A DNA stretch of 63,605 bases, the filler included, from Stramenopiles sp. TOSAG23-6 (lineage: Eukaryota), in the NCBI GenBank assembly GCA_900128565.1. It is 11 parts of 11 records of this genome, joined end to end, with 100 filler letters (N's around TTAATTAATTAA, not from the genome) between each part and the next. Parts side by side here need not be neighbours in the genome. Positions count along the whole stretch, not along the records: positions 1 to 7,466 come from LT636562.1; positions 7,567 to 15,009 come from LT636563.1; positions 15,110 to 22,543 come from LT636564.1; positions 22,644 to 30,064 come from LT636565.1; positions 30,165 to 37,577 come from LT636566.1; positions 37,678 to 45,088 come from LT636567.1; positions 45,189 to 52,583 come from LT636568.1; positions 52,684 to 60,069 come from LT636569.1; 3 more parts are not named here. One strand, given 5' to 3'. The notes below the pieces were generated by a model. That model saw only the letters and a program-made list of their open reading frames with translations. It was not told where the DNA came from and searched no databases. This document shows, piece by piece, positions 1 to 63,605 of the stretch; the stretch's first letter is position 1, and each line of letters starts with the position of its first letter. A program made the translations under genes and the position numbers.

Positions 1-412
1 TTGTAAAGATGCAAAAGATGGGCTTGCCAGAAGGTGCAATTCGTGGTAAAATGCGTATGGAAGGTATTTCTGATGCAGAGGCCGATGCGTTTTTCTCTGG
101 TGGTTCTCTTGCTCCGAAATCTGAAGCTGCATCTCCCCCACTAAATACGCTGCCTAAATATGCAAAATTTGTAAAGATGCAAAAGATGGGCTTGCCAGAA
201 GGTGCAATTCGTGGTAAAATGCGTATGGAAGGTATTTCTGATGCAGAGGCCGATGCGTTTTTCTCTGGTGGTTCTCTTGCTCCGAAATCTGAAGCTGCAT
301 CTCCCCCACTAAATACGCTGCCTAAATATGCAAAATTTGTAAAGATGCAAAAGATGGGCTTGCCAGAAGGTGCAATTCGTGGTAAAATGCGCATGGAAGG
401 TATTTCTGATGC
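1..412 (+). repeat. 168-bp (56 aa) coding tandem repeat, about 2.5 copies
   Basis: Near-identical units with ATG at 9, 177 and 345. Confidence 0.95.
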
Positions 413-2009
413 TGAAATGAATGCATTTTTTGCTGGTACTTCGCTTCCAAGTAAGAAGATTACAAAACCTGTAAAACCGAAGAAGAAAAAGAAGAAAAAA
501 CCTCGCATGTTTCGAACCTTTTTTTGGAATAAATTAGAATCTTTTGAAAAGAAAAATACTATTTGGAATGACTGTGGAACAAATGAGAATGCAAGCAGTT
601 ATCAAATTTTACTACCAGGTAACCCGTCGCGACAAAGGCTTGAGCTTGCATTTGGTACTGGAAAAGTTCTTAATGCTCGTCGTAAGAAAAAAAATGATTC
701 TGAAAAGAAGAAAAGCATAGTTGCGATTGAGGGAAAGAGTGGAGCATCTTTATCAAGCGCACCAGTCGCTCCTGCAAATGTAATCGATTCAAAGCGAGTT
801 TACACAGTTGGTATTGCTATCTCAAGATTAGGGGCACCAGAGAAACTTCGTGAAACAATTGAAACTTTAGATGAGAGTTCTCTCAATCTAGCAGTAATAG
901 AAAAGCTACTTTTACAAAAGTATATACCTAATAAGGAGGAATGTAATGCATTATTATCATATCAAAAGAGTGGTGGTAATATATTAGGATTGAATTCTGT
1001 TGAACGTTTTATGTTAGAAATGGCACAAATACCGCGATTACACCAACGATTACGTTGTATAGTTACTCGACATGGTTTTCACCCACGTGTTGCTAAAGTG
1101 AAGGCTGATGCCAGAGCTATTTCTACCGCTTGTATTCAACTTATGGAATCCAAAGAGCTTCAACATGTGCTTTCAATAATTTTATCAACTGGAAACACAC
1201 TAAATGAAGGCACATCTCAAGGAAATGCAAAAGGTTTTAAGATTTCATCACTGAAGCTTCTTCCTAATGCAAAGGCAGTTTCAGCGTTACAAGGAAAGAA
1301 AACTACTCTGTTGCACTACATTGCCGCTGAAATGGATTACAGCACTATGGGTTTTACTGATCTTACTAAAGTTTGGCCATCTGTATTAACCACAGTTACC
1401 ATCAGTTTTCAGAAAATCCGAAGTGACTCTTTACTTGCAGTCAGTGATTTTAGACTTGTCGAGAACGAGTTGAATCATGCCATTAGTGAACAAGAAAAAA
1501 TTGCCAAATCAGGTTTTAAAAATGCAGGCATCGCTAAAAGTGCCGCTGCATTTGTGAAAGCATTTGCGACATTTGTGGATGAAGCTCGTATATCTTTACA
1601 AGATTCACAGAAAGCAACAGCACAAGGTATGAATGATTTTAATTCAATGTTAAAGTGGTTTGGTGAAAATCCTGCAAAGGTAACTGCAGATGATCGCGCT
1701 CAATTTATACCTGATTTACTAGACTTTGCTGCAAACTTGAATAAAGCTCACGATGAAAATTTGGCATTGGCTGAAAATGCTGATAATATTTTAGATGATA
1801 TTGAAATATCAAAACAAAGTAATAAAGAAAATAGTAGTAGAAGCATTAATAATTTGAATAGATCAAGTAAAAAGAAAATTGGTAGTAGAATTAGTCATAC
1901 TAGAAGAGTTACAACTGGATCCTTGACGAAAGGTAAAATTAAAAGCATTCGAGAACAAGTTTTAGATGAACCTCCAAAGGCAAAACGTAAAGGTTGGTTT
2001 AGAAGGTGA
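1..2009 (+). CDS. Formin (FH2 domain), 5'-partial, with N-terminal KMQKMG repeats
   Basis: FH2 hallmarks FFWNKL, IDSKR, ILSTGNTLN...GNAKGFKISSL, TTLLHY; intronless ORF. Confidence 0.9.
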   Translation, partial: VKMQKMGLPEGAIRGKMRMEGISDAEADAFFSGGSLAPKSEAASPPLNTLPKYAKFVKMQKMGLPEGAIRGKMRMEGISDAEADAFFSGGSLAPKSEAASPPLNTLPKYAKFVKMQKMGLPEGAIRGKMRMEGISDAEMNAFFAGTSLPSKKITKPVKPKKKKKKKPRMFRTFFWNKLESFEKKNTIWNDCGTNENASSYQILLPGNPSRQRLELAFGTGKVLNARRKKKNDSEKKKSIVAIEGKSGASLSSAPVAPANVIDSKRVYTVGIAISRLGAPEKLRETIETLDESSLNLAVIEKLLLQKYIPNKEECNALLSYQKSGGNILGLNSVERFMLEMAQIPRLHQRLRCIVTRHGFHPRVAKVKADARAISTACIQLMESKELQHVLSIILSTGNTLNEGTSQGNAKGFKISSLKLLPNAKAVSALQGKKTTLLHYIAAEMDYSTMGFTDLTKVWPSVLTTVTISFQKIRSDSLLAVSDFRLVENELNHAISEQEKIAKSGFKNAGIAKSAAAFVKAFATFVDEARISLQDSQKATAQGMNDFNSMLKWFGENPAKVTADDRAQFIPDLLDFAANLNKAHDENLALAENADNILDDIEISKQSNKENSSRSINNLNRSSKKKIGSRISHTRRVTTGSLTKGKIKSIREQVLDEPPKAKRKGWFRR

Positions 2010-2248
2010 TTTATATATATATATACAGATAAAATAAAGATTCATGTAAACTTGTACATTTAGTTTTTCGAATGGTTTTTCTTTAAGCATTTTTGTTCAT
2101 TTAGTTTTTATTTTCATTTATGATAATAAATCTAATAATTCGTTACGAGGAAGTTAATCATTTTGAAAATGAAGATTCCTTGTATTTAGATCCTTTGTAA
2201 GAGGAAAACATCCAAATATATATTCTGTGATTTTAATATGCTTATAAA

Positions 2249-3795
2249 TCATAACTCTTGTTGTTGACGACTACGTGATTTGGGTATCGATTCCAAGTGT
2301 TTGTATGATTCAGTTTTCATAAAAGTTTTCAAATCACTTAGTAGTGTTATATACGGCTTGTGAAAATGTGTGATTCCAGATACTACGCCGCTTTCAGGAT
2401 CCGGAGTACTAGTCACTTGATGCCACCAAATTGCTGGAATATATAGAATATCACCTTCATGTACTTCGCAATTGACAATGCGCGCATTTGAAAATTTAGG
2501 ATATTTCTTAAGATCGGGATTTTCAATATTTACTGGACTAAATGGAGTAAGATTTTTTTCATCGAAAAGAATTTCGTAGAATCGCCCTTCATCATTCATA
2601 TATTTTAGAAAAATATTTCAAAAAAACAAATTAAAATTTGTTAGGTACAAAATTTCGTACTAAAAAAAAAATCGAAATTGAAAAAAGATAAAACATTCAT
2701 GACGTCATTTCCAAGAATATCTTTTTCAAATTCATAAAATCTGTATTGGCTACGAATACTTGAATGTTCATTCGAGAAATAAACTTCTTCATTTTGAGTT
2801 GGGTGAATCAAATTGAAAACTTTTGTACCAGATATAACCACATGAAAATTTTCATAAGCATCATGGTGCAAAGGAGCTTTCACAGGTTGTTCACTAGTCC
2901 ATAATAGCTGATTCTGAAGTAAAAGTTGAGGAGATATCATAGTAGTAATTGCTGGCATTATATCTTCCATTACCTCACCCCATAGAGAAAGTGGATGCTT
3001 TTGTAAATAAACACTCATCTTACGACGTCCTTTGTCGTCAAATTTCTTTGCAATATCGGATAATCGCAAGTAATCTGAAAACGTAATCTCGTTTTCAGCA
3101 GGTCGGTCCATAACGATTTCTTGAGTCTCGAGATGTTTTGCAACCTCATATTCTCCCAAAACATCACCTGGTTTAATTGAAACGATGTATGTCCGCAGAA
3201 GCTTGTGTCCGATTTTTTGGTTTAAATAGGTTTTGTTTTTCCACAGATATTGTGCTTTCCAATCTTTCACTGCACCTGTAATAATAACTGGTTTGCTCTT
3301 CTGAACATACTCCTTGAAAAAGCGATCTTTATTTTCTATAAATGTAGTACTATCTACACGTTCACATTTGGTGTATTTTTTGGACGGCAAGGAGCCAGTA
3401 ATATCTACCAAGTCATCGATGGCAATTGGTTTTTTTTTTGGAAGACTTTGTAGCCAGAGATACTGTAAAACAAGGTTGTATTCATTCAAAGAGCACACAC
3501 CGGGAATTGGTGAATGTGTGAGCAGAGGGGTACTGGCTGTACGATTACACACTTGGTCAGATATTTGATGAGCACTCAGTGATTTGACGTCAATTTCAGC
3601 CACATACCTATCAACTAGTGCTTTCACTTTTGTATTATTCTTGTGCAAAGGATGTAACGCGTGAGGTGGAAAATTTGAGTATTTTTTATCAACTTTGAAA
3701 CGGCGGTTTACAGCATCTTGAAACGAACAAATCGCTCTTCCTACCAATGACAGGAAAATATAGAGAAAAATCACAACGACCGTTGCCAATTTCAT
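2249..3795 (-). CDS. JmjC/cupin-like 2OG-Fe(II) oxygenase with signal peptide, 2 exons
   Basis: KPVIITGA, LHHDAYENFH, EGDILYIPAIWWHQV motifs split over two ORFs joined across intron 2598-2698. Confidence 0.85.
2598..2698 (-). other. Motif-family intron ending in AT (donor GAATGT, or GTTTTA if slid 4 nt)
   Basis: GTACGAAATTTTGTACCTAAC core; removal gives in-frame DV-M-NDE; flanking ATGAATG direct repeat makes the exact register ambiguous. Confidence 0.8.
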
Positions 3796-3991
3796 GTTCT
3801 ATTTGATTTTTATTCGAAGAGGTTGTAAGTAAATTAATATAGGGTACCTCTCGAGTTGTGACTCAAAACTTTGACAGGACAGCTTCGTTTTTTTGTTACC
3901 AGGTACCAGTACTATCGGATCTCGTCTCGAATTTCCGTAAATTTTTGAAAGACAACAAGTGCTAAAATAGAATGAAAAAGAGTTATGTGGC

Positions 3992-4768
3992 ATGTCAAAT
4001 CTAAACCAGATACGTATACTTGTTGTTGGAGATAGTGGGGTAGGTAAAACTTGTCTTATACATCGAATTTGTCATAAGAAAGCACTGGAGAATCCCGGTT
4101 GGACGGTTGGATTTGAAGTAAATGTGCTCTGTCGACAATACAACATGGGAGACGCTGAATCAGGTTCTTGCTACAGCTTATCGAGTGAGTCTTCTTCACT
4201 TATGGAGAATGAGTCTCTACAGTACGTAGAATTCATTGATATATCTGGACATGAAAAGTATAAGCTTTCTCGTTCATTTATTTACAAAGATGTAGACGGA
4301 ATAATATTCTGCTATGACACTTCGAACTCAAAGTCCTTTTACAACATAAAACGCTGGTCCGAAGAAATTTCGAAAGAGACAAGTGGATATTCTGAAAAAA
4401 ATGTACAAAGAAGAAATAGTCATAATCATAACAACTGGAGGGGAATTGATACTGGGATTACACATCGTAAGGTACATTCTGAAAAAACTTTAGACAGTAA
4501 AAAATATAGTTACAAATTACCAAGTTGCCCCATAATAGTTATTGGTAATAAATTGGATTTGCTATCTCCAGCAGCACGTGAGGGTTTTAAACATCCACAT
4601 TTACCAGCTGGAGGACTTGGATTTAACAACAGTAATAATCTTGAATTCTGTGTTTGTAGTTCCTTGGATCCGTTGATAATGTCCCTTCGAGTTCGCGAGA
4701 AACTGCGTGAAACTCTTGACTCGTTTTATTTGCGTGTTCAAACATCAAAACAAAATAATTTATTGTAG
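3992..4768 (+). CDS. RABL3: Rab-like protein 3 family small GTPase
   Basis: GDSGVGKT P-loop, WTVG, DISG, IGNKLD; no C-terminal prenylation motif. Confidence 0.75.
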   Translation: MSNLNQIRILVVGDSGVGKTCLIHRICHKKALENPGWTVGFEVNVLCRQYNMGDAESGSCYSLSSESSSLMENESLQYVEFIDISGHEKYKLSRSFIYKDVDGIIFCYDTSNSKSFYNIKRWSEEISKETSGYSEKNVQRRNSHNHNNWRGIDTGITHRKVHSEKTLDSKKYSYKLPSCPIIVIGNKLDLLSPAAREGFKHPHLPAGGLGFNNSNNLEFCVCSSLDPLIMSLRVREKLRETLDSFYLRVQTSKQNNLL

Positions 4769-5066
4769 AAAAATTTAATAAAATCCAACTTATTATGCTC
4801 AATGTTTATGCAATAGTATGTGAACAACCACCTTTTTAAGTTTTTGAAAAAAACAATTCCATTGTAATAAAATGCAACTTCCAAGTGAATAATAAAATTT
4901 TCAGAAAATTATTACTATTAATTTTTCAAAGGTGAATTTCTCATCAAATTTGCTACCACCATTTATAAAATTATAAAAAGATTAAAATAAACACTGTACA
5001 ATATTATTGGCGTTCACCTTTTGATAGTAATAAAAGGGAATAGCTTGATTCATATAATCATCAAAA

Positions 5067-6195
5067 ATGCTTCCATTAATTGCAATTGGAAGGCGATCAT
5101 TTTCATCATCAGTTACATCAAAAATGATTCGATTAATTGCAATTGGAAGGCGATCATTTTCATCATCAGTTACAGCCAGTAGCAACAACGTTACGCGATA
5201 TGCCACTTCAAATGGAGATGTTGTATGGGGAACTGAAAAAAGAGGAAGTACAGTTGTCCCTGTTGCCAATCCATTGTATCCTTCAGAGTATCCAGAGTCT
5301 TTATCACCTGTCACGGTGACTTCTACGCTTGCACCACTCCCTGTTGATCCTCCACCGGCCATTATAGCTGTTGGACTAAATTATAGAAAACACGCTGATG
5401 AAGTCGGATTGCCAGTTCCTCGAAACCCAATTCTTTTCTACAAAAACCCTTCCAGTGTTTGTGGTCCAGAAGACGAAATTTTAATACCAAAAGTCGCGTC
5501 TAGAAATCCAAATGAGACAGATTCTGAGGTTGAGTTAGCCGTATTTATAGGAAAGAGGTGTAAAGATGTCTCAGTAGAAAATGCTCTTGAATATGTTTTG
5601 GGGTATACCGTAGCTAATGACGTAGGTTGCAGGCGGTGGCAAGGTAAGAAAGGTATTTTATGTTTATTTGAAGAATTTGTGAGTTGTTTTCATTATTGCT
5701 ATCTATGTTGATTTGCAAAAGCTTTGATATATTGTATACATTATATGTGGTGGGCAATGGTGTGTAATTTAATCAAAAAATGATGTCATATAACAATATA
5801 TTTTTCATACTATCGCTTTTATTCAATTGCATCACATTTTTACTATAATGCGCATATTACATAGGTCGAAGTCATTTGATACCTTCACTCCATTGGGTCC
5901 TTCTCTGCTTCCTGCCACTGAACTAATCAATCCTCAAAAACTAAAACTATCAGCTGAAGTGAATGAAGAAATATTACAATCTTCCTCGACAGAGGACATG
6001 ATATTCTCTGTTGCTGAGCTAATCTCATATATATCACAGGATACAACTCTACTTCCAGGCACCATTATTTTAACTGGTACACCTGAAGGAGTGGGTTATA
6101 TTAGACAACCACCGAAGTTTTTACTTCCTGGAGATAGGGTAACTTGCAATATAGAAAACATTGGCAAAATTTCTAATACTGTGAGAGATGCATAA
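5067..6195 (+). CDS. Fumarylacetoacetate hydrolase family protein, 3 exons (5067-5652, 5747-5763, 5863-6195)
   Basis: VGLNYRKHA, DSEVEL, ANDV, KSFDTFTPLGP, LTGTPEGVG; the 17-nt microexon restores WQGKKGGGQWCRSKSFD. Confidence 0.9.
5653..5746 (+). other. GT-AT intron without the family motif
   Basis: AAG|GTATTT...TTATAT|GTGGTGGG; restores GGGQW. Confidence 0.75.
5764..5862 (+). other. GT-AT intron without the family motif
   Basis: TGT|GTAATT...TTACAT|AGGTCGAAG; the AG 2 nt downstream is out of frame. Confidence 0.8.
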
Positions 6196-6233
6196 ATACA
6201 CCACATAATAAAATAATAACGTTATAGTTCCCT

Positions 6234-6782
6234 TTATATTTCTAATTCTAAGCCGTCTTTTTTCATTTTCTCAAGTTTTTGTTTTATGGCTCTCATTTCG
6301 CTAATGACTATATTTGCAGCGTCGACGTCACTAATAACGCGCTTTGGGGCTCTTCTCTTAACTTGAACCTTCCGTTTTTTAAACGAACGATCTGAAACAT
6401 CTTTTAGGGGTTCAGATTCGTTTCTTGCTTCTTCAAATGCGACTACAATTCGACGACCATTCAGTTTCTTCCCATTCATTTTTTTCTGGGCAGTTTCAGC
6501 CTCTTCTCGTTTACTATATGTTACATAAGCCGTTCCAAGAGGTTTCCCTGCATCCTCTCCTTTTATTTTCCACATGAAACGGAAGTTTACCATTCTACCG
6601 AAACGTTTGAGTACTGTCGCAAGGGTATTTTCGGTGACTCGGTAATCTATGTTGTAAATACAGAGCTGACAGTTTATGTCGAAAAGCTTTCGGCGCTGAT
6701 TCTGTGTTGCTTCTGCAACCTTAAGGTATCGACTATCCACAAACGCTGCATGAATACTGGTTGGTTCATGACGACGAGCCAT
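6234..6782 (-). CDS. RRM protein, RBM18-like
   Basis: Single RRM (LCIYNID...GKPLGTAYVTY) and C-terminal MRAIKQKLEKM helix. Confidence 0.7.
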   Translation of the reverse strand: MARRHEPTSIHAAFVDSRYLKVAEATQNQRRKLFDINCQLCIYNIDYRVTENTLATVLKRFGRMVNFRFMWKIKGEDAGKPLGTAYVTYSKREEAETAQKKMNGKKLNGRRIVVAFEEARNESEPLKDVSDRSFKKRKVQVKRRAPKRVISDVDAANIVISEMRAIKQKLEKMKKDGLELEI

Positions 6783-7112
6783 GTTCTTCTAACTCAATAG
6801 ATTGGAGAGTATACACAGCTATTCAATGCAGTATGTATAAGAGCATATACTATGTAAAAACGGCAACCTTTTTCTTCGACTATTTTCGCTAGTACCTTTC
6901 GGACGAGAGACCCGAAGCTTCTCTTCTTCTTCACAAAAAAAATCAAATCCTCTGAGCATGTTTGTGATTTTCAGTTTCGTATACAAATTTCGTACCTAAG
7001 TAAGTTTACGTAGCCAGTAGCAAAAAATCGCAGGAACTCGTTGTAGGCCTACTGGTATAGTACTTTAAGTGACGCATTTGGATACATTAAGGATATTGGC
7101 AATTTATTTGCC

Positions 7113-7466
7113 ATGACCTCACAAACTACAGAAATAAAGTGGAATGATTTACGTGTAGATAATAGAACTAGGAATTTTTTTGAGGAGACTATAGCACAAG
7201 CTGTTGTTTTAGCAAAGCTAGCCGTTGCTGACATTGCAAATTCAACCCGTTCACTCCTGATTCTACTTTTCAGTACACTTTTCTTTGGTTTTATAGTAGT
7301 ACTAAATGGGAAAATACATACTCGTGATGATATTAATGATGATCAACGTGACATGCAGAATGCAATGTTTGGTGCGGAGGTTGCAATGAAGAGTGTAGTA
7401 TCAGGGATGCTTTTATCTTTAATGATGGTCTTTTTTGACCTTTATTGGTTAGACTTTTACATTCAG
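7113..7466 (+). CDS. Hypothetical membrane protein, 3'-partial
   Basis: ORF with two hydrophobic segments running into the contig end. Confidence 0.5.
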
Positions 7467-7566
7467 NNNNNNNNNNNNNNNNNNNNNNNNNNNNNNNNNN
7501 NNNNNNNNNNTTAATTAATTAANNNNNNNNNNNNNNNNNNNNNNNNNNNNNNNNNNNNNNNNNNNN
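7467..7566. other. Artificial contig linker (N-TTAATTAATTAA-N); also at 15010, 22544, 30065, 37578, 45089, 52584, 60070, 61250, 62428
   Basis: Identical 100-nt spacer with stops in all six frames; contig sizes decrease monotonically. Confidence 0.98.
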
Positions 7567-7655
7567 TTTTTTTTTTTTTTTGGTTTTTTTTTCGTAGGGA
7601 ATTTTGTACCTAACATTTTTTTTTTTTTTTTTGTTAAATTAATTTCACAATATAT

Positions 7656-8911
7656 TTCCTGGTTTAACTGAATTAGCATTATGTGGAATTGGGTTACATA
7701 ATGAAGTTAAAACTCATAATTGTAGTCTAGAATTGACCTACGAATTAATTTTGATTCCTCCATTGGTAAACTCAGACATAAAATACAAAACATCAAAAAA
7801 ATCATGAAATATCAAAAAATCATGAAATATCTAAAAATCACGAAATATCTAAAAATCACGAAATATCTAATACGAAATGCATTTCAAATGGAAAGAATGC
7901 AACACAAATTGATGCATATAATGGTATTTCGTATACATATCATATAAAAACAAAATTAATTTTGATTCAAATCATTAGTATTGTATTACCTTCAATTCTC
8001 TGTGAAGACCCTAACCCTAGATGTTCAATACAAAAAAATCAAAAACATCAAAAAAATCAAAAAATACAAGATATTGTAACAAAACTGTCTGAGCGATGTC
8101 ATAGATCACGAAATGAAGTCTGGGGTTCAAGGCCAATTTATTTTGATACAAGTATACAAAACACGAAATCATTCAAAAATACAAAAAATACAAAAAATAC
8201 AAAAAATACAAAAAACATAAAAAATATAAAATTTCAAGATAATTCAACATTTGATCCATGTACGTTTTCATCATGAATTTATTAATTTAATTTTTTTTTT
8301 TGGTTTTTTCGTAAAAAAATTTCGTNCTNACGATANTTTTTTTTTTTGNAAANTTCGGNTTTTTTCACAATACATGGCGTCATCAATGGGTGAAAAATAT
8401 GCGGTCTATAGAAATCGAATGTCGACGTTATTTGGATGGTTTTTACACGAAATCTTCAGATTTCATTGATTCATTTTGTGATTCAATTACAAAAATACTC
8501 GATTCAAATTTTGATTTTGAATGTTTTACAATCTTATCAAAATTTGTTCTAATGGAAAATATTACTCAAGTTGATCATTGGTACTTTTTCATCATGAATT
8601 TATTAATTTAATTTTTTTTTTTTTTTTACATTTCATTATGAATTTTTTTTTTTTTTTACATTCATCATCAATATATATTTTACAATATATTTTAAAACTA
8701 ACAAAAATCAAATATGATATATTTTTTTCACTATTTCCCTCTTTTAGTGATACGTGTCATGAAAAAGATATTTGACCGTATTGATTGGAAAAACACAAAC
8801 CTGCTCNAAAAANGGNCCTNANTTNTTTTTTCAAATGAATTCTTTTCCCTATTTGAAGAAATGGACATCTACAAAAAAATGTTTAGCTATGCAATGCAAA
8901 AAAGAAAGTGA
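7656..8911 (+). CDS. Hypothetical multi-exon protein, 5'-partial
   Basis: Open frame 7656-8259 joins 8376-8580 across a GT-AT intron (FDP-W-RHQW); last acceptor unresolved. Confidence 0.5.
8260..8375 (+). other. GT-AT intron, motif family
   Basis: CCAT|GTACGTTTT...CACAATACAT|GG; frame restored. Confidence 0.75.
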
Positions 8912-9184
8912 ATTATTATTTCAAGAATTTTTGCATAAAGTAGGAAAATAAAAAAAAAAAAAAACCCTAACCCTAATGAAACTATTTTTGAAAAAAAAAT
9001 TCTTGGAAAAAAAAAATTTGTTAGGACATTTTCAAAAAAAAAAAAAAAATGCAAAAAAGAAAGAGAATTCTTATAAAAAATAAAAAAGTTATGTCTACTC
9101 TAACTAACTAACAAATGTTCAAAATCAATTATCTACCATACTTTTGAAAATAAATATGTTTTTATTCTTTTTCAAAATTTAAAA

Positions 9185-11948
9185 TTAATTGTTGATTTGA
9201 ATTTTATCTTTGCAAGTAGTTGAATTATTTGAATTGAACGTTTCACATTGGCACAAACCTGGTTGTGGTAACGGTGGTGATGGCGTTGGAGATGTAATTT
9301 TGCAACAATTTAAATTGGTGTCACTACAATCCGGCAAAGTCCAGTTGAAATCAAACGTTTTTATAAATGACCAAAAATTATTATGAATTTGGTTACAATT
9401 TTGTTGGTCTTGTTGAGTAAATGTGATATTTTGTAGGGTAAACTTTGAAAGTTTACCTAATTTTTGTTGTTCGGTTGGAGTAAAAGATGGCAAACAACCT
9501 GACATGTCTTCTAAGGTCATTTCTTGTAGATGTATTTTGGAAAAATATTTCAAAAAAAAATTCGTTAGGTACGAAATTTTTTTACGAAAAAAAACCAAAA
9601 AAAAAAAAATTCGATTTTTTTGTCAAAAAAAACAAAAATAAAACATACATAATGTGCAAAATGATGTTCGGTGTTGTCAAAGATCATGTCGAAGAATACA
9701 TCAAGGGTGACGTTGGTTGGTGCTTTTATTTTGATATTGTTTACGTGATAAAATCTTGACGATATTATGTAAAGACATATTTTAGGTATATAATTATATT
9801 TCATCATTAGGTACAAATTTCTATGCTATGAAAAACTAAAACTAAAACTAAAAAAAAAAAAATGATATGAAGAATAAAATTGTAAAAAAAGAGATTAGGG
9901 TTAGGTGTAGAGTTTTAGGGTTTATGTGGAAAAAACATACCTGTATTGTCACAAAGAAATCGACGTTGGCCTGATAGTTCTTCCTTACACCACTTCATCA
10001 GATCGTTTGTTGTATTTCCATTTTTTTGTCCTATAGTATCAGGAAACAACCGTTGTAGAACGCTAATCGCATTTTTTTGGTATTTCCCAATCTCTTTCAT
10101 AGTGTTAAGCGTTTTGTTCTGCGCAGTAGTCAATTGTTGTAGTTCGGAATTGTTAAGGTTAAGGTCAAAGCATTGCTGAGTGGCACTGAGCAATTCTTGA
10201 AATTCCCCGAAATCAACTTGAAAATCATCATACAACCGCCGACGTCCAGAAACGTCTTGTAAAGGTGTTGTACTTGTCCATGAGATATCCGTTTGTGGAC
10301 CAGATCCGTCTACACTTGAAGGTGATGCAATCATCGTTCTTCCATCAACTTTAATCTTTTCCTTCTTGCATTTCATATAACATAAACCCAAAATTTCTTT
10401 AGGCCTCTGTTGTAGTTTACAGCCTTGACTGAAAGTGAGCCTTTGATCAACTTGAATATCACCACATTGGTCCGTTACAACACTTTCGTCACCAGGTGAT
10501 TTTGCAGCACATGAAACTCTTAAACTCCCATCGCAAATACTGTAAGGAGAGCCTTCATACACATTTAAAGATGCATAATAAGAAACAGCAGAGGCTCCTG
10601 CAATTACAATTAAATAAAGTACATAAATTAAATATGGAGATCGTATACCACTCTTATACTTCATTATCATTACACTATTCCCAGCATTATAATCAATCAT
10701 ATCCTTCTTACCACTCTTGATAAATTTCAAAACTCTTTCTGCTGCTTCTGTATTTTCATTAATTTCTAAAGCATAATCATTAATACATTTAAATTGGTAT
10801 AAAATTATCATCAATAAGATATTATCATAGGCTAAATTTTCTTGCTTTAGCAGTTTTTCCTTTGAGAAATACACACTGATAAATAATCCACCAAAAACTC
10901 CAATCACCACAATTTGGCGATTCAACATTTGAAACATATTGTGCCATTTACATGTCTCATTCGCTAATGCGTAATGATCTGTGATTAATTTTTCTTCTTT
11001 CTTATGAGTATACTCTCTTGACGACCTCGCTTTTCGTTCATTCTTGTTCAGTGTATGCAACGCTTTGTTGTGCGCATGAGTAAATACTGTATACAATCCC
11101 ATTGAAAGAAGAGAGAGAATCAAGGGAACAAAGAGAAAAAGGGCGTGATATTTAGATGAAGAGCCAAGAAGTACACTAATACAAATGATTATCAGTACTG
11201 ACTTGACGAGGTTTGCGAAGCCATAGAAATGGATTCGCCCCATTTTTTGAATGTCATTTGATAAAACTCTACTCTGATGTGGATCATCTAACTCAATACT
11301 ACTATGAATACAATTTTCCAAAGTAACTTGAAAAAGATTTGACGTTTTGACTAATAGAGATTCCCCCACAAACTCATTCAAGGTGTACAGAAATGCCGCA
11401 ATCATCATGTACACAGTTAAGGGGTATATCTTCACATTTCCTCTAAATTTGTCTGGATATGAACCTGCATATGCTTCGAGGCAAAATGTAATTACACTAA
11501 CAGCCATGATCATTATTATCAATTGAACTTGTAGAGAAAGAAATCCGAGAAGCATGTCACGTATGTTGTACACATTGCACTTGTTTATAATATGTCGTAC
11601 TCTGTATATTATCCAGTGGGGTGGTTTTGCGATTCGTGGAGCCTTTAGTAGTGGTACTAACTTTGGATGGTGGCTGTCTCCTGAGGTACGCGACGACCGA
11701 CGATGTCTTCTGTGTGGAGAATCGCGGTTTGAACGAGATTCGCGACTCAAACTGCGTTCTCTGGGACGACTTGAATCAGGTTGGTCACTCGAGCTTCGTT
11801 CTGTGTAAAAAATAGAATGACGTCCTTGACCGGAGTGAGGTTGTTGTTGTTGATGATGGTGATGATGACGTACGTCAAGTTCAACTTTATCTCCCTCTCC
11901 AACAGCTGCTGCTATTGGATTTTCTTGGTATTCTTCATTGTCCATCAT
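9185..11948 (-). CDS. Multi-pass membrane protein: ABC-transporter-like TM domain plus Cys-rich C-terminal region, 3 exons
   Basis: SRVLSND and AAERVLKFI with several TM helices; exons 11948-9941, 9776-9649, 9529-9185. Confidence 0.6.
9530..9648 (-). other. GT-AT intron, motif family
   Basis: TAT|GTATGTTTT...CGTACCTAAC...AAAATACAT|CTA; FAHY-LQEM. Confidence 0.8.
9777..9940 (-). other. GT-AT intron, divergent family member
   Basis: CAG|GTATGTTTT...GTACCTAAT...AAAATAT|GT; acceptor chosen by frame. Confidence 0.6.
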
Positions 11949-12290
11949 GTTAACAAAATTGCTATATGATGTAGCTTGGGATTACAGAGTATCTTGTGTT
12001 CCTTTAACCTACTTTTGTATGTTGTATGATACGGATTAAAAGTTTTTAACCTTTTTCCAATCTAAATCGTATCTGAAAAATATCTTTGAAACGTATCTTA
12101 CACTATCTTACACTTGAAATTTTGAAATTGCAACCCTAACCCTAACAAAAACGCAACAAAAAATGGATATTTCGTGGTAAACATTCATATGTTACTTTTG
12201 AAATCATCTTGATAGAGATCTATCCTCCTCCTCATTTTTTTTTCAAAGGATACGTTTCTCCAAGATTGATATAACGAAAATCTTCCAACA

Positions 12291-13721
12291 ATGAAAATGA
12301 AAACCAGTCTAAAAAAGTGTCAGTTGATGTCTATGCTCATCCTAATAACTTATGATTTAATGATCGTCAGGGCATCTGATTTCCATGCGACTTGCATGAA
12401 TACGTGTAAGAATGGAGGTACCCAACCGTTACCACCAGCATCACCACTACCAGCACCACAAGGACCGGCATCACCACGACCAAGCCCAAGGGTACTACCA
12501 CCCGTGGAGGTTGCTACTGAGACACCAGCAAAACCAACACGTCCTACAGGTAATTCTGCTGGTACCCAACCGTTACCACCAGCATCACCACTACCAGTAC
12601 CACCAGAACTGGCATCACCACGACCAGTTAATGTTAGAGGAATGTGTCAAGCTGAAGATGAGCGTAAGAAAAGATGTGAAACAGAACTTGAAAGACCAAA
12701 ACAAAAAATTAAAAGAACGCTATCCAATATTGAGTAAATATTATTTCGATGAGGAGGAACGAGACTTTTGGAGAGTAAAAATGATGTCACCAACTGCTTC
12801 TCCAGAGGATCTTTATAAAACATTACGCTTAATGTACTTGAGCATGGGAAATTTACAAAATGTTCCACAATATATAGGTTTACCATTGAGAGCTAAAATT
12901 CTTCCTGAATTAGGAGAAAGTCCTGCATATATGTGGTATAGAGAATGGGCCAACCTTTTAGAGAATTCGGAACTAGTGGGGGAAAACATAGATATCATGA
13001 AAACGGTTTACCGCTATTTCAATAAAATCCCAGAGAGATGGATGAGAGCAAATGAAGCTGATGAAAATATAAATATTGAAGCTGCATTACTTGGGGAAGA
13101 TATGGGTACATTTCGTGATGTGGGACGAAACATTTTACAATGCACAAAGCCACTTGGAATGGATTTTGATGTTACAGACGTAACTCCAGTTGAACAAAGT
13201 TTAGAATTCAAACTAACTTTAAAGGATCATAAATTATGTAAAAAAGGAGGTGATGGTAAGGCAACATGTATGAAAGGAAAGGAAAGACTTGTCTTCATCT
13301 ACATCCTTTTGTGCTTGTTAACGCTCTGAATGAACGCCCATCTCGTCCCATTGATACAAGTTCCATCACTCTTGAAGATTTTATTGAGTTTCAACTAAGA
13401 ATATCCGATATGCGTGAAGATGTCTTTACTTGGGGGGTTGGTAACAATGATCGTGACAGTGCATGTGTGGAAAAAGCATCAGGACACAGCATTGTCTTTG
13501 ATGCCACAGCACATGACAACCAATTAAATGATTTAAGTCGTGTAGCTATTTTACTACTGGCGCATGATGGACAACCTAGTTTTAATGTTGGTCACAAGTA
13601 TTTTAATTTTAGTGACGGGAACCCAACTAGGGCTAGCACAAAGTTCTACTTTCAACCAGAAGGAATCCGAGTTGTTGTAAGACCACAAAGACCACAAAGA
13701 CCAGAAGAATTAGAAAATTAA
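12291..13721 (+). pseudogene. Secreted Pro-rich protein gene split over three frames (two apparent frameshifts)
   Basis: Overlapping ORFs 12291-12737, 12412-13329 and 13266-13721 with no intron-like AT-rich interval at the switches. Confidence 0.45.
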
Positions 13722-13769
13722 AAAATAAAAAAAAAGGGGATTTATTGTTTTTTAAATAAATATTTTTTG

Positions 13770-14923
13770 TTACAAAAAAAGTCCAATAATTAGACATATT
13801 ACAATCAATGAAGCGGACATAAAGACTTTCATTGAATGATGACGAATTTCTATCACAATTTGATCCGTTTCTTTATCCCATAACGTAGACATTTTCATAC
13901 GTAATAAACGACTTTTTTTTGAGTATATGTATCGTATCTCATCATTTTCGCGTTTTGTGTTTTTTTGTTTTGTTTTTTTATCATGTTTTTCATTGCGTGT
14001 TTGTTTTTTTTTGTATCTTGTAAAAACAACGAGAGGTTTCAATGATTCATTATGATTTGTAACTCTCTGAAAGATTTCAGATATATTTTTATCCTGAACG
14101 TATTGCCATTGTTTTATAATGGATTGAAAATATTTTTTAATATATGAAATATTTTTAATTTCGTTTTCAAACTGTTCATCAGAATGTTTGATTTCGTGTT
14201 CAAACGGTCTATCATGATTCATTTGTTGAAAACGTTCAAAATGTTTCGATTCTTGTTTCGATTCTTGTTTCGCTTCTTGACGACTATTTTTAGTACTAAA
14301 TATAAATGCATCTCGTTCTTCATCATTTTTAAATTTCAAAAAAGTATATGTATTTTGGAAAAATATTTAAAAAAATTTTGAAAATTTGTTAGGTACAAAA
14401 TTTTTTTACCAAAAAAAAAAAAAAAAAAAAATTTTTTTTACCGAAAAAAAAAAAAAAACATACATTGATGATCTTTCTTATATTTCTTAATTTTTTTTGC
14501 AAGACAAAAAAAAGCTGCCTTGAGTGTAATCCAACATGCAGTCATCTTCATTGCTTTTAATTTTTCAAAATGACCACCAGATTGTATAACATCCATCAAA
14601 TCATATTTAGATAGACAAATTATTGTTGAATATGTAAGACACGTGGCATTATATAGTCTATTATATGTATTGTGAAAAATATATTTTTTTTTTTTTTTTT
14701 TTAATTTTTTTTTTTGGAATTAAAATTGTTTTTGTTAGGTACAAAATTAACTACGAAAAAATATTTTACTAAAAATAAAAAACATACATGAATCTAAAAC
14801 AATATCTTGACCTAAATACGATCCATTGCGCAACACAGAGCTTCTGTACCCCACCAAACCTTTTTTTATGATATACATATTCTCATTTTTTTCACCATAT
14901 TTTATAAGCTCTTCTAGAGGAGG
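13770..14923 (-). CDS. Cyclic-nucleotide-binding domain protein (ion-channel-like C-terminus), 5'-partial; exons 14923-14788, 14664-14464, 14347-13770
   Basis: Spliced translation PPLEELIKYGEKNENMYIIKKGLV...GSYLGQDIVLDSYNRLYNATCLTYSTIICLSKYDL fits the cNMP-binding pattern; mostly absent from the ORF track. Confidence 0.75.
14348..14463 (-). other. GT-AT intron, motif family
   Basis: CAAT|GTATGT...AAAATACAT|AT; phase 1 restores frame. Confidence 0.8.
14665..14787 (-). other. GT-AT intron, motif family
   Basis: TCAT|GTATGT...CAATACAT|AT; lies inside the cNMP domain. Confidence 0.8.
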
Positions 14924-15211
14924 ATGAATTTGGAAAAATATTTAAAAAAAAATCTAAAAAAATTGTTAGGTACAAAATTTTTTTTTTCGTAAAAAAAAAA
15001 AAAAAAAAANNNNNNNNNNNNNNNNNNNNNNNNNNNNNNNNNNNNNNNNNNNNTTAATTAATTAANNNNNNNNNNNNNNNNNNNNNNNNNNNNNNNNNNN
15101 NNNNNNNNNTTTTGAAAAAAAATTAAAAAAAAAAAAAAAAAAATTGTTAGGTACAAAATTTCGTATGAAAAAAAAAATCGATTTTTTTGTTATAAAAAAA
15201 ATAAAACATAC

Positions 15212-16344
15212 GGGTCCTGCATTTCCTAAATGATTTTGTCTCGATGCAGCAGATAATTCACAATCTGGTGTCTTTCCATTTTTAGTTTCGGTAAATGCAG
15301 TCCAAGTACCTTGGCAAGTTTCCTGTGTAATACCTGCGTCATTACCACCGTTGACACATCGATACATGTATTATGAAAAATATTTTTCAAAAATTTGATT
15401 TTTTTGTTAGATACGAAATTTCCTACGAAATAAAAATTGATTAGAATTAAAAAAAAAAACATACTTTGTTTTTACGTTTCCACTTTCAGACTGATAATAA
15501 TCACACCAATCTGTGTTTGATGTTAGAATAGCGACATCTCTCCATGGTGTCTGTAACCAATATGGGTAATAATCACGTTCTTCGGGGCATTCAAATCCAC
15601 TTCGATTTCCATTCGGATTTTGTCTCGTGAATCTCGCGTCATTTCCGTTAAGATCTTGGTCAGCGACGTAAAGCCCTTTATTTCTTTCAGTATTTTGACA
15701 GGTTTGATACCATGCCAAATTTTCATTCATACCATACTCTGTATCAGTCGCTGTATTTGCACTAATTGTATTTGTGCCATCGTTGTTGTTTCTTTGGAAT
15801 TGTGCCTCTTGATACAGAGGCGCGTTATTATTTCCCTGATTATTTACGTTTTGCAAATTCCCAGATGGATAGCCGTCCCGCAATCCTGGCATTGTATCTT
15901 CACAAGCGTACTGAATTACAAAGTTGCAGTTTGTGGATGGGTTATCTCCGCATGCATGCTGGTTCGTCCACTCCAAGTTCAGAAGAGAACCTTCGTAATA
16001 CTCTGCAGGGTCTGGGGCATTCTGAAGTTCACGATTTCCGCGCCAAGGATATCCTCCTTTAGCCTGTTTAGTAAAGATGATAAAAAATTGCAAGATGTTA
16101 AGTACGTTGGCGTGAAATATTCAATGTATACGTGAGACCATGTGATATATCGTAAAAACATAGTGAAATATGTAGAAATTTGAAGTACATTATTCTGGGA
16201 ATCGAATAGACGGTTGTCATTATTTCGGTTATTGTTTCGTTCACGATTGCGGTTATTTGATCCAGGCGGATTGTGCATATAAACATCTGCTTGACACTTT
16301 ACAACAAGCAAAACGCATACGTAAAATTGTAGAGTAGTCGTCAT
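15212..16344 (-). CDS. Secreted DD3-3-like protein, 3'-partial; exons 16344-16189, 16063-15465, 15365-15212
   Basis: Signal peptide, ADVYMHNPPGSNNR, RLFDSQNN-AKGGY, ECPEERDYYPYW motifs. Confidence 0.75.
15366..15464 (-). other. GT-AT intron, motif family (GTATCTAAC variant)
   Basis: AA|GTATGT...AATACAT|G; KTK-YRCVN. Confidence 0.8.
16064..16188 (-). other. Canonical GT-AG intron without the family motif
   Basis: AAT|GTACTT...TTACTAAACAG|GCT; restores QNN-AKGGY. Confidence 0.85.
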
Positions 16345-16815
16345 TGTATTCCAAAAGACAATTAACAGTTCTTTCTCAAATCAAAGGAACTTCAAACGAG
16401 GGACCTTCTCCCGATTTTTTTTAGAGCGATTCAAGAGGGCGAGTTCAAAATCGGGTACCCGGTACTAGTAACAATTTCAAATTTGATTTGAATAATTTTT
16501 CCGATAGAAATTTTAAATTTAAAATCATGAAAAATTAAGAAATTTAGGCTTTTGAAGTGCATGCTATTGAAAAAAAATCACCTCATGCGATGAAGACCTT
16601 GTGAAACAAAATATATATTATTGTATATTAGTTAATTTTTCGGTAAATAAAATTTATGATGCTTTATACTAGAACGTAAAAAAATAATAAAATGAAAAAA
16701 AATCAGTCGTCAAATATATTTGATTATATTACTCTTTTATATTATATAATATATTTCTCATTCAAGTCCCAATAGATAAAATTACATAATACGGAAAATG
16801 ACTGCAAACAGACAT

Positions 16816-19800
16816 TTACAAAATATGGAACATCATTGTGGCCCAAATAAGTACAGCAGGCACTACTTGTGATGCTCCAGATTCTACCAGTAATATATTA
16901 CCAGAATCATCCTCCTTTTGATCATCATTCTTTTCATTGCCATTTGTTGTGGTATCTTTATCTTTCGAAGGAGTACCAGGAGAGAGAGGGGTATCAGGAG
17001 AGAGCGGGGTTTCAGGTGTTGGAGATGTAGGCGTAACATTCGTTTTTTTCTGAACAATATTACTTTGCTGTGTAATTCCTTCAGTTTGCGATGTAATCGT
17101 ATCCGCAAGACGTCTACGAACTGAATGTTTCTTGTTTTCGTCATTCTCTTCCTTTCGATTTAGTTTATCGTTAATGACTTTTGAAAAAGATGCTGCACCC
17201 TTCACCTTTACGCGTTTCAGGGTTTCTTCAGCACACGTACTGTTGAGAAAACTAGCAAGACATCTGATCCAGCTTACTTTAGTTTGCTTACAAGTAATTG
17301 CTTGAAAACACCGAGAATTATTCGCAGTTGAGTCCTTTTCTTTTTGATTACTCATACTACCTTTATCTGTATTTTCTTTCCGTGTCTCTTCACTTCCCAT
17401 TTGCGGTGGACCTGTCTCTTTCAAATTTCTTCGAAATTCATTACCCTCTTCTGTTGACTCGCTTTCACTAAGCTGCTCTGCCAATGAAGATTCAATTGTG
17501 ACTACCTGCGGCTTTGTAAGCTGAAGATCTTTTTCAATAAATTTCAAATCAATTTGTACCGTAGGAGTCTTGACGCGTTTTACAGGTACGTCATTCAAAG
17601 ATATCATTTTCTTAAATGTGTCAGGATCCCAATCTTCCTCATCTTCTCCAGCTTCCAGAAAAAATGTCCTTGCTTTTGCTTCACAAGCTGTGACACCAGC
17701 AACATCTCCAGTTTTAGGTAGAGCATTTACACATGATTTCCATACATCGATACTTTTCTTTTTCAATGCCATCTCAAGTTCATATATAAAGTCAAGAGGA
17801 TCACCAAAACCCTTGACAAACGTAGCTTTAGCTTTCTCTTGACATTTTTCAACATTATCATTAGAAAGACAAGCATCCAACTCTTTTGATGCAACTGCTG
17901 CAGCTCCCTCCAATGCTTGGTCTTCGAATTCTTCCTTAGAACCTCCTGCTTCTTCAAATAATGCTTGAGCATTCTTTTTGCATTCTTCTTCAGAAAGATC
18001 TTCATCAGCTCCACATGATTCCATAAATTTTCCAACCATCATTGATGCACCTTTTTGAATTAAAGCTTCTTCGCGCTTCTCTTTCCGTTCTTCAACACTT
18101 TCTTCACTGACCACACCTGTAGCCCAATCATCACTTCCAACTTGCTCATCAAGATCTTTTGGCACATAAATGACACGCTCCAGCTTTTCCAGTTCAAATG
18201 TTCCTGCTTCCTTGCATCTTTGCCGAATACGAACGTGTGATTCTTTCGAAGTATTCTTTGTTCCTGCTGAAACGCAAATCTGAATATCCTCTGCAAGTCC
18301 ACTTCTTGCAAAGTCCATAGCACCAATGTCAAAATCATTTTCACTACCACCAGTCGCAACAAAACTATCTTTTCCTTTATTGTGACATTTTTGTAAATCA
18401 TCAATAGATTTCATGGTCTTAGATGCACAAGCGCGCAAAGTTCTCAGTGCGGCAACAGCAGGAGCTTCATGTACCACTCGATCACTCTCATTTGATTTGC
18501 ATGCTTTTATATCTTCTTTACTGCATAGATTAGTTCCACCACATAATTCTAAGCAGGATTTCAGCAACTTTGACACATCTTCAAGAGAAACCTTTTCTCT
18601 TTCAAATGAGGTCTTTCGAAGATCACCACCAGATTTTTCAAAAGCTACCTTTTCCTTTTCTTTACAAATTTTTATTTCAAATTTTTCACAATCCTGTGAT
18701 GCAGCACAAGCGTTTTCCTCTGCATCTGTACAAACTTCATTTTGACACCCAACGCAGCTTTTTTTTGAGCATTTCTTCTTACACGATAAATTCGCCGAAG
18801 AAAGAGCCTCCCGTGCGGTAGCAACTTTCGCATCGGAGATATCTTCCTCTGATCCACCGTTCTTTAAAAAGATTTCTTTCGCCTTTAAATTACATTTTTC
18901 GAGTGCTTCATCTTTAGGACTATCACGATGATAATGCATACATGCGTCCATTTTTTCTTCGTATATCATCACTAAGAGTTCATTTTGAACTTCTTCCAAT
19001 TGTTCAAATTTACCACCCATTAACTTAAAAGTTGTTGTAGCTTCAACAGTGCAAGCCTGTCTCATAGATTCAGTTGCAACTTTACTAGAGTACCTGTCCA
19101 TACAAACCATAAAAGTTTCACGGAATCCATGAGAAGCTGCTTTTTCTAGAGCAAGAGCAAACTCTTTCCTGGAACCACCAGTATTCAAATATTCCTTTTC
19201 GGCACCTTTCAAGCATTTTTTCACAGAAACTTGAAGATCATTTTCACTTGGTGGCTCGTCATTTTCAAAAAGTGGTTCCATACAAGGACCCATATATCGC
19301 ATTAAAGCATTTATTGGCGCATCAAGTTCGTCCTCCTCCAAATCTTCTATGTGTCCACCACCCTTTTCATAAGCACCAGATGCTTCCTCTTTGCAAGTTT
19401 CAATAAATTTCTCACGTTCCTCATCCAAAATATTATCCTTAAGCTCATTCTTATTCATCAATTTGTGCATGCACAAATCCATTGTTTTTTCATATGCGCG
19501 CATAGGAGCTTCACGCTTTGCTTCATCAAACCGAGTTGGGTTTCCACCAGCGGAGAGGAATGCTGATTTTGCTTTTTCATCACATCCTTTTTTTGCTTTT
19601 TCCATCAAATCTTTCTTGGATTCTTTCTCACCAAGTTCACCAAACTCAAGCAATGCGTAATTCACACAATCATGAAATTTATTCTCAAATGCGTCAGTAG
19701 CAGCCACAAAGGACTCTTTCTCAAATTCATCTGGCCGACCACCTTGTTTTAAATATTCATCCTTGACATTATTTTTACAACTTGTAGTAACAGCTTCCAG

Positions 19801-22543
19801 TTCAGCCTCAGTCGCATCATCAATAGACAAGCCGATTTTCAAAAGTTTCCCTTTACTACAAATATCCATTTCTTTATGCAAGGCTTCCAATCTTGAATTC
19901 TTTTTTTCTTCGTTCAACTTTTCCAGATTACCTCCAGCCAAAATAAACTCAACTTTTGCGCCTTCGGCACATTCCTTTACAGCTTTGTGAATATCCTTTT
20001 CAGTTGGCTCTGATTTTAATTCTTCCAGTAATGCTTCAACACAGCCATCCTTACTTTCCATGTATGCATCTCTAGCAGCAAGGCTTTTATCTTTCTCATA
20101 ATCATCAGGAGATCCACCTTTTTTTATGAAATTAAGTCGAGCTTCTTTCTCACAGTCCTTGGCAAACAATGTAAAATCATTTTCCGTAAATTTTGTAGTA
20201 GCAAGAGATCTTGACTTTATCTCCTCCATTTTAAAATCAACACAAGTATGCATTCCTTCTTTTAAAGCTTCTTTCTCTTCATTTCGTTTTACTTCGAGAT
20301 AATTATCTTTTGTTCCGTCGGCAACGATAAATTGTTTTCGGGCGTTTTCTGCACACTTTTTCATTAAATCAACGAACAACGCTTCATCTTCAGGTGACAT
20401 TACTTTATCAACTTTCAATTCTTTCCCAGAAGACAATTTCATATTTTGAGCACATTTATCCATTTCTTCTGTAAACTTTTCTTTCGCCAAAAATCCAGTG
20501 CATATTTTTTTACAGGTTTCATCTTGACATGTTTGACAATACTCCTTCTCGCCCAAGCCCGCTGCGCAGGACATACACGAAACAGTCAAAGCTTTACAGC
20601 AAATCTTTGGTGTATTACACAAGTTCTTTCCTAACATGACAGCAAAGTCATCACGTGGTACCATATGACACGGATCTTTACAACAATTACCGCCAACAAC
20701 AGTATATACAGATTCAAGTTTACAGCCAGCAGAAGGTCTCGGACACTTTATATTTTTATGCACACATCCTTTATCTTCAGGTCCCTTTAGCTTATCACAT
20801 TTTGATACATCAACAGTAACAGCTCCAGTACATTTTTCTGGTGGAATTTTTGATCCACCAGTACAACATTCATCATCGGAGCAACATGCTCGCTGGCAGT
20901 ATGCAGGAGGTGCATCTTTTGATTTTGTTTTTGCAGGGCATACATGATTCATACATGATGCAAGTGAAGATATAAAGCCTTTACCAGACAGACGTCTGCC
21001 TTGCGTAAATGATCCTCTTGCAATGTTGTTTTGTTGAAACCATTGATCCACATAATGAACCATTTCAGGTGTGGATTTATATGTAGGTGGAATGTTGGCA
21101 ATATCATAATGAAAAGAGGCAATCGAATCATTTATCCAATGAGCACCATTAGCACCACATTCATTCCATCCTAATCCATCATATATCATATACTTCATTA
21201 CATCTGGTAAAGATGCCGTACGTTGTAAAGTCTCGGTCAATGCAGACTTTGAAATTTGAATGGAAAGCTTCCTCTTGATACAAAGTCGGCTCCCTGGAGA
21301 ATGACCATGACCTACTTTATCTAAACTCTTGTCATTTAGATCAATTGTGTAGAATCCGCAAATTTCATGTCCATTAGTGTGACGCTGGAAGAAAAATCCT
21401 GTGCATGGGGAACATTTGGATGTTGCACTACCAATCCCTGAGAGAGCCTTAAACTTTACGGGATCATTGCATCGATCTTTGCAATATTCAACTGCTCCAT
21501 CCGTGGAGTTTGATTTTGCATAATAAGGGACGTATTTTGGATTTGCATTACAAATGTTTTGCCCGTTCACTTTTTTACAGCCATCCGTGACTGAAATTTG
21601 AGAATATGCAACTTTATGGATGAAATTCACTGAAGAATCGCAGTCGTAGTCGTCACTTCGAATAACTGAAGCAGGGGCATCTTTTAATTTACATTGACCA
21701 TCACCATCTCTACATGTGTAAAGTGCTGGATTACAAACACCAGTTCCTTTTGCAGGTTCTTTAATAGACTGTTTCACTACTCCACAATCTGAGGTACAGT
21801 CTCTTGCATTTGGTTTGTTTCCAAGTTCACAATCCTTGCCCTCATCTTCTGGTTTGGAAGTACATACCTTGCCATTCGCATCAACAAAAGTACATGACTT
21901 GCGACAACACATACCGTCATTCAAAAAATATGTTGTTAGCGGTTTGCATCCTTCAGGTACGACTAAAGGAGCCCGGCAATGACAACCACCTTTATATTCA
22001 TTGCAACGATCAGTGGAGTCAAAGAAATAATCTTTTATTACCTCATAACATACTTCACCCTTTTCTTTACAATCGGAATTGCTCTCACAAGCGACTACTT
22101 TTTTATGATTTACTGATGGAACCCGGCAATGACAACCGCCTTTATATTCATTGCAACGATCGCTGGATTTAAAGAACAAATCTTTTCTTACCTCATAACA
22201 CAGTTCATCTTTTTCTTTACAATCGGAATTGCTCTCACAAGGGATTACTTTCTTGTGTAGAGACGGACATTTTTCAACGGGACACTTATCATCTTGAGGT
22301 CCTTTAATTTTGTCACATTCTACTTGATTACACGCCATTTTCGTGCAACTAAGAACTCCATCGACGCAATCACATGTATTACAACTGTTATTACCGGTAT
22401 CATTACCACTCCATCCATCCTTCACTTTTTCTCCACCAGTAAGTTGACATTCCTTTTTCTCCATTGGTTCCTTTTTCTCCATTGGTTCACATACCTTGCC
22501 ATTCGCATCAACAAAAGTACATGACTTGCGACAACACATACCG
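16816..22543 (-). CDS. Very large Cys-rich surface protein (>1900 aa), 5'-partial, probable GPI/TM anchor
   Basis: Intronless ORF with VWC/pacifastin-like CNTCDC..C..C, many C...A..F..GG repeats and a hydrophobic C-terminus. Confidence 0.75.
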
Positions 22544-22696
22544 NNNNNNNNNNNNNNNNNNNNNNNNNNNNNNNNNNNNNNNNNNNNTTAATTAATTAAN
22601 NNNNNNNNNNNNNNNNNNNNNNNNNNNNNNNNNNNNNNNNNNNTACGAAATTTTGTACCTAACGATTTTTTTTTGAAATATTTTTCCAAAATACAT

Positions 22697-23003
22697 TCAT
22701 CAAAGTGTTGCGGATACCATTACAGGATGTGAATTTGATATCAGGAAGACATTATTTGAAAATATTATCTTATGTGGTGGAAATACAATGTTTCCAAACA
22801 TGGAGGAAAGATTATCTCAGGAAATTTCCTGCTGTTCTCCTCCAAACTCGATTATTAATGTAGTTGCGCCACCAGAAAGAAAATATTCTGTTTGGATTGG
22901 TGGATCTATATTAACTTCACTTGCGACATTTTCATCAATGTGGATAACAAAAGAAGAGTTTGAGGAATATGGCGCAACTTTAGTTCATAAGAAATGTTTC
23001 TAA
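22697..23003 (+). CDS. Actin / actin-related protein, terminal exon
   Basis: APPERKYSVWIGGSIL...VHKKCF; preceded by a family intron ending AAAATACAT. Confidence 0.85.
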
Positions 23004-23185
23004 ATATAGAAATGAATGAAAATGTTGGATGACTTTAGTCTACGCTTTGAAAATATTATATTGTAAAACAATACTGTTGGGTAAGAAATCTTATTTTTAT
23101 TTTTGAATATAAAGTAAATCATACTATACGATTTGTTTTTGAATGATTGTAAAGATATTTTTCTTAAAGATAATTATTTAAATCC

Positions 23186-26100
23186 TCACCATACTCCATG
23201 ATGTGCCAACATTGCAGCAATGTCAATGGTATCATATATTGGTGATATCATCCATGACATTGTCGTTGGTTTCTCTTCAAATTGTGAGCAACATTCTTTG
23301 AATGTTACTTTTGAATCAGCATTAGGGAACAAAATATCTAAAACACAGAAGTGTTTTCTTTGTTTCATATCCATCTTAGAACCAGGACCACGATATTTAT
23401 GTGTTTGAATTATATGTCGAAGGATCTCCTTTGACACACTTTGGTCTTTCCATTGTATATAATGACCTCGCATTTCAAGGCCAAATAATAAGAATGCACG
23501 AAATAAGCCTCGAGATCTTCGAGGATTTGGACTATTTACATTTGCTACACTTTTGGACTTTGGTGAAGAACAGAACTGAAGTAGCAGGTCCCGGTATTCT
23601 ACTGTATCTTCACCAGAAACAGAAAATAATGAAAAGTATACTTTCTTAATTTCTATTGCAACTGTTTTACTTGTTTCGTTTTCAAACCAAAATGTAGTAT
23701 CCATAAATTGACGCTTGGAGATTTTTGTATCACGATTTTCTGTTGCCTTTGCTTGAAATTCAGACTTCAACGATAGGAGAACGTCAACAGATGCTTCAGA
23801 AGGTAAAATTCCTGTTGAAATTAGTGTTGAATGTATAAACTGTCGCCAACTAATGGTACCAGTGTCTTCAGGGTCTAAAAGACGAATGAGATCTGCTGAT
23901 GCAGCATCTGACACTTCAGGTAATAGATTTGCCAAAACGTTTTTAAATCTTTTATGAGGGAGGATACCCATTAACCCAGAAGATTTACTATAATTGGATG
24001 ACTCAATACAAAAAGCATTCGTTAGGTGTAAAATTCGTGTTACTGTTAATACTGCATCACTTGAATGTTTACTTGAAGCCATTACGGATTTTAAATGGTT
24101 GTATACCATTTCAGAAGCTTTACCATTATCTACTGCTGAGTGTATTGTTTCCAAAACTTCGCGAACACGATCATCCTCCCTCTTTACGAAAACTCCTATT
24201 TGTTTATCCATTTGCCGCTGTCGTAATTTCCATTGATTATCAATATCTTTTATTATACTTGCACAAACACGTGCCACGCGCAGAAGGAAACTTAAGCATG
24301 CTTCATTCTCTGATGCGAGAGTGCATTGCAAAACACTAAAAGATGATGATGTATTCTTAACCATATCTTGACTATCAACTGACAAAACCTGTAACGCATA
24401 CCTTTTCACTATTCTACAAAAATCACGTTGTTCGTTCAAATAATGTAATAGTTTGGCTTCATCCGGAGATACTGCTCCTAAAGAATCTACTGCGTATCTA
24501 AAATTAGACATTGTTTTATCATGTATTTTGATAATATTGCAATAAGGTTCAGGACTCAAACGAGAGTTGTTTTTATCACTACTTTCAATTTCTGTGCAAT
24601 ACTTAATTGCGACATTTCTACTTTCATCCCATACGGCCATTCGACTACTAACAAGTCGTTCCAAACGTGCAGCTATTGCACTGCCTACAGATATTTCCCA
24701 ACCATCATGCTCTAAACGATTGAGCTCCTGCTCTGCCTCTATTTGTCTACGATGCACTGCGTCCCATATGTCTTCCATTATCTCCTCTAAACGAGATTTG
24801 ACACCATTTAGCACATCACTGGGTAATTCTCCAGATGAAGTAATCAATTTTGCTGCATCCATAATTCTTTCATATGCATCTGCGACATCACCATGGCTCC
24901 ATGTTTCGTGCCAGACAAAACGCAAGAAGGTACGGAAAGCTTGGGTCATGTGCATATTGGATTCTTCCAGCTGTTGTCGAATACCTCGTAATACACGTGC
25001 AGCTACAGTCTCAAAATTATCGTGAACTCGTTCTATTTGTTTTATTAGTTTTGCACTGGTAACTTCTCGTTGCTCACGTGTTGCAAAGATACGCAATAGA
25101 GAAGCGCGATACACTGTTCTACTTGTATAACACTCATCCTGGGAAACATCTTTCCCCATCTGTGAATCGGTTGTGATTTCTGCTGCACCTAGCATAGCTA
25201 TCATTGCTATTTGATGTGCAGCTAATATATCTTCTTCATCGCCAACTTCATCGGATTTCTTTAATATATTTTCCGGTAAAAATGTTGTACATTTATTCAC
25301 ACTAATCCATTCACTTACAGCACTTTCGAAATCATCCCATTGTGAACTTCGAACTGCAACTGGGTATGGAATAAATTTATCTTCTTTGTCTGTAGAGAGC
25401 ATGTCAATAATGTTTTCGCGAAGAACATATTCTGGAAATATATTGGGTGCTGTTTGTAATGCAGCTGGTGCATCATTTCCTTCTACATCTTCTAAATTGT
25501 CTTCACTTTTTTCATCAACAATATTATTATTATCATCCTTAGTTGGTATTTCTACGTCTTCACTCACATTTTTATTTGGTAATTCTTCTTTTGTATCCTT
25601 AGCTTCTTCTTCAATAGTATCCTCAGTTGGCGATTTTTCAATAGTATCAGTTGTTTCAGTGATAGAAGTTTCTGTGTTAATATCATCAGTATCGGGAGTT
25701 GTATCCAAACATAATACTGTTGAACCCATCATACGCCCGCCATTTGAATTAAACAAGACAGCTCGCTGCGATAATATATGTAATTTGAGTTGAGTTTCGT
25801 CTATATTTGATTTAGATTGTGAAGGTAGTCTAAAACACATTAATATTGGATGTGCAGCGGTCAAGCTATTCAAACTTTCATTATTTTCAAAGTCTGTAAT
25901 AACATCAGTGTCTATGCTTGGGTTGGTTACACTTTCACCATTTTCATTTGGAGTTGTATCATTTTCATTTGGAGTTTCGTCATTTGCTTTTGAAGTTTCG
26001 TCATTTTCATTTGGAGTTTCGTTATTTTCATTTGAAGTTTCGTTATTTTCATTTGAAGTTTCGTCATTTTCCTTTGAGACAGCAGTCTGTTTCGATATAT

Positions 26101-28653
26101 ACTTTTTAAGTTGCCGAGGCATTAACCATCGTCCCGTCTCATACATGTTCAACAGAGTTTCCATATCCCATCCTTTTGGTATATGTTTTCTCCATAAAGG
26201 TCCATGTGTGATATAATCCAGAACAAGAAGTTGCTCAGCTGTTTTTGGTAGTCCATCGAGAACAAAACCCAAAGGAAATTCTGGAACTTTCCCTGATAGA
26301 TCTTCACATTTCTTTTCACTTTTGGTTGAAATATCGTTGGCTATAGTAATAGCGAGCATGATTTTTTGAGCAGCAGCTTTTGCAATTAATATATTAGCAT
26401 AGATTGAATTATTTTGTTCTGTTATGGGATTCTCTTGTGAAGGATCTTGTGCCAACTCGTAAATTTTATGCAATAACATAGAATACTCTTCTTGAGGAGA
26501 TGGAACTGGAATAGACGGGGGTGTCTCTTCAATTAACCAAAGACCTCGATCAAATGGTTTTAGGCTTTCCCATGCAGATCTTTTTTTATGCCATTCATTT
26601 GCTTGTGTTTCGGTCGTCTTGCAAATTTCATCCCACTTAGTTTGCCAGGTGGAATATGTCGATTCATTAGCCTGAGCTTCTTTAACAATATCTTCTGGTG
26701 TTATTATAGCTAATCTGTGTTTAAGCGCAAGTGTATTTGCAAGTGTTGTTTTTCCACTGAGAGGAGGACCTACGAGTGAAATAACACATGGAGATCTTGG
26801 TGTCTGGAGCATTTTGTTTGTAAGAGGCCAACTGCAGCGCAATGCCCCTTCAAGTTCTCGAAAGACTTTACTTACATTTGGTAGTTCCGAGTTTTCACGA
26901 TCCGTGGTGCTTTCTTTTAGAGCCCATTTTCCATGACAATCAAGTAATTCTTGGACGTCTACATCATCAGAAGCATTTGCAACCATGTCTGTTGTACCTT
27001 TTTCGAGTAAAGGTGCTCCAAGATCATCCAACTGTAATGGTCGATCAGCAACAAAATCGGCTTTATATTCACGCCAGAAGGAAGGTGGCATTTTCTCTCG
27101 ATTATTATTTTCTCGATAATCAACCACCTTGAGTGCGAGATCAGTTAATGTACCCACAATAGCTGTACAAATATCATTATGTTGCTCGTGTCTCTGTTTA
27201 AGTCTTAAACGGTCAATTTCCGCCACTCGCTCAAAATTAGCTATTCGACGTGGTTCATCATCCACTCGCTTCTTCTCATATAATATAGAATCTTTTCCCA
27301 TTTGTATTTGAAATTCATCAAGTCTATTATTTCGACATTCTTCAGCGTGCTGCTTTGCTCTTTCTATAGATTTTGCTTTGATTCGACTATACGCCCAACG
27401 TTGTTGTGATTCCTCGCGTTCTGCTTTCGCTTCACGTGCAATACGAAGCAAGCGATCATGTATTTTGGAAAAATATTTCAAAAAAAATATAGTTAGGTAC
27501 AAAATTCCGTACGAAAAAAAAATCGAATTTGAAAAAAAGTAAAACATACACTACTCATTCGTTTTTCTTCCGCCAGTTTCTGTTCAACGAGTTGCTCCGC
27601 TTGTACACGTCTCTGTCGCGTCTGTTTCTCTCTTCGAGACACTTCATCAATTTGTCGTGATTGATGCAAAGCTTCTATATATTTTGAAGAGTGTTTTGCA
27701 AATTTCGCAGTTGATGATTTTGTCATTGACTCTAAACGTTTCATATGTTCTAGGGGAGTTCCTTGATTCGTTTTTGCAAGAGTATTCAAATCTTTGATCC
27801 CCTCGGTTGAATTACCTCTAAATCCAAGTCGTTTTAATTGTTTCTCGAAATTATCAACACCCATTTTGAGTTCTTGTTCACAGTGATGGCGTTTAATTAT
27901 GTCTTTACGTCGAGATTTTTCAACCATACTAAGTTCAAAACGAAGTTCTTTCCGTTCACGATTTCGTTTTATTATTTGAGTTTCTTTCCACCGTTTTTGG
28001 GCATTTTCTTCAAATTCTTTTTTTTCTTTACGATGAAGTAAATTACGTTTGATACGCTCTTTTTTCTTTTGTATAATAATTTCAGCCTCTTTTTCACGAA
28101 TTAACTTGTCCTCTGCGTCTATTTCATTCTGACGGTTTCGTTCAGTATCAAAAAATTGTTTGACATGAACTTTTTCTCTCATTTGTTTCTTATTCAAATG
28201 ATATGTAGTTGAGTAAAATCTTTCATCGTCTGTCATTGGAACAGTTTTTGGTTTCTCCTCCTCATTATTTTCAATCTTTTGTGACGACTTCAAATCTTTG
28301 ACGTTTTCGTTCACACCAATCATCCGTCTCAAAAGGCCATCCGATTGTATTTTGATTTCTGCTAATAACTTTGCAGCACAACCTCGTTTTTGAATCATTA
28401 TACTCTGTCGTTTCTTCTGAGATAGATTTATTGCAAGATTTTTAAAGCCAAGCTCACAAACTTTAAAATTATTTATCTTTGCCCCAGCTGTGTTTTTTCG
28501 AATGAGTTTACTCAAGGTAATAGTTTGACCTAACTTTTGAAGTAGTTCACCAAACAAATATCCATTTGCAAACTGCTCATCTATATCTGTTGCAACTATT
28601 CTAACAGAAAGCTGAATGTCTTTATTCAGCCATTTAGTCAATAGGTCAGACAT
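23186..28653 (-). CDS. SPEF2: SPEF2/CPC1-like flagellar central-pair protein, 2 exons
   Basis: N-terminal CH-like FANGYLFGELL...KINNF, coiled coil, adenylate-kinase-like GPPLSGKT...GFVLDGLP, C-terminal EF-hand-like region. Confidence 0.75.
27458..27549 (-). other. GT-AT intron, motif family
   Basis: AGT|GTATGTTTT...AAAATACAT|GAT; joins 386-aa and 1453-aa ORFs in phase 0. Confidence 0.85.
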
Positions 28654-29012
28654 GCTTTCTTATTTAGAAACGTGCTTTTTGTGCTTTTGTTCAATGATGA
28701 AGTGAATCTTTTAAGGTGACTTATGAATGAAACGGTTACATAAAATGACATAAAAATGGTACAACTTTTCGTATACAAATTAAATTAGAAATTCAAAAAT
28801 TGACTGTCACTCATTTGAAGAATGTTCTTGTTTGCTACTTTCGAGTGGTGGCCTATTATACACTAACACTACTTTAATTCTAGTGGAAGACGAAAAGTCA
28901 TCACACTTATATTACAATTCTTCCTACATTGACACGAAGGTTCATCATTGTGCAGGTCTCTCTTTACAGTGCTTTCTTCTGATTATATTATTTAGTTTTA
29001 ATTTTAGGTCCA

Positions 29013-29663
29013 ATGATTCGCTCTATTATTGGTATGGGTGGGACAATTCATTGTGTTCTGACTGGTGCAAGTTTAGCTAATCCGTTCCTCGAAAGACAGG
29101 AACAAGTGCATTTAAATCATTCAGGACACTCTGATGATTTACTGTCTTATATTTCACAGAGAAGTTTTGCGACGCGGCACAAAGTAGAAGTAGCTAGGCA
29201 GATTTTAAGTATGTATCGCTGCGAACCGGGTGCAACTGACAACGTTAGAAAATATTATGCCGAGGATGCTGTGTTCGAGGATGCTGCTTGTAAAGTTGTC
29301 GGATCTACAGAAATCACTTCAAGCTTCAAGCATTTAAATAAATTAAAACCAAAACAATTAAGTCATATCGAAGAGTATGGAGAGGGACGAGTTCGTATTC
29401 ATTTAGTACAGCAGTATACTATTGGATGGGGTATGTTCACGAAAACTGGAATATTACCCTCTTTAGTGACATTGGAGTTCACCCCAGGGGGNNNNNNNNN
29501 NNNNNNNNNNNNNNNNNNNNNNNNCAGCGTCATGAAGAGCTATGGTATAATCACAGACTATTGGCTGTGTGTTCACCATCACGTTGGATTAATGGTAAAA
29601 TATTATCATTTTTTAGTACCCCTTACAGAGACGAAAATGAATAAAATATCACTGGTAAAATAG
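29013..29663 (+). CDS. NTF2/SnoaL-like domain protein (contains an N gap)
   Basis: YYAEDAVFEDA..V.G..EI pattern. Confidence 0.55.
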   Translation: MIRSIIGMGGTIHCVLTGASLANPFLERQEQVHLNHSGHSDDLLSYISQRSFATRHKVEVARQILSMYRCEPGATDNVRKYYAEDAVFEDAACKVVGSTEITSSFKHLNKLKPKQLSHIEEYGEGRVRIHLVQQYTIGWGMFTKTGILPSLVTLEFTPGXXXXXXXXXXXXSVMKSYGIITDYWLCVHHHVGLMVKYYHFLVPLTETKMNKISLVK

Positions 29664-29865
29664 TATTCTAACATTAGAGTCAACTTTGTTCTGTTAATAA
29701 AAACAAAAATACGTCCAATAAAGTCGGAACTTTTTCCTATGTAAATAATGTAGTACCGATTAGATGTTTTAGCAATCTTTGATATATTCGTGATATATTC
29801 GTACATAATAAATACAAACCTTTCCACAATATTGAATAATGAAAATATTTTATTAGAGTTGTAAT

Positions 29866-30004
29866 TTAAGCACGTTTTGTCTCACTATTATCTTGACTCT
29901 TTTTTGAACTTGGGTTTGTAGTATCACTACTCTCATTCATTTCAACAGGACTGCTATTAGTTGAAACATTAGAGCCAGGAGTTCGAACTGTATTACCCCA
30001 AATC
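29866..30004 (-). CDS. Terminal exon of an unknown gene
   Basis: Open frame to TAA after a family intron ending CAATCCAT. Confidence 0.45.
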
Positions 30005-30241
30005 ATGGATTGTGAAAAAATATTTTAGAAAAAAAATCGTTAGGTACAAAATTTCGTACGAAAANNNNNNNNNNNNNNNNNNNNNNNNNNNNNNNNNNNN
30101 NNNNNNNNTTAATTAATTAANNNNNNNNNNNNNNNNNNNNNNNNNNNNNNNNNNNNNNNNNNNNTTTGTACGTAACGATTTTTTTATCTAACATTTTTTT
30201 TACACTAAAAAAAAGTTATATACTTTTCACATTATATACAT

Positions 30242-30319
30242 GTTCCTAGTCCAAATTTTGTCATGTTTGCGGATTCTCAGAGTAAACGTTCTCCTTGGCT
30301 TTTGAATGGTGAAGAATGA
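30242..30319 (+). CDS. Terminal exon of an unknown gene
   Basis: VPSPNFVMFADSQSKRSPWLLNGEE* after an intron-like tract ending TACAT. Confidence 0.4.
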   Translation, partial: VPSPNFVMFADSQSKRSPWLLNGEE

Positions 30320-30515
30320 ACTATAATAAAAAAAAAAGGAGCTATATTTCAAATTTACATTTGTTTTTTCAACGAACTGAGCAAAAAATGAGAAATGTTT
30401 CAAATTTGCAAGGAAAGTTATTGATATCAGTACAAGTTGGTTTCAAAATAATTTCTTTATTTTTCTACAAAAAAAAAATCTAATAAATTTGATACATTTA
30501 ATCATAAGTAAATAT

Positions 30516-31434
30516 TTAAGAATCAGATCGATTTCTTCTTCTTCTTCGGGAAGTATTTTTTCTCTGATTTGAATTTTGATTTGAATACTCCTTAGCTTCA
30601 TCATTTGAATGTATTCCAACACTTGGTTCATCATTTGAATGTTCATTTGAATGTACTCGACTTCCATTCTCATTGCGACTCACTTCAGGCACAGTATCAT
30701 TAAACTTTAATTCCTTTTGTTTTCCTATTTCATATTTTTTAATGGTTGGAGGGAAATTTGTCTTTCCTCTACCTGCAGCAATTTCTTCTTTCAAATACAA
30801 ATTTCTCTGTTGCTCCTCTTTTGCTAATTCAGAGGTCAATTCTTGGAATAATTCGTCAAAATTCCAAACAACATCTTCCTCCTGTATTTTGGAAAAATAT
30901 TTCAAAAAAAATCGTTAGGTATAAAATTTCGTAAAAAAAAAAACATAAATTTGAAATTAAAAAAATAAAACATACCTTTATCCTTGTCTGAGGAATGAGT
31001 ACACTGGTTAAGAGACTTATATCCACTCCTGAATTTCCTGTAGGGAGAGAATATCTAATATCTTGATCTAATTCTTTCATACTTTGAATGCGAAGTGAAC
31101 GTATTTTAGGTGCTTCCGCAATAGTTGTAAGCTCAGCTTCCTCTTCCTCCTCTTCTAACACGGGAATAACCAAAATGTTATCATCTGAATCCGACCCACC
31201 TTGCCCAAAATGTTTATCGTTGCTGCTTCGACCTCGTTGACGTGCACCTCGTTTATTCTTTTTTGAAGCACTCTTTGCTACTGCGAGTGGGGACCTTTTT
31301 GAATCTTCACCCCAACCTGATTTCCGAGGTTCATTATTATCTTTTGAGTCAAAAGGAGTATCTGAATTTGAGCTCGTGCTTGGTGATGGTGATCTTCTTC
31401 GACGTCTACGCCTTGGTTTCTCACGCTCAGGCAT
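30516..31434 (-). CDS. IFT43: Intraflagellar transport protein 43, 2 exons
   Basis: SGWG, IPVLEE, ELDQD, VDISLLT...EEDVVWNFDELFQELTSE. Confidence 0.85.
30882..30975 (-). other. Motif-family intron with canonical GT-AG ends
   Basis: AAG|GTATGTTTT...TACCTAAC...AAAATACAG|GAG. Confidence 0.9.
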
Positions 31435-31685
31435 ATTAATAGAGATTTATACTATAATGTTATAATGTAGAGTACCTTGGTACCAGTGTAGTAGAAGATA
31501 ATATGTGAAAAGATGTGTTGATACGTTCTAAAAACTCAACGGTTATCTGTCTCTGTTATGAAACCGAAAAGCAGGTTTGTCAGATGAGTTTTGAATTAAA
31601 TTTGGTTTTGGTTCCTCTCTCTCTCTTTCCTCAAGTTTTTTACTTCATCTTTATCATCAATTTCCTATAACTCCTATTGAAGACG

Positions 31686-32484
31686 ATGTTTTTACGTTCG
31701 CTGGTAATGATAGTAATGGCTATAAGCTACGGAAGTTTTCTTATTATTCCTCAGGCTTCTGGTTTGAGCTTGGATGCACAAGTTACACAACAGTTAGAGT
31801 GTGATATGTGTACCCGAGTCACACAAATAGTAGAAGGAACACTAATGAAAAACGCAACTGCAACAGAAACGTTTCAGAGAGTGGCTCAAGCTCTCTGCAT
31901 CCATCTTCCAGAAAATATTATTCCAATATGTCGCCAAGGTGCTCATCTTCTTACTACTCCTGTTTTTAAATGTATGGTTCAAGCTGTGGAATTTGGTTCA
32001 ATTTGTAACGACTCTTCCATCAAATTGTGCTTCGCGGAGCGACCATCGACGCAAGATCCTAGCCTTAAATGTTCATCGATGCAACCATCTGTACTTTCTT
32101 GTGCGGCATGCGAATTTGCAATATCCTCTTTACAACAGTATGTAGCAAGCGCCACGGATATTATAGCAAAGGGCGCAAGAACAGATGTACTTTTCAAAAT
32201 TGAATTAGTATTTTTTTTCGAACCAAAATTTGTACCTAACAAAAAATTTGAAAGTAAAATATTTTTTCACAATACATATCTGTGGCTTTCACTTTAAAGG
32301 AGAAATGGCCCAGAAAAAGTGTAAAGTACTCATGGACACTTATGGCGCTACAATGCTAAAAGTGGCCGCATCACGAATAAGTGCAAAGTCATTTTGTTGT
32401 GAACTTGGTCTATGTAATACGGGATTAGAAGATGATGGTAAGATTGTTACTAATAAGGGTTACACTAGCCCTATTCCAATGTAG
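31686..32484 (+). CDS. Secreted protein with two saposin-B-like domains, 2 exons
   Basis: Signal peptide; CDMC...C...C...IC..LC and CAAC...IC...C...FCCELGLC. Confidence 0.8.
32187..32277 (+). other. GT-AT intron, motif family
   Basis: GAT|GTACTTTT...TGTACCTAAC...CAATACAT|ATCTGT; restores saposin Cys spacing. Confidence 0.85.
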
Positions 32485-32923
32485 CACTATAATCACTGAG
32501 ATAAAAAGCAATATTTATATAAAAATTGAGATAAAAGTATAACACAACGAGTTTCATCTAACCCTAACCCAACCCTAAAGTGCTGCATTGGAAACTTGAT
32601 AAAAAATAAATTTGCGACAAAAAAAAAATCCTTTTTTATTTCTTGATAAAAGGTCAATACCCCAGAAAAAAGTACTGTAAATGATACTATCGTAAATGAT
32701 AGTACCGTATAACAATCAGTATAGAGGGATTTGATTACAGATGTTTTACTTCATCCGAATTTCAGGTTTACGGAAAATTGTTAGATTTCGTGTTGTGTCG
32801 ACCGCGTTTTTACCGTTTCATTCTATACTATATGTCTACTAGTACTATCTTCTCTTTTGACCAGAGTACACTTTTACTTCACCACTACAAAAGACTGAGA
32901 ATTGTCAACAAGTGCCTGCTAAT

Positions 32924-34532
32924 ATGGTCAGACCCAATGCAACAAGACGAGGTCGTGGGAATTACACTGCTCGTTCCCAGTATGATTCTGCTGATGGTAG
33001 AAAGAGAGCAATGAATAAATATTTTCAGCAGCAGGTTACCGACAAATTGAATAAACGTTTGGTACTACAGTATCGTGTCCCGCAAAGAAAGGCACTCAAA
33101 CTAGCACAGAATTATGTAAGTAATCTTTCAGATAAAGAATTGCACAATGCGCACAAAAATGGTGTAAATTTAAAAGAACTTATTGAAAACTCTAAAAAGA
33201 AGAAAGAACTGGCTAATAAAGAGGCTCTTGATCAGCAAATGCGACAGCAAGCGGAACAGCAAGCCGAACAGAATCGTCGCACTCCTACTCCAAAGTTAAA
33301 CTCTAGTGGTGATGATAGAACCAACCGTGCAAAGGAAAAAATGACATTTGGTGGAGCTCGAATTGGTGGGAAAGCGCCTACGGGTAAAAATGTATGGACA
33401 GCAATTGCTGAATACAACGTCAAAGTTGCTGCAGAAAAAACGAAAGCGGAGAGATTGGAGGTTGTAAAAGGTCAAAAAAAATTTAATCAAATTTTGGCAC
33501 AACAAGTCACTGCAAAACGACGCATAAAGGAACGAGAAAAACGCCAGCGTATTCGTTCTCGTAAGCTTGTGGATGATGATTACATTACTCACGAAAAGAC
33601 CGAGAGAGCAAAAAAGGAAGTTCTTATTCAGAGAGCAATGGAGGAAAAAAAAAAAGCGTGATGCCCAAATGGTTGCAAAACGTCAACGAGAGAAGGAGTG
33701 GATTGAAGAGGAGGAAGAATATGGTAAAGAATTCATTTCGAAATGTCTTCGCGAATTACAAGAGGAAAAGGATCGCATGCAGGCTGAAAAGGAACGTAAG
33801 GCACTCAAGAATGTTGAACAAAGAAGGGAACTTGATCAGCAATTAAAAGATCGCATTAGGCAAAAAGAAATTCTCGCCGAAGAAGATCGCAAACTTGCCG
33901 CTGACTATGTCAAAATGGTAAATGCTAAGGAGGAGGCTCGACGAGAAGAATATCGTCAACGTAAGGCGCGTATTCAAGCAAAATGTGATGCAATGGGAGA
34001 TGTTTATGATAACGTAGCCGCACAAGAAGCTCAAGAAGCTGCAAGTACACAATCTTCTTATGAGAAACACTTAAAAGCACGAGCAGCTGATTTACAGGCT
34101 CGTAAAGATCGAGCTAAACAACGAACTGTTGAACAAATGGATTGGTTAGATAAAATGATCCGAGAAAAAAATGAAAAGAAATTACAATTATACCAAGAAG
34201 ATATGAGAATGGCTCGAAAAATGCAAATGGATGCTAATGCTTTTTCGGAAGAACAAAGACAAGAAAAAGTCCAATATAAAAAGTTACAGCGAGAATTTAA
34301 AAACACATTGGATGAACAAATGGCATACAAACGTGCACAACCCACACTTGATGATGATTCAGATGTTTTATTACTGAATAAATCTCTTTTGAAACAAGTC
34401 CAAAGCGCAGGAGTTGTAATGGGCGATACAATTGAAACGCTTCCAACAAACTGCTCTAGAGCAATAAAAATTCGTGGTGAAGGAAAAACACGCAGAGAAA
34501 AAAAAGCGGCGAATAAACTGCCCGTAATGTAA
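32924..34532 (+). CDS. Long coiled-coil protein (trichohyalin/TPH-like); one frameshift in an A-run near 33650
   Basis: Two charged coiled-coil ORFs that join at a homopolymer. Confidence 0.6.
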
Positions 34533-34742
34533 TAAAGTTTATTGACAAGCAGTAAATAATTATATTTACAAGTATTATGTACTATTTACTCTGAGAGTTA
34601 AGAAACTACAATAATTCAATAAAACTGTCTGAAAATAATTCAATAAAACTGTCTGAAAATAACGCTATTTATTCAAATCAAGTTTTGTATTTTATTACAA
34701 TAATTCAATAAAACTGTCTGAAAATAGCGCTATTTATTCAAA

Positions 34743-37512
34743 TCAAGTTTTGTATTTTATCTGCATTCCATCAATAATTTCATCCTCTGCTTCAGAATTC
34801 AACTTTCTAGCCTGCGCAACCAGTGAAGTGACTGCCGTACTACTCTTTTTTGACTTTTCTGGTATAAAAAAAGACTTTGGACGAGGTTTAATGGTTGGTG
34901 GTTGACGTTTTTTTGGACTTCGATTCTCAAATCCATTGGGTAGCATCATTCTTAACATGTCAATGTATATTGGGTCAAGTAAATCTTTACCTGTACGAAG
35001 TAGTACACCGAGTGATGGTCCGAGATGATCCCAACCAATATCACTAAGACCTGTACTTGTGAGAGCTTGGCAGTTATTCAGCAACGCAATGGCTACTTCT
35101 TCTAACTGTTCAGGATGCCATAAAGTTTTTGCATTTGCTTCAGCATCGACACGTTGGCAAATCTTCGCTACAAGACTTGCGATAAATTCATCTTTCATCT
35201 GCTCAGAACACGTTGGAATATATCGACCTAAATTTCGTAGTACATCAATGACAACTTTATGTGATGGGTCTTGTGTCAGTCGTAAAAGTTCCTCTTTTAG
35301 CTTTGGTTTCATAGGCTTATAAGGTTCATTCGAATCGTATGACATTGTCAAAACAATTACAGCCTTGACGCTGCTTTTACGGACTTCGGTATCTTTATCT
35401 CTACAAAGGATGTGTAATGATGGCATGACTTTTGTCTCTTGATCTTTATCGGAAACCACGGGTGCAACAACCGCAAGCAATAAAGTAACTTTTACACGTA
35501 CAGCTGTAGATGGATGTGCTGCAATATCACTTAATACAGATAATAATTGTTGTGCTGTAGCACTATCACTAGACAAATCCATAAACACCTTTTCTACTAC
35601 AGGGTATTGACGAGAACGCCAACCATTATTTTCTAAAGCAACACCCACAAGAGTATCCGCAATAAATCGTTTGATATAAACATGTGGTAACTCAACTAGA
35701 ACAGCACGTGTATACACTGGGAGAATTCTTTCTAATAAAAGATCTTTTTCGCGAATTTCAATTTCACCGCCCGATTGATTGTGAACTCGATTTGGTCCCA
35801 TCAAACTGGTATCACTGAGTACAGCTGCTTTACGTGCAGCCGTTGATGCAGCTTGCCACCATTCACAGCGCAATGTTTCATTAGGAATAGAATTTTCATT
35901 TCGGCCTAATATGGAAAGAAATGCGGCGGATGGTTTCCTCTTCTCTTGACCCTCCAACATTCCCATTGTTGCAAGAAATAAAGGACGTACAACGTTAAGT
36001 GTAAAAGATTCTCCAAAACTATGACAAAAACTACGAAACACTTTCACAAAACATAATTGATGTCTCTTAGAATCACCAGACTCAGATGTATTTTGTGAAA
36101 ACATATTTCAAAAAAAAATGATTAGGTACAAAATTTTCATAGTAAAAACAAAAGTGAGATGNATAATGAAAACGTATAGACAACATAAATACAATAACAA
36201 ATTAGGAAGCACAAGTTGGCAAATGCTACGAAATTCTGGCCATTCCAATGCATCCAAAGTTCCAATATTTTCAATATTCGATGCAATCATGTTTTTGGTG
36301 TCTAATCGGAATACAACATCAACTGCCGATATTTCACTATTATAGCCTAATTTCTTAGCTGCGCGAAATATCCAGCCTGGTGCATTATCTAAAGAAAATA
36401 TTTTCTTTTTAAGAATCGGAGCAGCGGTTGTCAATGCATATAATAAGTGGTCAAGCTTTAATGTTTTTTTTTTTAATTTATACGCAACTGTTGTGCTTAA
36501 AATATAGTCATCTTCCGATTTACTTTCAGTCAACAAATCTATGCAAGAAGACAAGTTCACTTCGGTCTTTGAATCCATTGTATTTCTAATTTGAGTCAGT
36601 AAAACTTCAACAATACCTTCATGATTAAAAATAGTACCATAAGAATAGAAAAATATTTCAAAAAAAAAAAACTAAAATTTGTTAGGTACAAAAATTTTTT
36701 ACCAAAAAAAAAAATTCAATTTTAAATTGAAAAACAAATAAAACATACATTCAATTTTAATTTATTTAGAAAATAAAACATACATTTACATTCTGATATT
36801 CTATCAGAAGAGGAAGAATATTTTCAATGGCTATCTGGGGTATTTCTTCTACATCTGAGAGAAGTGTCAGAAATAATTCACCAAGTATTTTAGTAAAATG
36901 CATTTTACAGTACTTTTGAATATTCTTATTACTGTCTAAAACTTCTAAGTCTATTTTGTGAACTAGTGTAGATTTGTGTAATACTGTTTTTAGTAATGAA
37001 CTTAGTGCTTCCAATGCAGCTTTTCGAACTTGTAATGATTTTTCAATCCTATGTGAGCACATAGTCACTAAACTTGGTACTAACTCACTAAATACAACAA
37101 TTGGATCACATGAAGGAATAATCGCAAGCGCAAGTGATGCAGCCTGAATTCTACGCTCTCGAAAGCGTTCCTTACATTGTTGGCTTATCGCGACGATAAT
37201 TTCCTCAGAGGTCCGTTTTCTACCAATTACTCCTGATAGATTTGATATTCTTGTACATAACTCATTGCGTTCATACTCATTCGGTCGTGGGATCAAGGAA
37301 ATTAAAGATTTGATTAAACCTAATGAAACTTTTTCTCCTTGAGGCATAAGAGCAATACAACGAACTAGAAGTGGGGCCAGTGAAGATCTTTCGCTGATGA
37401 CCATTCCTGATACTAGACTAGGCAATTGTTGAGATAAGAAAAGAATTAATTCTGTTTCTCTACTTTGTGTAAATTTCGTGTATTCTTCTGACGTATCTCT
37501 ACAATTCAGTTT
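34743..37512 (-). CDS. HEAT-repeat protein, RELCH/KIAA1468-like, 5'-partial, at least 3 exons
   Basis: LAPLLV...LISLIPRPNEYER...IGRKRTSEEII...ERR resembles RELCH from recall; downstream HEAT repeats. Confidence 0.65.
36088..36177 (-). other. Motif-family intron best read as AT-AC
   Basis: CT|ATACGTTTT...GTACCTAAT...AAAATAC|A; flanking ORFs share a frame, so the length must be 3n. Confidence 0.6.
36639..36783 (-). other. GT-AT intron, motif family, with a duplicated internal donor at 36748
   Basis: AAT|GTATGTTTT...TTCTTAT|GGT; phase 0 restores frame. Confidence 0.75.
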
Positions 37513-37677
37513 ACGTATTGTTAAAAAATATTTCAAAAAAAAATCGTTAGGTACGAAATTTCGTATGAAAAAAAAATNNNNNNNNNNNNNNNNNNNNNNN
37601 NNNNNNNNNNNNNNNNNNNNNTTAATTAATTAANNNNNNNNNNNNNNNNNNNNNNNNNNNNNNNNNNNNNNNNNNNN

Positions 37678-37856
37678 TCCTAGCTAAGTATTAATTTTTC
37701 AAAATACATTCCTAGCTAAGTATTAATTTTTCAAAATACATTCCTAGCTAAGTATTAATTTTTCAAAATACATTCCTAGCGAAGTATTAATTTTTCAAAA
37801 TATCTTCCTAGCGAAGTATTAATTTTTCAAAATACATTCCTAGCTAAGTATTAATT
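37678..37856 (+). repeat. 32-bp tandem repeat, about 5.5 copies
   Basis: Unit TCCTAGCTAAGTATTAATTTTTCAAAATACAT at a contig start. Confidence 0.9.
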
Positions 37857-38023
37857 ATAGTAATGGTTATTGTAATTTCGACTTTTCTGAAATATTTTCG
37901 ACTTCCGACTTCGACTTGACTTCAACGGTCGACAGTTATTTGGCCGAATTTCATCTCAACACCGACACCGAACGCCGAACTGAACATCTACAATTCTGGT
38001 TACAATTAGCTTCATAGATTAGA

Positions 38024-39438
38024 ATGGTTCTTAGAGGTTCGGTAACGAAGCCTGATGTTGGTGTAAAGGAAGTTTTACGGAAGTCCAGTGATGCAATTAT
38101 CGAACGTAAGGCTAAGGAAGCTGCTTTTCATATAGAGTCGGAAGCGTTATGGACCCGCTTAGAAAAAACAGCGGAGAATCAACAGGAATTAACACAGGCG
38201 GAACTTTATTCCTTAATTCATCGCCTACATTCACGAATCCAGTTGTTGGAGGATGAAAGAATTGCCGCTGAAAAGTATGCGGAAGAACAATATGCCGATG
38301 TCACCCGTGTTTTCAAGCAGCTACTCTGCGGCGGTCTCGCCGGTTGTGTAGCTCGAAGTTGTGTAGCACCAATTGATAGAACGAAGATTCTTTTACAGAC
38401 TCAAGCATTGACATTTGCTAACGAGGGTAAAGTTAGTGGACCAAAGTATCGGGGAATATTCCATACATGGCGTGTTATAATCAAGGAGGAAGGATTCAAA
38501 AAGTTATGGCGTGGAAACGGAGTTAATTGCATACGTGTAGCTCCGTATGCCGCTACTCAATTTGCTTCCTATGACTTTTACAAATCTTTAATATCTAGTA
38601 ATGAAAATCTTACAATCCCCAAACGTTTATTATGTGGTGCATTAGCTGGTGCAACTGCTACAACAATAACACACCCTCTAGATGTTATTCGGCTTAGATT
38701 AGCAGTATGTTTTATTCTTTTTCAAATTCGAATTTTTTTTTCGTACGAAATTTTGTACCTAACGAATTTTTTTTTAAATATTTTTCCAAAAAACATGTTA
38801 CACCAAGTCTTGATGGTTTTCAGGATGCATTACGTCACGTAGTCAAGGAAAATGGATTTCGTTCCTTATACAAAGGTTATGTACCCACATTACTTTCATT
38901 GTCTCCATTTATAGCGATTAATTTCTCCGCGTTTGATATTTTCAAAAGGATTGCCTATCCTGAAGGTCCATCTGGAGGTTGGTCAGCCCATGTACGTTTT
39001 CAACATTCATTTTTTTTTCAATTTTTTTTAGTACGAAAATTTGTACCTAACGAATTTTTTTTCGTACAAAAATATATATTTTTTTCATTTTTTTTTTCAT
39101 ACGAAATTTTGTACCTAACGATTTTTGTACTACAAACATTTTTTTTCACAAAACATCCTTTTCTTACTTTAACTTTGGGTGGTTGTGCAGGTCTTGTTGC
39201 ACAAAGCTGTTGCTATCCACTAGATACTGTCCGACGACGAATGCAATTACCTGGTACGCATTATAAATCTGTGTGCGATGCTTTTGCTACTATACCAAAG
39301 AAAGAAGGGATAAGAGGTTTATACAAGGGTATGCTGCCAAATGCGGTAAAGATTGTACCTAATAATGGAATTCGTTTCTTGGCATATCAGTTTTTTAAAG
39401 ATATTTTTGGTGCAGAAAAGAAAAAATATGAAAAATAG
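38024..39438 (+). CDS. Mitochondrial carrier (SLC25) protein, 3 exons
   Basis: Three Px[DE]xx[KR] motifs: PIDRTK, PLDVIR, PLDTVR. Confidence 0.92.
38705..38796 (+). other. GT-AT intron, motif family
   Basis: GCA|GTATGTTTT...AAAAACAT|GTT; RLRLA-VTPSL. Confidence 0.85.
38992..39156 (+). other. GT-AT intron, 165 nt, in-frame and stop-free, with two copies of the motif
   Basis: CAT|GTACGTTTT...AAAACAT|CCT; removes a poly-Phe insert from carrier repeat 3. Confidence 0.8.
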
Positions 39439-39702
39439 TTTTTTAAAGATATTTTTAGTACAGAAAAGAAAACAAATGAAAATATATACATAGAGTATAG
39501 CATACATAAGTTATAATACTACAATAGTAAAATTCCAATAGTTTTAATAATGATAATAAATGAAACATACAATTTATTTATTTTACAATTTATTACAAGA
39601 GAAAAAAGGTACAAATGTAAGATAAAATGAACAATGAATGGAGGAATTTTAAATGTAAGACAAAGTGAACAATGAATAGAGGGATTATAATGACATTATA
39701 AT

Positions 39703-40311
39703 TTACTCTGAAGCTTGTTGCCGACGCTCTGCGCGCTTTGCATGTGCACGTTCAAGATTGGGTGGTAGAGGACTTTCTGGAAGCTGTGAAATTTTCCCCT
39801 CGAAGAGTTCTTTACGCTTCAGGTTTTGCCATCGACCGACTATCTTTCCAATAGTTTCATAAGAATCTAATTTTGATAAATCAATTGTAGCATTCTCATC
39901 AAAATGCAGTGGCTCAAGCTTATATGGCTCTCTGAAATGAATTATCACCTTTTGTCCCATGCAACTTGGTTTTTCCACTGTGTAGTCTGAGGGGCCAAGT
40001 CCAAGCACCGTACACCACTTTACAATGAATATCATTTCTTCCTCCCAATGATCCATCAAATATTCGTATGATTCATACGACGCACCAACAAAAGAAACGC
40101 TTTCACAATAGTTCATTCCATCCAACGTAAGTCTGATGAAATAGATCCCACCATCGCGTGTCTTGAACTCACCTTCGCGTTCGCTGTCATACTTTTCAAC
40201 ACCCACACATCGATAGCGACAGCAGTTTGTGTACGGAATGATGCCCAATGGGTCAAATACCTTGGATAAGCGTGCAGCGAGCTTTTCATTCAATTCTTTC
40301 CAATTATCCAT
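39703..40311 (-). CDS. Hypothetical protein, 202 aa, intronless
   Basis: Clean ORF with no recognised motif. Confidence 0.55.
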   Translation of the reverse strand: MDNWKELNEKLAARLSKVFDPLGIIPYTNCCRYRCVGVEKYDSEREGEFKTRDGGIYFIRLTLDGMNYCESVSFVGASYESYEYLMDHWEEEMIFIVKWCTVLGLGPSDYTVEKPSCMGQKVIIHFREPYKLEPLHFDENATIDLSKLDSYETIGKIVGRWQNLKRKELFEGKISQLPESPLPPNLERAHAKRAERRQQASE

Positions 40312-40714
40312 TTATTACGATTTTGTTGAAAGCCTTTCGCAGAAGTCCAAGAAACAGAATCAGAGTTCGTATTCGTAATACGTGATTGTGGTGATTGTGT
40401 CTTTTCTTTGTGCAAGCAATTGGCTTTTGGCCAAAGAGATTTGCTTTTTCGGAGGTTTTCTAACCACGACGTCGACGTGTTCACATTTTTAAGTCCTACA
40501 CAGTTATATTTTTGATAATTTTTTTTTATTACTTTTATGAGTAGAAAAAATATGAAAATTAGTTTTTTAAAGATATTTTTGATGCAGAAAAGAAAACAAA
40601 TGAAAATATATACATAGAGTATAGCATACATAAATTATAATATCTAAATAATGATAATAAATGAAACATACAATTTATTTATTTTTTCGTACGAAATATC
40701 GTACCTAACATTTT

Positions 40715-41480
40715 TTATAACGAAATATCCGAATTCCAAGTAGTATCATTATGAATACATATCTTTGTCGTAGCATAATTTTCTATAGCTTCCTCCACAG
40801 TCCACTGGCGTTTCCCCAAGTGAGCACTGACATTATTATGCATGTATTGTGAAAAAAATGTCAAATTTGAAATTTATTAGATACCCCAAAAAAACCTTTT
40901 GACTTTCATATGGAGAAAAAATAAATAATTTCAAGATGAAAACGTACATTTTTACTATAAACGAGCGTAATCGTATACGCGAGGAACATGCTAAATCTAG
41001 ATCAATATCCTTCAAGTATTCCTTTAGATGGTATCCACAATCACCACATGGTAACATATATGGAAGACTTACAAAAAATGTTTTGCAGTGATCAATATGA
41101 GCCATGTCTGGCTTGTCACTAAAATTTGCAGCCATTGTATGAAGTAAATTCCATGCAACAGGACCCCAAGCTATTGGCTCAGCACTAACAACAGAAGTAC
41201 ATGTCTTCGCCCCTCGCTGAAGGGCACTACCTATTTCAGAACTACCCGTAGCCGACAGTGCAATATCATTTGACGCAGGTAAACATACCCTGGCCGAGTT
41301 GTCTTTTCTATTTGCGTTTTTTGAGCTACGCAGTGCGAGTGTGTCATATCCTGGACTAGACCAAAGCCACGCAATTCTTATAAATAATATAAGAGTACAC
41401 ACAAGAGCACCATACTTTAATTTTACATACTTTTGGGTCATTCGTTTTGAATTATCCATCGTTGCTTGAGAATATATCAT
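40715..41480 (-). CDS. Erv1/Alr-family sulfhydryl oxidase with N-terminal TM anchor, 2 exons
   Basis: WGPVAWNLLH, LPCGDC, and spliced KMHNNVS. Confidence 0.85.
40842..40947 (-). other. GT-AT intron (GTATCTAAT variant)
   Basis: AT|GTACGTTTT...CAATACAT|G; restores the HNxV motif. Confidence 0.85.
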
Positions 41481-41812
41481 ATTCCTACTGGTTGTGTGTG
41501 AGTGTTGTTGTTGTTGGCCTGCAGCCTGCAAGCGAGAATGATGTTGATATCATTTTATGATGTCAGTCAGTCTTTTTTTTTTACCGCGATAAATAATTAT
41601 GGAACAAACATGCTTTTTTTTATTATATTATTTCGATTTAATTTTCGAACTTTTCGAACAGACAGTCGTATCTTGGTATCTTCATCATCTTCGCGAACTT
41701 GTGACGCAGCAAAATTCAATAATACAGTGGGATCTTTCACAACTTCACGTGTTATAGACTTCGTTTTATAATTTAAGCAAAGAAGCAGAGAATAATAAGA
41801 AAACTTAAAAGT

Positions 41813-43256
41813 ATGCCTCGTGGAGTGAAAGCGGTATCCGCCACCAAAAGTAAACAAAAGGCAACAAAGAAGACTCGGAAAAAAACTGCGGCTGATGTAA
41901 TAACAAAAAAAAAAGCACGAAGAAAAAAAACAAACAAACCAAAGATTTCTTCTTCCCTTTCCCACAAAACGCTGGTAGACGATTTGAAGCACGTTCGAGA
42001 TTTTGCTATTACGCTTAGACATAAAGCAAAGTTTTATTTACCACCCACACTCCCAGAACTTGGTATCTTTGACGCAAAAGAAGTTATTCAAAAATCTCCA
42101 TCAAAAATGCTCGATGAGATTGATTGCCTCATATCAAGTTTACTCTCAACGGTACTTGGTGGAGGAAGTTTACATTTACGTATACCAAGTCGAAGTGCAT
42201 CCAACCAAGTATACGTCAAAGAATTGCATCGGATTGTTTTAAAAAGTAAATTTCTCGTTCGTAATTTTGACTCCGTCGCAGGTTGTCGAAAAATGGCCAT
42301 TATGATACGTGTTCTAGAACTGATGTATCAAGTACTCACTAAAGGTATTCACATTACAAAGCGTGATCTTTTCTATACTGATGTAAAACTATTCAAAAAG
42401 CAAGAAGAATCTGATGGTGTTCTTGATGACATTGCTTGTGTATTGGGCTCTACTAGAACGTATGTTTTATTTTTTTTTGAATTTCGAATTTATTTTTTTT
42501 CGTACGAAATTTTGTACCTAACAATTTTTTTTTTTTTTTTTTTGAAATATTTTTTCACAATACATGTGTCTCGGAGTCGTTGCATCCGAGAAGGGCGTTG
42601 TTGTTGGTAGAATTAGTTTCAAAGAAGCAGGCGATGTCATTGACTGTACTAAAATGGGCGTATCAGGGAAAGCTGTACCTGCATATATAGATCGACTCAC
42701 TGATTTAAAATCAGATGCAGAGTTTGTACTTTTGATTGAGAAAGATGCTGCGTATATGCGGTTAGCTGAGGATCGTTTTTATAATAAATACCCATGTATT
42801 CTTATTACCGCAAAAGGACAACCGGATGTCGCTACTCGTCTATTTCTAAGAAAAATACACGATGAATTACATTTACCAATATTAGGCTTATTTGATGCAG
42901 ATCCTTATGGTCTGAAAATTCTCTCTGTGTATGGTGCTGGTTCTCGAAGTATGAGTTATGATAGTGCTAGTCTTGCTACACCAGGGATAAAGTGGTTAGG
43001 TGTTAGACCGTCAGACTTGAATAAATATAACATTCCAGAGCAATGCAGACTTCCAATGACAGATGCAGATATTAAAGCTGGAAAAGATATGTTAGAAGAT
43101 CCATTAATATCATCCAATCCGGCTTGGCATAAAGAATTAAAACTAATGGTCAAATCAAAGATGAAGGCAGAAATTCAGGCTTTATCAGCGTTTGGCTTTC
43201 AATATTTGACTGAAGAATATTTACCACGTAAAATTCGAGAGGGTGATTGGATATGA
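41813..43256 (+). CDS. TOP6A: DNA topoisomerase VI subunit A (SPO11-3 type), 2 exons
   Basis: [37 protein letters not shown]. Confidence 0.92.
42460..42565 (+). other. GT-AT intron, motif family
   Basis: AC|GTATGTTTT...CAATACAT|G; gives [15 protein letters not shown], colinear with the family pattern GCTRSSLxVVASEKG. Confidence 0.9.
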
Positions 43257-43336
43257 AAATTAAAGTATACTTCCAATTGAATTTTAAAATCTTACTTTAT
43301 AAGTTAAACTATATACAAAATAGTATAATATTGTGG

Positions 43337-45029
43337 CTATGAACTACTGCTTTCACTATTGGGCTCCTCACTTGTATGACTTGAATTATTACTCTCCTCA
43401 TCATCAGCAGCTACCATTTGTTTCTTAGATGCAAACTTGTCAACATTTGCAACATCTTTACCAGCTGCACAATCTTTGATCCATTGAATTTGTTCCAACT
43501 CCCATTGCTCCTCTTTCAGTAATACTTTCTCTGCCATTCTAACACGTTTTTGGTGCTCTTCCGGTATATATGGCCACCATGCAGGGACAGCATTACACTT
43601 TTGTCTCCACTCGCGCAGAAGTGCAAGCTCCTTTATCCTCTCTTTCATTTCTGTTGGGTGGGGTTTTTCTATTTTTTCGCCGTATACTATCATAAATATT
43701 GTTCCACGCCTTGGTGTTGTTGGGCGTTCCTCTGGTAACGTTGGCATACTCAAAGGATTTCCTTTCCAGTTGTACTTTTTCGTAAACCAGTCTCTCAACT
43801 CAGGCGATTTCGACATAAAATCAAGGGAGTTGCGAAGCAAAATCAGCCAATTTCCATTACCCCACATAAATGGAGTTTTTTCGGCTTCTTCGCAAATTTT
43901 AGGAGCCACAAAGCGACATTGTTCTTCATCCTGATATCCAGCACGTCGCCATGCAACCTTTACAAGTTGGTTACGCCATGTCACAAGTGTTTCAATAGCA
44001 TCAAGTGTATATGTATTTTAGAAAAATATTTCAAATTTGTTTTTGTTAGGTACAAAATTTCGTACGAAAAACAAATTCATACAAAAAAAAAATAAAACAT
44101 CCATCCTCGAAGTGTACAAAGATATTTCGTTGTTTTCTTAAATGCTCTTTGTTTTTCAGTGTTCACAATTGCTGTGGTGTATATAGTTGAAGCATTTTTT
44201 ATCATTTCTTGTAATTCTTGTAGTGCCTCTTCGTGTTTCATTATTTTTTCTAAAAGCGATGATTCTAATTCTTTGATTTGATTCGACTCTTTTTGTCGAA
44301 TATTTAATTCTTCTTTATCAAAATCTTTTGTATTTGTCTCATTGGTTGGTTCGTATGTAGAATTAATGCAAGCTTCTGCAATTTTCATTCCAGCTTTCGA
44401 CCATTTTTTATCGTTTATTTTTGATATTTTTGATATTTTTTTTTTATTACTTTTATGAATCTTTCTACGAATATCATGTTTACCACTTAATTGTTGATGT
44501 TTTTTTATTCTATTAGTTTTTTTTTGTTTTGAATGGTCATTTGAATGCTTCTTGTTTGCATCCCACACTGTTTCATTACCATTTACGTTGATATCTACCC
44601 AAGGCTCTCTTGGGGGAGGCTGTATATACTTTTTTACTCTCTTTTTTTCTTTCAATGATGAAATTGGTTTTGACCAACGTTTTTCAAGAATATTTAATTT
44701 GTTGATTTCGTGAACAAAATGTCTCACAAATTCTTTTGGTGTTCGCATTTCACACTCCTCGAATTTATTCTCAAACTTCAATCCAAGAGATCTTCCATCA
44801 ACATAGATTATGAAAAAATATTTCAAAAAAAACTCGTTAGGTACAAAATTTTGTACGAAAAAAAAATAAATTCGAAATTAAAATGAAAACGTACATTCAC
44901 CCTAATAACTTTTGCAGGGTGCCAAATTTCTCCAACAATAGCTGGTGTAAACATTGATGGGGATCTAAATCTACTTTGCACGCGTTGGCCAACTTTGTAT
45001 CGCTTAGGTCTTCTTTTAATTGCCCTTGC
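43337..45029 (-). CDS. Hypothetical protein with a Tudor-like segment, 5'-partial, at least 3 exons
   Basis: Three ORFs joined in frame across family introns; YKVGQRVQSRF...WHPAKVIRVN-VDG. Confidence 0.6.
44011..44102 (-). other. Motif-family intron with apparent GG-AT ends
   Basis: GGAT|GGATGTTTT...AAAATACAT|AT; RG-Y-TLDAIE. Confidence 0.65.
44803..44894 (-). other. GT-AT intron, motif family
   Basis: AAT|GTACGTTTT...AATCTAT|GTT. Confidence 0.8.
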
Positions 45030-45286
45030 ATACGTTTTGGAAAAATATTTCAAAAAAAAAATCGTTAGGTACAAAATTTCGTACGAAANNNNNNNNNNNN
45101 NNNNNNNNNNNNNNNNNNNNNNNNNNNNNNNNTTAATTAATTAANNNNNNNNNNNNNNNNNNNNNNNNNNNNNNNNNNNNNNNNNNNNATTTTTTTTTCT
45201 AGGAATTTTCCATGTATTTTTTTTTTTTTTGTTTTTTTTTTTGTTTAGGTATAAAAATTTGTAAATAAATAAATAAGAAAACATAC

Positions 45287-46226
45287 CTAGACTTGTCGAA
45301 TTATCGACGCCTTTTTTATCATTTATATTAGTATTATCTACACCATTTGAAAACGTTGTAGCGATGCACCTTTATAGTAAAGAAATATCTCAAAAAAAAC
45401 AATTATTAGATACAGAATTTAAATTTTTTTTTTTTTTTTTTTTTTNNNNNNNNNNNNNNNNNNNNNNNNNNNNNNNNNNNNNNNNNAAATAAAAATACAT
45501 GAAAGTTTATTTTAATAAACATACCAATATATTGCAAGTATTATATTATATATTATATTTGAAATTAAATATTATAAACATTTACCACAAAAAAATGAAA
45601 GCACTGACGAATTCACGTCTGGACATCTTTTACATACATCCTCAACCCTAACCCTAATTCTAGTGTACAATAAAAAAAAAAAATACATTCAAACTCAACA
45701 AAGGTTGAATATCTGTAACTATTCCAGATATTTTTTGATTTTGAAACGCCACCAAAACGGCAGTTAATATTGTCAATAAATGAATACCTAGACGTATATA
45801 CATTTTGTAGGAAGAATATTGTTGTTTTGTAGACTGTATTTGAAAGACTTGATCCACGTGAGGGCAGGACATTTCCATGATTTCATTACTTTCGCTATTT
45901 TGAGTATTTATGTTTTTATTTAAATGTCGCACTCGATGATCCACGTTTTTCTCTTTATATATAGTTGTTTCAATTGAACCTGTTTCACTATTTATTAATG
46001 GGGAAATGTACGAAGTCGAAGGGAGCGACAAGTACGGTGAGGGAGAGTTCCATTGTAAAGAATTGGACGAATTGGAGGAAGAATTCATTTTCATTGGTGT
46101 TGAACGATGTTGGGGATACAATTGGTCCAAATCCCGCGGAAAAGAAGAAAGCTTTCTCATGTTACTTTCTTTTGATTGAGTTACTCTTTTGACATTCTGT
46201 GTTATACGTGTAATGCCCCACATCAC
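45287..46226 (-). CDS. Hypothetical membrane-anchored multi-exon protein, partial
   Basis: 188-aa ORF with a TM segment, followed by GTATGT donors near 45524 and 45286; exons unresolved. Confidence 0.35.
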
Positions 46227-46520
46227 TGGTGGAGTAAAATCTGAAAATATTGTAGCAGTCAGTCACACACTATTGTTGTAGTTTTGATCTTTTTTCGAAC
46301 ATTGTTTGACATTTCTGTAACCGTACATCCAACAAAAACACGAAATATAGCTAAAAAATATTAAAAATAGCCTTATGTCAATAAAAAAAAGCCAGTCTAG
46401 AGATAAAGGACTCGTTTTTTTGAGTTCCTTCCCTACAAGTGATACTTCTACCTTGTAGTACATATTCGATATATCTAATAATAATCATATNCTACACAAA
46501 CAAAAGAGACACGNATACCA

Positions 46521-49500
46521 ATGTATCTACGTATATGTAGTATTGTGCTATTATGTACNCTCATCATCGATACACTTGCGATGGAAAAGGTACCAACGNC
46601 AACGACAAAAAAAGCAATTGACGTCGCAACACTAAACCAGAAGTTAAAAACAATCGTTGAGCAAGTAGACGTAGCCCTTCCCAAATATCTTGCACAATCC
46701 GAACATTCAAGAAATATAATTCAACAGAGCGCNCGAGATCTTTGGCCATTATCAATGCCAGAGGTGCATATTTATGGCTCTGCAGCGACTGGATTATTCA
46801 TTCCTGAAGGTTCTGACGTTGATCTTCTCATTGACTTTCCTGGTATGAACGACCCAAAAATTTTTGAAAAACGTGCACTACTAACCATACTACTCAAACA
46901 TTTACAGTCAACGAACATGCTGCAAAACTTAAACGACTCTGGTTACTTTTCAATTTACGCAAAGCACCCTGTATTAACTGTTACCCTCAAGAACAACGTA
47001 GAGGTTGATATAGCCATTCGGTGTNTACAAAGCCAAGCCCTGGAGACTGTTGACTACGTCCAAACTGGATTACGCGAACTTTCTTCACACCATGCAAGAG
47101 ATATACTTGTACTCCTAAAATTATATCTTAGGAAAGAAAATGTTTTTAATCCAAAGAGTGGAACCATGGGAAGTTACGTGTTATTTCTACTGTTTAAATT
47201 TTTCGTTGCAAACACGCATCTTGAGCCAACAACACTATTTGAAACATTAGACCTTTTTCTTAATGAATTTGGTACAGAAAGTAAATTAATTGCTTCCGAC
47301 ATTGNGATGCATTTTTCCCCAGATGTATCATATCAAAAGTTCAGCAAACAACAAAATTGGTCTATTTTTATACAAGATCCTTTACTCCCAGCAGAAGAAA
47401 ATGCAGCAGAGATAATGTATAACATACGTCAAGTACAATATCAGTTGACTCGTCTTCAAGATTTGATATTGACGACAAATGTGGAAGATGTTTTTCTGGT
47501 AACTCCCCAAAAGGATATACCAGAAGTCAAGGGTACAGTACACGATGGACGGGGCGAAGCTGCAAAAGAAGAACAACAGGCACCTAATACATCGAAAGCT
47601 AAAGCTACAAGAGAAGAACAACAGGCACCTGATACATCTATAGCTAAAGCTACAAGTGAAGAACAACAGGCACCTGATACATCGATAGCTAAAGCTACAA
47701 GAGAAGAACAACAGGTACCTGATACATCGAAAGCTAAATCTACAAGTGAAGAACAGCAACAATCTAAAGCTACAAGAGGAAAACAAAACGGACCTGCTAA
47801 ATCTAATGTTACATCTAAAAGAAGAAAACAACGGGGAAAACATACATCGAAAGCTGAATCTAACGCTGAAGCTCCAACAAAAATACAACAAGCATCTAAA
47901 GCTCCAAGAACAGCAAAACAAGCAACGGGTGGTCGACGTAGAGCTGGAAGAAGAAAACCATCAAATACGGAAGCTGCTAGAAAACAGCAACAAAAACAAA
48001 ATGCTTTACGAAAACAGCAAGAAAAAAAAGAAAAAGAAGAAAAAGAAGCTTTACGACAACAGCAAGAAAAAGAAAATGCTTTACAAAAAGAACAAGAATT
48101 TGAGGACGCTTTACGAAAACAGGACGCTTTACGAAAACAGCAAGAAAAAGAAAATGCTTTACTAAAAGAACAAGAACNTAANGACGCTTTAAGAAAACAG
48201 CAAGAAGAAACAGAAGTTGCAAGGAAACAACTTGAAAATCAAGCAGCAGCAAGGAAAGCAAGGATACTGCAAGAACAAAACCGAAAAAAAGAAGAGAGAC
48301 AAAAACTAAAAGCAGAAGCTAAAAAAATCGAAAAAGAAGCTAAAAAAANGGAACAAGAAGAATCGAATATGCTGAAAGTATATGGTGNATATAAAATTCA
48401 TCACAATGTACTCAAAACCGTTCTGCAACAGTATGAAACTTCAGCGCAAANAAATGCTTCCCCAGATTCTCCAAAAACTCTACTACTTGCCATACAAAAA
48501 GATCGAGACAGAGTTGTTACTACTATTGACACATTTGAAACGTTTGTTACTAAACATCAATTGATTCAAAAAGAAGCTAAGCCGTTTCTTATCGAAATGA
48601 AAAAGAAATTTAAATCTATTCGTCAACAATCCAAAGTGTATATTAAACTACTTGAATCGAAGATTGCTATAGAAGAATCACAGATTTCTATACAAAAAAC
48701 TGAACAAGACATNCTTGAATCNCAGATTGCTATACAAAAANCAATGATTTCTATACAAAACGCTGAAAAAGANGTANAAGNCNAACAATTCGTAAAAGAC
48801 AAACAAGAAAAAGATGAAAATGATACAGTATTGTATGGACCACAAATGAAACCTGAAGGAATAAGTACAAAAAAACAAACGCCTCAACCAGAACCAGTAG
48901 AATCCAACACAGCCACAGTTGTAGCGACTAGACATCAAGATTTTTTAGGTACAAAATTTCGTACGAAACAAAATCAAGATGAATCTTCTCCTCCTCCTTA
49001 TTCTGATGTTGCTTTGGGTATAAGCTTGGACGATTATGTACGTTTATTTACATTTTTTTTAACAAATTTTTTTTTCTCAAAAAAAAAAAAAGAAAAATAT
49101 TTTTGTACGACATGTTGTACCTAACAATATATATATATTTATATATAGTTCACTATAAAGACCATTNAGAAACATACGGATATAAACAAATTGTTCTTTG
49201 TCCATGTAGTATACAACATATTAACTAAAGAAAGTTTATTAGATATATATGGATTGACACGTTTCGTTTCAGAGAGTATGGCCAAAGACATGAAAAGTGT
49301 GATTTCTCTTTCAAGACGTTTAATTCCATATTTAATCGAAAACGATTATTTATGTCTAATTGTGTCGCCTAAGGGCCTTTTTTTTAAATTGGGAGGTAAA
49401 GTCTTTCGAGGTGTTCCCCCTGCCTTTCAAATATTGCTCCTAACTGAAGATCCATCCTCTTTTACAAATGTATGTTTTTTTTTTTTTACACCCTAACCCT

Positions 49501-50528
49501 TTTTCAATTTGTTTTTCATTTTTTTTTCATAGTAAATTTTGTACCTAACAAAATATACAAAAAATACAAAACAATTAAAAATATTTCATCAAAATACATG
49601 TCATGAATCAAGCANCAAACGTCATTTTTAACCCAGAAGAAAGTTCACACTCAAATAATCCACTTCGAAATCTTCTCATTCATACTTTACGAAGACAAGA
49701 AATAATTGCATTTAGTGATGTTCATGAAAATGCAAAAAACGCAAAAAACGCAAAAAACGCAAAAAACGCAAAAAACGCAAAATTTCGTGTAGATAAAACA
49801 TCTCAAAAATTTCAAAAATCTGTTGTTTATANTAATCGCGATNATGACAAATTAATGGCTTTTGCTATGAGTTTATTTAATCGTTNGAAGACAATTAGAT
49901 TTGAGTTGCATACAAACGATCCTGCTANACATGTAAGTTAACCCTAACCCTAAACCCTAACCCTAAAGTTTTTCAACATGAATTTAAAAAAAAATGTTGA
50001 AAATATAGAGAAGATTTTTTTGTTTTTTTGTTTTTGTAGCAAATTTTGTACCTAACGAATTCTACATTTGGTATACTTTTTCATACCACATGAAGTTCGC
50101 ATGATATTAAGGGAATCTTATGATAAGACAATTGTACGTTTACATCATTTATTTAACTTTTACAGTTGTCTTTTACACAATTGAATTGATTTAACTATTT
50201 TTTTTTNACTTTTTNATCTATANTTTTTTTTTTACATTTCATATGAAATTTTGTACCTAACAAAAAAACACATAATTTGACATATTTTCATCTGTATAGA
50301 ATTTCAAATCGGTTTTTGAGCTTCCAAAAGACAATGCTACAGTGGACGCTTTAAAGGAGTACGTAACAAAAAATCAAAAAAAAAAATATTTTTCTAAAAT
50401 TTTAAATTTTTTTTTCATACGAAATTTTGTACCTAACAAAAAATCAAAAAAAAAATATTTTTCTACAATACATGTTAGGGTATTTCATTCCTCACTTAAA
50501 GAAACAAGATGCTTGGCAAATGCACCAT
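46521..50528 (+). CDS. Pol-beta-type nucleotidyltransferase (PAP/TUTase-like) with repeats, coiled coil and a multi-exon tail
   Basis: IYGS.ATGL..EGSDVDL, VDI, GTMGSY, IQDP...N; introns 49038-49148 (AG), 49470-49599 (AT), 49933-50091 (AT), 50134-50299 (AG), 50359-50473 (AT); final exon unresolved. Confidence 0.7.
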
Positions 50529-51005
50529 GTACATTTTCATTATGAATTTCAATTATGAATTTCAATTGTTAGGTTTGTTTTTTGAAAAATTTTAAAAACA
50601 ATTTCATACGAAATTTTGTACCTAACAAAACATCTTTAAAACTTTGAAATATTTTCCTATAGTCCATGATTTGATATTTGGATTGCGATTTTCAGAAAGT
50701 GTGTTCGGTAGACATATCTATGAGATGATTGGGTATTGGTCAGCGGGGTTGTAATTTTATCTTTTTTTTAATTGAAATAAAATTTGTAATACAACAAATA
50801 ATAATAATAATATTTGGTGACTTTTTTGTCCTAGTTAGGGTTAGGGCTATATTTTAAAAAAAAGACAGCCGTTGAATCTTCCGGAGGATCTTCTTCGAGC
50901 TCTACTACTATAGCTATACGTAGTATCTGCACTGTTCATTAAACTATAGTTTACAAATAGATAAGAGAATATTTTTGAGAGATTCAATACCTTGTACAAT
51001 CAACA

Positions 51006-52520
51006 ATGTTAGAGAGATATCGCTTTCTCCTCTTATGCNTTCTCTTTTTGTTGTATCCACAATATGCGTCATCTAGTGTCGTAATCTTCTGTCATCGACC
51101 TGAGGAAGGCGTTAAAATATTTGCTGACATTCTACCACCCACAGAACACATTTATACAATTGACGTGAAAGAACGCGACACATTAAAGCCTCTTCCTGAA
51201 GGCGTGACACACATTCCAACTGGTTCTTTACGTGGGGCAGCTCTATTTGCGCCAGTCCAGGGAAGGACCGTAGTGGACAAGATATTCGAAACGATTGGTG
51301 ACCCTATCACTACACTAATATTTTTCAACTGTCCTTTAAATATAAACGCACATAACGCCATTCAAAACTTTACGCATAAGATGGCTTCAAATAGTAGAGT
51401 ATATATTACTAATCATCTGCAGGACTTGAGATCATTTGTAGATAAGTTTCTTGATGACTCACCAAAGGTCCAACGAGTATACTGTGAATGTCTTATACAA
51501 TATTATTCAAAACTTCAAACATTTGGTACGGAAATTGGTAAAAGACTGGCGGCTCAAAAAGTACAAGAAATTACAGAAGATCCAGATAATTTCAAATGCC
51601 GCACTAAATACAAAGTGATTACACAACTCTCAAGACGTATGACAGCTTCGACTCCAGAGAAGCTTGCTTCTCTACAGGAAAGGAAAAGGATGTTAGTTGA
51701 AGCCGGACAGAACGCTCTAGCGCCAGACAAACGTGGGTTATTTGTAACGATTGATATCGATGATACTTTGGGTGAAAGATTGAATAAATTAGAAGGTGGT
51801 GAAAGATTGAATAAATTAGAAGGTGTTACTTGTGAACCGACAGCAATAACTTTCTTACCGGATAGATATTGGGAAGATGCCCCCAGATGGATGAGGGAGA
51901 TGGGAACTGTGCCACATACTACTGAAAAGATACCCGTCATGATGCCTGAATATATAGGGATAGCATTAGAATGCATAGGAGGCATTGATACCGCAAGAGT
52001 TGAACCTAGTATGGCTTCTAGAGCAGTTAGTGGTACAATGGCTTCTAGATCAATGGCTTCAAGAGCTCCAGCATCGACACATCATACTGTATCTGCCTTG
52101 CCCTCTCACCATACTGTATCTACTGTATCTGCTGATGTTGGAGCAGCACAAGAACGTAGACCTTTTACTACTGTAAAAACTGCATCTCTTGGTAGTACAT
52201 TGAACCCAGCAAAATTGGCTACTGGTGGAATGCGTGCTGATTTGGCTACTGGTGGAATGCGTGGTATGGTACATAGTTCAGATGATAGTACTGTACCTTC
52301 ACTATCTGTTCCAGTATTGACCCCCGACTTACAAACTTTGTTAGATGAAAAAGCGATATCTCCTGAAGAAGCGCTCCAAATGATGCAAATGATGCCGCCT
52401 CCAGAAGAAGAAACAAAACAAAAAAGAAGTATGACAAAAGAAGATTTGAGTGAAGACCTACGCCTTTTGGTGGAGGCAGGCGATGTAACACTAGAGGATG
52501 CAATTGGAATGATGTTCTAA
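51006..52520 (+). CDS. Hypothetical secreted protein, 504 aa
   Basis: Signal-peptide-like N-terminus and short internal duplications. Confidence 0.6.
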   Translation: MLERYRFLLLCXLFLLYPQYASSSVVIFCHRPEEGVKIFADILPPTEHIYTIDVKERDTLKPLPEGVTHIPTGSLRGAALFAPVQGRTVVDKIFETIGDPITTLIFFNCPLNINAHNAIQNFTHKMASNSRVYITNHLQDLRSFVDKFLDDSPKVQRVYCECLIQYYSKLQTFGTEIGKRLAAQKVQEITEDPDNFKCRTKYKVITQLSRRMTASTPEKLASLQERKRMLVEAGQNALAPDKRGLFVTIDIDDTLGERLNKLEGGERLNKLEGVTCEPTAITFLPDRYWEDAPRWMREMGTVPHTTEKIPVMMPEYIGIALECIGGIDTARVEPSMASRAVSGTMASRSMASRAPASTHHTVSALPSHHTVSTVSADVGAAQERRPFTTVKTASLGSTLNPAKLATGGMRADLATGGMRGMVHSSDDSTVPSLSVPVLTPDLQTLLDEKAISPEEALQMMQMMPPPEEETKQKRSMTKEDLSEDLRLLVEAGDVTLEDAIGMMF

Positions 52521-52683
52521 TCAAACATCTTTTTAATTATTATATATATATATATAAATGAGTTGCTTGTAAAAAGATACCCANNNNNNNNNNNNNNNNN
52601 NNNNNNNNNNNNNNNNNNNNNNNNNNNTTAATTAATTAANNNNNNNNNNNNNNNNNNNNNNNNNNNNNNNNNNNNNNNNNNNN

Positions 52684-53863
52684 TTACTGAATTATCCAAT
52701 GTATTTGTTACTGAATTATCCAATGTATTTGTTACTGAATTATCCAATGTATTTGTTACTGAATTATCCAATGTATTTGTTACTGAATTATCCAATGTAT
52801 TTGTTACTGAATTATCCAATGTATTTGTTACTGAATTATCCAATGTATTTGAAGAAGCCTGAAACATTTTTTTTTCTTTTTTAGGCTCGATGGAAACATT
52901 TTTTGTGTTTGTTCTATTTGATACCGAATTTCCAATTTGTTCTCTCTTAGCATTAGTTAAACGTTGAAGCTCAAGTTGCTGTTGAAGAAGAAGAGTACGT
53001 TTCCGCTCTTCTTTCAGAACATTTTGATGATACACCGACAATGCTTTTTCACTACGAAATTGCTGATATAAGTTCATCAAATATGCAGGATAATGTTGTT
53101 GCTGTTGAGGAAATGTACACTCTATACTATTGCTTTTCATTGTACCCCTTTGATTTGTAAAATTAATGGTTGCTGTTGTTGTATTTGGGGTTGGTGATGG
53201 AGATAGAACTTTGGGCATTTTGGAAATTTTGGTCGAATTGATGGTAATATTTGACACACTCGTATTTGCAATAGGGGTAGCTACGGTCAAATTGTTGACA
53301 AATATAGCTGGATTTGGTCGCATTTGTACAATAGCAGCGGCTTGTCCCTTGTTGACATTTTCGGGATTGATGTTTATCAAACTAACAGGATTAGGAAGTA
53401 TTGATGTGGCAGTTAAGTTCACTAAACTATCGTAGGTATTAAGGTGGGCAGCGCTAAATTGAGTCAGAGACACTCTTGATTTAGATTTTAGAACATTTTT
53501 TTTTTCACTGCCGCTCATGTCACAATTTAATTTTCTTTTGCGTTCAGCTAGATGGCACATGCAATAATTAGAACTCCCTTGAGCACCACGGCGACACGGT
53601 ACATCTTGTTTGTCTCTGTGAGCACAACGTCGACCTCCACCGTGACCAACACATACACCGGCTTTCCCTCTTGCACCACGGGTGCATCCTTCAAATTTAC
53701 ATCGTTTTCCTCCCCCATGCCCAAAGCATTTGGAGGTTCCACCTCGGGCACGCTTTTCACACCCCTCAATCATACACGGAACAATAGCACGTTTCGCGCG
53801 TCGCTTACTTAAAGGAACACGGGGCATGGTAAATTGAAGGTTTGCAGAAGGAAACTTTGGCAT
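52684..53863 (-). CDS. CxxxGC...CxxHGGG zinc-finger repeat protein ('WRKY19-like'), 3'-partial; mirror copy 58890-60069 (+)
   Basis: Three Cys/His repeats; ends in a 24-bp NTLDNSVT tandem repeat. Confidence 0.75.
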
Positions 53864-54097
53864 CAACGTGCTTAAACAAAGCTCCAACCTAAAAAAATTA
53901 AGATTATAAGAAAAAAATAAAAGATTAAATGCGTAGTTGTGTAGAACTACGCGATAAGAATGATAAAGATGTCTTCGATTATGCGCATCGGCATAATCTG
54001 ACTACCGTACCGGCCGGGACCGGGAACGTATTCAACAGTTATTTATATTAGCGATTATTTAAATTTTATTGACTTTCAAATTTGTTTTTTTTATAAT

Positions 54098-54859
54098 TCA
54101 TAGGAATAAATATAAGATCCACAACAATAAAATCAAATATACTTCAGGTACAAGATACAATACAGCGTTTTTTAACGATGGGGTACAAACCACTATTTCT
54201 ATATCATCACCATCCTCATCTTCTCTAATAATATTGTCCCTAAATGGATGTCCAGGGAAAAAATCTCTCAGAAACATGGGATAACCTTCATCATCTTGAC
54301 CAGAAGCCTCTTCAGGTCCATCCATCCCATTTTGCCACTTTTCTGGACCACATCTCCACATATCTCTGCCATAACCACAAGCCCTCTTATAATTTTCACA
54401 CGCAGAGCGACACATTATTAAGCTTCTATCCTCAGAATCGCATCGAGGAAAATTTAACCAACAAATATAATTCTTATACGCGTTTTGACAGTCTTTATTT
54501 TCATGAAATCGAATTACTGTCGCACCGTCTATACCATGCTCGTTCATATCATTGTCTCTTAAACCATCATCATTTTCAACAAGGATGCGAGTCTCTATAA
54601 CTTTTTGATATGTTTTCTTAATCCAATTGTCTTTTGAGACTATTGTGTGGTTAGCAAAATTTTCGTTGTATCTAGGAACGCAAGCTGTGTATTGGAGCTT
54701 GTCTGCGCAAAACGGAGTATAATCAACAAATTTTTCTCGCTCGAGACACTCACCAGTATCACTACCAGCTAAGAAACACGCATGGACAAAATAAGGAGGA
54801 TAAGTAATAAATACTACATCTACCAAGAGTAGTGATATGGTTGACAACACCCGCCGCAT
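54098..54859 (-). CDS. Secreted or anchored Cys-rich protein (Frizzled-CRD-like); mirror copy 57894-58655 (+)
   Basis: Signal peptide, ICWLNFPRC...MCRSACENYKRAC, hydrophobic C-terminus. Confidence 0.65.
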   Translation of the reverse strand: MRRVLSTISLLLVDVVFITYPPYFVHACFLAGSDTGECLEREKFVDYTPFCADKLQYTACVPRYNENFANHTIVSKDNWIKKTYQKVIETRILVENDDGLRDNDMNEHGIDGATVIRFHENKDCQNAYKNYICWLNFPRCDSEDRSLIMCRSACENYKRACGYGRDMWRCGPEKWQNGMDGPEEASGQDDEGYPMFLRDFFPGHPFRDNIIREDEDGDDIEIVVCTPSLKNAVLYLVPEVYLILLLWILYLFL

Positions 54860-55117
54860 ATTGTAGAAAGTGAGATTTCAGATGAAATTAGTTTCCGTTG
54901 CAACTTGCTAGTACGTAGTACTACGTGATCTAGCTGTGAACAACAACAAGCAATTTTTCGACTATTATTTTTGGTACAAATTTCCGTATGAAAACCGAAA
55001 AACGAAAACACGGCAGTTATATTTTTTGAAATAAATGTAACTGTTTATATTTATAATGACTGAACCTTTTAGTACTGTTCCACAAAAACTACTCTATCAT
55101 CCTCTCATGGCAAAATA

Positions 55118-56596
55118 ATGATCACACGCAAAACAATCGAAGAGCGCAAACTGCTCAAACATACTTTAGCTGGACTGAAAGTTAAGATTAAGTCGATAAA
55201 TTCCCGTAGAGATGCGTTGCATAAGAAAAAACAAAATATCGTCCGGAGGTTGGAAACTCAACGTGAACCAATTAAAAAAAAGATTAATTTAATAGCGCGT
55301 ACTTTTGGTCCAAAGCTTGCGAGCGAACTCCAACAATTAATTTACTTAAGTGAAGAATGTGACCACACTGTTTCAATAGAGTCTAAATATAAAATGGAGT
55401 TGGCTTCTTGCCGTGAAAAGCTTTTAGCAGGGATATCGAATAGTAACAGTAATGAAGAACCCTCTGAAGCTTCACAACACGTGAATATACTCCAACTATT
55501 ACGCTTTTATTCACGTGGTATTCGGCTAAATGCAACAATTTCTGTACCAACTGTACAATCAACTCAGAGTAGAGATTCACCTGAAATATCCGCAAATACG
55601 GTAAACTTTTCAGTGGTAAATACAAAAAATCGTAAGCTTAATGCACTGCGAGAAGAAGTTCAAGTTTTAGCAAAATCTTGCACAGCTCTTCAATCAGAGA
55701 TTAATAGGAGCACATTACTGATAGAACGCGGTGATGCACAAAAGGGTTGGATGTGGCAAATGGATCGTAATAATAGACATACAGAGAATAGAATATATCT
55801 TGAGGAGGAGTTGTACCGNAAAAGTAGAGAAATAGCTGATATAGAAAATGGGAAAGTCGTAAGACTCGCTGAACATACAGAAAAGTTGATGGTACATTTA
55901 AAACGAGAATCGGCTGCAAAAGTAAAGAGCCAAAAGGATTCAGAACTACGCTGTAAACTAATAAAGCAAGAGAGAACGAGATGCAAAAAAATAAATAAAC
56001 AAATTCAAAAACTTGAAAAGCAAACTAATGTTGTACGAGAAGGTGCTAGAGTTCTTGAGCTACAATTGCAGATGTTGGAGGTAAAATATATAGATCTTCA
56101 ACGGAAGCTTGAACTACAGAAAGTACGTAATATTAAAGAAACAAATAAAGTTCAGCGTATTTTGAATGATGCACGTGACTTATGGTCCAGTGCACAAGAA
56201 GCTATAAAAGAACGTGAAAGATTGGCTGAAATAGAAAAAAAAAGACTTGAAACTATGAAAATGAAAAGGCTTCAAATGGCAAGGCGAAGGAAAATGCAAA
56301 AAAATAGACAACTTGATTTAGGTCAAGTTTCTCCAATCAAACGAGGTCGTGGTAAAGTTGGCAGTAGCTTTCGTCGTGCACCTCCGTCAGTTGACGTAAC
56401 GGAGCCAAAAGAGTCAAAAGATTCAATTGATGGACAGGTTCCCCCTGCATTTTTTACTCATACGAAGCACAGCTCTTTACAACGATCGATGACAATTGAT
56501 TCATCTGATCTTTTGCCAGCTGTACCAGAAACAACTGTAAATACTTTAGCATTTAGTCCCATTAAAAGAAGAAAGCCGAAACAAGCTTTCATGTAG
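55118..56596 (+). CDS. Coiled-coil protein, 492 aa; truncated mirror copy 56929-57635 (-)
   Basis: Long heptad-rich ORF. Confidence 0.65.
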   Translation: MITRKTIEERKLLKHTLAGLKVKIKSINSRRDALHKKKQNIVRRLETQREPIKKKINLIARTFGPKLASELQQLIYLSEECDHTVSIESKYKMELASCREKLLAGISNSNSNEEPSEASQHVNILQLLRFYSRGIRLNATISVPTVQSTQSRDSPEISANTVNFSVVNTKNRKLNALREEVQVLAKSCTALQSEINRSTLLIERGDAQKGWMWQMDRNNRHTENRIYLEEELYXKSREIADIENGKVVRLAEHTEKLMVHLKRESAAKVKSQKDSELRCKLIKQERTRCKKINKQIQKLEKQTNVVREGARVLELQLQMLEVKYIDLQRKLELQKVRNIKETNKVQRILNDARDLWSSAQEAIKERERLAEIEKKRLETMKMKRLQMARRRKMQKNRQLDLGQVSPIKRGRGKVGSSFRRAPPSVDVTEPKESKDSIDGQVPPAFFTHTKHSSLQRSMTIDSSDLLPAVPETTVNTLAFSPIKRRKPKQAFM

Positions 56597-56719
56597 TCTT
56601 TGGAACATGAAAAGAAGAAAATCGAAACAATTGTTTTTGACTTTTTATATAAAAGAGTGTTATCCATTACTAAAAATAATTCAAAGTGCAAGTTTATTTC
56701 ATAATCTACAGAATTCACT

Positions 56720-56928
56720 TCATCTTGTAGATAACCCTGTAATAGAAACAGTGACATTATCTACAGACATGAGCTTAATTGCCTTTTTACATAACTCCTC
56801 TGACGCAAGCTGGAGATCTCTGTGTTTTATTAACCGATTTCGTACAAAGTTACATACTTGTTGACTATTCAAAACGTCCCACAATCCATCTGTTGCTGAC
56901 ACAATAAATTCATCGTCGACACATCGTT
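56720..56928 (-). CDS. PP2C phosphatase C-terminal fragment
   Basis: DEFIVSATDGLWDVL...SVDNVTV. Confidence 0.85.
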
Positions 56929-59900
56929 CTTTTNCGGTACAACTCCTCCTCAAGATATATTCTATTCTCTGTATGTCTATTATTACGATCCATTTGCCAC
57001 ATCCAACCCTTTTGTGCATCACCGCGTTCTATCAGTAATGTGCTCCTATTAATCTCTGATTGAAGAGCTGTGCAAGATTTTGCTAAAACTTGAACTTCTT
57101 CTCGCAGTGCATTAAGCTTACGATTTTTTGTATTTACCACTGAAAAGTTTACCGTATTTGCGGATATTTCAGGTGAATCTCTACTCTGAGTTGATTGTAC
57201 AGTTGGTACAGAAATTGTTGCATTTAGCCGAATACCACGTGAATAAAAGCGTAATAGTTGGAGTATATTCACGTGTTGTGAAGCTTCAGAGGGTTCTTCA
57301 TTACTGTTACTATTCGATATCCCTGCTAAAAGCTTTTCACGGCAAGAAGCCAACTCCATTTTATATTTAGACTCTATTGAAACAGTGTGGTCACATTCTT
57401 CACTTAAGTAAATTAATTGTTGGAGTTCGCTCGCAAGCTTTGGACCAAAAGTACGCGCTATTAAATTAATCTTTTTTTTAATTGGTTCACGTTGAGTTTC
57501 CAACCTCCGGACGATATTTTGTTTTTTCTTATGCAACGCATCTCTACGGGAATTTATCGACTTAATCTTAACTTTCAGTCCAGCTAAAGTATGTTTGAGC
57601 AGTTTGCGCTCTTCGATTGTTTTGCGTGTGATCATTATTTTGCCATGAGAGGATGATAGAGTAGTTTTTGTGGAACAGTACTAAAAGGTTCAGTCATTAT
57701 AAATATAAACAGTTACATTTATTTCAAAAAATATAACTGCCGTGTTTTCGTTTTTCGGTTTTCATACGGAAATTTGTACCAAAAATAATAGTCGAAAAAT
57801 TGCTTGTTGTTGTTCACAGCTAGATCACGTAGTACTACGTACTAGCAAGTTGCAACGGAAACTAATTTCATCTGAAATCTCACTTTCTACAATATGCGGC
57901 GGGTGTTGTCAACCATATCACTACTCTTGGTAGATGTAGTATTTATTACTTATCCTCCTTATTTTGTCCATGCGTGTTTCTTAGCTGGTAGTGATACTGG
58001 TGAGTGTCTCGAGCGAGAAAAATTTGTTGATTATACTCCGTTTTGCGCAGACAAGCTCCAATACACAGCTTGCGTTCCTAGATACAACGAAAATTTTGCT
58101 AACCACACAATAGTCTCAAAAGACAATTGGATTAAGAAAACATATCAAAAAGTTATAGAGACTCGCATCCTTGTTGAAAATGATGATGGTTTAAGAGACA
58201 ATGATATGAACGAGCATGGTATAGACGGTGCGACAGTAATTCGATTTCATGAAAATAAAGACTGTCAAAACGCGTATAAGAATTATATTTGTTGGTTAAA
58301 TTTTCCTCGATGCGATTCTGAGGATAGAAGCTTAATAATGTGTCGCTCTGCGTGTGAAAATTATAAGAGGGCTTGTGGTTATGGCAGAGATATGTGGAGA
58401 TGTGGTCCAGAAAAGTGGCAAAATGGGATGGATGGACCTGAAGAGGCTTCTGGTCAAGATGATGAAGGTTATCCCATGTTTCTGAGAGATTTTTTCCCTG
58501 GACATCCATTTAGGGACAATATTATTAGAGAAGATGAGGATGGTGATGATATAGAAATAGTGGTTTGTACCCCATCGTTAAAAAACGCTGTATTGTATCT
58601 TGTACCTGAAGTATATTTGATTTTATTGTTGTGGATCTTATATTTATTCCTATGAATTATAAAAAAAACAAATTTGAAAGTCAATAAAATTTAAATAATC
58701 GCTAATATAAATAACTGTTGAATACGTTCCCGGTCCCGGCCGGTACGGTAGTCAGATTATGCCGATGCGCATAATCGAAGACATCTTTATCATTCTTATC
58801 GCGTAGTTCTACACAACTACGCATTTAATCTTTTATTTTTTTCTTATAATCTTAATTTTTTTAGGTTGGAGCTTTGTTTAAGCACGTTGATGCCAAAGTT
58901 TCCTTCTGCAAACCTTCAATTTACCATGCCCCGTGTTCCTTTAAGTAAGCGACGCGCGAAACGTGCTATTGTTCCGTGTATGATTGAGGGGTGTGAAAAG
59001 CGTGCCCGAGGTGGAACCTCCAAATGCTTTGGGCATGGGGGAGGAAAACGATGTAAATTTGAAGGATGCACCCGTGGTGCAAGAGGGAAAGCCGGTGTAT
59101 GTGTTGGTCACGGTGGAGGTCGACGTTGTGCTCACAGAGACAAACAAGATGTACCGTGTCGCCGTGGTGCTCAAGGGAGTTCTAATTATTGCATGTGCCA
59201 TCTAGCTGAACGCAAAAGAAAATTAAATTGTGACATGAGCGGCAGTGAAAAAAAAAATGTTCTAAAATCTAAATCAAGAGTGTCTCTGACTCAATTTAGC
59301 GCTGCCCACCTTAATACCTACGATAGTTTAGTGAACTTAACTGCCACATCAATACTTCCTAATCCTGTTAGTTTGATAAACATCAATCCCGAAAATGTCA
59401 ACAAGGGACAAGCCGCTGCTATTGTACAAATGCGACCAAATCCAGCTATATTTGTCAACAATTTGACCGTAGCTACCCCTATTGCAAATACGAGTGTGTC
59501 AAATATTACCATCAATTCGACCAAAATTTCCAAAATGCCCAAAGTTCTATCTCCATCACCAACCCCAAATACAACAACAGCAACCATTAATTTTACAAAT
59601 CAAAGGGGTACAATGAAAAGCAATAGTATAGAGTGTACATTTCCTCAACAGCAACAACATTATCCTGCATATTTGATGAACTTATATCAGCAATTTCGTA
59701 GTGAAAAAGCATTGTCGGTGTATCATCAAAATGTTCTGAAAGAAGAGCGGAAACGTACTCTTCTTCTTCAACAGCAACTTGAGCTTCAACGTTTAACTAA
59801 TGCTAAGAGAGAACAAATTGGAAATTCGGTATCAAATAGAACAAACACAAAAAATGTTTCCATCGAGCCTAAAAAAGAAAAAAAAATGTTTCAGGCTTCT

Positions 59901-60169
59901 TCAAATACATTGGATAATTCAGTAACAAATACATTGGATAATTCAGTAACAAATACATTGGATAATTCAGTAACAAATACATTGGATAATTCAGTAACAA
60001 ATACATTGGATAATTCAGTAACAAATACATTGGATAATTCAGTAACAAATACATTGGATAATTCAGTAANNNNNNNNNNNNNNNNNNNNNNNNNNNNNNN
60101 NNNNNNNNNNNNNTTAATTAATTAANNNNNNNNNNNNNNNNNNNNNNNNNNNNNNNNNNNNNNNNNNNN

Positions 60170-61249
60170 TCATCATCATTATTATTATCATCATCATCAT
60201 TATTATTATCATTATCATCATCATCATTTTCCGATATTGATAAATTATATTTCTCCAATAACACTTCTAGAGGCAAAGCTGCCTCTTCGATAATATCTCT
60301 TAATTCACATTTAATATTATTTCTATATTCCTTTGCTTTTTTTTTACTCCTTGTATTTTCCTCTTCTATTTCCTCAATTGTACTTTCATCATCGTCTAAA
60401 ATTTCAAAATCTGAAATTTCTGAATCAATCAAATTTTCATTCGGTAGTACGTATGCTCCTCTGATGTCACTTTCAGGAACATTTTCACTAGGTGTACCAT
60501 CATCAAATAAAAGGTTGTATGTTCGTTGAATACTGTTAAATGAAACAATTTTTGAAATATAGTATCCCGTATATTTTGGATCATTGCCACCATTCCATCT
60601 CGCTTCCACTGAATCACCAATATTAAATAAAGGTTTTTCAGATATTCGATTGTCTTCCTCCATTCGCTCTAATGCGGAATTTATCCACTCATCCCCAATA
60701 GAACGACCAGAAATACGATTTTTCCTACTTAATTTTTGAGGTGTATACAAATCCTTTGTTTTATGCGTCAAATTTGAAGCAAGCATCGTTGATAATTCTT
60801 CAGTTTGCGATACAAGGAAATCTAACTGTTTATCCATAACCTTTGCCCGTGCTGCCATTATTTTACTATTTTGTTTAAATTTGACAATCTTATCTATTTT
60901 AATCCAAAACGAAGAAACATGTTTCCATATATGTACAATAAAAAATATTAAAAAATTTAAAATTCGTTAGGTACGAAATTTTCATGGTAAAAAAACAATA
61001 ATTTGAAATTCATGAAGAAAGACTTACGTGTTTGGCTAATTTTTTACGTTGTACAATTTGTTTTGCAATTTTTTTCTTCAAATTATATTTTTGTTTTTTA
61101 TGCCAACTCAAAACTTTTCTAACAGTTTTTTTTGCACCAATTTTTTGTGTTCGACATTCTCTCTCAAAATCTTTAGCAAGCCATTGCAACTCTGCCATAA
61201 CAAACTCCCAATGTCGTTGCGTTGGATGTATTTGGGGTTGCTTTACTTT
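60170..61249 (-). CDS. SWR1/SRCAP-like HSA-domain fragment with a Tudor-like insert, partial at both ends
   Basis: HWEFVMAELQWLAKDF...FW.KI.K...MDKQLDFLVSQTE. Confidence 0.75.
60931..61027 (-). other. GT-AT intron, motif family
   Basis: CAC|GTAAGT...CGTACCTAAC...TGTACAT|ATATGG; LAKH-IWKHVSSFW. Confidence 0.85.
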
Positions 61250-61506
61250 NNNNNNNNNNNNNNNNNNNNNNNNNNNNNNNNNNNNNNNNNNNNTTAATTA
61301 ATTAANNNNNNNNNNNNNNNNNNNNNNNNNNNNNNNNNNNNNNNNNNNNAAAAAAAAAAGAGACACTTCTCTCTCTCTCTCTCTCAAATTATATAGTTTT
61401 GCTTTGACAATCCACAATATCCGAGTCAAATTGACATACACAATAGTAAATTATACAGCATCACTGAAGCCACATAGTCATTAGTACTTTGTCTGGTATT
61501 ATAAGT

Positions 61507-62184
61507 ATGAGTGATGATATGGCTGAGCTCTATAAGAAGGCGCAGGAAATGTCTGGAGTCGCAAAACCCTCTGCAGCCCCGGTGGTAGACGTTACGACAG
61601 AGACTAAAATCAGGAAAAAACGGCCTACATTTTCTGCAAACACATTGAAACAGGCTCATACACTGGATAACATCTACAAAAGATTTCCCAAAAAAGCTCG
61701 TTTTTCTGGGCGAAAGCATGAAGCCTCTGCTTTGAAACGTTTAATGGTTCTCTACAAAAGTTGTTTCTTCAACGTTTACCCAGCACGTCTGTCGTTTGAA
61801 GATATGGTACATAGAATTGAAAAATTTGGTCATCGTCTGAAGCACGATTTAGTGGGTATTCGTGAAAAGGAATATCTTCGCACCCAAGGGGAAGCAATTT
61901 CTGATGATGATTATGGTCCAGAAGATAAACCATTTGAATTGTCTCCTTCAGAAAACAAAGATTCTCTAAATAGCAAACCAACCAATAGTGAACAGCTTAT
62001 AGTAGGTAAAACTCCATTACCAGATGATATAGATGATGCAGATATTGATGCGCTCATGGAGATGGAGATGATGTCTGGAAAAAGTAAGAAAGTAACTCTT
62101 CCAGAACTAAACGAAGATGAACTGGATGCTCAAATGGAAGCTCAGATGGAAGACGAGTTAGGTATGATGGATGAGTTTTATTGA
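61507..62184 (+). CDS. TIPIN: TIPIN/Swi3/Csm3 replication-fork protection subunit
   Basis: F.GRKHEASALKRLM..Y....YP..SFED...IEKFG. Confidence 0.7.
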   Translation: MSDDMAELYKKAQEMSGVAKPSAAPVVDVTTETKIRKKRPTFSANTLKQAHTLDNIYKRFPKKARFSGRKHEASALKRLMVLYKSCFFNVYPARLSFEDMVHRIEKFGHRLKHDLVGIREKEYLRTQGEAISDDDYGPEDKPFELSPSENKDSLNSKPTNSEQLIVGKTPLPDDIDDADIDALMEMEMMSGKSKKVTLPELNEDELDAQMEAQMEDELGMMDEFY

Positions 62185-62848
62185 AAACAAACTGGAGAAA
62201 ATAAATCTTTTATACGATGAATTATTTGAATTCGTGGTTTTAGTACTCTTTTTTTTTTTTAAATCTGTGTATGAGTTCCCTGAGAATGTTAATGTAACTC
62301 AGAGACAAATCAAAACTAATAAAATATTGAAGAAGTATTGGAATGGATGAACCCTAAACCTGCTAAAACGTCCTCTACATCATCATCATCTATATCATCA
62401 TATACATCATCAGAAATTGCTTCCCCTNNNNNNNNNNNNNNNNNNNNNNNNNNNNNNNNNNNNNNNNNNNNTTAATTAATTAANNNNNNNNNNNNNNNNN
62501 NNNNNNNNNNNNNNNNNNNNNNNNNNNAAACCTGCGATACCTGTGGGCACTGGTGAACCTGAAGGGAAGCACCCATATTCCGTTTGAGCAATCGTTTGAT
62601 GAGAAGACTATTGCGGCAGGGGCATAAAAGATTGTTACGTGGAGGAGAATGGTGTTGAGGGTATGAAATAAAATTTTAAATTTGGTAGTACTAAAATTTA
62701 TTTGCTATTTTTTTAACGATATAGACTTCGACTATATTTTTCCAGTATTGAATTAACCTCATCTCTAGTTAGAGTTAGGAAGAAGTAAAATTAGAAGGAT
62801 AGTTACCCTATAGCAAAGGACTTATTTTTCACGAGCATTTATTACAGT

Positions 62849-63605
62849 ATGGATAAACTTCCCGTGATTCCTGACGATGTTTTGCCTTTGATTATATCCT
62901 ATGCGATGCCTCAAACAGATCGTATTTCATGCTCACTTGTGTGCAAAGCATGGTTTCGTGCAAAATTATCTGTTATTCTCAGTGTTTCACAGTGTGGAAC
63001 AAAAGGTTTTTTCAGTTTTAGTTCAATTGATGCAGCTATCGACGCAGCGTTAGATTATGAGACAATTGTGATTCATCCAGGAATTTATTTTATAGAACAA
63101 CTTGTAATCATGAAGCCATTACGTATACGTGGTGCAAATACAAATGGAAATTTGTCGTATGATGTATTACACACTGGTACTCTTTTGGTGAAAACATCCT
63201 TTTTTAAAGATCATTCCGACATAAACGGTGACATTCCCAAAGAACTACTCATTCAGAAAAAAATGGAGCATCCGATACTCTTTCAGTTGATTAGAATTGG
63301 CCAAAATATTTGGCTACGTTCTAAGGCAATAGTTCAAACGGACGATTCGTTTGGTTGTGACAGAGCTACACTACAAAACAAAAAGCTTGGAGTTTTAGAA
63401 ACATCTTCTCCATGTGGTTATATCATTGACGTACAAAATAGTATAATGACAAATAGTCATGGAAGTCATATACAAAATAGCAATGATAACCCATACCTAG
63501 ATGACTTTGATGATATTGACGATGAAAAAAATGATAAAACCTCAACTGTTCCAGATACTAAAGAATCTAAAGATGAGACAGGTAGACAAACATATGGAAA
63601 ATATA
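62849..63605 (+). CDS. F-box protein (FBXO11-like architecture), 3'-partial
   Basis: IPDDVL.LIISY...CSLVCKAW followed by SIDAAI...TIVIHPGIY...KPLRIRG; not in the ORF track because it has no stop. Confidence 0.7.
   Translation, partial: MDKLPVIPDDVLPLIISYAMPQTDRISCSLVCKAWFRAKLSVILSVSQCGTKGFFSFSSIDAAIDAALDYETIVIHPGIYFIEQLVIMKPLRIRGANTNGNLSYDVLHTGTLLVKTSFFKDHSDINGDIPKELLIQKKMEHPILFQLIRIGQNIWLRSKAIVQTDDSFGCDRATLQNKKLGVLETSSPCGYIIDVQNSIMTNSHGSHIQNSNDNPYLDDFDDIDDEKNDKTSTVPDTKESKDETGRQTYGKY

What the first reader, a model, noticed from the sequence alone, without database searches (positions are those of the whole stretch)
2598..61027. Most introns in this genome end in AT rather than AG (GT-AT splicing as the majority class)
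Seen: 22 of 27 introns with both ends placeable restore the reading frame when cut after ...AT (mostly AATACAT), in all three phases and on most of the unlinked contigs. Six more acceptor-only cases next to contig ends also end in AT (7655, 14924, 22696, 30005, 30241, 45030). Conserved proteins fix the register: TOP6A 42460-42565, Erv1 40842-40947, SLC25 38705-38796, saposin 32187-32277, SWR1-like 60931-61027. In TOP6A the first two AGs after the branch motif are out of frame. Established: the 3' AG is almost invariant for the U2 spliceosome (U2AF35 recognition, G+1/G-1 interaction). Inference: a spliceosome with altered 3' splice-site specificity. I do not recall a described lineage with GT-AT as the dominant class but cannot search the literature.
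Basis: partly seen in the sequence, partly recalled or inferred. Interest (0 to 1): 0.96.

Follow-up and report, generated by a model that had tools for sequence, protein, structure and literature searches.

The report
Introns ending in AT, not AG
In this marine protist DNA most of the short introns begin with the usual GT but end with AT instead of the near-universal AG, many are close copies of one another, and this makes the organism a rare natural test case for how cells recognise the end of an intron.

Summary
The window is 11 short contigs of an AT-rich eukaryote whose proteins look stramenopile. I placed 24 introns with both ends: 21 end in AT and 3 in AG. Six of 7 acceptor-only intron ends at contig edges also end in AT. 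A frame-blind motif fit gave acceptors that restore the reading frame in 16 of 17 introns with long flanking frames (p about 3e-7). The TOP6A and SLC25 junctions align without gaps to homologues only when cut GT..AT. Two metatranscriptome contigs carry the spliced Erv1 and second SLC25 junctions, but both also allow an AT-AC register. Six introns allow neither AG nor AC at the 3' end in any register.

Many of the introns are copies of one about 95-nt repeat (core copies 80% identical), like introners. The exon end before GT is also AT in 14 of 22. And 3' AT is already in print as the commonest 3' site in Fritillaria tunicates. A public gene model of the SLC25 gene forces GT-AG and is visibly wrong.

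Best reading: U2-like spliceosomal introns with YAT in place of YAG, spread by an introner-like element. The machinery itself could not be tested.

The parts
2598..2698 (-). Intron in the Cupin_8 gene. Reads GAATGT..ATAT in the consensus register; GT-AT is possible at shift +4 and AT-AT at shift -2.
   Evidence: in frame, 366 and 115 open codons either side; Cupin_8
9530..9648 (-). Intron GTATGT..ACAT; exon end AT
   Evidence: in frame
9828..9940 (-). Divergent intron GTATGT..TCAT. Overall identity to the other introns is at shuffle level.
   Evidence: first in-frame acceptor with a long frame
14348..14463 (-). Intron GTATGT..ACAT
14665..14787 (-). Intron GTATGT..ACAT
15366..15464 (-). Intron GTATGT..ACAT. 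No register gives AG or AC at the 3' end.
27458..27549 (-). Intron in the SPEF2-like gene, GTATGT..ACAT. No register gives AG or AC. 92% identical to the intron at 38705-38796.
30882..30975 (-). Member of the same repeat family that ends ACAG (GT-AG). Its exon end is also AG.
32187..32277 (+). Intron in the saposin-like gene, GTACTT..ACAT
36086..36184 (-). Intron ending ACAT. The donor is tentative (GTTGTC at 36184, in frame).
36639..36783 (-). Intron GTATGT..TTAT with a duplicated 5' part
38705..38796 (+). First SLC25 intron, GTATGT..ACAT. The junction is fixed by a gap-free alignment to 13 homologues. No register gives AG or AC.
38992..39156 (+). Second SLC25 intron, GTACGT..ACAT, with a duplicated branch module. 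The spliced form is seen in RNA.
   Evidence: X9 record 26: 38847-38988 joined to 39154-39251
40842..40947 (-). Erv1 intron, GTACGT..ACAT. Both spliced and unspliced forms are seen in RNA contigs.
   Evidence: X12 record 5: 40716-40840 joined to 40947-41184; X8 record 18 unspliced, 0 differences
42460..42565 (+). TOP6A intron, GTATGT..ACAT, with no AG inside. The junction is fixed by homology.
44011..44102 (-). Intron GGATGT..ACAT (GG-AT, or AT-AC at shift -2)
44803..44894 (-). Intron GTACGT..CTAT
49038..49148 (+). Intron GTACGT..TATAG (GT-AG). An in-frame AT at 49175 is an alternative acceptor.
49470..49599 (+). Intron GTATGT..ACAT
49933..50091 (+). Intron GTAAGT..ACAT containing CCCTAA runs
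50134..50299 (+). Intron GTACGT..TATAG (GT-AG)
50359..50473 (+). Intron GTACGT..ACAT. No register gives AG or AC.
50529..50667 (+). Intron GTACAT..CCAT. The AG 5 nt upstream runs into a stop codon.
60931..61027 (-). Intron after the HSA-domain exon, GTAAGT..ACAT. GT-AT is the only possible register.
7567..7655 (+). 3' part of an intron cut by the contig start; ends ATAT
22644..22696 (+). 3' part of an intron cut by the contig start; ends ACAT
30165..30241 (+). 3' part of an intron cut by the contig start; ends ACAT
30005..30064 (-). 3' part of an intron cut by the contig end; ends CCAT
14924..15009 (-). 3' part of an intron cut by the contig end; ends TCAT
45030..45088 (-). 3' part of an intron cut by the contig end; ends GTAT
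37513..37577 (-). 3' part of an intron cut by the contig end. The consensus position reads ACGT, not AT, and the acceptor is unresolved.
15110..15211 (-). 5' part of an intron (GTATGT plus branch motif) cut by the contig start
40681..40780 (+). Partial copy of the element (branch module and 3' part, no 5' splice site) lying outside any intron

Best explanation
These are real introns removed from RNA, built like U2-type introns. They have a GTATGT-like 5' end, a TACCTAAC branch motif with a bulged A, a T-rich tract, and a 3' end 33-51 nt after the branch A (one at 70 nt). The last base is T instead of G, so the 3' site reads YAT (mostly ACAT) rather than YAG.

Many of them are copies of one about 95-nt element. 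I read that element as an introner-like mobile sequence that brings its own 5' site, branch site and T-tract.

The AT at the 3' end is matched by AT at the end of the upstream exon in most cases. I read this as a 2-nt target-site duplication, or as an AT|G insertion or proto-splice site. Either way, removing the element plus one AT restores the gene.

The organism's spliceosome accepts both YAT and YAG. Introns with no overall similarity to the repeat also end in AT, so the rule looks genome-wide rather than private to one element.

Shown: the termini, the reading frames, two spliced RNAs, and the repeat family. Inferred: U2-type machinery, changed 3'-site recognition, and a transposon origin of the AT.
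For: Termini and frames:
- 21 of 24 full introns and 6 of 7 acceptor-only ends are AT.
- 16 of 17 introns with long flanking frames are in frame at acceptors placed without using frames.

Homology:
- TOP6A aligns without a gap to 13 homologues across the junction.
- Both SLC25 junctions align without a gap to 13 homologues. The public GT-AG model P0121 carries a 9-column insertion at the first junction and lacks 11 residues at the second.

RNA:
- Spliced contigs X12 record 5 and X9 record 26 carry the Erv1 and second SLC25 junctions.
- Unspliced contig X8 record 18 reproduces both ends of the Erv1 intron with 0 differences.

Registers:
- Six introns (15464, 27549, 38705, 42460, 50359, 61027) allow no AG or AC 3' end in any register. 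61027-60931 allows only GT-AT.

Splicing signals:
- 5' hexamers are GTATGT 10, GTACGT 6, GTAAGT 2, others 4, of 22.
- The distance from the last CTAAC/T match to the 3' end was 24-70 nt in all 22 introns, and 33-51 nt in 20 of them.

Repeat family:
- nhmmer with one intron as query finds 13 other places at E below 1e-3.
- The alignment shows conserved blocks.
- Eight core copies are 80% identical on average, against 63% after shuffling.
- Divergent introns at shuffle-level identity still end in AT.

Exon ends:
- The exon end is AT in 14 of 22, against a background of 11% (p 5e-9).
- Exon end equals intron end in 14 of 22, including the AG intron 30975.

Copy number:
- About 1000 RNA contigs per run lie on the contig, piled on the intron repeats.
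Against: - Both RNA-confirmed junctions also fit an AT-AC register. No RNA contig seen covers an intron whose register is unambiguous.
- No snRNA or splicing-factor gene could be examined, so 'U2-type' rests on motifs alone.
- The target-site-duplication reading fails for 8 of 22 introns. Only 4 of 22 match over 3 nt by my reading. The terminal inverted repeat is only 4-6 nt.
- Two of the three AG introns do not have AG at the exon end.
- The sample is 63.6 kb. Contig ends fall in these repeats, so the assembly may over-sample them.
- Several introns in 49038-50667 have short exons and Ns, and were placed by hand.
Confidence: 0.65

Rival explanations
1. The introns are handled by an expanded and transformed minor (U12-type) spliceosome, which is known to tolerate 3' ends other than AG, as in Physarum.
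For: - GT-AT is a known non-canonical U12-type boundary. It makes up 17% of 1,425 non-canonical introns in Physarum, most of them U12-type (10.1101/2020.10.12.336362, passages read).
- 5' conservation here runs to position +9 (GTATGTTTT) and differs from the Physarum variant GTATCTTT at one base.
- The branch motif is long and nearly invariant, as in U12 introns.
Against: - The 5' site has G at +5 and lacks ATCC.
- Branch-to-3' distance is 33-51 nt, not about 10-26 nt (the U12 figure is recalled).
- A long T-tract follows the branch site.
- No U11, U12, U4atac or U6atac could be searched for, because no genome is held.
Confidence: 0.1
2. Two classes are mixed. The 13 AT-ending introns preceded by exonic AT are really AT-AC introns (ATGTATGT..ATAC), a boundary pair the spliceosome is known to accept. 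Only the remainder are GT-AT.
For: - The shift -2 register gives AT-AC in 13 introns, including both RNA-confirmed ones.
- The exon-end AT enrichment (14 of 22) would then be intron sequence.
Against: - The same conserved element would have to be cut at two different places.
- Six introns cannot be AT-AC and are still in frame as GT-AT, two of them fixed by homology.
- The conserved block starts at the G of GTATGT, not at the AT.
Confidence: 0.1
3. The elements are not removed by a spliceosome. They are cut out some other way, either at the DNA level like ciliate internal eliminated sequences bounded by a short direct repeat, or by end-pairing like euglenid nonconventional introns.
For: - A 2-nt direct repeat bounds most elements.
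- Elements are short, AT-rich and repetitive.
Against: - Canonical 5' site, branch motif and T-tract are present.
- Folding of 6 introns gives z-scores from -2.2 to +0.4, with no shared pairing of the two ends.
- Changes at 5' position +4 are not matched by changes at 3' position -2 (my reading).
- Both unspliced and spliced forms occur in RNA libraries.
Confidence: 0.03
4. It is an artefact: assembly or amplification errors turned AG into AT, or these are dead, unspliced pseudogenes.
For: - The assembly is fragmented.
- One contig is a perfect inverted repeat, as amplification chimeras are.
Against: - The same AT is seen at 27 independent sites on 8 contigs.
- An independent 2022 RNA contig reproduces the Erv1 intron ends exactly.
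- The frames stay open for hundreds of codons, and two junctions are spliced in RNA.
Confidence: 0.01

Closest known systems
Introner elements (Micromonas pusilla IE, Aureococcus and others)
   Same: - Many short introns in unrelated genes are copies of one sequence.
- The element brings one splice site, and the other is taken from a short target-site duplication (PMC11282704, passages read).
- They are common in marine protists.
   Different: - In those cases the co-opted 3' site is AG; here it is AT.
- The direct repeat here is only 2 nt and is present in 14 of 22.
- Inverted ends are weak.
- No insertion polymorphism or autonomous partner was seen.
Non-canonical introns of Fritillaria (larvacean tunicates)
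   Same: - 3' AT is the commonest 3' site: 44% in F. pellucida and 34% in F. borealis.
- A YAY triplet lies before the 5' site and forms the 3' end.
- A U-rich tract is kept.
- The origin is transposon-like, and the U2 machinery is adapted, with U2AF duplicated (PMC13326754 section 21 read; PMC11282704 passages read).
   Different: - There the 5' ends are mostly AG or varied and only 5% of introns are GT-AG. Here the 5' GTATGT and the branch site are strongly conserved and a single GT-AT pair makes up about 87%.
- Fritillaria is an animal; this is a stramenopile-like protist.
U12-type introns with non-canonical ends (Physarum)
   Same: - GT-AT occurs.
- The 5' and branch motifs are extended.
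- Numbers have expanded massively.
   Different: - There GT-AT is a small minority.
- Here the 5' motif, the spacing and the T-tract are U2-like.
Constrained U2 introns of yeasts (GTATGT / TACTAAC; recalled)
   Same: - The 5' hexamer is the same.
- The branch heptamer is near-identical.
- Introns are short.
   Different: - The branch motif has an extra C (TACCTAAC).
- The 3' end is YAT.
- Intron density is high, about one intron per 2 kb here.

Membership tests
U2-type spliceosomal intron | 5' GT followed by a hexamer that fits U1/U6 pairing | tested here: met
   20 of 22 start with GT: GTATGT 10, GTACGT 6, GTAAGT 2. The two exceptions read GA and GG in the consensus register.
U2-type spliceosomal intron | Branch-site motif with a bulged A upstream of a pyrimidine tract | tested here: met
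   A CTAAC/T match is present in all 22, mostly as TACCTAAC, followed by T runs, 24-70 nt from the 3' end.
U2-type spliceosomal intron | 3' end YAG | tested here: not met
   Of 22 introns: CAT 16, TAT 3, TAG 2, CAG 1.
U2-type spliceosomal intron | Removed from RNA with exact exon joining | tested here: met
   Two spliced RNA contigs. The other junctions are supported by frame or homology only.
U2-type spliceosomal intron | Dependence on U1/U2/U4/U5/U6 snRNPs | not testable with these tools
   No genome is held. There are no Rfam matches in the window.
Introner (transposon-derived intron family) | Introns of unrelated genes similar over their whole length | tested here: met
   nhmmer hits; alignment A1; core 8 copies 80% identical against 63% shuffled. 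About half of the 24 are near shuffle level.
Introner (transposon-derived intron family) | Target-site duplication at the borders | tested here: inconclusive
   A 2-nt repeat is present in 14 of 22 (p 5e-9 for exon-end AT). It could equally be a splicing or insertion-site preference.
Introner (transposon-derived intron family) | Terminal inverted repeats | tested here: inconclusive
   Only GTAT/ATAC is seen, extending to ATGTAT/ATACAT with the flanking AT (my reading). This is short for AT-rich DNA.
Introner (transposon-derived intron family) | Copies outside introns, or presence/absence polymorphism | tested here: inconclusive
   One partial copy lies outside an intron at 40681-40780. Polymorphism was not tested.
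U12-type intron | 5' [AG]TATCCTT | tested here: not met
   The consensus is GTATGTTTT.
U12-type intron | Branch site close to the 3' end and no pyrimidine tract | tested here: not met
   The distance is 33-51 nt in 20 of 22, with T runs present.
Fritillaria-type non-canonical intron | Non-GT 5' ends in the majority | tested here: not met
   20 of 22 start with GT.
Nonconventional (euglenid/diplonemid) intron | Stable pairing that brings the two ends together | tested here: not met
   Six introns were folded: z from -2.2 to +0.4, with no shared end pairing.

The most novel reading that the evidence does not exclude
A free-living marine stramenopile-like protist has re-set the 3' splice-site rule of its major spliceosome from YAG to YAT. 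This would mean a G at the first intron base working with a U at the last, while still accepting AG. An introner that duplicates an AT target would make every insertion removable, so the mobile element and the core of the splicing machinery would have changed together.
Probability: 0.45. Interest if true: 0.9.

Novelty: new variant of a known kind. Interest (0 to 1): 0.8.

Why it matters
- **Rarity.** The 3' AG is among the most constant signals in eukaryotic genes. Natural systems that break it are few. The only one I found in print with 3' AT as the commonest end is an animal (Fritillaria), where the 5' ends are scrambled too.
- **A cleaner test case.** Here the 5' site and branch site stay textbook-like and only the last base differs. 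That makes it a clean case for asking which part of the machinery reads that base.
- **Intron gain.** It would add a case to the argument that mobile elements create introns and push spliceosomes to change.
- **Practical consequence.** Pipelines that force GT-AG mis-build genes in such genomes. The public model P0121 of the SLC25 gene adds junk residues and drops conserved ones.

Tried and rejected
- **Whole genome:** none is held.
- **Read laying over 20 kb:** Its joint table is filled with repeat-to-repeat joins, and only three joined records were shown.
- **Metagenome-contig scan for the 17-nt core motif:** 64 loci, none with an intron-like context; all read as chance matches. No extra introns were gained.
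- **Rfam at the gathering threshold and at E up to 1:** 0 matches. tRNA scan: 0.
- **Protein search with the expressed orphan exon 44104-44802, looking for junction-spanning transcripts:** no hit in the 128-408 aa range.
- **TOP6A search:** no protein above 76% identity, so no transcript-derived copy of that junction.
- **Pfam coordinates either side of the first SLC25 junction:** these left a gap of about 5 profile positions and could not fix the junction. The homologue alignment did.
- **Pairing of 5' positions +3 to +6 with the last four bases as the 3'-site signal:** rejected, because GTACGT, GTAAGT and GTACTT introns keep ACAT without compensating changes (my reading).
- **First motif-fitting script:** failed on aligner settings and was rewritten.
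- **Automatic donor refinement:** mis-picked two donors, 49980 and 50544. These were replaced by hand reading.
Full report
**What the window is**

The window is 63,605 bases made of 11 contigs joined by N linkers. Eight contigs are about 7.4 kb and three about 1.08 kb. GC content is 25-39%. No genome is held for it, and it has no tRNA or Rfam match.

Long open frames under the standard code carry eukaryotic families: FH2 formin, SPEF2, Mito_carr, TOP6A/Spo11, Erv1, Cupin_8, Ras, saposin and HSA.

The best named TOP6A relatives are stramenopiles: Lagenidium at 76%, then Triparma, Ectocarpus and Heterosigma. A public CDS that is 100% identical to the first SLC25 exon carries the source's name eukprot:GSMAST32.ASY1.ANO1.128.1. 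To me that name reads like a marine-stramenopile label; this is an inference.

The DNA is held by two 2015 runs of one coded organism (0.94 of sampled words). It is also held by 2024 seawater metagenomes (0.34-0.69) and, in part, by seawater metatranscriptomes.

**The observation**

Branch-like motifs (TTGTACCTAAC) recur on 8 contigs. They sit inside T-rich stretches of about 90-165 nt that interrupt the frames.

I placed the 3' ends without using reading frames, by fitting a consensus 3' motif downstream of each branch motif.

- **Frames.** 17 introns have at least 40 open codons on both sides, and 16 are in frame at that acceptor (15 AT, 1 AG). Chance would give one third (p 2.7e-7). The one miss has in-frame GT donors 8 and 11 nt from the automatic pick.
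- **Gene 49038-50667.** Its exons are short and it contains Ns, so I read it by hand. It has four GT-AT and two GT-AG introns.
- **One more intron.** 9940-9828 ends in TCAT.
- **Tally.** 21 AT and 3 AG among 24 full introns. Six of 7 ends cut by contig edges are AT, and the seventh reads ACGT.
- **AG acceptors.** Of the 15 in-frame AT introns, 12 have no AG in their last 45 nt. The TOP6A intron has no AG at all.

**Independent fixes of the junctions**

- **TOP6A.** Spliced GT..AT, TOP6A reads [15 protein letters not shown] and aligns without any gap to 13 homologues. The AGs that follow are out of frame.
- **SLC25.** Spliced GT..AT at both introns, SLC25 aligns without gaps to 13 homologues.
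- **The public model.** P0121 of the same gene uses forced GT-AG introns at 38743-38807 and 38996-39190; those boundaries are my reading. As a result it carries a 9-column insertion at the first junction and lacks 11 residues at the second.
- **RNA, spliced.** X12 record 5 joins 40716-40840 to 40947-41184 (Erv1). X9 record 26 joins 38847-38988 to 39154-39251 (second SLC25 intron). Each has at most one differing letter per block.
- **RNA, unspliced.** X8 record 18 covers 40784-41001 with no difference. The Erv1 intron ends therefore stand in a data set independent of the assembly.

**The register problem**

A junction is known only up to shifts of identical bases.

- For 13 AT introns, including both RNA-confirmed ones, the exon ends in AT. 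An AT-AC reading then gives the same mRNA.
- Six introns allow neither AG nor AC in any register: 15464, 27549, 38705, 42460, 50359 and 61027. 61027-60931 allows only GT-AT.
- The conserved block of the element starts at the G of GTATGT.
- One uniform cut, GT..AT, explains all AT-ending cases except two whose second base is A or G (2698, 44102). I take that as the most economical reading, but no RNA contig that I saw covers an unambiguous junction.

**What they are**

The anatomy is that of U2-type introns.

- The 5' hexamers are GTATGT (10), GTACGT (6), GTAAGT (2) and others (4).
- A CTAAC/T branch motif is followed by T runs, 33-51 nt from the 3' end in 20 of 22.
- The 3' triplets are CAT (16), TAT (3), TAG (2) and CAG (1).
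- The next exon starts with G in 13 of 22.

So the picture is YAG with the G replaced by T.

Many of the introns are also copies of one element. One intron used as an nhmmer query finds 13 other places at E below 1e-3. The alignment shows long conserved blocks. Eight core copies are 80% identical on average (73-92%), against 63% after shuffling.

About half of the 24 introns are near shuffle level overall and still end in AT. Examples are 9940-9828, 49933-50091 and 50529-50667. That argues for a rule of the organism rather than a quirk of one young repeat.

About 1000 RNA contigs per run (111 in X12) lie on the 7.4-kb contig at 90% identity or more. They pile up on the intron repeats, so the family is large, though some of those contigs may come from relatives.

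Contig ends often fall inside these repeats.

**The exon-end AT**

The two bases before the GT are AT in 14 of 22 introns, against 11% before GT in long frames (p 5e-9). Exon end equals intron end in 14 of 22. The family member that ends in AG (30975-30882) follows an exon ending in AG.

This looks like a 2-nt target-site duplication with GTAT..ATAC as short inverted ends. Micromonas introners and Fritillaria introns are described as taking their 3' site from a duplication of this kind (PMC11282704, passages read).

It could instead be an AT|G counterpart of the classical AG|G proto-splice site. The duplication reading fails for 8 of 22 introns, so I hold it at about 0.4.

**Rivals**

- **Transformed minor spliceosome.** GT-AT is a known U12-type variant. 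However, the 5' motif lacks ATCC, the spacing is long, and a T-tract is present.
- **Mixed AT-AC and GT-AT population.** mRNA alone cannot exclude this.
- **End-pairing or DNA-level excision.** This finds no support: six folds give z from -2.2 to +0.4 with no common end pairing.
- **Assembly error.** This is excluded by recurrence at 27 sites and by the independent RNA contig.

**What is known**

- My searches found no paper describing a lineage with GT-AT as the main class. 'GT-AT' with introns and non-canonical returned 24 papers, of which I saw the listing of 22. 'GU-AU' returned 2. 'GT-AT' with introner returned 0. 'MAST-4' with introns and splice returned 2.
- Passages of two papers on marine stramenopile single-cell genomes, and of one on plankton genomes, mention no unusual splice sites. 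Supplements were closed.
- 3' AT as the commonest 3' site is in print for Fritillaria, at 34-44%, with a YAY triplet before the 5' site and at the 3' end and with duplicated U2AF (PMC13326754, section 21 read).
- I therefore file this as a new variant of a known kind: introner-type introns with a non-AG 3' site. Here the 5' and branch signals stay intact, there is one dominant GT-AT pair, and the host is a protist.

**Verdict**

Noticed in passing
window 52684-60069: The whole contig is a perfect inverted repeat. The arms are 52684-55824 and 56929-60069 (3141 nt, 100% complementary) with 1104 nt between them. It looks like an amplification or assembly chimera rather than biology.
   Followed up: partly
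window 39546-40646: An RNA-library contig (X6 record 9) joins 39545 to 40647. The skipped 1.1 kb is bounded by a direct repeat of the SLC25 3' region, so this is a presence/absence difference or a duplication in the assembly. Two open frames inside it have no Pfam match.
   Followed up: partly
window 38024-39435 (protein P0121): A public CDS of the SLC25 gene is 100% identical in exon 1 but uses forced GT-AG introns. Compared with 13 homologues it adds junk residues and drops conserved ones. Gene models of this organism in public protein sets are probably wrong at most introns.
   Followed up: yes
window 40681-40780 (+): A partial copy of the intron element (branch module and 3' part, no 5' splice site) lies outside any intron, next to the 3' end of the Erv1 gene on the other strand.
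   Followed up: partly
window 49941-49968, 12131-12146, 32563-32585, 50838-50850 and others: Short runs of the telomere-like repeat CCCTAA lie inside introns and between genes.
   Followed up: no
window 38722-38752 and the same places in other copies: The element holds short perfect palindromes (AAATTCGAATTT, TTTCGTACGAAA). In folds, the GUAC just before the branch motif often pairs with the upstream GUAC.
   Followed up: partly
window 38992-39156 and 36639-36783: Two introns carry internal duplications of element modules: a second branch module in the first and a second 5' end in the second.
   Followed up: no
window 43337-44877 (-): A gene with RNA contigs in three runs has no Pfam family, and its 233-aa exon has no homologue in the 128-408 aa range.
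   Followed up: partly

Follow-up and report, generated by a model that had tools for sequence, protein, structure and literature searches.

The AG at the 3' end of introns is among the most constant signals of eukaryotic genes, and it is read twice, early by U2AF and again by the catalytic core at the second step. To our knowledge, only few lineages break this rule at scale; euglenozoans display large-scale non-GT-AG splicing. The closest known cases to the GT-AT use described here are the larvacean Fritillaria borealis and the parasitic dinoflagellate Amoebophrya. In Fritillaria, the non-canonical introns are most commonly AG-AC and AG-AT, and many of them are transposon-derived (PMC11282704); the U2-type spliceosome excises them, and their non-AG 3' ends are recognised by U2AF paralogues that have diverged (PMC11282704, PMC13326754). 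In Amoebophrya, the majority of introns are non-GT-AG, introner elements are present, and annotation needed transcripts (PMC7789003). The introners of Aureococcus and Micromonas are described as transposons that carry in one of the two splice sites, the other being made from the target-site duplication (PMC11282704). U12-type introns tolerate non-AG 3' ends, AT-AC and others (mentioned in PMC13326754). A literature search confined to article text found no report of a stramenopile with GT-AT as its main intron type. In their available text, the MAST single-cell genome paper mentions introns twice and splice sites never (PMC5778133), and the Incisomonas paper leaves introns unmentioned (PMC12614181).

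The stretch of DNA analysed here (the window, 63.6 kb) probably holds, judging from its sequence, real spliceosome-type introns of a MAST-like marine stramenopile whose splicing accepts a YAT 3' end without a repeat motif. As in Fritillaria, AT-ending introns occur at genome scale, repeated introns carry terminal inverted and short flanking direct repeats (PMC11282704), and standard gene finders fail. Unlike that chordate, whose 5' ends are mostly AG, the host is a protist stramenopile with GT 5' ends, a yeast-like GTATGT and a strong CTAAC box in the repeat intron family; the two introns of a FAH-family gene, on which we focus, have no transposon features, and the system is known from genomic sequence. 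Amoebophrya is likewise a marine protist with repeated introns bearing inverted and direct repeats. In contrast to its variable borders, which show no dominant terminal dinucleotide (PMC7789003), GT-AT dominates here and is an allowed reading in 15 of 17 curated introns. With the introners of Aureococcus and Micromonas the family shares terminal inverted repeats and a 2-nt repeat of the exon end, found in 11 of 15 introns. Those introners are GT-AG, whereas the family here is mostly GT-AT and the FAH introns are not detectably family members. The 3' end need not be AG, as in U12-type introns, but the branch box of the family is separated from the 3' end by 32-54 nt rather than 10-15 nt, and the FAH introns are without U12 signals.

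Table 1. Coordinates of the FAH-family gene, the carrier gene, exemplary family introns and spacers in the window
Feature	Position	Strand	Description
FAH-family gene	5067-6195	+	FAHD-like hydrolase, Pfam PF01557; in the first piece of the window, 1-7466
Exon 1, FAH gene	5067-5652	+	195 codons + 1 base; ends ...RRWQGKK + g (caa ggt aag aaa g)
Intron 1, FAH gene	5653-5746	+	94 nt; GTATTTTA...TACATTATAT; GTATTT...TATAT
Microexon, FAH gene	5747-5763	+	17 nt, phase 1; with carried-in g = GGGQWC
Intron 2, FAH gene	5764-5862	+	99 nt; GTAATTTA...CATATTACAT; GTAATT...TTACAT
AG adjoining AT acceptor of intron 2	5863-5864	+	conserved reading: first 2 bases of Arg codon
Exon 3, FAH gene	5863-6195	+	AGG TCG AAG; RSKSFDTF... 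to TAA stop
Intron 1, public GT-AG model P0011	5644-5721	+	GTAAGA...AAAAG; overlaps GKK codons
Mitochondrial carrier gene	38018-39438	+	two family introns, GT-AT
Family copy, example	27458-27549	-	
Family copy, example	38705-38796	+	
Family copy, example	42460-42565	+	
Spacers	7467-7566, 15010-15109, 22544-22643, 30065-30164, 37578-37677		
Spacers	45089-45188, 52584-52683, 60070-60169, 61250-61349, 62428-62527		

The window is gene-dense and AT-rich (GC 0.25-0.39). It is no single chromosomal segment but consists of eleven pieces, each a separate contig, joined by N44-TTAATTAATTAA-N44 spacers, eight of them ~7.4 kb long and the last three shorter. Clearly eukaryotic genes encode a formin FH2 domain, a Ras-like GTPase, a mitochondrial carrier, Spo11/Top6A, IFT43, Erv1 and an F-box protein, and a search with Rfam detected no snRNA in the window. 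Two genes have public proteins of 99-100% identity, labelled GSMAST32... (EukProt), and seven seawater or plankton runs contain near-identical fragments, each accounting for at most 0.20 of the sampled words. The protein label and the seawater RNA fragments suggest an uncultured, MAST-like marine stramenopile as the host.

The FAH-family gene displays a full-length FAA_hydrolase domain interrupted by two short AT-rich inserts. Pfam places PF01557 on exon 1 (profile 2-100, E 4e-28) and on exon 3 (profile 109-214, E 9e-36), and the 8 profile positions left uncovered between them correspond to KK plus the six microexon residues. Exon 1, which is 99% identical to the public protein P0011, stays in frame through a donor-like GGTAAG up to GKK and the single g at 5652. 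The closest homologues read WQGKKGG[GS]QW[CS]RSKS[FY]DTF, so that the pieces GKK, GGGQWC and R of our model are the same residues as in these proteins (for the microexon peptide, e.g., P0002); the G.QW motif occurs in 101 of 129 FAH homologues. Both introns have a GC content of 0.22, whereas the microexon reaches 0.59 and the exons on either side 0.42-0.43. When 5653-5862 was randomised, 5 out of 150,000 mononucleotide shuffles and 8 out of 150,000 Markov-1 simulations contained the pattern G[GSNA]QW[CSTVI], and because chance occurrence is so rare, the microexon is taken as real coding sequence. At the start of the gene (5067-5180, +), a 57-nt tandem duplication yields two near-identical N-terminal presequences, each with an ATG; the public model P0011 begins at the second of these, and RNA-library contigs span 5088-5174 within the duplication.

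A quantitative comparison of splice models was obtained by enumerating, within 5560-5920, all stop-free structures that pair GT donors with AG or AT acceptors in one or two introns (n = 5,377), and scoring them with an HMM built from the 116 homologues, out of 129, whose length is 240-362 residues. The model with two GT-AT introns (5652^5747, 5763^5863) ranks first, its protein aligning end to end with the profile at 380.5 bits, and the runner-up (371.6 bits) likewise uses AT at both acceptors. The top model among the 85 stop-free ones restricted to GT-AG reaches 351.2 bits, and P0011 (intron 5644..5721, exon 5722-5761, intron 5762..5864) reaches 345.7 bits. The motif G-x-Q-W...K-x-F-D with an 11-residue spacer after WQ is obtained only with the microexon and both AT acceptors. 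Shifting the cuts without changing the product gives GT-AT, TA-TG or AT-GT for intron 1 and GT-AT or TG-CA for intron 2, GT-AG being absent in both cases. Other structures were tried and rejected: skipping of the microexon shifts the frame and leads to a stop, joining the microexon to the acceptor AG at 5863-5864 breaks the frame and meets a stop 4 codons later, and a ciliate-style TA...TA excision would leave two extra residues relative to the conserved spacer. The earlier note had proposed, from the DNA alone, a 17-nt microexon between two GT-AT introns at these positions, with GGGQWC inside it and an AG 2 nt past the second AT that breaks the frame. Enumeration and homologue alignment bear out each of these points. 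The predicted GT-AT/GT-AT structure is the only one that encodes the conserved RRWQGKK/GGGQWC/RSKSFDTF of the closest homologues, and the inferred exon structure with its non-AG boundaries follows from homology and frame.

AT-ending introns are not confined to this gene. A 93-nt profile built from 12 seed introns gives 31 nhmmer matches at E<1e-3, about one per 2 kb, revealing an abundant intron family ~92 nt long (92-101 nt in 8 of the 12 seeds). Its layout runs from GTATGTTTTAT... through the near-palindrome TTTCGTACGAAATTTTGTACCTAAC, which ends in the CTAAC branch box, and a T-run to GAAATATTTTTCCAAAATACAT at the 3' end. The termini form inverted repeats (GTATgTTTT / AAAATAC); in a family intron, the GUAUG start pairs with the AUAC just before the final AU. 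Where the 3' end is present (23 copies), it reads AT in 20 and AG, GT and AC in one copy each, the AC being a projection slip at a sequence that reads ...ATAC|AT. The 5' ends of 15 copies are GT (13), GG (1) and GA (1). Automatic delimiting, which skipped 13 more motif hits lacking a donor or acceptor match as well as an uncounted set beside N runs, yielded 16 introns; 14 of these join flanking long open frames, and both of the others had donor picks unlike the consensus. Most family introns bypass 1-3 YATs between CTAAC and the 3' end. The repeat of the last two upstream-exon bases at the intron end, which includes AG/AG in the sole AG-ending copy, looks like a target-site duplication supplying the acceptor. 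An AT-AC reading of the family was rejected, being possible in only 8 of the 17 curated introns; at carrier intron 1 it would also encode D in place of the A of the homologues. As a rule the window's introns have AT acceptors, and most of them end in YAT rather than YAG. Several contigs end inside family copies, so the assembly seems to break at this family. Copies beginning with GA, GG or AT (ATACGT) instead of GT are located at 2598-2698 (-), 44011-44102 (-) and ~36086-36164 (-), and from such 5' ends the donor may be relaxed too in this organism.

The mitochondrial carrier gene offers a view of the family boundaries through homology. With both family introns removed as GT-AT, it scores 540.8 bits against a profile of 61 homologues, versus 502.0 bits for the public protein P0131, which reads 11 residues from intron 1 and drops 12 conserved residues at intron 2; the GT-AT model restores both junction motifs. 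Since homology supports this model, the AT boundaries of the two carrier introns are confirmed. Judged against their homologues, P0011 and P0131 appear forced into GT-AG and wrong at the AT introns, and as both are singletons of 90%-identity clusters, that collection contains no protein with the correct splicing. The sole AG-ending family copy interrupts the IFT43 gene, where the Pfam match covers profile positions 10-110 before it and 112-135 after it. At 16064-16188 (-) there is a candidate non-family intron with putative GT...CAG borders, for which no homologue was found; a GTACTTAAC box is located 34 nt upstream. As this intron seems to be CAG-ended, AG acceptors probably coexist with AT. 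A scan of the window for AT-rich, ORF-breaking islands outside the family matches found only few further candidates. When 10 further ORF pairs were enumerated by frame only, every pair allowed hundreds of solutions, which are uninformative without homology, and Pfam found little on the ORFs of those pairs.

Both FAH introns start with GT in a donor consensus weaker than the family GTATGT/GTACGT, and both end in YAT, with the YAG of U2-type introns found in no shift. Intron 1 contains no [CT]TAA[CT] box, and intron 2 has a single one, as far as 89 nt from its 3' end; TACTATAAT is located ~18 nt before the end of intron 2, and 12 earlier YAT triplets of this intron are bypassed. U12-type introns are marked by [AG]TATCCTT at the 5' site and by a TCCTTAAC box that precedes the 3' end by 10-15 nt. 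The FAH introns begin with GTATTTTA and GTAATTTA, contain no [AG]TATCCTT and carry no TCCTTAAC box near either 3' end; the string most similar to this box, gctttgat, differs from it at 2 positions and is located 19 nt before the end.

RNA evidence at the locus comes from four seawater libraries (X1, X2, X4 and X5), which together contribute 6 contigs. Five of them lie in exon 1, with contigs covering 5088-5355, and the libraries give no cover at 5356-5600 or 5913-6250. No spliced joint is found among the 6 contigs. The X2 contig (312 nt, depth ~4, 5601-5912) crosses the region and is colinear with the genome, i.e., unspliced; the library was not poly-A selected, and the contig may represent DNA or pre-mRNA. 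It differs from the window at one position (C>T at 5830), and because it is independent and matches 5601-5912, the AT dinucleotides are not assembly errors. The check suggested in the earlier note, RNA across the two introns, hence confirmed the DNA sequence and yielded no joint.

Three other readings of the FAH locus have to be weighed against splicing at AT. The structure chosen by the public annotation, P0011, would make this a canonically spliced gene, in frame and exclusively GT-AG, in which a 14-residue lineage-specific loop replaces GKKGGGQWCR. Its sites are GTAAGA (5644)...AAAAG (5721), a 40-nt exon (5722-5761) and GTGTAA (5762)...ACATAG (5864), and the reconstructed model 5067-5643 + 5722-5761 + 5865-6195 contains P0011 exactly. 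Among these sites, the donor GTAAGA is good in generic terms, as is the acceptor TAG, and the 85 possible GT-AG-only models demonstrate that an in-frame canonical solution can be drawn here; the acceptor AAG and the donor GTGTAA are poor. We consider this structure very improbable. It scores 35 bits under the GT-AT model and stretches to 15 residues a WQ-K[ST]FD spacer that is 11 residues in the GT-AT model and in 92 of 106 pattern-matching homologues (129 examined). Its 14 residues are unrelated to the conserved peptide, and the intact in-frame GKK, GGGQWC and R codons, left over in an intron or another frame, would be a coincidence of about 3-5 in 100,000. In addition, the same public annotation demonstrably mis-splices the carrier gene. 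Another explanation holds that the inserts are never removed, as in a pseudogene or under constitutive retention, or that they are removed by a non-spliceosomal, structure-guided route of the euglenid kind. The sole RNA-library contig across the site is indeed unspliced, the termini are non-canonical and a branch box is absent. Retention, however, would end the protein 22 codons into intron 1 with the loss of half of the domain, yet both large exons are intact and strongly conserved. The stable end pairing of euglenid-type introns is absent from both FAH introns: they fold worse than their shuffles (z = +2.0 and +1.4; 197 of 200 and 185 of 200 shuffles fold at least as well), and since they fold no better, there is no end-pairing structure of that kind. 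We regard non-removal or euglenid-like removal as scarcely credible.

A more serious concern is that the FAH introns might be old family copies, whose AT ends came with the element or its target-site duplication; they would then be spliced at AT and bring no independent word on the machinery. Their lengths of 94 and 99 nt fit the mode of the family, both have GTA... starts and YAT ends, and intron 2 contains a GTAAT/ATTAC 5-nt inverted repeat just inside the final AT, which resembles the GTATG/ATAC arrangement of the family and is statistically not significant; ORF breaks outside the family are, moreover, rare in the window. On the other hand, nhmmer with the family profile over 5653-5862 returns no match even at E<=10. 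Aligned globally with the family consensus, the two introns reach z = 1.4 and 1.2, dropping to 0.8 and 0.2 with the six terminal bases held fixed, versus 4.6 and 6.5 for two weak family members taken as controls. Neither the CTAAC box nor the palindrome TTTCGTACGAAATTTTGTACCTAAC is present in the FAH introns, in line with what the earlier note had stated about this motif, and the 2-nt direct repeat between upstream exon end and intron end, common in the family, is missing as well. By these measures, descent from the family is rather unlikely.

Splicing at AT is the reading we retain for the FAH gene. It would be a functional gene in which two short AT-rich introns flank the 17-nt microexon, both being cut from the pre-mRNA at their GT...AT boundaries. 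As GT (and the family CTAAC) is conventional, U12 signatures are absent and the FAH introns show no end pairing, the remover would be the major, U2-type spliceosome with an altered 3'-site specificity (YAT >= YAG), one for which U as the final intron base is acceptable or preferred. The 3' site would be picked by context or distance rather than as the first AG, and the family palindrome would not be needed for AT use. By analogy with Fritillaria, diverged U2AF subunits would be the obvious candidate. If the FAH introns are spliced, AT use is independent of the family motif. The proposal in the earlier note that AT use belongs to the machinery and not to one repeat family gains from the lack of a detectable family relation by nhmmer and z score, and its independence would be weakened if introns of 94 and 99 nt were decayed copies after all. 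Its further claim, that first-AG scanning does not operate here, holds insofar as AG is not required, and the first YAT is not the rule either, given those bypassed in intron 2; it goes past the data in that a scanner accepting AT would meet the AT before the AG. The AG at 5863-5864 is no test of scanning because it lies downstream of the AT.

A broader possibility, which we put forward tentatively and as somewhat short of probable, is that GT-AT is the standard intron of this lineage, the 3' dinucleotide having been re-specified from AG to AT whether or not an intron derives from the repeat, with 5' and branch signals still yeast-like. If so, this would be the first eukaryote in which one non-AG acceptor has become the rule, and public gene models of the lineage would be systematically wrong at most introns. 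An exchange of AT for AG with GT and the branch box conventional would amount to a clean natural experiment on 3'-site recognition, with a bearing on the mutual adaptation of the spliceosome and a burst of transposon-born introns. The FAH microexon separates machinery from repeat because its two introns carry no repeat sequence, and it is the window's best evidence that the AT rule needs no repeat. Metabolic inferences for an abundant uncultured grazer group rest on mis-spliced models such as P0011 and P0131.

Relatives of the gene were collected by a metagenome scan with exon 3, in which 80 loci were kept, none above 57% identity over the full length. The gene is continuous across the microexon region in 78 of the 80, and one locus (L045) is partial. 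The remaining locus, L044 (L044:2749-2979), comes from a GC-rich distant eukaryote of 54-57% identity and displays a canonical G|GTGCGT...CGCAG intron, which is of phase 1 like FAH intron 1 and lies 6 nt upstream of its position; there is none at the position of intron 2. Two features of the assembly itself were also recorded. The piece 52684-60069 is a palindrome centred near 56376/56377 with mirrored ORFs, e.g., 54877-54101 (-) and 57876-58652 (+), and is probably an inverted chimera of whole-genome amplification and not biology. At 33640-33660 (+), two overlapping ORFs change frame at an 11-A run, which is likely a homopolymer length error in the assembly and not an intron.

Follow-up and report, generated by a model that had tools for sequence, protein, structure and literature searches.

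The 119-nt intron at positions 9530-9648 is one of about 30 near-copies of an introner family that is spliced GT...AT and occurs in many unrelated genes of the 63.6-kb window, by which we mean the whole stretch of DNA that was analysed (63,605 nt, filler included). The explanation that best accounts for the evidence as a whole, to which we assign a probability of roughly 80%, is a high-copy, non-autonomous introner with GT...AT splicing whose AT...AT context is a signature of DNA insertion sites and does not speak for RNA pairing. Bursts of intron gain are at present best explained by introners, and both the movement of the short ones that lack transposon hallmarks and the degree to which the spliceosome can accommodate them are unsettled. 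In the present case, one family seems to have spread through many genes of a marine protist. A 3' AT in routine use has so far been documented mainly in larvacean tunicates of the genus Fritillaria, where it coincided with a duplication of U2AF (PMC13326754). A second, independent lineage that pairs invading elements with a relaxed 3' site would suggest a general outcome. The family also points to a blind spot: gene prediction and introner surveys in which AG or AC is the expected acceptor would mis-annotate such genes and overlook such families.

Read on the minus strand, the flagged stretch gives cattat|GTATGTTTTATTTTTG...CCAAAATACAT|ctacaag and is therefore an intron of a minus-strand gene, GT...AT at its ends, which confirms what the initial annotation had noticed. 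The intron lies in phase 0 (GTATGTTTT...CCAAAATACAT), matches the family profile over its full length, and once taken out joins two open frames of 59 and 114 codons. Its 5' splice site GTATGTTTT (9640-9648) comprises the first bases of the element, where the columns G1, A3, G5 and T6 hardly vary, if at all, across a 17-copy alignment. The most conserved block of this alignment, the core CGTA(A/C)GAAATTT(T/C)GTACCTAACGA (9562-9586), includes a putative branch site CTAAC (9564-9568), assigned by what we take to be its likeness to the yeast consensus UACUAAC. The 3' block GAAATATTTTTCCAAAATACAT (9530-9551) carries the non-canonical AT acceptor at its end, and similarity between copies starts or stops exactly at 9530. 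In the same gene and on the same strand, a 128-nt exon (9649-9776) lies between the flagged intron and a diverged family copy, AG|GTATG...AAAATAT|GT at 9777-9940, with CCCTAA-like repeats in its 5' part; the phase chain is consistent, intron 9940-9777 being in phase 1 and intron 9648-9530, 128 nt further on, in phase 0.

It is the whole intron that is repeated, not the ends alone, and similarity halts exactly at the splice sites. Oriented copies have the consensus GTATGTTTTAT-(T)n-CAAATTCGAAT-(T)n-CGTACGAAATTTTGTACCTAACGA-(T)n-GAAATATTTTTCCAAAATACAT in common from end to end. A profile built from 17 copies yielded 32 matches at E<=1e-3 in the window, and blastn with the 9530-9648 intron as query gave 23 non-self matches there (E<=2e-8), most of them starting at query base 11, i.e. 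position 9530. The host genes are unrelated (SPEF2, IFT43, SLC25, TOP6A, Cupin_8, and others); median pairwise identity between copies is 73%, and the top pair, the introns of the unrelated genes SPEF2 and SLC25, reaches 93% over 91 nt. Two motifs are strongly enriched in the window, GTATGTTT with 22 occurrences versus 4.24 expected and AAAATACAT with 16 versus 2.65, neither count being reached by any of 100 shuffles; four of the 16 AAAATACAT occurrences belong to a periodic array at 37701-37837 outside the curated introns, and the looser AAAACAT is barely enriched (56 versus 43.2, reached by two of 100 shuffles). The introner origin proposed in the initial annotation thus gains strong support, chiefly from a full-length, multi-copy family with precise splice-site boundaries.

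The copies are short (about 90-166 nt, roughly 100 bases), non-coding, and almost all sense-oriented within genes. The sense orientation of nearly all intronic copies would suit spread at the level of RNA, or selection, no less than transposition of DNA.

The assembly and the environmental transcripts both bear the marks of a repeat. Seven of 20 contig ends break within copies, which cover ~5% of the window. Metatranscriptome contigs placed on the window part 8830-15009 accumulate over the element, with flanks of many kinds: contig depth, summed over all contigs with low-complexity A/T runs included, was 2277, 189, and 1921 in the bin of the flagged intron and at most 7 in most exon bins, while 18 contigs diverge at 9530 and five at 9529, with flanks that agree poorly. 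Scans with the conserved core returned only chance matches of seed length from JGI metagenome contigs (19-mer, 3 loci), GTDB genomes (17-mer, 31 loci), and IMG/VR (17-mer, 6 loci); at these 40 loci the profile match was confined to the seeded core and scored at most 22 bits. Neither a transposase nor a reverse transcriptase was found among 55 ORFs of the window scanned for protein families, and Rfam recognised no RNA family in the window.

Among full-length copies, the one most similar to the flagged intron (82% over 131 nt by blastn) lies at 14348-14463 on the minus strand, passes the frame test, and, alone among the copies, has direct support from RNA for its excision. Also delimited by the frame test are the SPEF2 copy GT|GTATG...ACAT|GA (27458-27549, minus), the SLC25 carrier copy CA|GTATG...ACAT|GT (38705-38796, plus), whose junction was additionally compared with relatives, the IFT43 copy with an ACAG end and exonic AG before the donor (30882-30975, minus), and the TOP6A copy AC|GTATG...ACAT|GT (42460-42565, plus). 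The same holds on the minus strand for a copy in a Cupin_8 (JmjC-like) gene whose boundaries can slide by up to 7 nt (2598-2698), for AA|GTATG...ACAT|GTAT (15366-15464), for a copy with a 35-nt duplication of its own 5' end (36639-36783), for one with a GGATG start and AT|...ACAT| context (44011-44102), for one of the GTACG...CATAATCTAT subtype (44803-44894), and for the diverged AC|GTAAG...GTACAT|AT, which is without junction microhomology (60931-61027). A further minus-strand copy (36086-36177) begins with A, not G; of its 92 nt, only 90 are taken out, and it would best be read as an AT-AC intron at 36088-36177. On the plus strand, the test places CCAT|GTACG...ACAT| (8260-8375), a copy in a saposin-like gene (32187-32277), the diverged AT|GTACG...TATAG| with an AG acceptor (49038-49148), and AT|GTATG...ACAT|GT (49470-49599). 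A second SLC25 intron (38992-39156, plus) is a family copy by profile match and has its core tandemly duplicated, and four consecutive family introns (49933-50091, 50134-50299, 50359-50473, and 50529-50667) fill plus-strand positions 49933-50667 with exons of 42, 59, and 55 nt between them.

Not all family sequence is intronic or complete. Seven copies are truncated at contig ends, one at 22644-22696 (plus, by profile match) and six abutting N blocks at 7583, 14998, 15112, 30065, 37578, and 45089. A partial copy at 40672-40740 (plus) runs antisense to an Erv1-like gene over its last codons and 3' end and is not an intron. At 48935-48981 (minus), a 31-nt family core lies antisense to its host ORF with a perfect 8-bp direct repeat, ATCAAGAT, on either side; this insert plus one repeat amounts to 39 nt and is in frame. 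As for the host, the Toprim exon of TOP6A shares 66-76% identity with its counterparts in stramenopiles, dinoflagellates, and plants, and to our knowledge animals lack this gene. The host is non-animal and probably a stramenopile.

Splicing was assessed on 23 curated introns, a set collected by way of the family itself. AT ends 20 of them and AG three, and the first two bases are GT in 20. When the sequence bounded by G1 and the final T, both included, is taken out, 22 of the 23 regain the reading frame under the automatic test; intron 50529-50667 fails this longest-ORF test and passes by exon chain only. All ten full copies with ends set by the family alignment keep the frame, and 12 further introns pass; the tests for 9940-9777 and 61027-60931 are not independent because their AT was picked by frame among nearby ATs. 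Left out of the set were 14787-147xx (unclear 3' end), 15211 (3' end in N), 45286-45212 (a contig end cuts the downstream frame), and the six 3'-only copies at contig ends. At least one intron region, in an FAA-hydrolase gene at about 5644-5850, is without the family core; its one or more introns, perhaps with a micro-exon, were excluded from all counts.

Protein and RNA comparisons agree with this exact excision. The SLC25 junction RLRLA|VTPSLDG matches the relatives P0001-P0003 residue for residue across the same point (RLRLAVTPEL, RLRLVVQPEL, and RVRLATQTEL). One seawater poly(A) RNA contig (X2 record 10) covers 14264-14349 and 14472-14590 with six letters unplaced, and its skip of 116 nt equals the length of the copy at 14348-14463; the RNA support is this one metatranscriptome contig, 90-99% alike and possibly from a related strain. 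None of the contigs listed for 8830-15009 bridges 9530-9648. Two contig joints, 9650>14348 and 14758>14934, look like repeat-mediated mis-joins and were set aside. Frame restoration, the RNA skip, the contig breaks, and the pile-up together therefore identify an introner family with an AT 3' end and, as exact removal of the element restores the frame, AT is the routine 3' splice dinucleotide here, with AG in the minority.

The branch and U-tract signals look canonical. GTACCTAAC occurs exactly in 18 of the 23 curated introns and as a related motif in all of them at a similar distance from the 3' end, the putative branch A lying 24-51 nt (median 37) upstream of it; CTAAC would serve as the branch site, and the copies are probably removed by a major-type (U2-like) spliceosome. 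It is highly improbable that they are instead U12-type introns, handled by a minor spliceosome tolerant of odd 3' dinucleotides, even though GTATGTTTT resembles what we take to be the U12 donor GTATCCTTT at seven of nine positions and ACCTAAC is presumably similar to the U12 branch motif TCCTTAAC. U12 introns have an RTATCCTT donor, a TCCTTAAC branch motif placed some 10-26 nt before the intron end, and no pyrimidine tract. The family donor is GTATGT, with GT in place of the diagnostic CC at +5/+6, the motif stands a median of 37 nt from the end with U tracts between, unlike the short U12 spacing, and snRNA genes are absent from the window according to Rfam. Rare GT-AT introns of the minor type, mentioned in PMC1557818, speak for U12 splicing.

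The flanking exons are far from random. Exonic AT precedes the donor in 14 of 23 introns against a background of 9.07% AT among 18,517 exon dinucleotides (binomial p=9.4e-10), which bears out the earlier estimate of about half of the donors. GT follows the acceptor in seven introns (p=1.1e-4), G occupies +1 in 14 (p=2.4e-5), and introns without an upstream AT tend to carry a downstream GT. Junction microhomology of at least 2 nt was found in 20 of 23 versus 17.0 expected after shuffling upstream and downstream exon contexts (P=0.014, one of several tests on 23 hand-curated introns). The initial annotation had derived from such flanks a 2-bp target-site duplication (TSD) with the second copy as acceptor. 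This fits the 15 introns whose last two bases repeat the dinucleotide that precedes the donor, AT/AT in 14 and AG/AG in IFT43, which indeed reads AG|GTA...ACAG|. Across the 23 introns, matching between exon positions -2/-1 and the last two intron bases was no higher within than between introns (permutation p=0.35 at -1 and 1.0 at -2; Fisher p=0.25 and 0.54). By the criterion of PMC9860276, the TSD model is therefore ambiguous with respect to a target preference. The exceptions named at the outset hold as well (AC before the donor in TOP6A, GT in SPEF2, CA in SLC25, and AA in the gene at 15464), and AT|...AG| at 49038-49148 and AG|...AT| at 9940-9777 add to them. Two other duplications were considered. 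A 4-bp TSD, ATGT, giving both splice sites was rejected as the principal model, since the closest pair of copies, SPEF2 GT|...|GA and SLC25 CA|...|GT, lacks the full repeat; a TA-type (Tc1/mariner) TSD, with ends TGTAT...ATACA, disagrees with the flanks.

The ends of the element had also been described as imperfect inverted repeats. Short complementarity between GTAT(G)TTT and AAA(A)ATAC is present in the consensus, but in none of 11 copies did the first 40 nt match the reverse complement of the last 40 nt better than shuffled sequence (p=0.19-0.98), and terminal inverted repeats of at least 6 nt, which mark introners of the DNA-transposon (MITE) class, find no support. End-pairing has been proposed for euglenid nonconventional introns and Amoebophrya introners, and it is very improbable that here, as suggested initially, the 5' GUAUGUUUU pairs with the 3' AAAAUAC and thereby selects the correct AU. 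The consensus ends can form 4+2 pairs, with 78% of cells paired versus 25-59% when the 3' partner is slid, and a terminal GUAU/AUAC helix appears in the minimum-energy fold of two of six copies. Moreover, the splice site in use is reached from the branch point only after two to nine AT dinucleotides and up to seven YAT triplets, so its recognition must depend on more than AT. Against pairing, none of the six pairs shows changes on both sides, all 500 shuffles equal the observed pairing, and pair 4 is lost, uncompensated, in the GTACG subtype. With RNAalifold, the consensus comes to -0.18 kcal/mol and lacks a terminal helix, and fold z-scores range from -2.4 to +1.2. In introns of the euglenid/Amoebophrya type, pairing is kept by compensatory change, which the pairs here do not display, and GUAUGU must in any case stay free for snRNA pairing. 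Simple rules for the 3' site do not work either: the first AT after the branch point is the wrong site in 23 of 23 introns and the first YAT in 22 of 23.

We infer that the family is mobile. The introner would be a high-copy, non-autonomous element of 92-120 nt inserted into many unrelated protein-coding genes. Its 5' donor GTATGT, the GTACCTAAC branch region ~37 nt before the YAT 3' end, and the U tracts would make up a complete set of splicing signals, on account of which it would be tolerated. The spliceosome would cut precisely from G1 to the final T of ...ACAT and restore the frame, and the pre-insertion site would approximate (A)T|G(T), with at least 2 nt on one or both sides of the junction repeating the element ends. 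The alternative that nothing has moved, i.e. that these are old, ordinary introns which look alike through unusually long and strict splicing signals as in intron-poor yeasts or Ostreococcus, can draw on the best-conserved blocks including the donor, the branch-like CTAAC, and the 3' end, and on the regular placement of the GTACCTAAC-type motif in every curated intron. It is nevertheless hardly credible, given conserved blocks of ~20 nt without a known signal role (CAAATTCGAAT, CGTACGAAATTTT, GAAATATTTTTCC), up to 93% identity over the full length, assembly breaks within copies, fragments outside introns, and at least one intron region without the core.

How a mobile family would insert is much less clear. 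Cut-and-paste with a 2-bp TSD and insertion without TSD (e.g. spliceosome-mediated) at preferred AT|GT targets are both doubtful candidates of equal standing, and a circular form recombining through microhomology of at least 2 nt to an ACAT|GTAT junction seems unlikely, to the same degree as some other mechanism. A classical MITE, GTATG...ATAC with short inverted ends and a 2-bp TSD whose 3' copy (AT, sometimes AG) becomes the acceptor, would leave only AT or AG insertions surviving in exons. It is possible at best: the 15 matched introns, the complementary consensus ends GTAT...ATAC, the copies outside introns (40672-40740, 48935-48981), the contig breaks within copies, and the co-option of TSDs as splice sites documented for other introners in PMC9860276 and PMC11282704 speak for it. 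Yet the two most similar and presumably youngest copies (SPEF2 GT/AT, SLC25 CA/AT) are among the eight of 23 that are mismatched, next to the AT/AG and AG/AT cases at 49038 and 9940, the lack of within-intron matching excess, and the lack of a significant terminal inverted repeat. Five of the eight mismatches repeat GT downstream instead (9940, 15464, 38705, 42460, and 50359); in a sixth, SPEF2, the repeat is T|G and spans the junction. Neither pattern is predicted by a fixed-end element with a TSD. Spread at the level of RNA or the spliceosome without any TSD, by a lariat or 3'-5' circle reverse-spliced at AT|GT-like sites or by a recombining circular copy, is a real though still tentative possibility. 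In every full copy the mobile unit is exactly the spliced unit, and the small size, absence of coding capacity, and sense orientation of the copies accord with it, as do the microhomology on either side (AT upstream, GT downstream, T|G) in 20 of 23, the 10-nt palindrome ATACATGTAT formed by the joined ends, and the short introners without transposon hallmarks and spliceosome-made intron circles described in PMC10996645. On the other hand, the small and hand-curated basis of the microhomology test weighs against this spread, the AG end of IFT43 matching the upstream exon needs a later T-to-G change, and events at the level of DNA are indicated by the antisense partial copy and by the core fragment between 8-bp repeats.

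One version of such spread, which we consider unlikely on present evidence, deserves mention for what it would explain. If the excised intron moved as a circle with the palindromic junction ...ATACAT|GTATG... into targets sharing at least 2 nt with that junction, matching to it (AT on the left, GT on the right, T|G across) would explain both the AT...AT cases and the four exceptions of the initial annotation, and would reveal the insertion route of introners without hallmarks. Since the element ends in AT and not AG, 3' splice bases derived from the element and from the target can be told apart, and the mechanism is therefore testable from nothing but sequence.

Literature searches on GT-AT or noncanonical introners, and on non-canonical splicing in stramenopile single-cell genomes, gave no account of such a family, although supplementary tables of the surveys may list related cases. 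The nearest parallels are the introners of marine algae and protists (Micromonas, Aureococcus, Chrysochromulina, Florenciella, Symbiodinium) reported by Gozashti et al. in 2022 and 2025. According to PMC9860276 and PMC12130899, they likewise consist of one short non-coding element across unrelated genes of a marine host, with splice sites at or adjoining the element ends, a short direct repeat at the junction, and excision that leaves mRNA length unchanged. In contrast, the 3' end here is AT in 20 of 23 introns, not AG, the TSD status is ambiguous, and there is no significant terminal inverted repeat. In the 2025 survey, AG or AC was admitted at the 3' end, and families whose sites were unfamiliar were either inspected or dropped (PMC12130899); introner surveys also start from annotated introns (PMC9860276). 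A GT-AT family would therefore probably escape them. Short introners without hallmarks, i.e. some Micromonas families and fungal ILEs, resemble the present copies in being below 200 nt, non-coding, coextensive with the intron, and biased to genes and the sense strand, but according to PMC10996645 and PMC9860276 they are GT-AG, whereas here a clear AT|G flank bias and fragments outside introns are found.

Amoebophrya, another marine protist, has abundant non-canonical introns, some of them repeated and with direct repeats over the exon/intron boundaries (PMC7789003). Its elements carry hairpin-forming inverted repeats of 8-20 nt, direct repeats of 3-5 nt, and highly variable termini (PMC7789003), unlike the uniform GT...AT termini, non-significant inverted repeats, and canonical-looking branch and U-tract signals seen here. 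Fritillaria comes closest in its 3' site: according to PMC13326754, which with the review PMC11282704 relays Henriet et al. 2019, AT is a major acceptor (34% in F. borealis, 44% in F. pellucida), and PMC13326754 gives YAY as the last three intron bases, often repeated directly upstream of the donor. For its non-canonical introns, a transposon (MITE) origin with an exon repeat forming the 3' site has been proposed (PMC11282704). Similarly, YAY (CAT/TAT) ends 20 of the 23 introns here, and CAT, TAT, or CAC precedes nine of the 23 donors. The donors of F. borealis are mostly AG (PMC13326754), whereas here the donor is a canonical, strongly conserved GTATGT with GT in 20 of 23, so that non-GT donors, as in the AG/AC and AG/AT classes of Fritillaria, do not predominate. 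Unlike in Fritillaria, a single sequence family dominates, and the host is no tunicate, for a true TOP6A, 76% identical to that of an oomycete, lies in the window.

The flagged intron (9530-9648, minus strand) reads cattat/GTATGTTTTATTTTTG...GAAATATTTTTCCAAAATACAT/ctacaag, slashes marking its borders, and excising exactly these 119 nt fuses open frames of 59 and 114 codons in phase 0. Its neighbour in the same gene, at 9940-9777, is in phase 1, so that, given the 128-nt exon between them, phase 0 is needed at 9530-9648, as found. Within the window, GTATGTTT occurs 22 times against 4.2 expected and AAAATACAT 16 times against 2.65; the looser AAAACAT is scarcely enriched (56 versus 43 expected). 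These counts, together with the intron reading, confirm the recurrent intron ends seen in the initial annotation. The introner origin proposed there is correct, and the case is stronger than could be known from those ends: the whole intron is a multi-copy repeat that is precisely excised.

A blastn search of the flagged intron against the window gave 23 non-self matches (E<=2e-8), the best at 14344-14465 (82% identity over 131 nt), and most of them start at query base 11, i.e. at 9530, the final base of the intron. Profiles built from 7 and 17 copies matched the window 36 times (E<=0.01) and 32 times (E<=1e-3), respectively. Oriented copies have a common architecture, GTATGTTTTAT-(T)n-CAAATTCGAAT-(T)n-CGTACGAAATTTTGTACCTAACGA-(T)n-GAAATATTTTTCCAAAATACAT/exon, and lie in unrelated genes (SPEF2, IFT43, an SLC25 carrier, TOP6A, a Cupin_8/JmjC-like and a saposin-like gene) as well as in several further genes without Pfam matches. 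Identity between the SPEF2 intron and its SLC25 counterpart reaches 93% across 91 nt, whereas the median over all pairs of family introns is 73%. Some copies are internally repetitive: the second SLC25 intron (38992-39156, +) contains the core twice in tandem, and at 36639-36783 (-) the first 35 nt, GTATGTTTT included, are present twice. At 37701-37837 (+), four AAAATACAT matches spaced 32, 32 and 64 nt apart suggest a tandem array holding the element's 3' motif. Three family introns bear telomere-like CCCTAA/TTAGGG repeats towards their 5' ends (9880-9925, -; 49485-49500, +; 49940-49970, +), which may mark a subfamily with captured telomeric repeats; such repeats also lie in several intergenic spots (8900-8930, 45640-45660, 50835-50850).

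Precise excision is evident from the reading frames. For 10 full copies, the ends were set from the family alignment before the frame was considered, and in all 10 the longest frames on the two sides become continuous once the element is cut out from its initial G through the T of its closing AT (through the G of AG in the IFT43 copy), an outcome that luck alone would produce with a one-in-three chance per copy. Twelve additional introns passed the same test; at 9940-9777 and 61027-60931 the frame-keeping AT was picked from two candidates, so these tests are not independent. The intron at 50529-50667 failed the automatic test and would pass only if its frame is followed across three short exons (50092-50133, 50300-50358 and 50474-50528). 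At the protein level, the SLC25 junction RLRLA/VTPSLDG is paralleled by three relatives that read RLRLAVTPEL, RLRLVVQPEL and RVRLATQTEL across the same point. In a poly(A) seawater metatranscriptome, one 211-nt contig spans both 14264-14349 and 14472-14590, and 6 of its letters, lying between these two stretches, are unplaced; the 116 nt skipped equal the length of the copy at 14348-14463, which gives direct RNA support for that one copy.

In the curated set of 23 introns, which were found through the family and thus give no share of the family among all introns, 20 start with GT (the other three with GA, GG and AC) and 20 end in AT, the three AG ends being those of IFT43 (30975-30882), 49038-49148 and 50134-50299; all 23 have a pyrimidine at -3. 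The set leaves out 14787-147xx (ambiguous 3' end), 15211 (3' end within N), 45286-45212 (adjoining a contig end), six 3'-only copies at contig ends and the intron region of an FAA-hydrolase gene. The latter gene is broken at about 5644-5850 (+) by intron sequence with no family core and possibly with a micro-exon encoding GGQW. In the copy at 36177-36086 (-) the first base is A for G and excision takes out just 90 of the 92 nt; one possible reading is an AT-AC intron, in which an upstream exonic AT would serve as the start and the 3' AT would be left in the mRNA. The GTATGT donor, the GTACCTAAC motif lying 24-51 nt (median 37) before the 3' end, and the U tracts that separate this motif from the 3' end look, from their sequence, like major-type splicing signals. 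The CC of the U12 donor is absent from the family donor, and the window has no snRNA genes. Downstream of this putative branch motif, 2-9 AT dinucleotides and 0-7 YAT triplets go unused before the actual 3' site is reached.

Base pairing between the intron ends in the RNA had been raised as one way in which the correct AT might be picked. The complementarity is short: GUAU would pair with AUAC and the following UU with AA, six pairs in all, and 78% of the cells of the 17-copy family alignment are paired. At none of the six does this alignment contain a two-sided change, 500 of 500 shuffles equal the observed pairing, and the GTACG subtype loses one pair without compensation. RNAalifold returned just a 4-pair local stem (-0.18 kcal/mol) for the family, single folds of six copies had z-scores from -2.4 to +1.2 with a terminal helix in two, and at the DNA level none of 11 copies beat shuffles when the first 40 nt were compared with the reverse complement of the last 40 (p=0.19-0.98). 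With no covariation, no advantage over shuffles and no terminal helix from RNAalifold, end pairing as the selector of the acceptor is unsupported.

Exonic AT before the donor, which the initial annotation had noticed, is found in 14 of the 23 curated introns (9.07% background, p=9.4e-10). On the other side, the exon after the acceptor begins with G in 14/23 (p=2.4e-5) and with GT in 7/23 (5.15% background, p=1.1e-4); this composition bias implies a pre-insertion site resembling (A)T/G(T). A 2-bp target-site duplication whose second copy acts as the acceptor, as had been suggested, fits 15 of the 23 (14 AT/AT and the AG/AG of IFT43). The test for such duplications set out in the 2022 introner survey (PMC9860276) compares how frequently flank and end agree inside single introns with how frequently they agree across different ones. 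Here single introns showed no surplus (p=0.35 for position -1, p=1.0 for position -2), and with 20 AT ends among 23 the test has almost no power; Fisher tests under the same near-uniform ends gave p=0.25 for AG/AG and p=0.54 for AT/AT. Since 20 of 23 ends are AT, the 2-bp duplication is best labelled ambiguous. Introns without the upstream AT tend to carry the element's first bases again downstream: GT is repeated at 38705 (...gca/GTATG...ACAT/GTtac), 42460, 9940 and 50359, GTAT at 15464, and T/G across the junction of the SPEF2 copy. This either/or pattern, AT upstream or GT downstream, takes in all four counter-examples that had been raised against the duplication (TOP6A, SPEF2, SLC25 and the gene at 15464). 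Combined left and right microhomology of at least 2 nt occurs in 20/23 introns versus 17.0 expected (P=0.014, 5000 shuffles of upstream and downstream exon contexts), a value from 23 hand-curated introns and one among several tests; of the three introns that fall short, two end in AG and the third is a diverged GTAAGT copy. Integration via a short match to the joined ends ...ATACAT/GTATG..., which form a 10-nt palindrome, would give such a pattern.

Two partial copies lie outside introns. That at 40672-40740 runs antisense to an Erv1-like gene, whose final codons it overlaps. At 48935-48981, a 31-nt element core, antisense to the host ORF, sits between perfect 8-bp direct repeats (ATCAAGAT), and insert plus one repeat add 39 nt, or 13 codons, in frame; this may be the footprint of a DNA-level insertion of the core alone. 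The two copies, both incomplete, are hints of events at the DNA level. None of the 55 ORFs scanned in the window is transposase-like. A distinct repeat of ~150 bp (94-100% identical) is present downstream of two minus-strand genes, at 39419-39585 and 40543-40686, the latter adjoining the antisense partial introner.

Copies make up only ~5% of the window sequence, and truncated copies abut 7 of its 20 contig ends (7583, 14998, 15112, 22644, 30065, 37578, 45089). As assemblies break at repeats, this suggests that the rest of the genome contains many further copies. Parts of the window were found at 90-99% likeness in seawater metatranscriptomes of three studies. In four seawater RNA libraries, summed contig depth in the bin with the flagged intron was 2277, 189, 1921 and 0, versus at most 7 over most exon bins; these depths sum all contigs, A/T runs included, and show multiplicity, not a count. 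Eighteen contigs depart from the window sequence at 9530 and 5 more at 9529, with poorly concordant flanks (agreement 0.43-0.62 at 9530). Intron pieces at 9448-9653 and 14598-15009 have summed depth far above the flanking exons; possible causes are unspliced transcripts of many loci, DNA carry-over, and excised introns that are stable as RNA.

The window is AT-rich (G+C 25-39% in 2-kb steps), long open frames crowd both strands, and its DNA is eukaryotic; one frame of 1908 codons (16816-22542, -) has no Pfam match at E<=0.001. The gaps at 7467-7566, 15010-15109, 22544-22643, 30065-30164, 37578-37677, 45089-45188, 52584-52683, 60070-60169, 61250-61349 and 62428-62527 each consist of 44 N, TTAATTAATTAA and 44 N, with a spacing of ~7.5 kb that declines slowly from ~7543 nt. 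The contigs are apparently length-sorted and TTAATTAATTAA is apparently a six-frame stop linker; the paired N runs around it identify the window as a chain of separate contigs whose adjacent pieces are not physically linked. Contig 52684-60069 is an inverted duplicate of itself, with identical Pfam results for the ORF pairs 52690-54001(-)/58752-60068(+) and 54101-54877(-)/57876-58652(+) and identical donor contexts at 55164(-) and 57589(+), and looks like an amplification or an assembly chimera. The TOP6A Toprim exon shares 76% identity with its counterpart in the oomycete Lagenidium, 74% with a Symbiodinium TOP6A, 71% with Triparma, 69% with Ectocarpus and ~70% with plant TOP6A, and was placed among eukaryotic Topo VI A clusters in the atlas; the named relatives of the SLC25 exon are fungi and plants (34-40% identity). 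Judged by these relatives, the host is neither a tunicate nor another animal, and it is probably a stramenopile.

Introner surveys from 2022 (PMC9860276) and 2025 (PMC12130899) describe families with and without TSDs and terminal inverted repeats, all arrangements of splice sites relative to TSDs, and an enrichment in marine organisms. Both begin with annotated introns, and the 2025 curation took AG and AC as accepted 3' sites (PMC12130899). Literature searched on introners with GT-AT ends and on non-canonical splicing in stramenopiles gave no account of a GT-AT family of introners; related cases may appear in the surveys' supplementary family tables. Introners are well known already, and what is new is an introner family with a non-canonical AT acceptor, whose flanks, taken genome-wide, may discriminate between insertion mechanisms. 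The introners of Amoebophrya have variable termini and long inverted repeats able to form hairpins (PMC7789003), and the present family differs from them in both. Fritillaria routinely uses 3' AT acceptors, with a YAY triplet (pyrimidine-A-pyrimidine) at the intron end and frequently also before the donor (PMC13326754), and its non-canonical introns are ascribed to MITE insertions (PMC13326754; PMC11282704). Similarly, the family described here has YAY at the 3' end in 20/23 introns and before the donor in 9/23; unlike in Fritillaria, however, it keeps the canonical GT donor, sits in a protist and consists of one dominant sequence family.

What the first reader, a model, noticed from the sequence alone, without database searches (positions are those of the whole stretch)
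38738..38763. Long, palindromic, non-U2/non-U12 branch-region motif shared by most introns
Seen: TTTCGTACGAAATTTTGTACCTAAC, or a close variant, recurs about 30-50 nt before the acceptor in roughly 30 introns. TTTCGTACGAAA is a perfect 12-bp palindrome and GTACGAAATTTTGTAC can form a hairpin with one G-U pair. The branch-like part varies as GTAYCTAAY (GTACCTAAC, GTATCTAAC near 15410, GTATCTAAT near 40880). Established: the U2 consensus is TACTAAC and the U12 consensus is TCCTTAAC, so this matches neither. Inference: C/T variation at these two positions is what pairing to G in a partner RNA would allow, predicting a variant U2-like snRNA with about GUAGGUAC. Alternatively the motif is a relic of a mobile element.
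Basis: partly seen in the sequence, partly recalled or inferred. Interest (0 to 1): 0.86.

Follow-up and report, generated by a model that had tools for sequence, protein, structure and literature searches.

The report
Repeated introns ending in AT
The flagged motif is the best-kept core of a roughly 100-base intron that has been copied into about thirty genes of a marine protist, and these introns, unusually, end in AT instead of the near-universal AG.

Summary
The 25-mer occurs 25 times with up to 3 mismatches against 0 expected, and GTAYCTAAY 34 times against 1.55. It is not a free-standing branch signal. It is the most conserved block of a whole-intron repeat, an introner-like family with median length 106 nt, lying in sense orientation in unrelated genes.

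Removing G-N-A-Y-G-T...N-A-T joins the flanking frames in 16 of 17 clear cases. GT-AT is an allowed reading in 17 of 19. Two junctions are bridged by RNA contigs, and one is fixed by gapless homology. Two introns outside the family also read GT-AT.

The palindrome and hairpin show no covariation. The GTACCTAAC half is almost never lost and lies a median 36 nt before the intron end. It is therefore the likely branch site, but this is inferred.

A variant U2 could not be tested. No genome is held and the window has no snRNA gene.

Verdict: new variant of a known kind, introners with a non-AG acceptor.

The parts
38705..38796 (+). Flagged intron (92 nt) in a mitochondrial-carrier gene; a full copy of the repeat, read GT...AT
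   Evidence: Frames join when it is removed. Allowed end pairs are GT-AT, TA-TG and AT-GT. Pieces of RNA contigs from other copies start at 38705 and stop at 38796-38798 (table 8).
38705..38715 (+). 5' block GTATGTTTTAT (donor, yeast-like GTATGT)
   Evidence: Majority fraction 0.8-0.9 across 18 aligned introns. First six bases are GTATGT in 11 and GTACGT in 4 of 21.
38739..38750 (+). Palindromic half TTTCGTACGAAA; drifting, with no structural support
   Evidence: Perfect in 7 of 32 copies. 0 compensatory changes. Majority fraction only 0.5-0.8 in the CGTACG part.
38755..38763 (+). GTACCTAAC, putative branch site (inferred)
   Evidence: Exact in 27 of 32 copies, with T18 A19 C21 T22 A23 A24 invariant. 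Present in every intron found by end signatures alone. Lies a median 36 nt from the intron end.
38764..38796 (+). T-run plus conserved 3' block ...AAATATTTTTCCAAAAAACAT ending in AT
   Evidence: Majority fraction 0.8-0.9. Last four bases are ACAT in 15 of 21.
38992..39156 (+). Second carrier-gene intron (165 nt) with the core duplicated in tandem (cores at 39043 and 39111); RNA-supported
   Evidence: RNA contig X3 record 19 joins 38988 to 39154. Allowed ends are CA-AA, AT-AC, TG-CA and GT-AT, never GT-AG.
40842..40947 (-). Family intron with the variant GTATCTAAT; RNA-supported
   Evidence: RNA contig X4 record 27 joins 40840 to 40947. Allowed ends are TA-TG, GT-AT, TG-CA and AT-AC.
42460..42565 (+). 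Family intron in the Top6A/Spo11-type gene; junction fixed by homology
   Evidence: The GT-AT product aligns without gaps to 5 homologues. Of 6 nearby AG alternatives, 4 leave the frame and the 2 in-frame ones delete 15 and 17 conserved residues.
2598..2698 (-). Family intron, donor GAATGT, 7-nt direct repeat across its boundaries
9530..9648 (-). Family intron, GT...AT
9777..9940 (-). Family intron with telomere-like insert, core GTACCTAAT
14348..14463 (-). Family intron, GT...AT
14665..14787 (-). Family intron, GT...AT (flanking frames less clear)
15366..15464 (-). Family intron, core GTATCTAAC
27458..27549 (-). Family intron between ORFs of 370 and 1423 codons, GT...AT
30882..30975 (-). Family intron that ends ACAG at the aligned place where the others have ACAT (the one GT-AG copy)
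32187..32277 (+). Family intron, donor GTACTT, ends ACAT
36639..36748 (-). Family intron, ends TTAT (frames less clear)
44011..44102 (-). Family intron with donor GGATGT (GG-AT, or AT-AC by shift)
44803..44894 (-). Family intron, GTACGT...CTAT
49470..49599 (+). Family intron with telomere-like insert, GT...AT
50359..50473 (+). Family intron, GTACGT...ACAT (short flanking ORFs)
50529..50667 (+). Family intron whose 3' end is uncertain: CCAT, or the TATAG five bases upstream
5653..5746 (+). Intron without the repeat in an FAH-family gene; reads GT...AT
   Evidence: Sequence. Exon ends checked against solved homologues.
5764..5862 (+). Second intron without the repeat in the FAH-family gene; GTAATT...ACAT, with the adjacent AG out of frame
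48944..48968 (-). Antisense copy of the core (24 of 25 bases) inside an open coding frame on the + strand

Best explanation
The motif is the best-conserved internal block of an intron-sized repeat, an introner-like family of about 92-165 nt. The repeat has been copied into about thirty places in unrelated genes of an AT-rich marine protist, and the 21 curated copies all lie in sense orientation. The repeated unit is the intron itself. It begins GTATGT or GTACGT and carries, in order, a T-rich stretch, the block TTTCGTACGAAATTTTGTACCTAAC, a T-run, and a conserved 3' block ending ...AATACAT. It is removed from RNA exactly between the G of GTAYGT and the T of ...YAT, so these are GT-AT introns, not GT-AG introns (shown). 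The most likely mechanism is ordinary two-step spliceosomal removal (inferred). The donor would be read as a yeast-like GTATGT. The 3' half of the motif, (GTAC)CTAAC, would serve as the branch site, about 35 nt upstream of the 3' end. The acceptor would be chosen not as the first AT but through the longer conserved ...AATACAT context, with T in the place of the usual G. The palindromic 5' half of the motif is passenger sequence of the element and is decaying. Two introns outside the family also end in AT, so tolerance of a Y-A-T acceptor appears to belong to the host's splicing machinery, not only to the element.
For: Repeat family: 25 matches against 0 expected. A whole-element profile finds 38 hits in 63.6 kb. 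Alignments show similarity from the first to the last intron base and none in the exons. RNA contig pieces from other loci start at 38705 and stop at 38796-38798 (table 8). Bins holding the element have summed contig depths of about 180-7,900, against 0-6 in exon-only bins (table 2).

Boundaries: 16 of 17 clear cases are in frame when G-N-A-Y-G-T...N-A-T is removed, where chance gives about 1 in 3. GT-AT is allowed in 17 of 19; the next best pair, TA-TG, fits 10, and AT-AC fits 8. Two RNA contigs bridge introns with no GT-AG option. The Top6A junction is gapless against 5 homologues. One copy has ACAG exactly where the others have ACAT.

Sense orientation: all 21 curated copies.

Branch-site role: T18 A19 C21 T22 A23 A24 are invariant in 32 copies, while the CGTACG half varies. 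Of 13 candidate introns found from end signatures alone, 10 carry GTAYCTAAY outright, 2 were cut short by the regex and carry it further on, and 1 has it obscured by N bases. The distance to the 3' end is 29-69 nt, median 36. AG is depleted between the motif and the 3' end, 4 observed against 12 expected.

Host property: the FAH-gene introns 5653-5746 and 5764-5862 lack the repeat yet read GT-AT.
Against: No branch point was mapped, so the branch role is inferred from conservation and position only. Copies were first collected through the motif; one search corrects for this only in part, with n = 13. Young repeats can look conserved without selection: median pairwise identity is 0.69 and the maximum is 0.93. 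Direct RNA support covers 2 introns, both from one study, and as contigs rather than reads. About 98 AT dinucleotides lie unused between motif and 3' end in the 21 introns, so what selects the acceptor is unexplained. A second branch-like stretch (TTYYAHAAT) lies 8-12 nt from the 3' end. Donor position +2 is G or A in 2 of 21 copies, which is odd for a spliceosomal donor. Target-site duplications and terminal inverted repeats are not clear-cut, so how the element moves is unknown. No snRNA or splicing-factor gene could be examined. The FAH mini-exon model supplies 6 residues where three solved homologues leave 4-5, so it fits only to within one or two residues.
Confidence: 0.6

Rival explanations
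1. One reading: the long motif pairs with a co-evolved, variant U2-like snRNA with about GUAGGUAC, so the organism has a changed branch-recognition sequence. This could be true in addition to the introner reading.
For: The conserved block extends upstream of CTAAC to TTTTGTAC, with G17, T18, A19 and C20 at 90% or more. TAC-C-TAAC has one more base than the yeast consensus (established knowledge). The only changes seen within introns at the two Y positions are transitions.
Against: It was not testable. No genome is held, and the window has no Rfam match at the gathering score or at E<=1. The Y variation rests on 1 and 2 events among 32 copies. A canonical GUAGUA can pair with the CUAAC core, as in most eukaryotes (established knowledge). 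Extended conservation is equally expected for a young repeat.
Confidence: 0.2
2. The motif is only a relic of the mobile element and has no splicing role. The real branch site lies elsewhere, for example in the 3'-proximal TTYYAHAAT 8-12 nt before the end.
For: The whole intron is repeated, so conservation alone does not prove function. The 3' block is about as conserved as the motif, at 0.8-0.9. The two introns outside the family have no CTAAC. An antisense core survives inside a coding frame.
Against: The adjacent CGTACG half of the same element drifts (0.5-0.8) while GTACCTAAC does not. Every intron recognisable by its ends keeps the motif. CTAAC followed by a T-run at 29-69 nt is the normal layout of a branch site (plus established knowledge).
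Confidence: 0.2
3. Structure-defined excision as in euglenid nonconventional introns or Amoebophrya introners: pairing of the two intron ends brings the splice sites together, and the terminal dinucleotides do not matter.
For: The ends are non-canonical, and short direct repeats span the boundaries: AT before the intron in 12 of 21 (P about 7e-8) and GT after it in 7 of 21 (P about 7e-5). The termini are weakly complementary, with 6.65 of 10 positions able to pair. Passages of PMC7789003 describe such a layout.
Against: End pairing equals the shuffled-partner control (6.65 vs 6.57) and is as good with the register slid by 2. Predicted folds are weak, with mean z -0.87 and any end-to-end pairs in only 6 of 20. 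The ends are uniform (GT-AT allowed in 17 of 19), whereas the Amoebophrya passages report no preferred dinucleotides. The donor is a standard GTATGT.
Confidence: 0.07
4. U12-type (minor spliceosome) introns, which have long conserved donor and branch motifs and tolerate non-AG ends.
For: There is a long conserved 5' block (GTATGTTTT) and a long branch-like block. That minor introns tolerate several 3' dinucleotides is recalled, not checked here.
Against: None of the 10 RTATCCTT sites in the window lies at a family intron start. The motif is 29-69 nt from the 3' end, while U12-type branch sites lie about 10-20 nt away (established knowledge). [quoted passage not shown]
Confidence: 0.05
5. The elements are cut out of the DNA, like ciliate internal eliminated sequences, and the 'spliced' RNA merely reflects a processed somatic genome.
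For: RNA contigs cannot tell RNA-level from DNA-level removal. Short direct repeats lie at the boundaries.
Against: All 21 curated copies are in sense orientation, which DNA excision would not require. The donor and branch-like signals are those of spliceosomal introns. The element is abundant in RNA-library contigs. The gene content points to a stramenopile-like protist, not a ciliate.
Confidence: 0.03

Closest known systems
Introner elements (Micromonas pusilla, Aureococcus, and the 548 families of Gozashti et al. 2022; PMC9860276 passages, review PMC11282704 passages)
   Same: Many similar intron-sized copies in unrelated genes. The repeated unit is co-extensive with the intron. Copies lie in sense orientation, with short direct repeats at the boundaries. 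The host is aquatic.
   Different: The passages I saw report GT/GC/GA donors with canonical acceptors. Here the acceptor is Y-A-T. No clear fixed-length target-site duplication or strong terminal inverted repeat is present.
Amoebophrya non-canonical introns and introners (Farhat et al. 2021, PMC7789003; passages)
   Same: A marine protist with mostly non-GT-AG introns, repeated introns, and direct repeats of a few bases overlapping the boundaries.
   Different: There, no terminal dinucleotide is preferred, 8-20 nt inverted repeats form hairpins, and GC values above 50% are quoted for nuclear genes. Here the ends are uniformly GT-AT, predicted structure is weak, a strong branch-like motif is present, and GC is about 25-39%.
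Fritillaria borealis non-canonical introns (PMC13326754 abstract; review passage)
   Same: [quoted passage not shown] U2AF paralogues there read non-canonical 3' ends, which gives a precedent for a changed acceptor reader.
   Different: It is an animal, its splice sites are highly diverse at both ends, and its introns derive from MITEs. Here only the last base differs from the canon, and it does so uniformly.
Yeast-type introns (GTATGT ... TACTAAC ... YAG; established knowledge)
   Same: GTATGT donor, a long near-invariant branch box containing CTAAC, and a branch-to-acceptor distance of tens of bases.
   Different: There is an extra C (TAC-C-TAAC), the acceptor is YAT, and the introns are copies of one another.
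U12-type introns
   Same: Long conserved donor and branch motifs, and non-AG termini occur.
   Different: The donor is not RTATCCTT, the branch box is 29-69 nt rather than about 10-20 nt from the end, and a T-run is present.

Membership tests
Introner / introner-like element | Many similar copies in unrelated genes of one genome | tested here: met
   25 matches against 0 expected; 38 profile hits; host ORFs are unrelated.
Introner / introner-like element | The repeated unit coincides with an intron that is removed from RNA | tested here: met
   Similarity stops at the intron ends (table 8, 23). 16 of 17 are in frame after removal. 2 junctions are bridged by RNA contigs.
Introner / introner-like element | Target-site duplication of fixed length | tested here: inconclusive
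   Direct repeats of 0-7 nt span the boundaries. AT lies before the intron in 12 of 21 and GT after it in 7 of 21, both enriched, but no single register fits all copies.
Introner / introner-like element | Terminal inverted repeats | tested here: inconclusive
   The ends are weakly complementary (6.65 of 10 positions), the same as the shuffled control.
Introner / introner-like element | Evidence of recent mobility (presence/absence between strains or orthologues) | not testable with these tools
   No related genome is held. Metagenome and viral scans gave no true copies.
U2-type spliceosomal intron | GT (GY) donor with a U1/U6-compatible extension | tested here: met
   First six bases are GTATGT in 11, GTACGT in 4 and other GTA in 3 of 21. 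Exceptions are GAATGT 1, GGATGT 1, and one uncertain 5' end.
U2-type spliceosomal intron | Branch box containing YTRAY upstream of a pyrimidine tract | tested here: met
   CTAAY is present in all curated copies, followed by a T-run. The branch itself was not mapped.
U2-type spliceosomal intron | AG at the 3' end | tested here: not met
   The last two bases are AT in 20 of 21 and AG in 1. The RNA-supported and homology-fixed junctions exclude AG.
U2-type spliceosomal intron | A U2 snRNA complementary to the branch box | not testable with these tools
   No genome is held, and the window has no snRNA.
U12-type intron | Donor RTATCCTT | tested here: not met
   The window has 10 sites, none at a family intron start.
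U12-type intron | Branch box about 10-20 nt from the 3' end | tested here: not met
   29-69 nt, median 36.
Amoebophrya-type introner / euglenid nonconventional intron | Stable pairing of the intron ends (inverted repeats of 8-20 nt) | tested here: not met
   Mean z is -0.87, and any end-to-end pairs appear in 6 of 20. There is no excess over shuffled partners.
   0 pairs show changes on both sides. The G5-C20 pair is broken in 11 of 25 distinct rows. The palindrome likewise has 0.

The most novel reading that the evidence does not exclude
In this marine protist the major spliceosome uses Y-A-T as its standard acceptor in place of Y-A-G across the genome. The change would have spread with, or been enabled by, an introner that carries its own strong donor, branch box and 3' context. 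This predicts altered AG-reading components (U2AF small subunit or its replacement, and second-step 3' splice-site recognition), and perhaps a U2 adapted to TAC-C-TAAC.
Probability: 0.4. Interest if true: 0.9.

Novelty: new variant of a known kind. Interest (0 to 1): 0.72.

Why it matters
The AG at the 3' end of introns is among the most conserved signals in eukaryotic gene expression. The known exceptions I found (Fritillaria, Amoebophrya, euglenids) have diverse, irregular ends. A genome where a single different dinucleotide (AT) is used regularly, with otherwise textbook donor and branch-like signals, would be a clean natural experiment on how the acceptor is read. It would also show how an intron-generating element and the splicing machinery adapt to each other. 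In practice, gene finders that assume GT-AG will mis-annotate such a genome, and introner surveys built on annotated introns may then miss the family (my inference).

Tried and rejected
- **Whole genome:** not held, so no assembly-wide snRNA search or intron census was possible.
- **Rfam on the window:** 0 matches at the gathering score and 0 at E<=1.
- **Independent copies in public collections:** the 20-mer gave 0 loci in metagenome contigs. The 16-mer gave 118 metagenome loci and 28 viral loci, each with a single match. The whole-element profile found no true copy among the 146 loci held (best E 3.6e-05, covering only the seed), so these are chance hits.
- **Sequencing runs:** shares were small, 0.06-0.16. 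They are used only for the two bridged junctions and the piece ends, not for habitat, expression level or absence.
- **First read-laying run:** I repeated it on the N-free stretch 37678-45088.
- **Script:** listing every open junction was too permissive to discriminate.
- **Script:** it picked the internal GAATTTTTTT as donor, so its '14 of 17' is not used.
- **Junction scan:** dominated by antisense ORFs and not used for counts. The number of introns outside the family that I could judge is therefore only 2.
- **AT-AC reading:** allowed in only 8 of 19 and excluded for Top6A.
- **Protein atlas search of the 202-aa ORF:** best score 0.86, a lead only.
- **Literature:** searches for the motif string, for GT-AT introns, for MAST-4 with splice-site terms, for introner with stramenopile, and for non-canonical introns in picoeukaryotes found no description of a GT-AT intron family. 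PMC5778133 has only two 'intron' passages, both in its methods.
- **Supplements:** closed. Supplementary tables of PMC9860276 (its list of introner families) and of PMC7789003 could bear on whether this family is already listed.
Full report
**1.
- The 25-mer TTTCGTACGAAATTTTGTACCTAAC lies at 38739-38763.
- With up to three mismatches it has 25 matches on both strands, against none in 100 shuffles.
- One of the 34 (39355) is ordinary coding sequence of the carrier gene.

**2. It is a whole-intron repeat, not an isolated signal.**
- Printing each copy with its flanks and aligning the profile hits (38 hits; alignments) shows similarity across the whole unit. It runs from a 5' block (GTATGTTTTAT or GTACGTTTTCA), through a T-rich stretch, the flagged motif and a T-run, to a 3' block ...AAATATTTTTCCAAAATACAT. 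The flanking exons are unrelated.
- In seawater metatranscriptome contigs laid on 37678-45088, pieces from other loci begin at 38705 and stop at 38796-38798, the first and last bases of the flagged intron (table 8).
- Bins that hold the element reach summed depths of about 180-7,900, against 0-6 in exon-only bins (table 2). The element therefore has very many copies in the source organism. These are contig depths summed over copies, and an RNA library can contain DNA.
- Curated introns are 91-165 nt long (median 106) and have a median pairwise identity of 0.69, maximum 0.93.

**3. The introns do not end in AG.**
- In many copies coding sequence resumes right after ...ACAT, with no AG nearby.
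- Frame test: for 21 curated copies I asked whether removing exactly G-N-A-Y-G-T...N-A-T joins the dominant reading frames on the two sides. It does in 16 of the 17 cases with clear flanking frames, where chance gives about one in three. The exception (36129-) has an uncertain 5' end.
- Equivalent placements: allowing for shifts that give the same mRNA, GT-AT is possible in 17 of 19. The other two are GT-AG (30882-30975, which has ACAG at the aligned place where the rest have ACAT) and GG-AT (44011-44102). The next best universal reading, TA-TG, fits only 10, and AT-AC fits 8.
- RNA contigs: X3 record 19 joins 38988 to 39154, and X4 record 27 joins 40840 to 40947. The placements these allow include GT-AT and AT-AC but never GT-AG. 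Both runs belong to one study.
- Homology: in the Top6A/Spo11-type gene, whose homologues are 69-76% identical, the GT-AT product gives [15 protein letters not shown] against GCTRSSLNVVASEKG, with no gap against five homologues. Of six nearby AG alternatives, four leave the frame and the two in-frame ones delete 15 and 17 conserved residues.

**4. Non-AG acceptors are not confined to the repeat.**
- The FAH-family gene at 5058-6192 has two introns with no similarity to the element.
- Its exon 1 and exon 3 align to solved homologues and leave 4-5 residues between them in three of those homologues (8sky, 8gsr, 6iym).
- A 17-nt mini-exon at 5747-5763 would supply 6 residues there, so the fit is to within one or two residues. 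With it, both introns (5653-5746 and 5764-5862) read GT...AT.
- The AG next to the second acceptor is out of frame.
- This is only two introns. My broader junction scan was too noisy to use.

**5. The palindrome and hairpin have no support.**
- In the 32-copy core alignment A1, the hairpin GTACGA/TTGTAC has 73.3% of cells paired against 74.1% in shuffles. No pair shows a change on both sides, and the G5-C20 pair is broken in 11 of 25 distinct rows.
- The TTTC/GAAA palindrome gives 73.0% against 73.9%, again with no compensatory change.
- The perfect 12-base palindrome is present in 7 of 32 copies.
- Whole introns fold weakly, with mean z -0.87. The two ends pair at all in the predicted fold in only 6 of 20.
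- The termini are weakly complementary, 6.65 of 10 positions, but partners shuffled between introns give 6.57.
- So this is not a structure-defined intron of the Amoebophrya or euglenid kind (passages).

**6. The 3' half of the motif looks constrained.**
- Along 18 aligned introns, the GTACCTAAC columns have majority fractions of 0.8-0.9 or more, while the adjacent CGTACG columns have 0.5-0.8.
- In A1, T15, T18, A19, C21, T22, A23 and A24 are invariant, and GTACCTAAC is exact in 27 of 32 copies.
- Because the copies had been gathered through the motif, I searched again with donor and 3'-end signatures only. Of 13 candidates, 10 carry GTAYCTAAY. Two were cut short by the regex, and their full introns carry the motif at 9814 and 50253. 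One (8260) has it obscured by N bases.
- The CTAAY ends 29-69 nt (median 36) before the intron end and is followed by a T-run.
- CTAAC is the core of the yeast TACTAAC box (established knowledge), so the motif is that box with one extra C.
- I therefore take it as the probable branch site. This is an inference, since no lariat was mapped.

**7. What selects the acceptor is unknown.**
- About 98 AT dinucleotides lie between motif and 3' end in the 21 introns and are not used. AG is three-fold depleted there, 4 observed against 12 expected.
- This suggests that AG is still competent as an acceptor and is avoided, and that the used AT is marked by the longer conserved ...AATACAT context.
- One copy (50529-50667) may use a TATAG five bases upstream of its CCAT.

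**8. How the element spreads is open.**
- The upstream exon ends in AT in 12 of 21 copies (background 0.095, P about 7e-8). The downstream exon starts with GT in 7 of 21 (background 0.053, P about 7e-5).
- Direct repeats of 0-7 nt therefore span the boundaries.
- No single target-site-duplication register fits all copies, so either a transposon with a short duplication or a target preference remains possible.
- All 21 curated copies are in sense orientation. This fits removal at the RNA level and argues against DNA-level excision.

**9. The variant-U2 idea could not be tested.**
- No genome is held, and the window has no RNA-family match even at E<=1.
- U12-type membership fails. None of the 10 RTATCCTT sites lies at a family intron start, and the branch-like box is too far from the 3' end.

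**10. Organism.**
- GC is about 25-39%.
- The best named Top6A relatives are stramenopiles: oomycetes, Triparma, Cafeteria and Ectocarpus.
- The only runs holding parts of the stretch are seawater metatranscriptomes, with small shares.
- I did not try to name the source.

**11. Literature.**
- The review of transposon-derived introns (PMC11282704, passages) and the large introner survey (PMC9860276, passages) describe introners with canonical acceptors and rare GC/GA donors.
- Amoebophrya (PMC7789003, passages) and Fritillaria (PMC13326754, abstract and outline) are the known cases of mostly non-canonical introns, both with diverse ends.
- Searches for GT-AT introns and related terms found no description of a regular GT-AT family.
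- Supplements were closed, so a listing there cannot be excluded.

**12. Verdict.**
- The finding is real, and more interesting than stated, but for a different reason.
- The motif is the conserved core, and the likely branch box, of an introner-like family whose members end in AT rather than AG. So do at least two unrelated introns.
- The hairpin/palindrome idea is rejected. The variant-U2 idea remains open.

Noticed in passing
window 39546-40646: A 1.1-kb segment is flanked by 40-nt direct repeats that duplicate the 3' end of the carrier gene. It holds an intronless 202-aa ORF on the minus strand (39703-40311) with no convincing relatives (best atlas score 0.86). One RNA contig (X1 record 2) joins 39545 to 40647 across it, so the cause could be an insertion polymorphism, a UTR intron or an assembly artefact.
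   Followed up: partly
window 8009, 8965, 9896, 12134, 32562, 45646, 49491, 49942, 49955, 50836: Telomere-like CCCTAACCCTA repeats occur 10 times against 0.26 expected. Several lie inside family introns just after the donor, for example in 9777-9940 and 49470-49599.
   Followed up: partly
window 7467-7566, 15010-15109, 22544-22643, 30065-30164, 37578-37677, 45089-45188 and others: Assembly gaps consist of 44 N, then TTAATTAATTAA, then 44 N. Several of them (7467-7566, 15010-15109, 22544-22643, 30065-30164, 37578-37677, 45089-45188) sit inside copies of the intron repeat, just upstream of the core. This suggests the contigs broke at the repeat and were joined artificially.
   Followed up: partly
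window 52628-57680 versus 56910-60125: An inverted duplication: identical ORFs of 457, 259 and (partly) 507/256 residues occur on opposite strands. This may be a real palindromic duplication or an assembly artefact.
   Followed up: no
window 48944-48968 (-): An antisense copy of the core (24 of 25 bases) lies inside the open 879-codon frame on the + strand, where it reads through as coding sequence. It may be an exonised fragment of the element.
   Followed up: partly
window 38992-39156: One intron carries the core twice in tandem (39027-39051 and 39095-39119) and is still removed as one unit in the RNA contig.
   Followed up: yes
window 40685-40709 (+): A partial copy of the core with no donor lies in a region where convergent transcripts overlap. 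An RNA contig runs straight through it, so it is not spliced there.
   Followed up: partly
window, 10 sites (e.g. 7089, 10699, 16045, 41005): RTATCCTT (the U12-type donor consensus) occurs 10 times against 4.37 expected, a count reached by 2 of 100 shuffles. None is at a family intron. I did not examine whether any marks a true minor intron.
   Followed up: no
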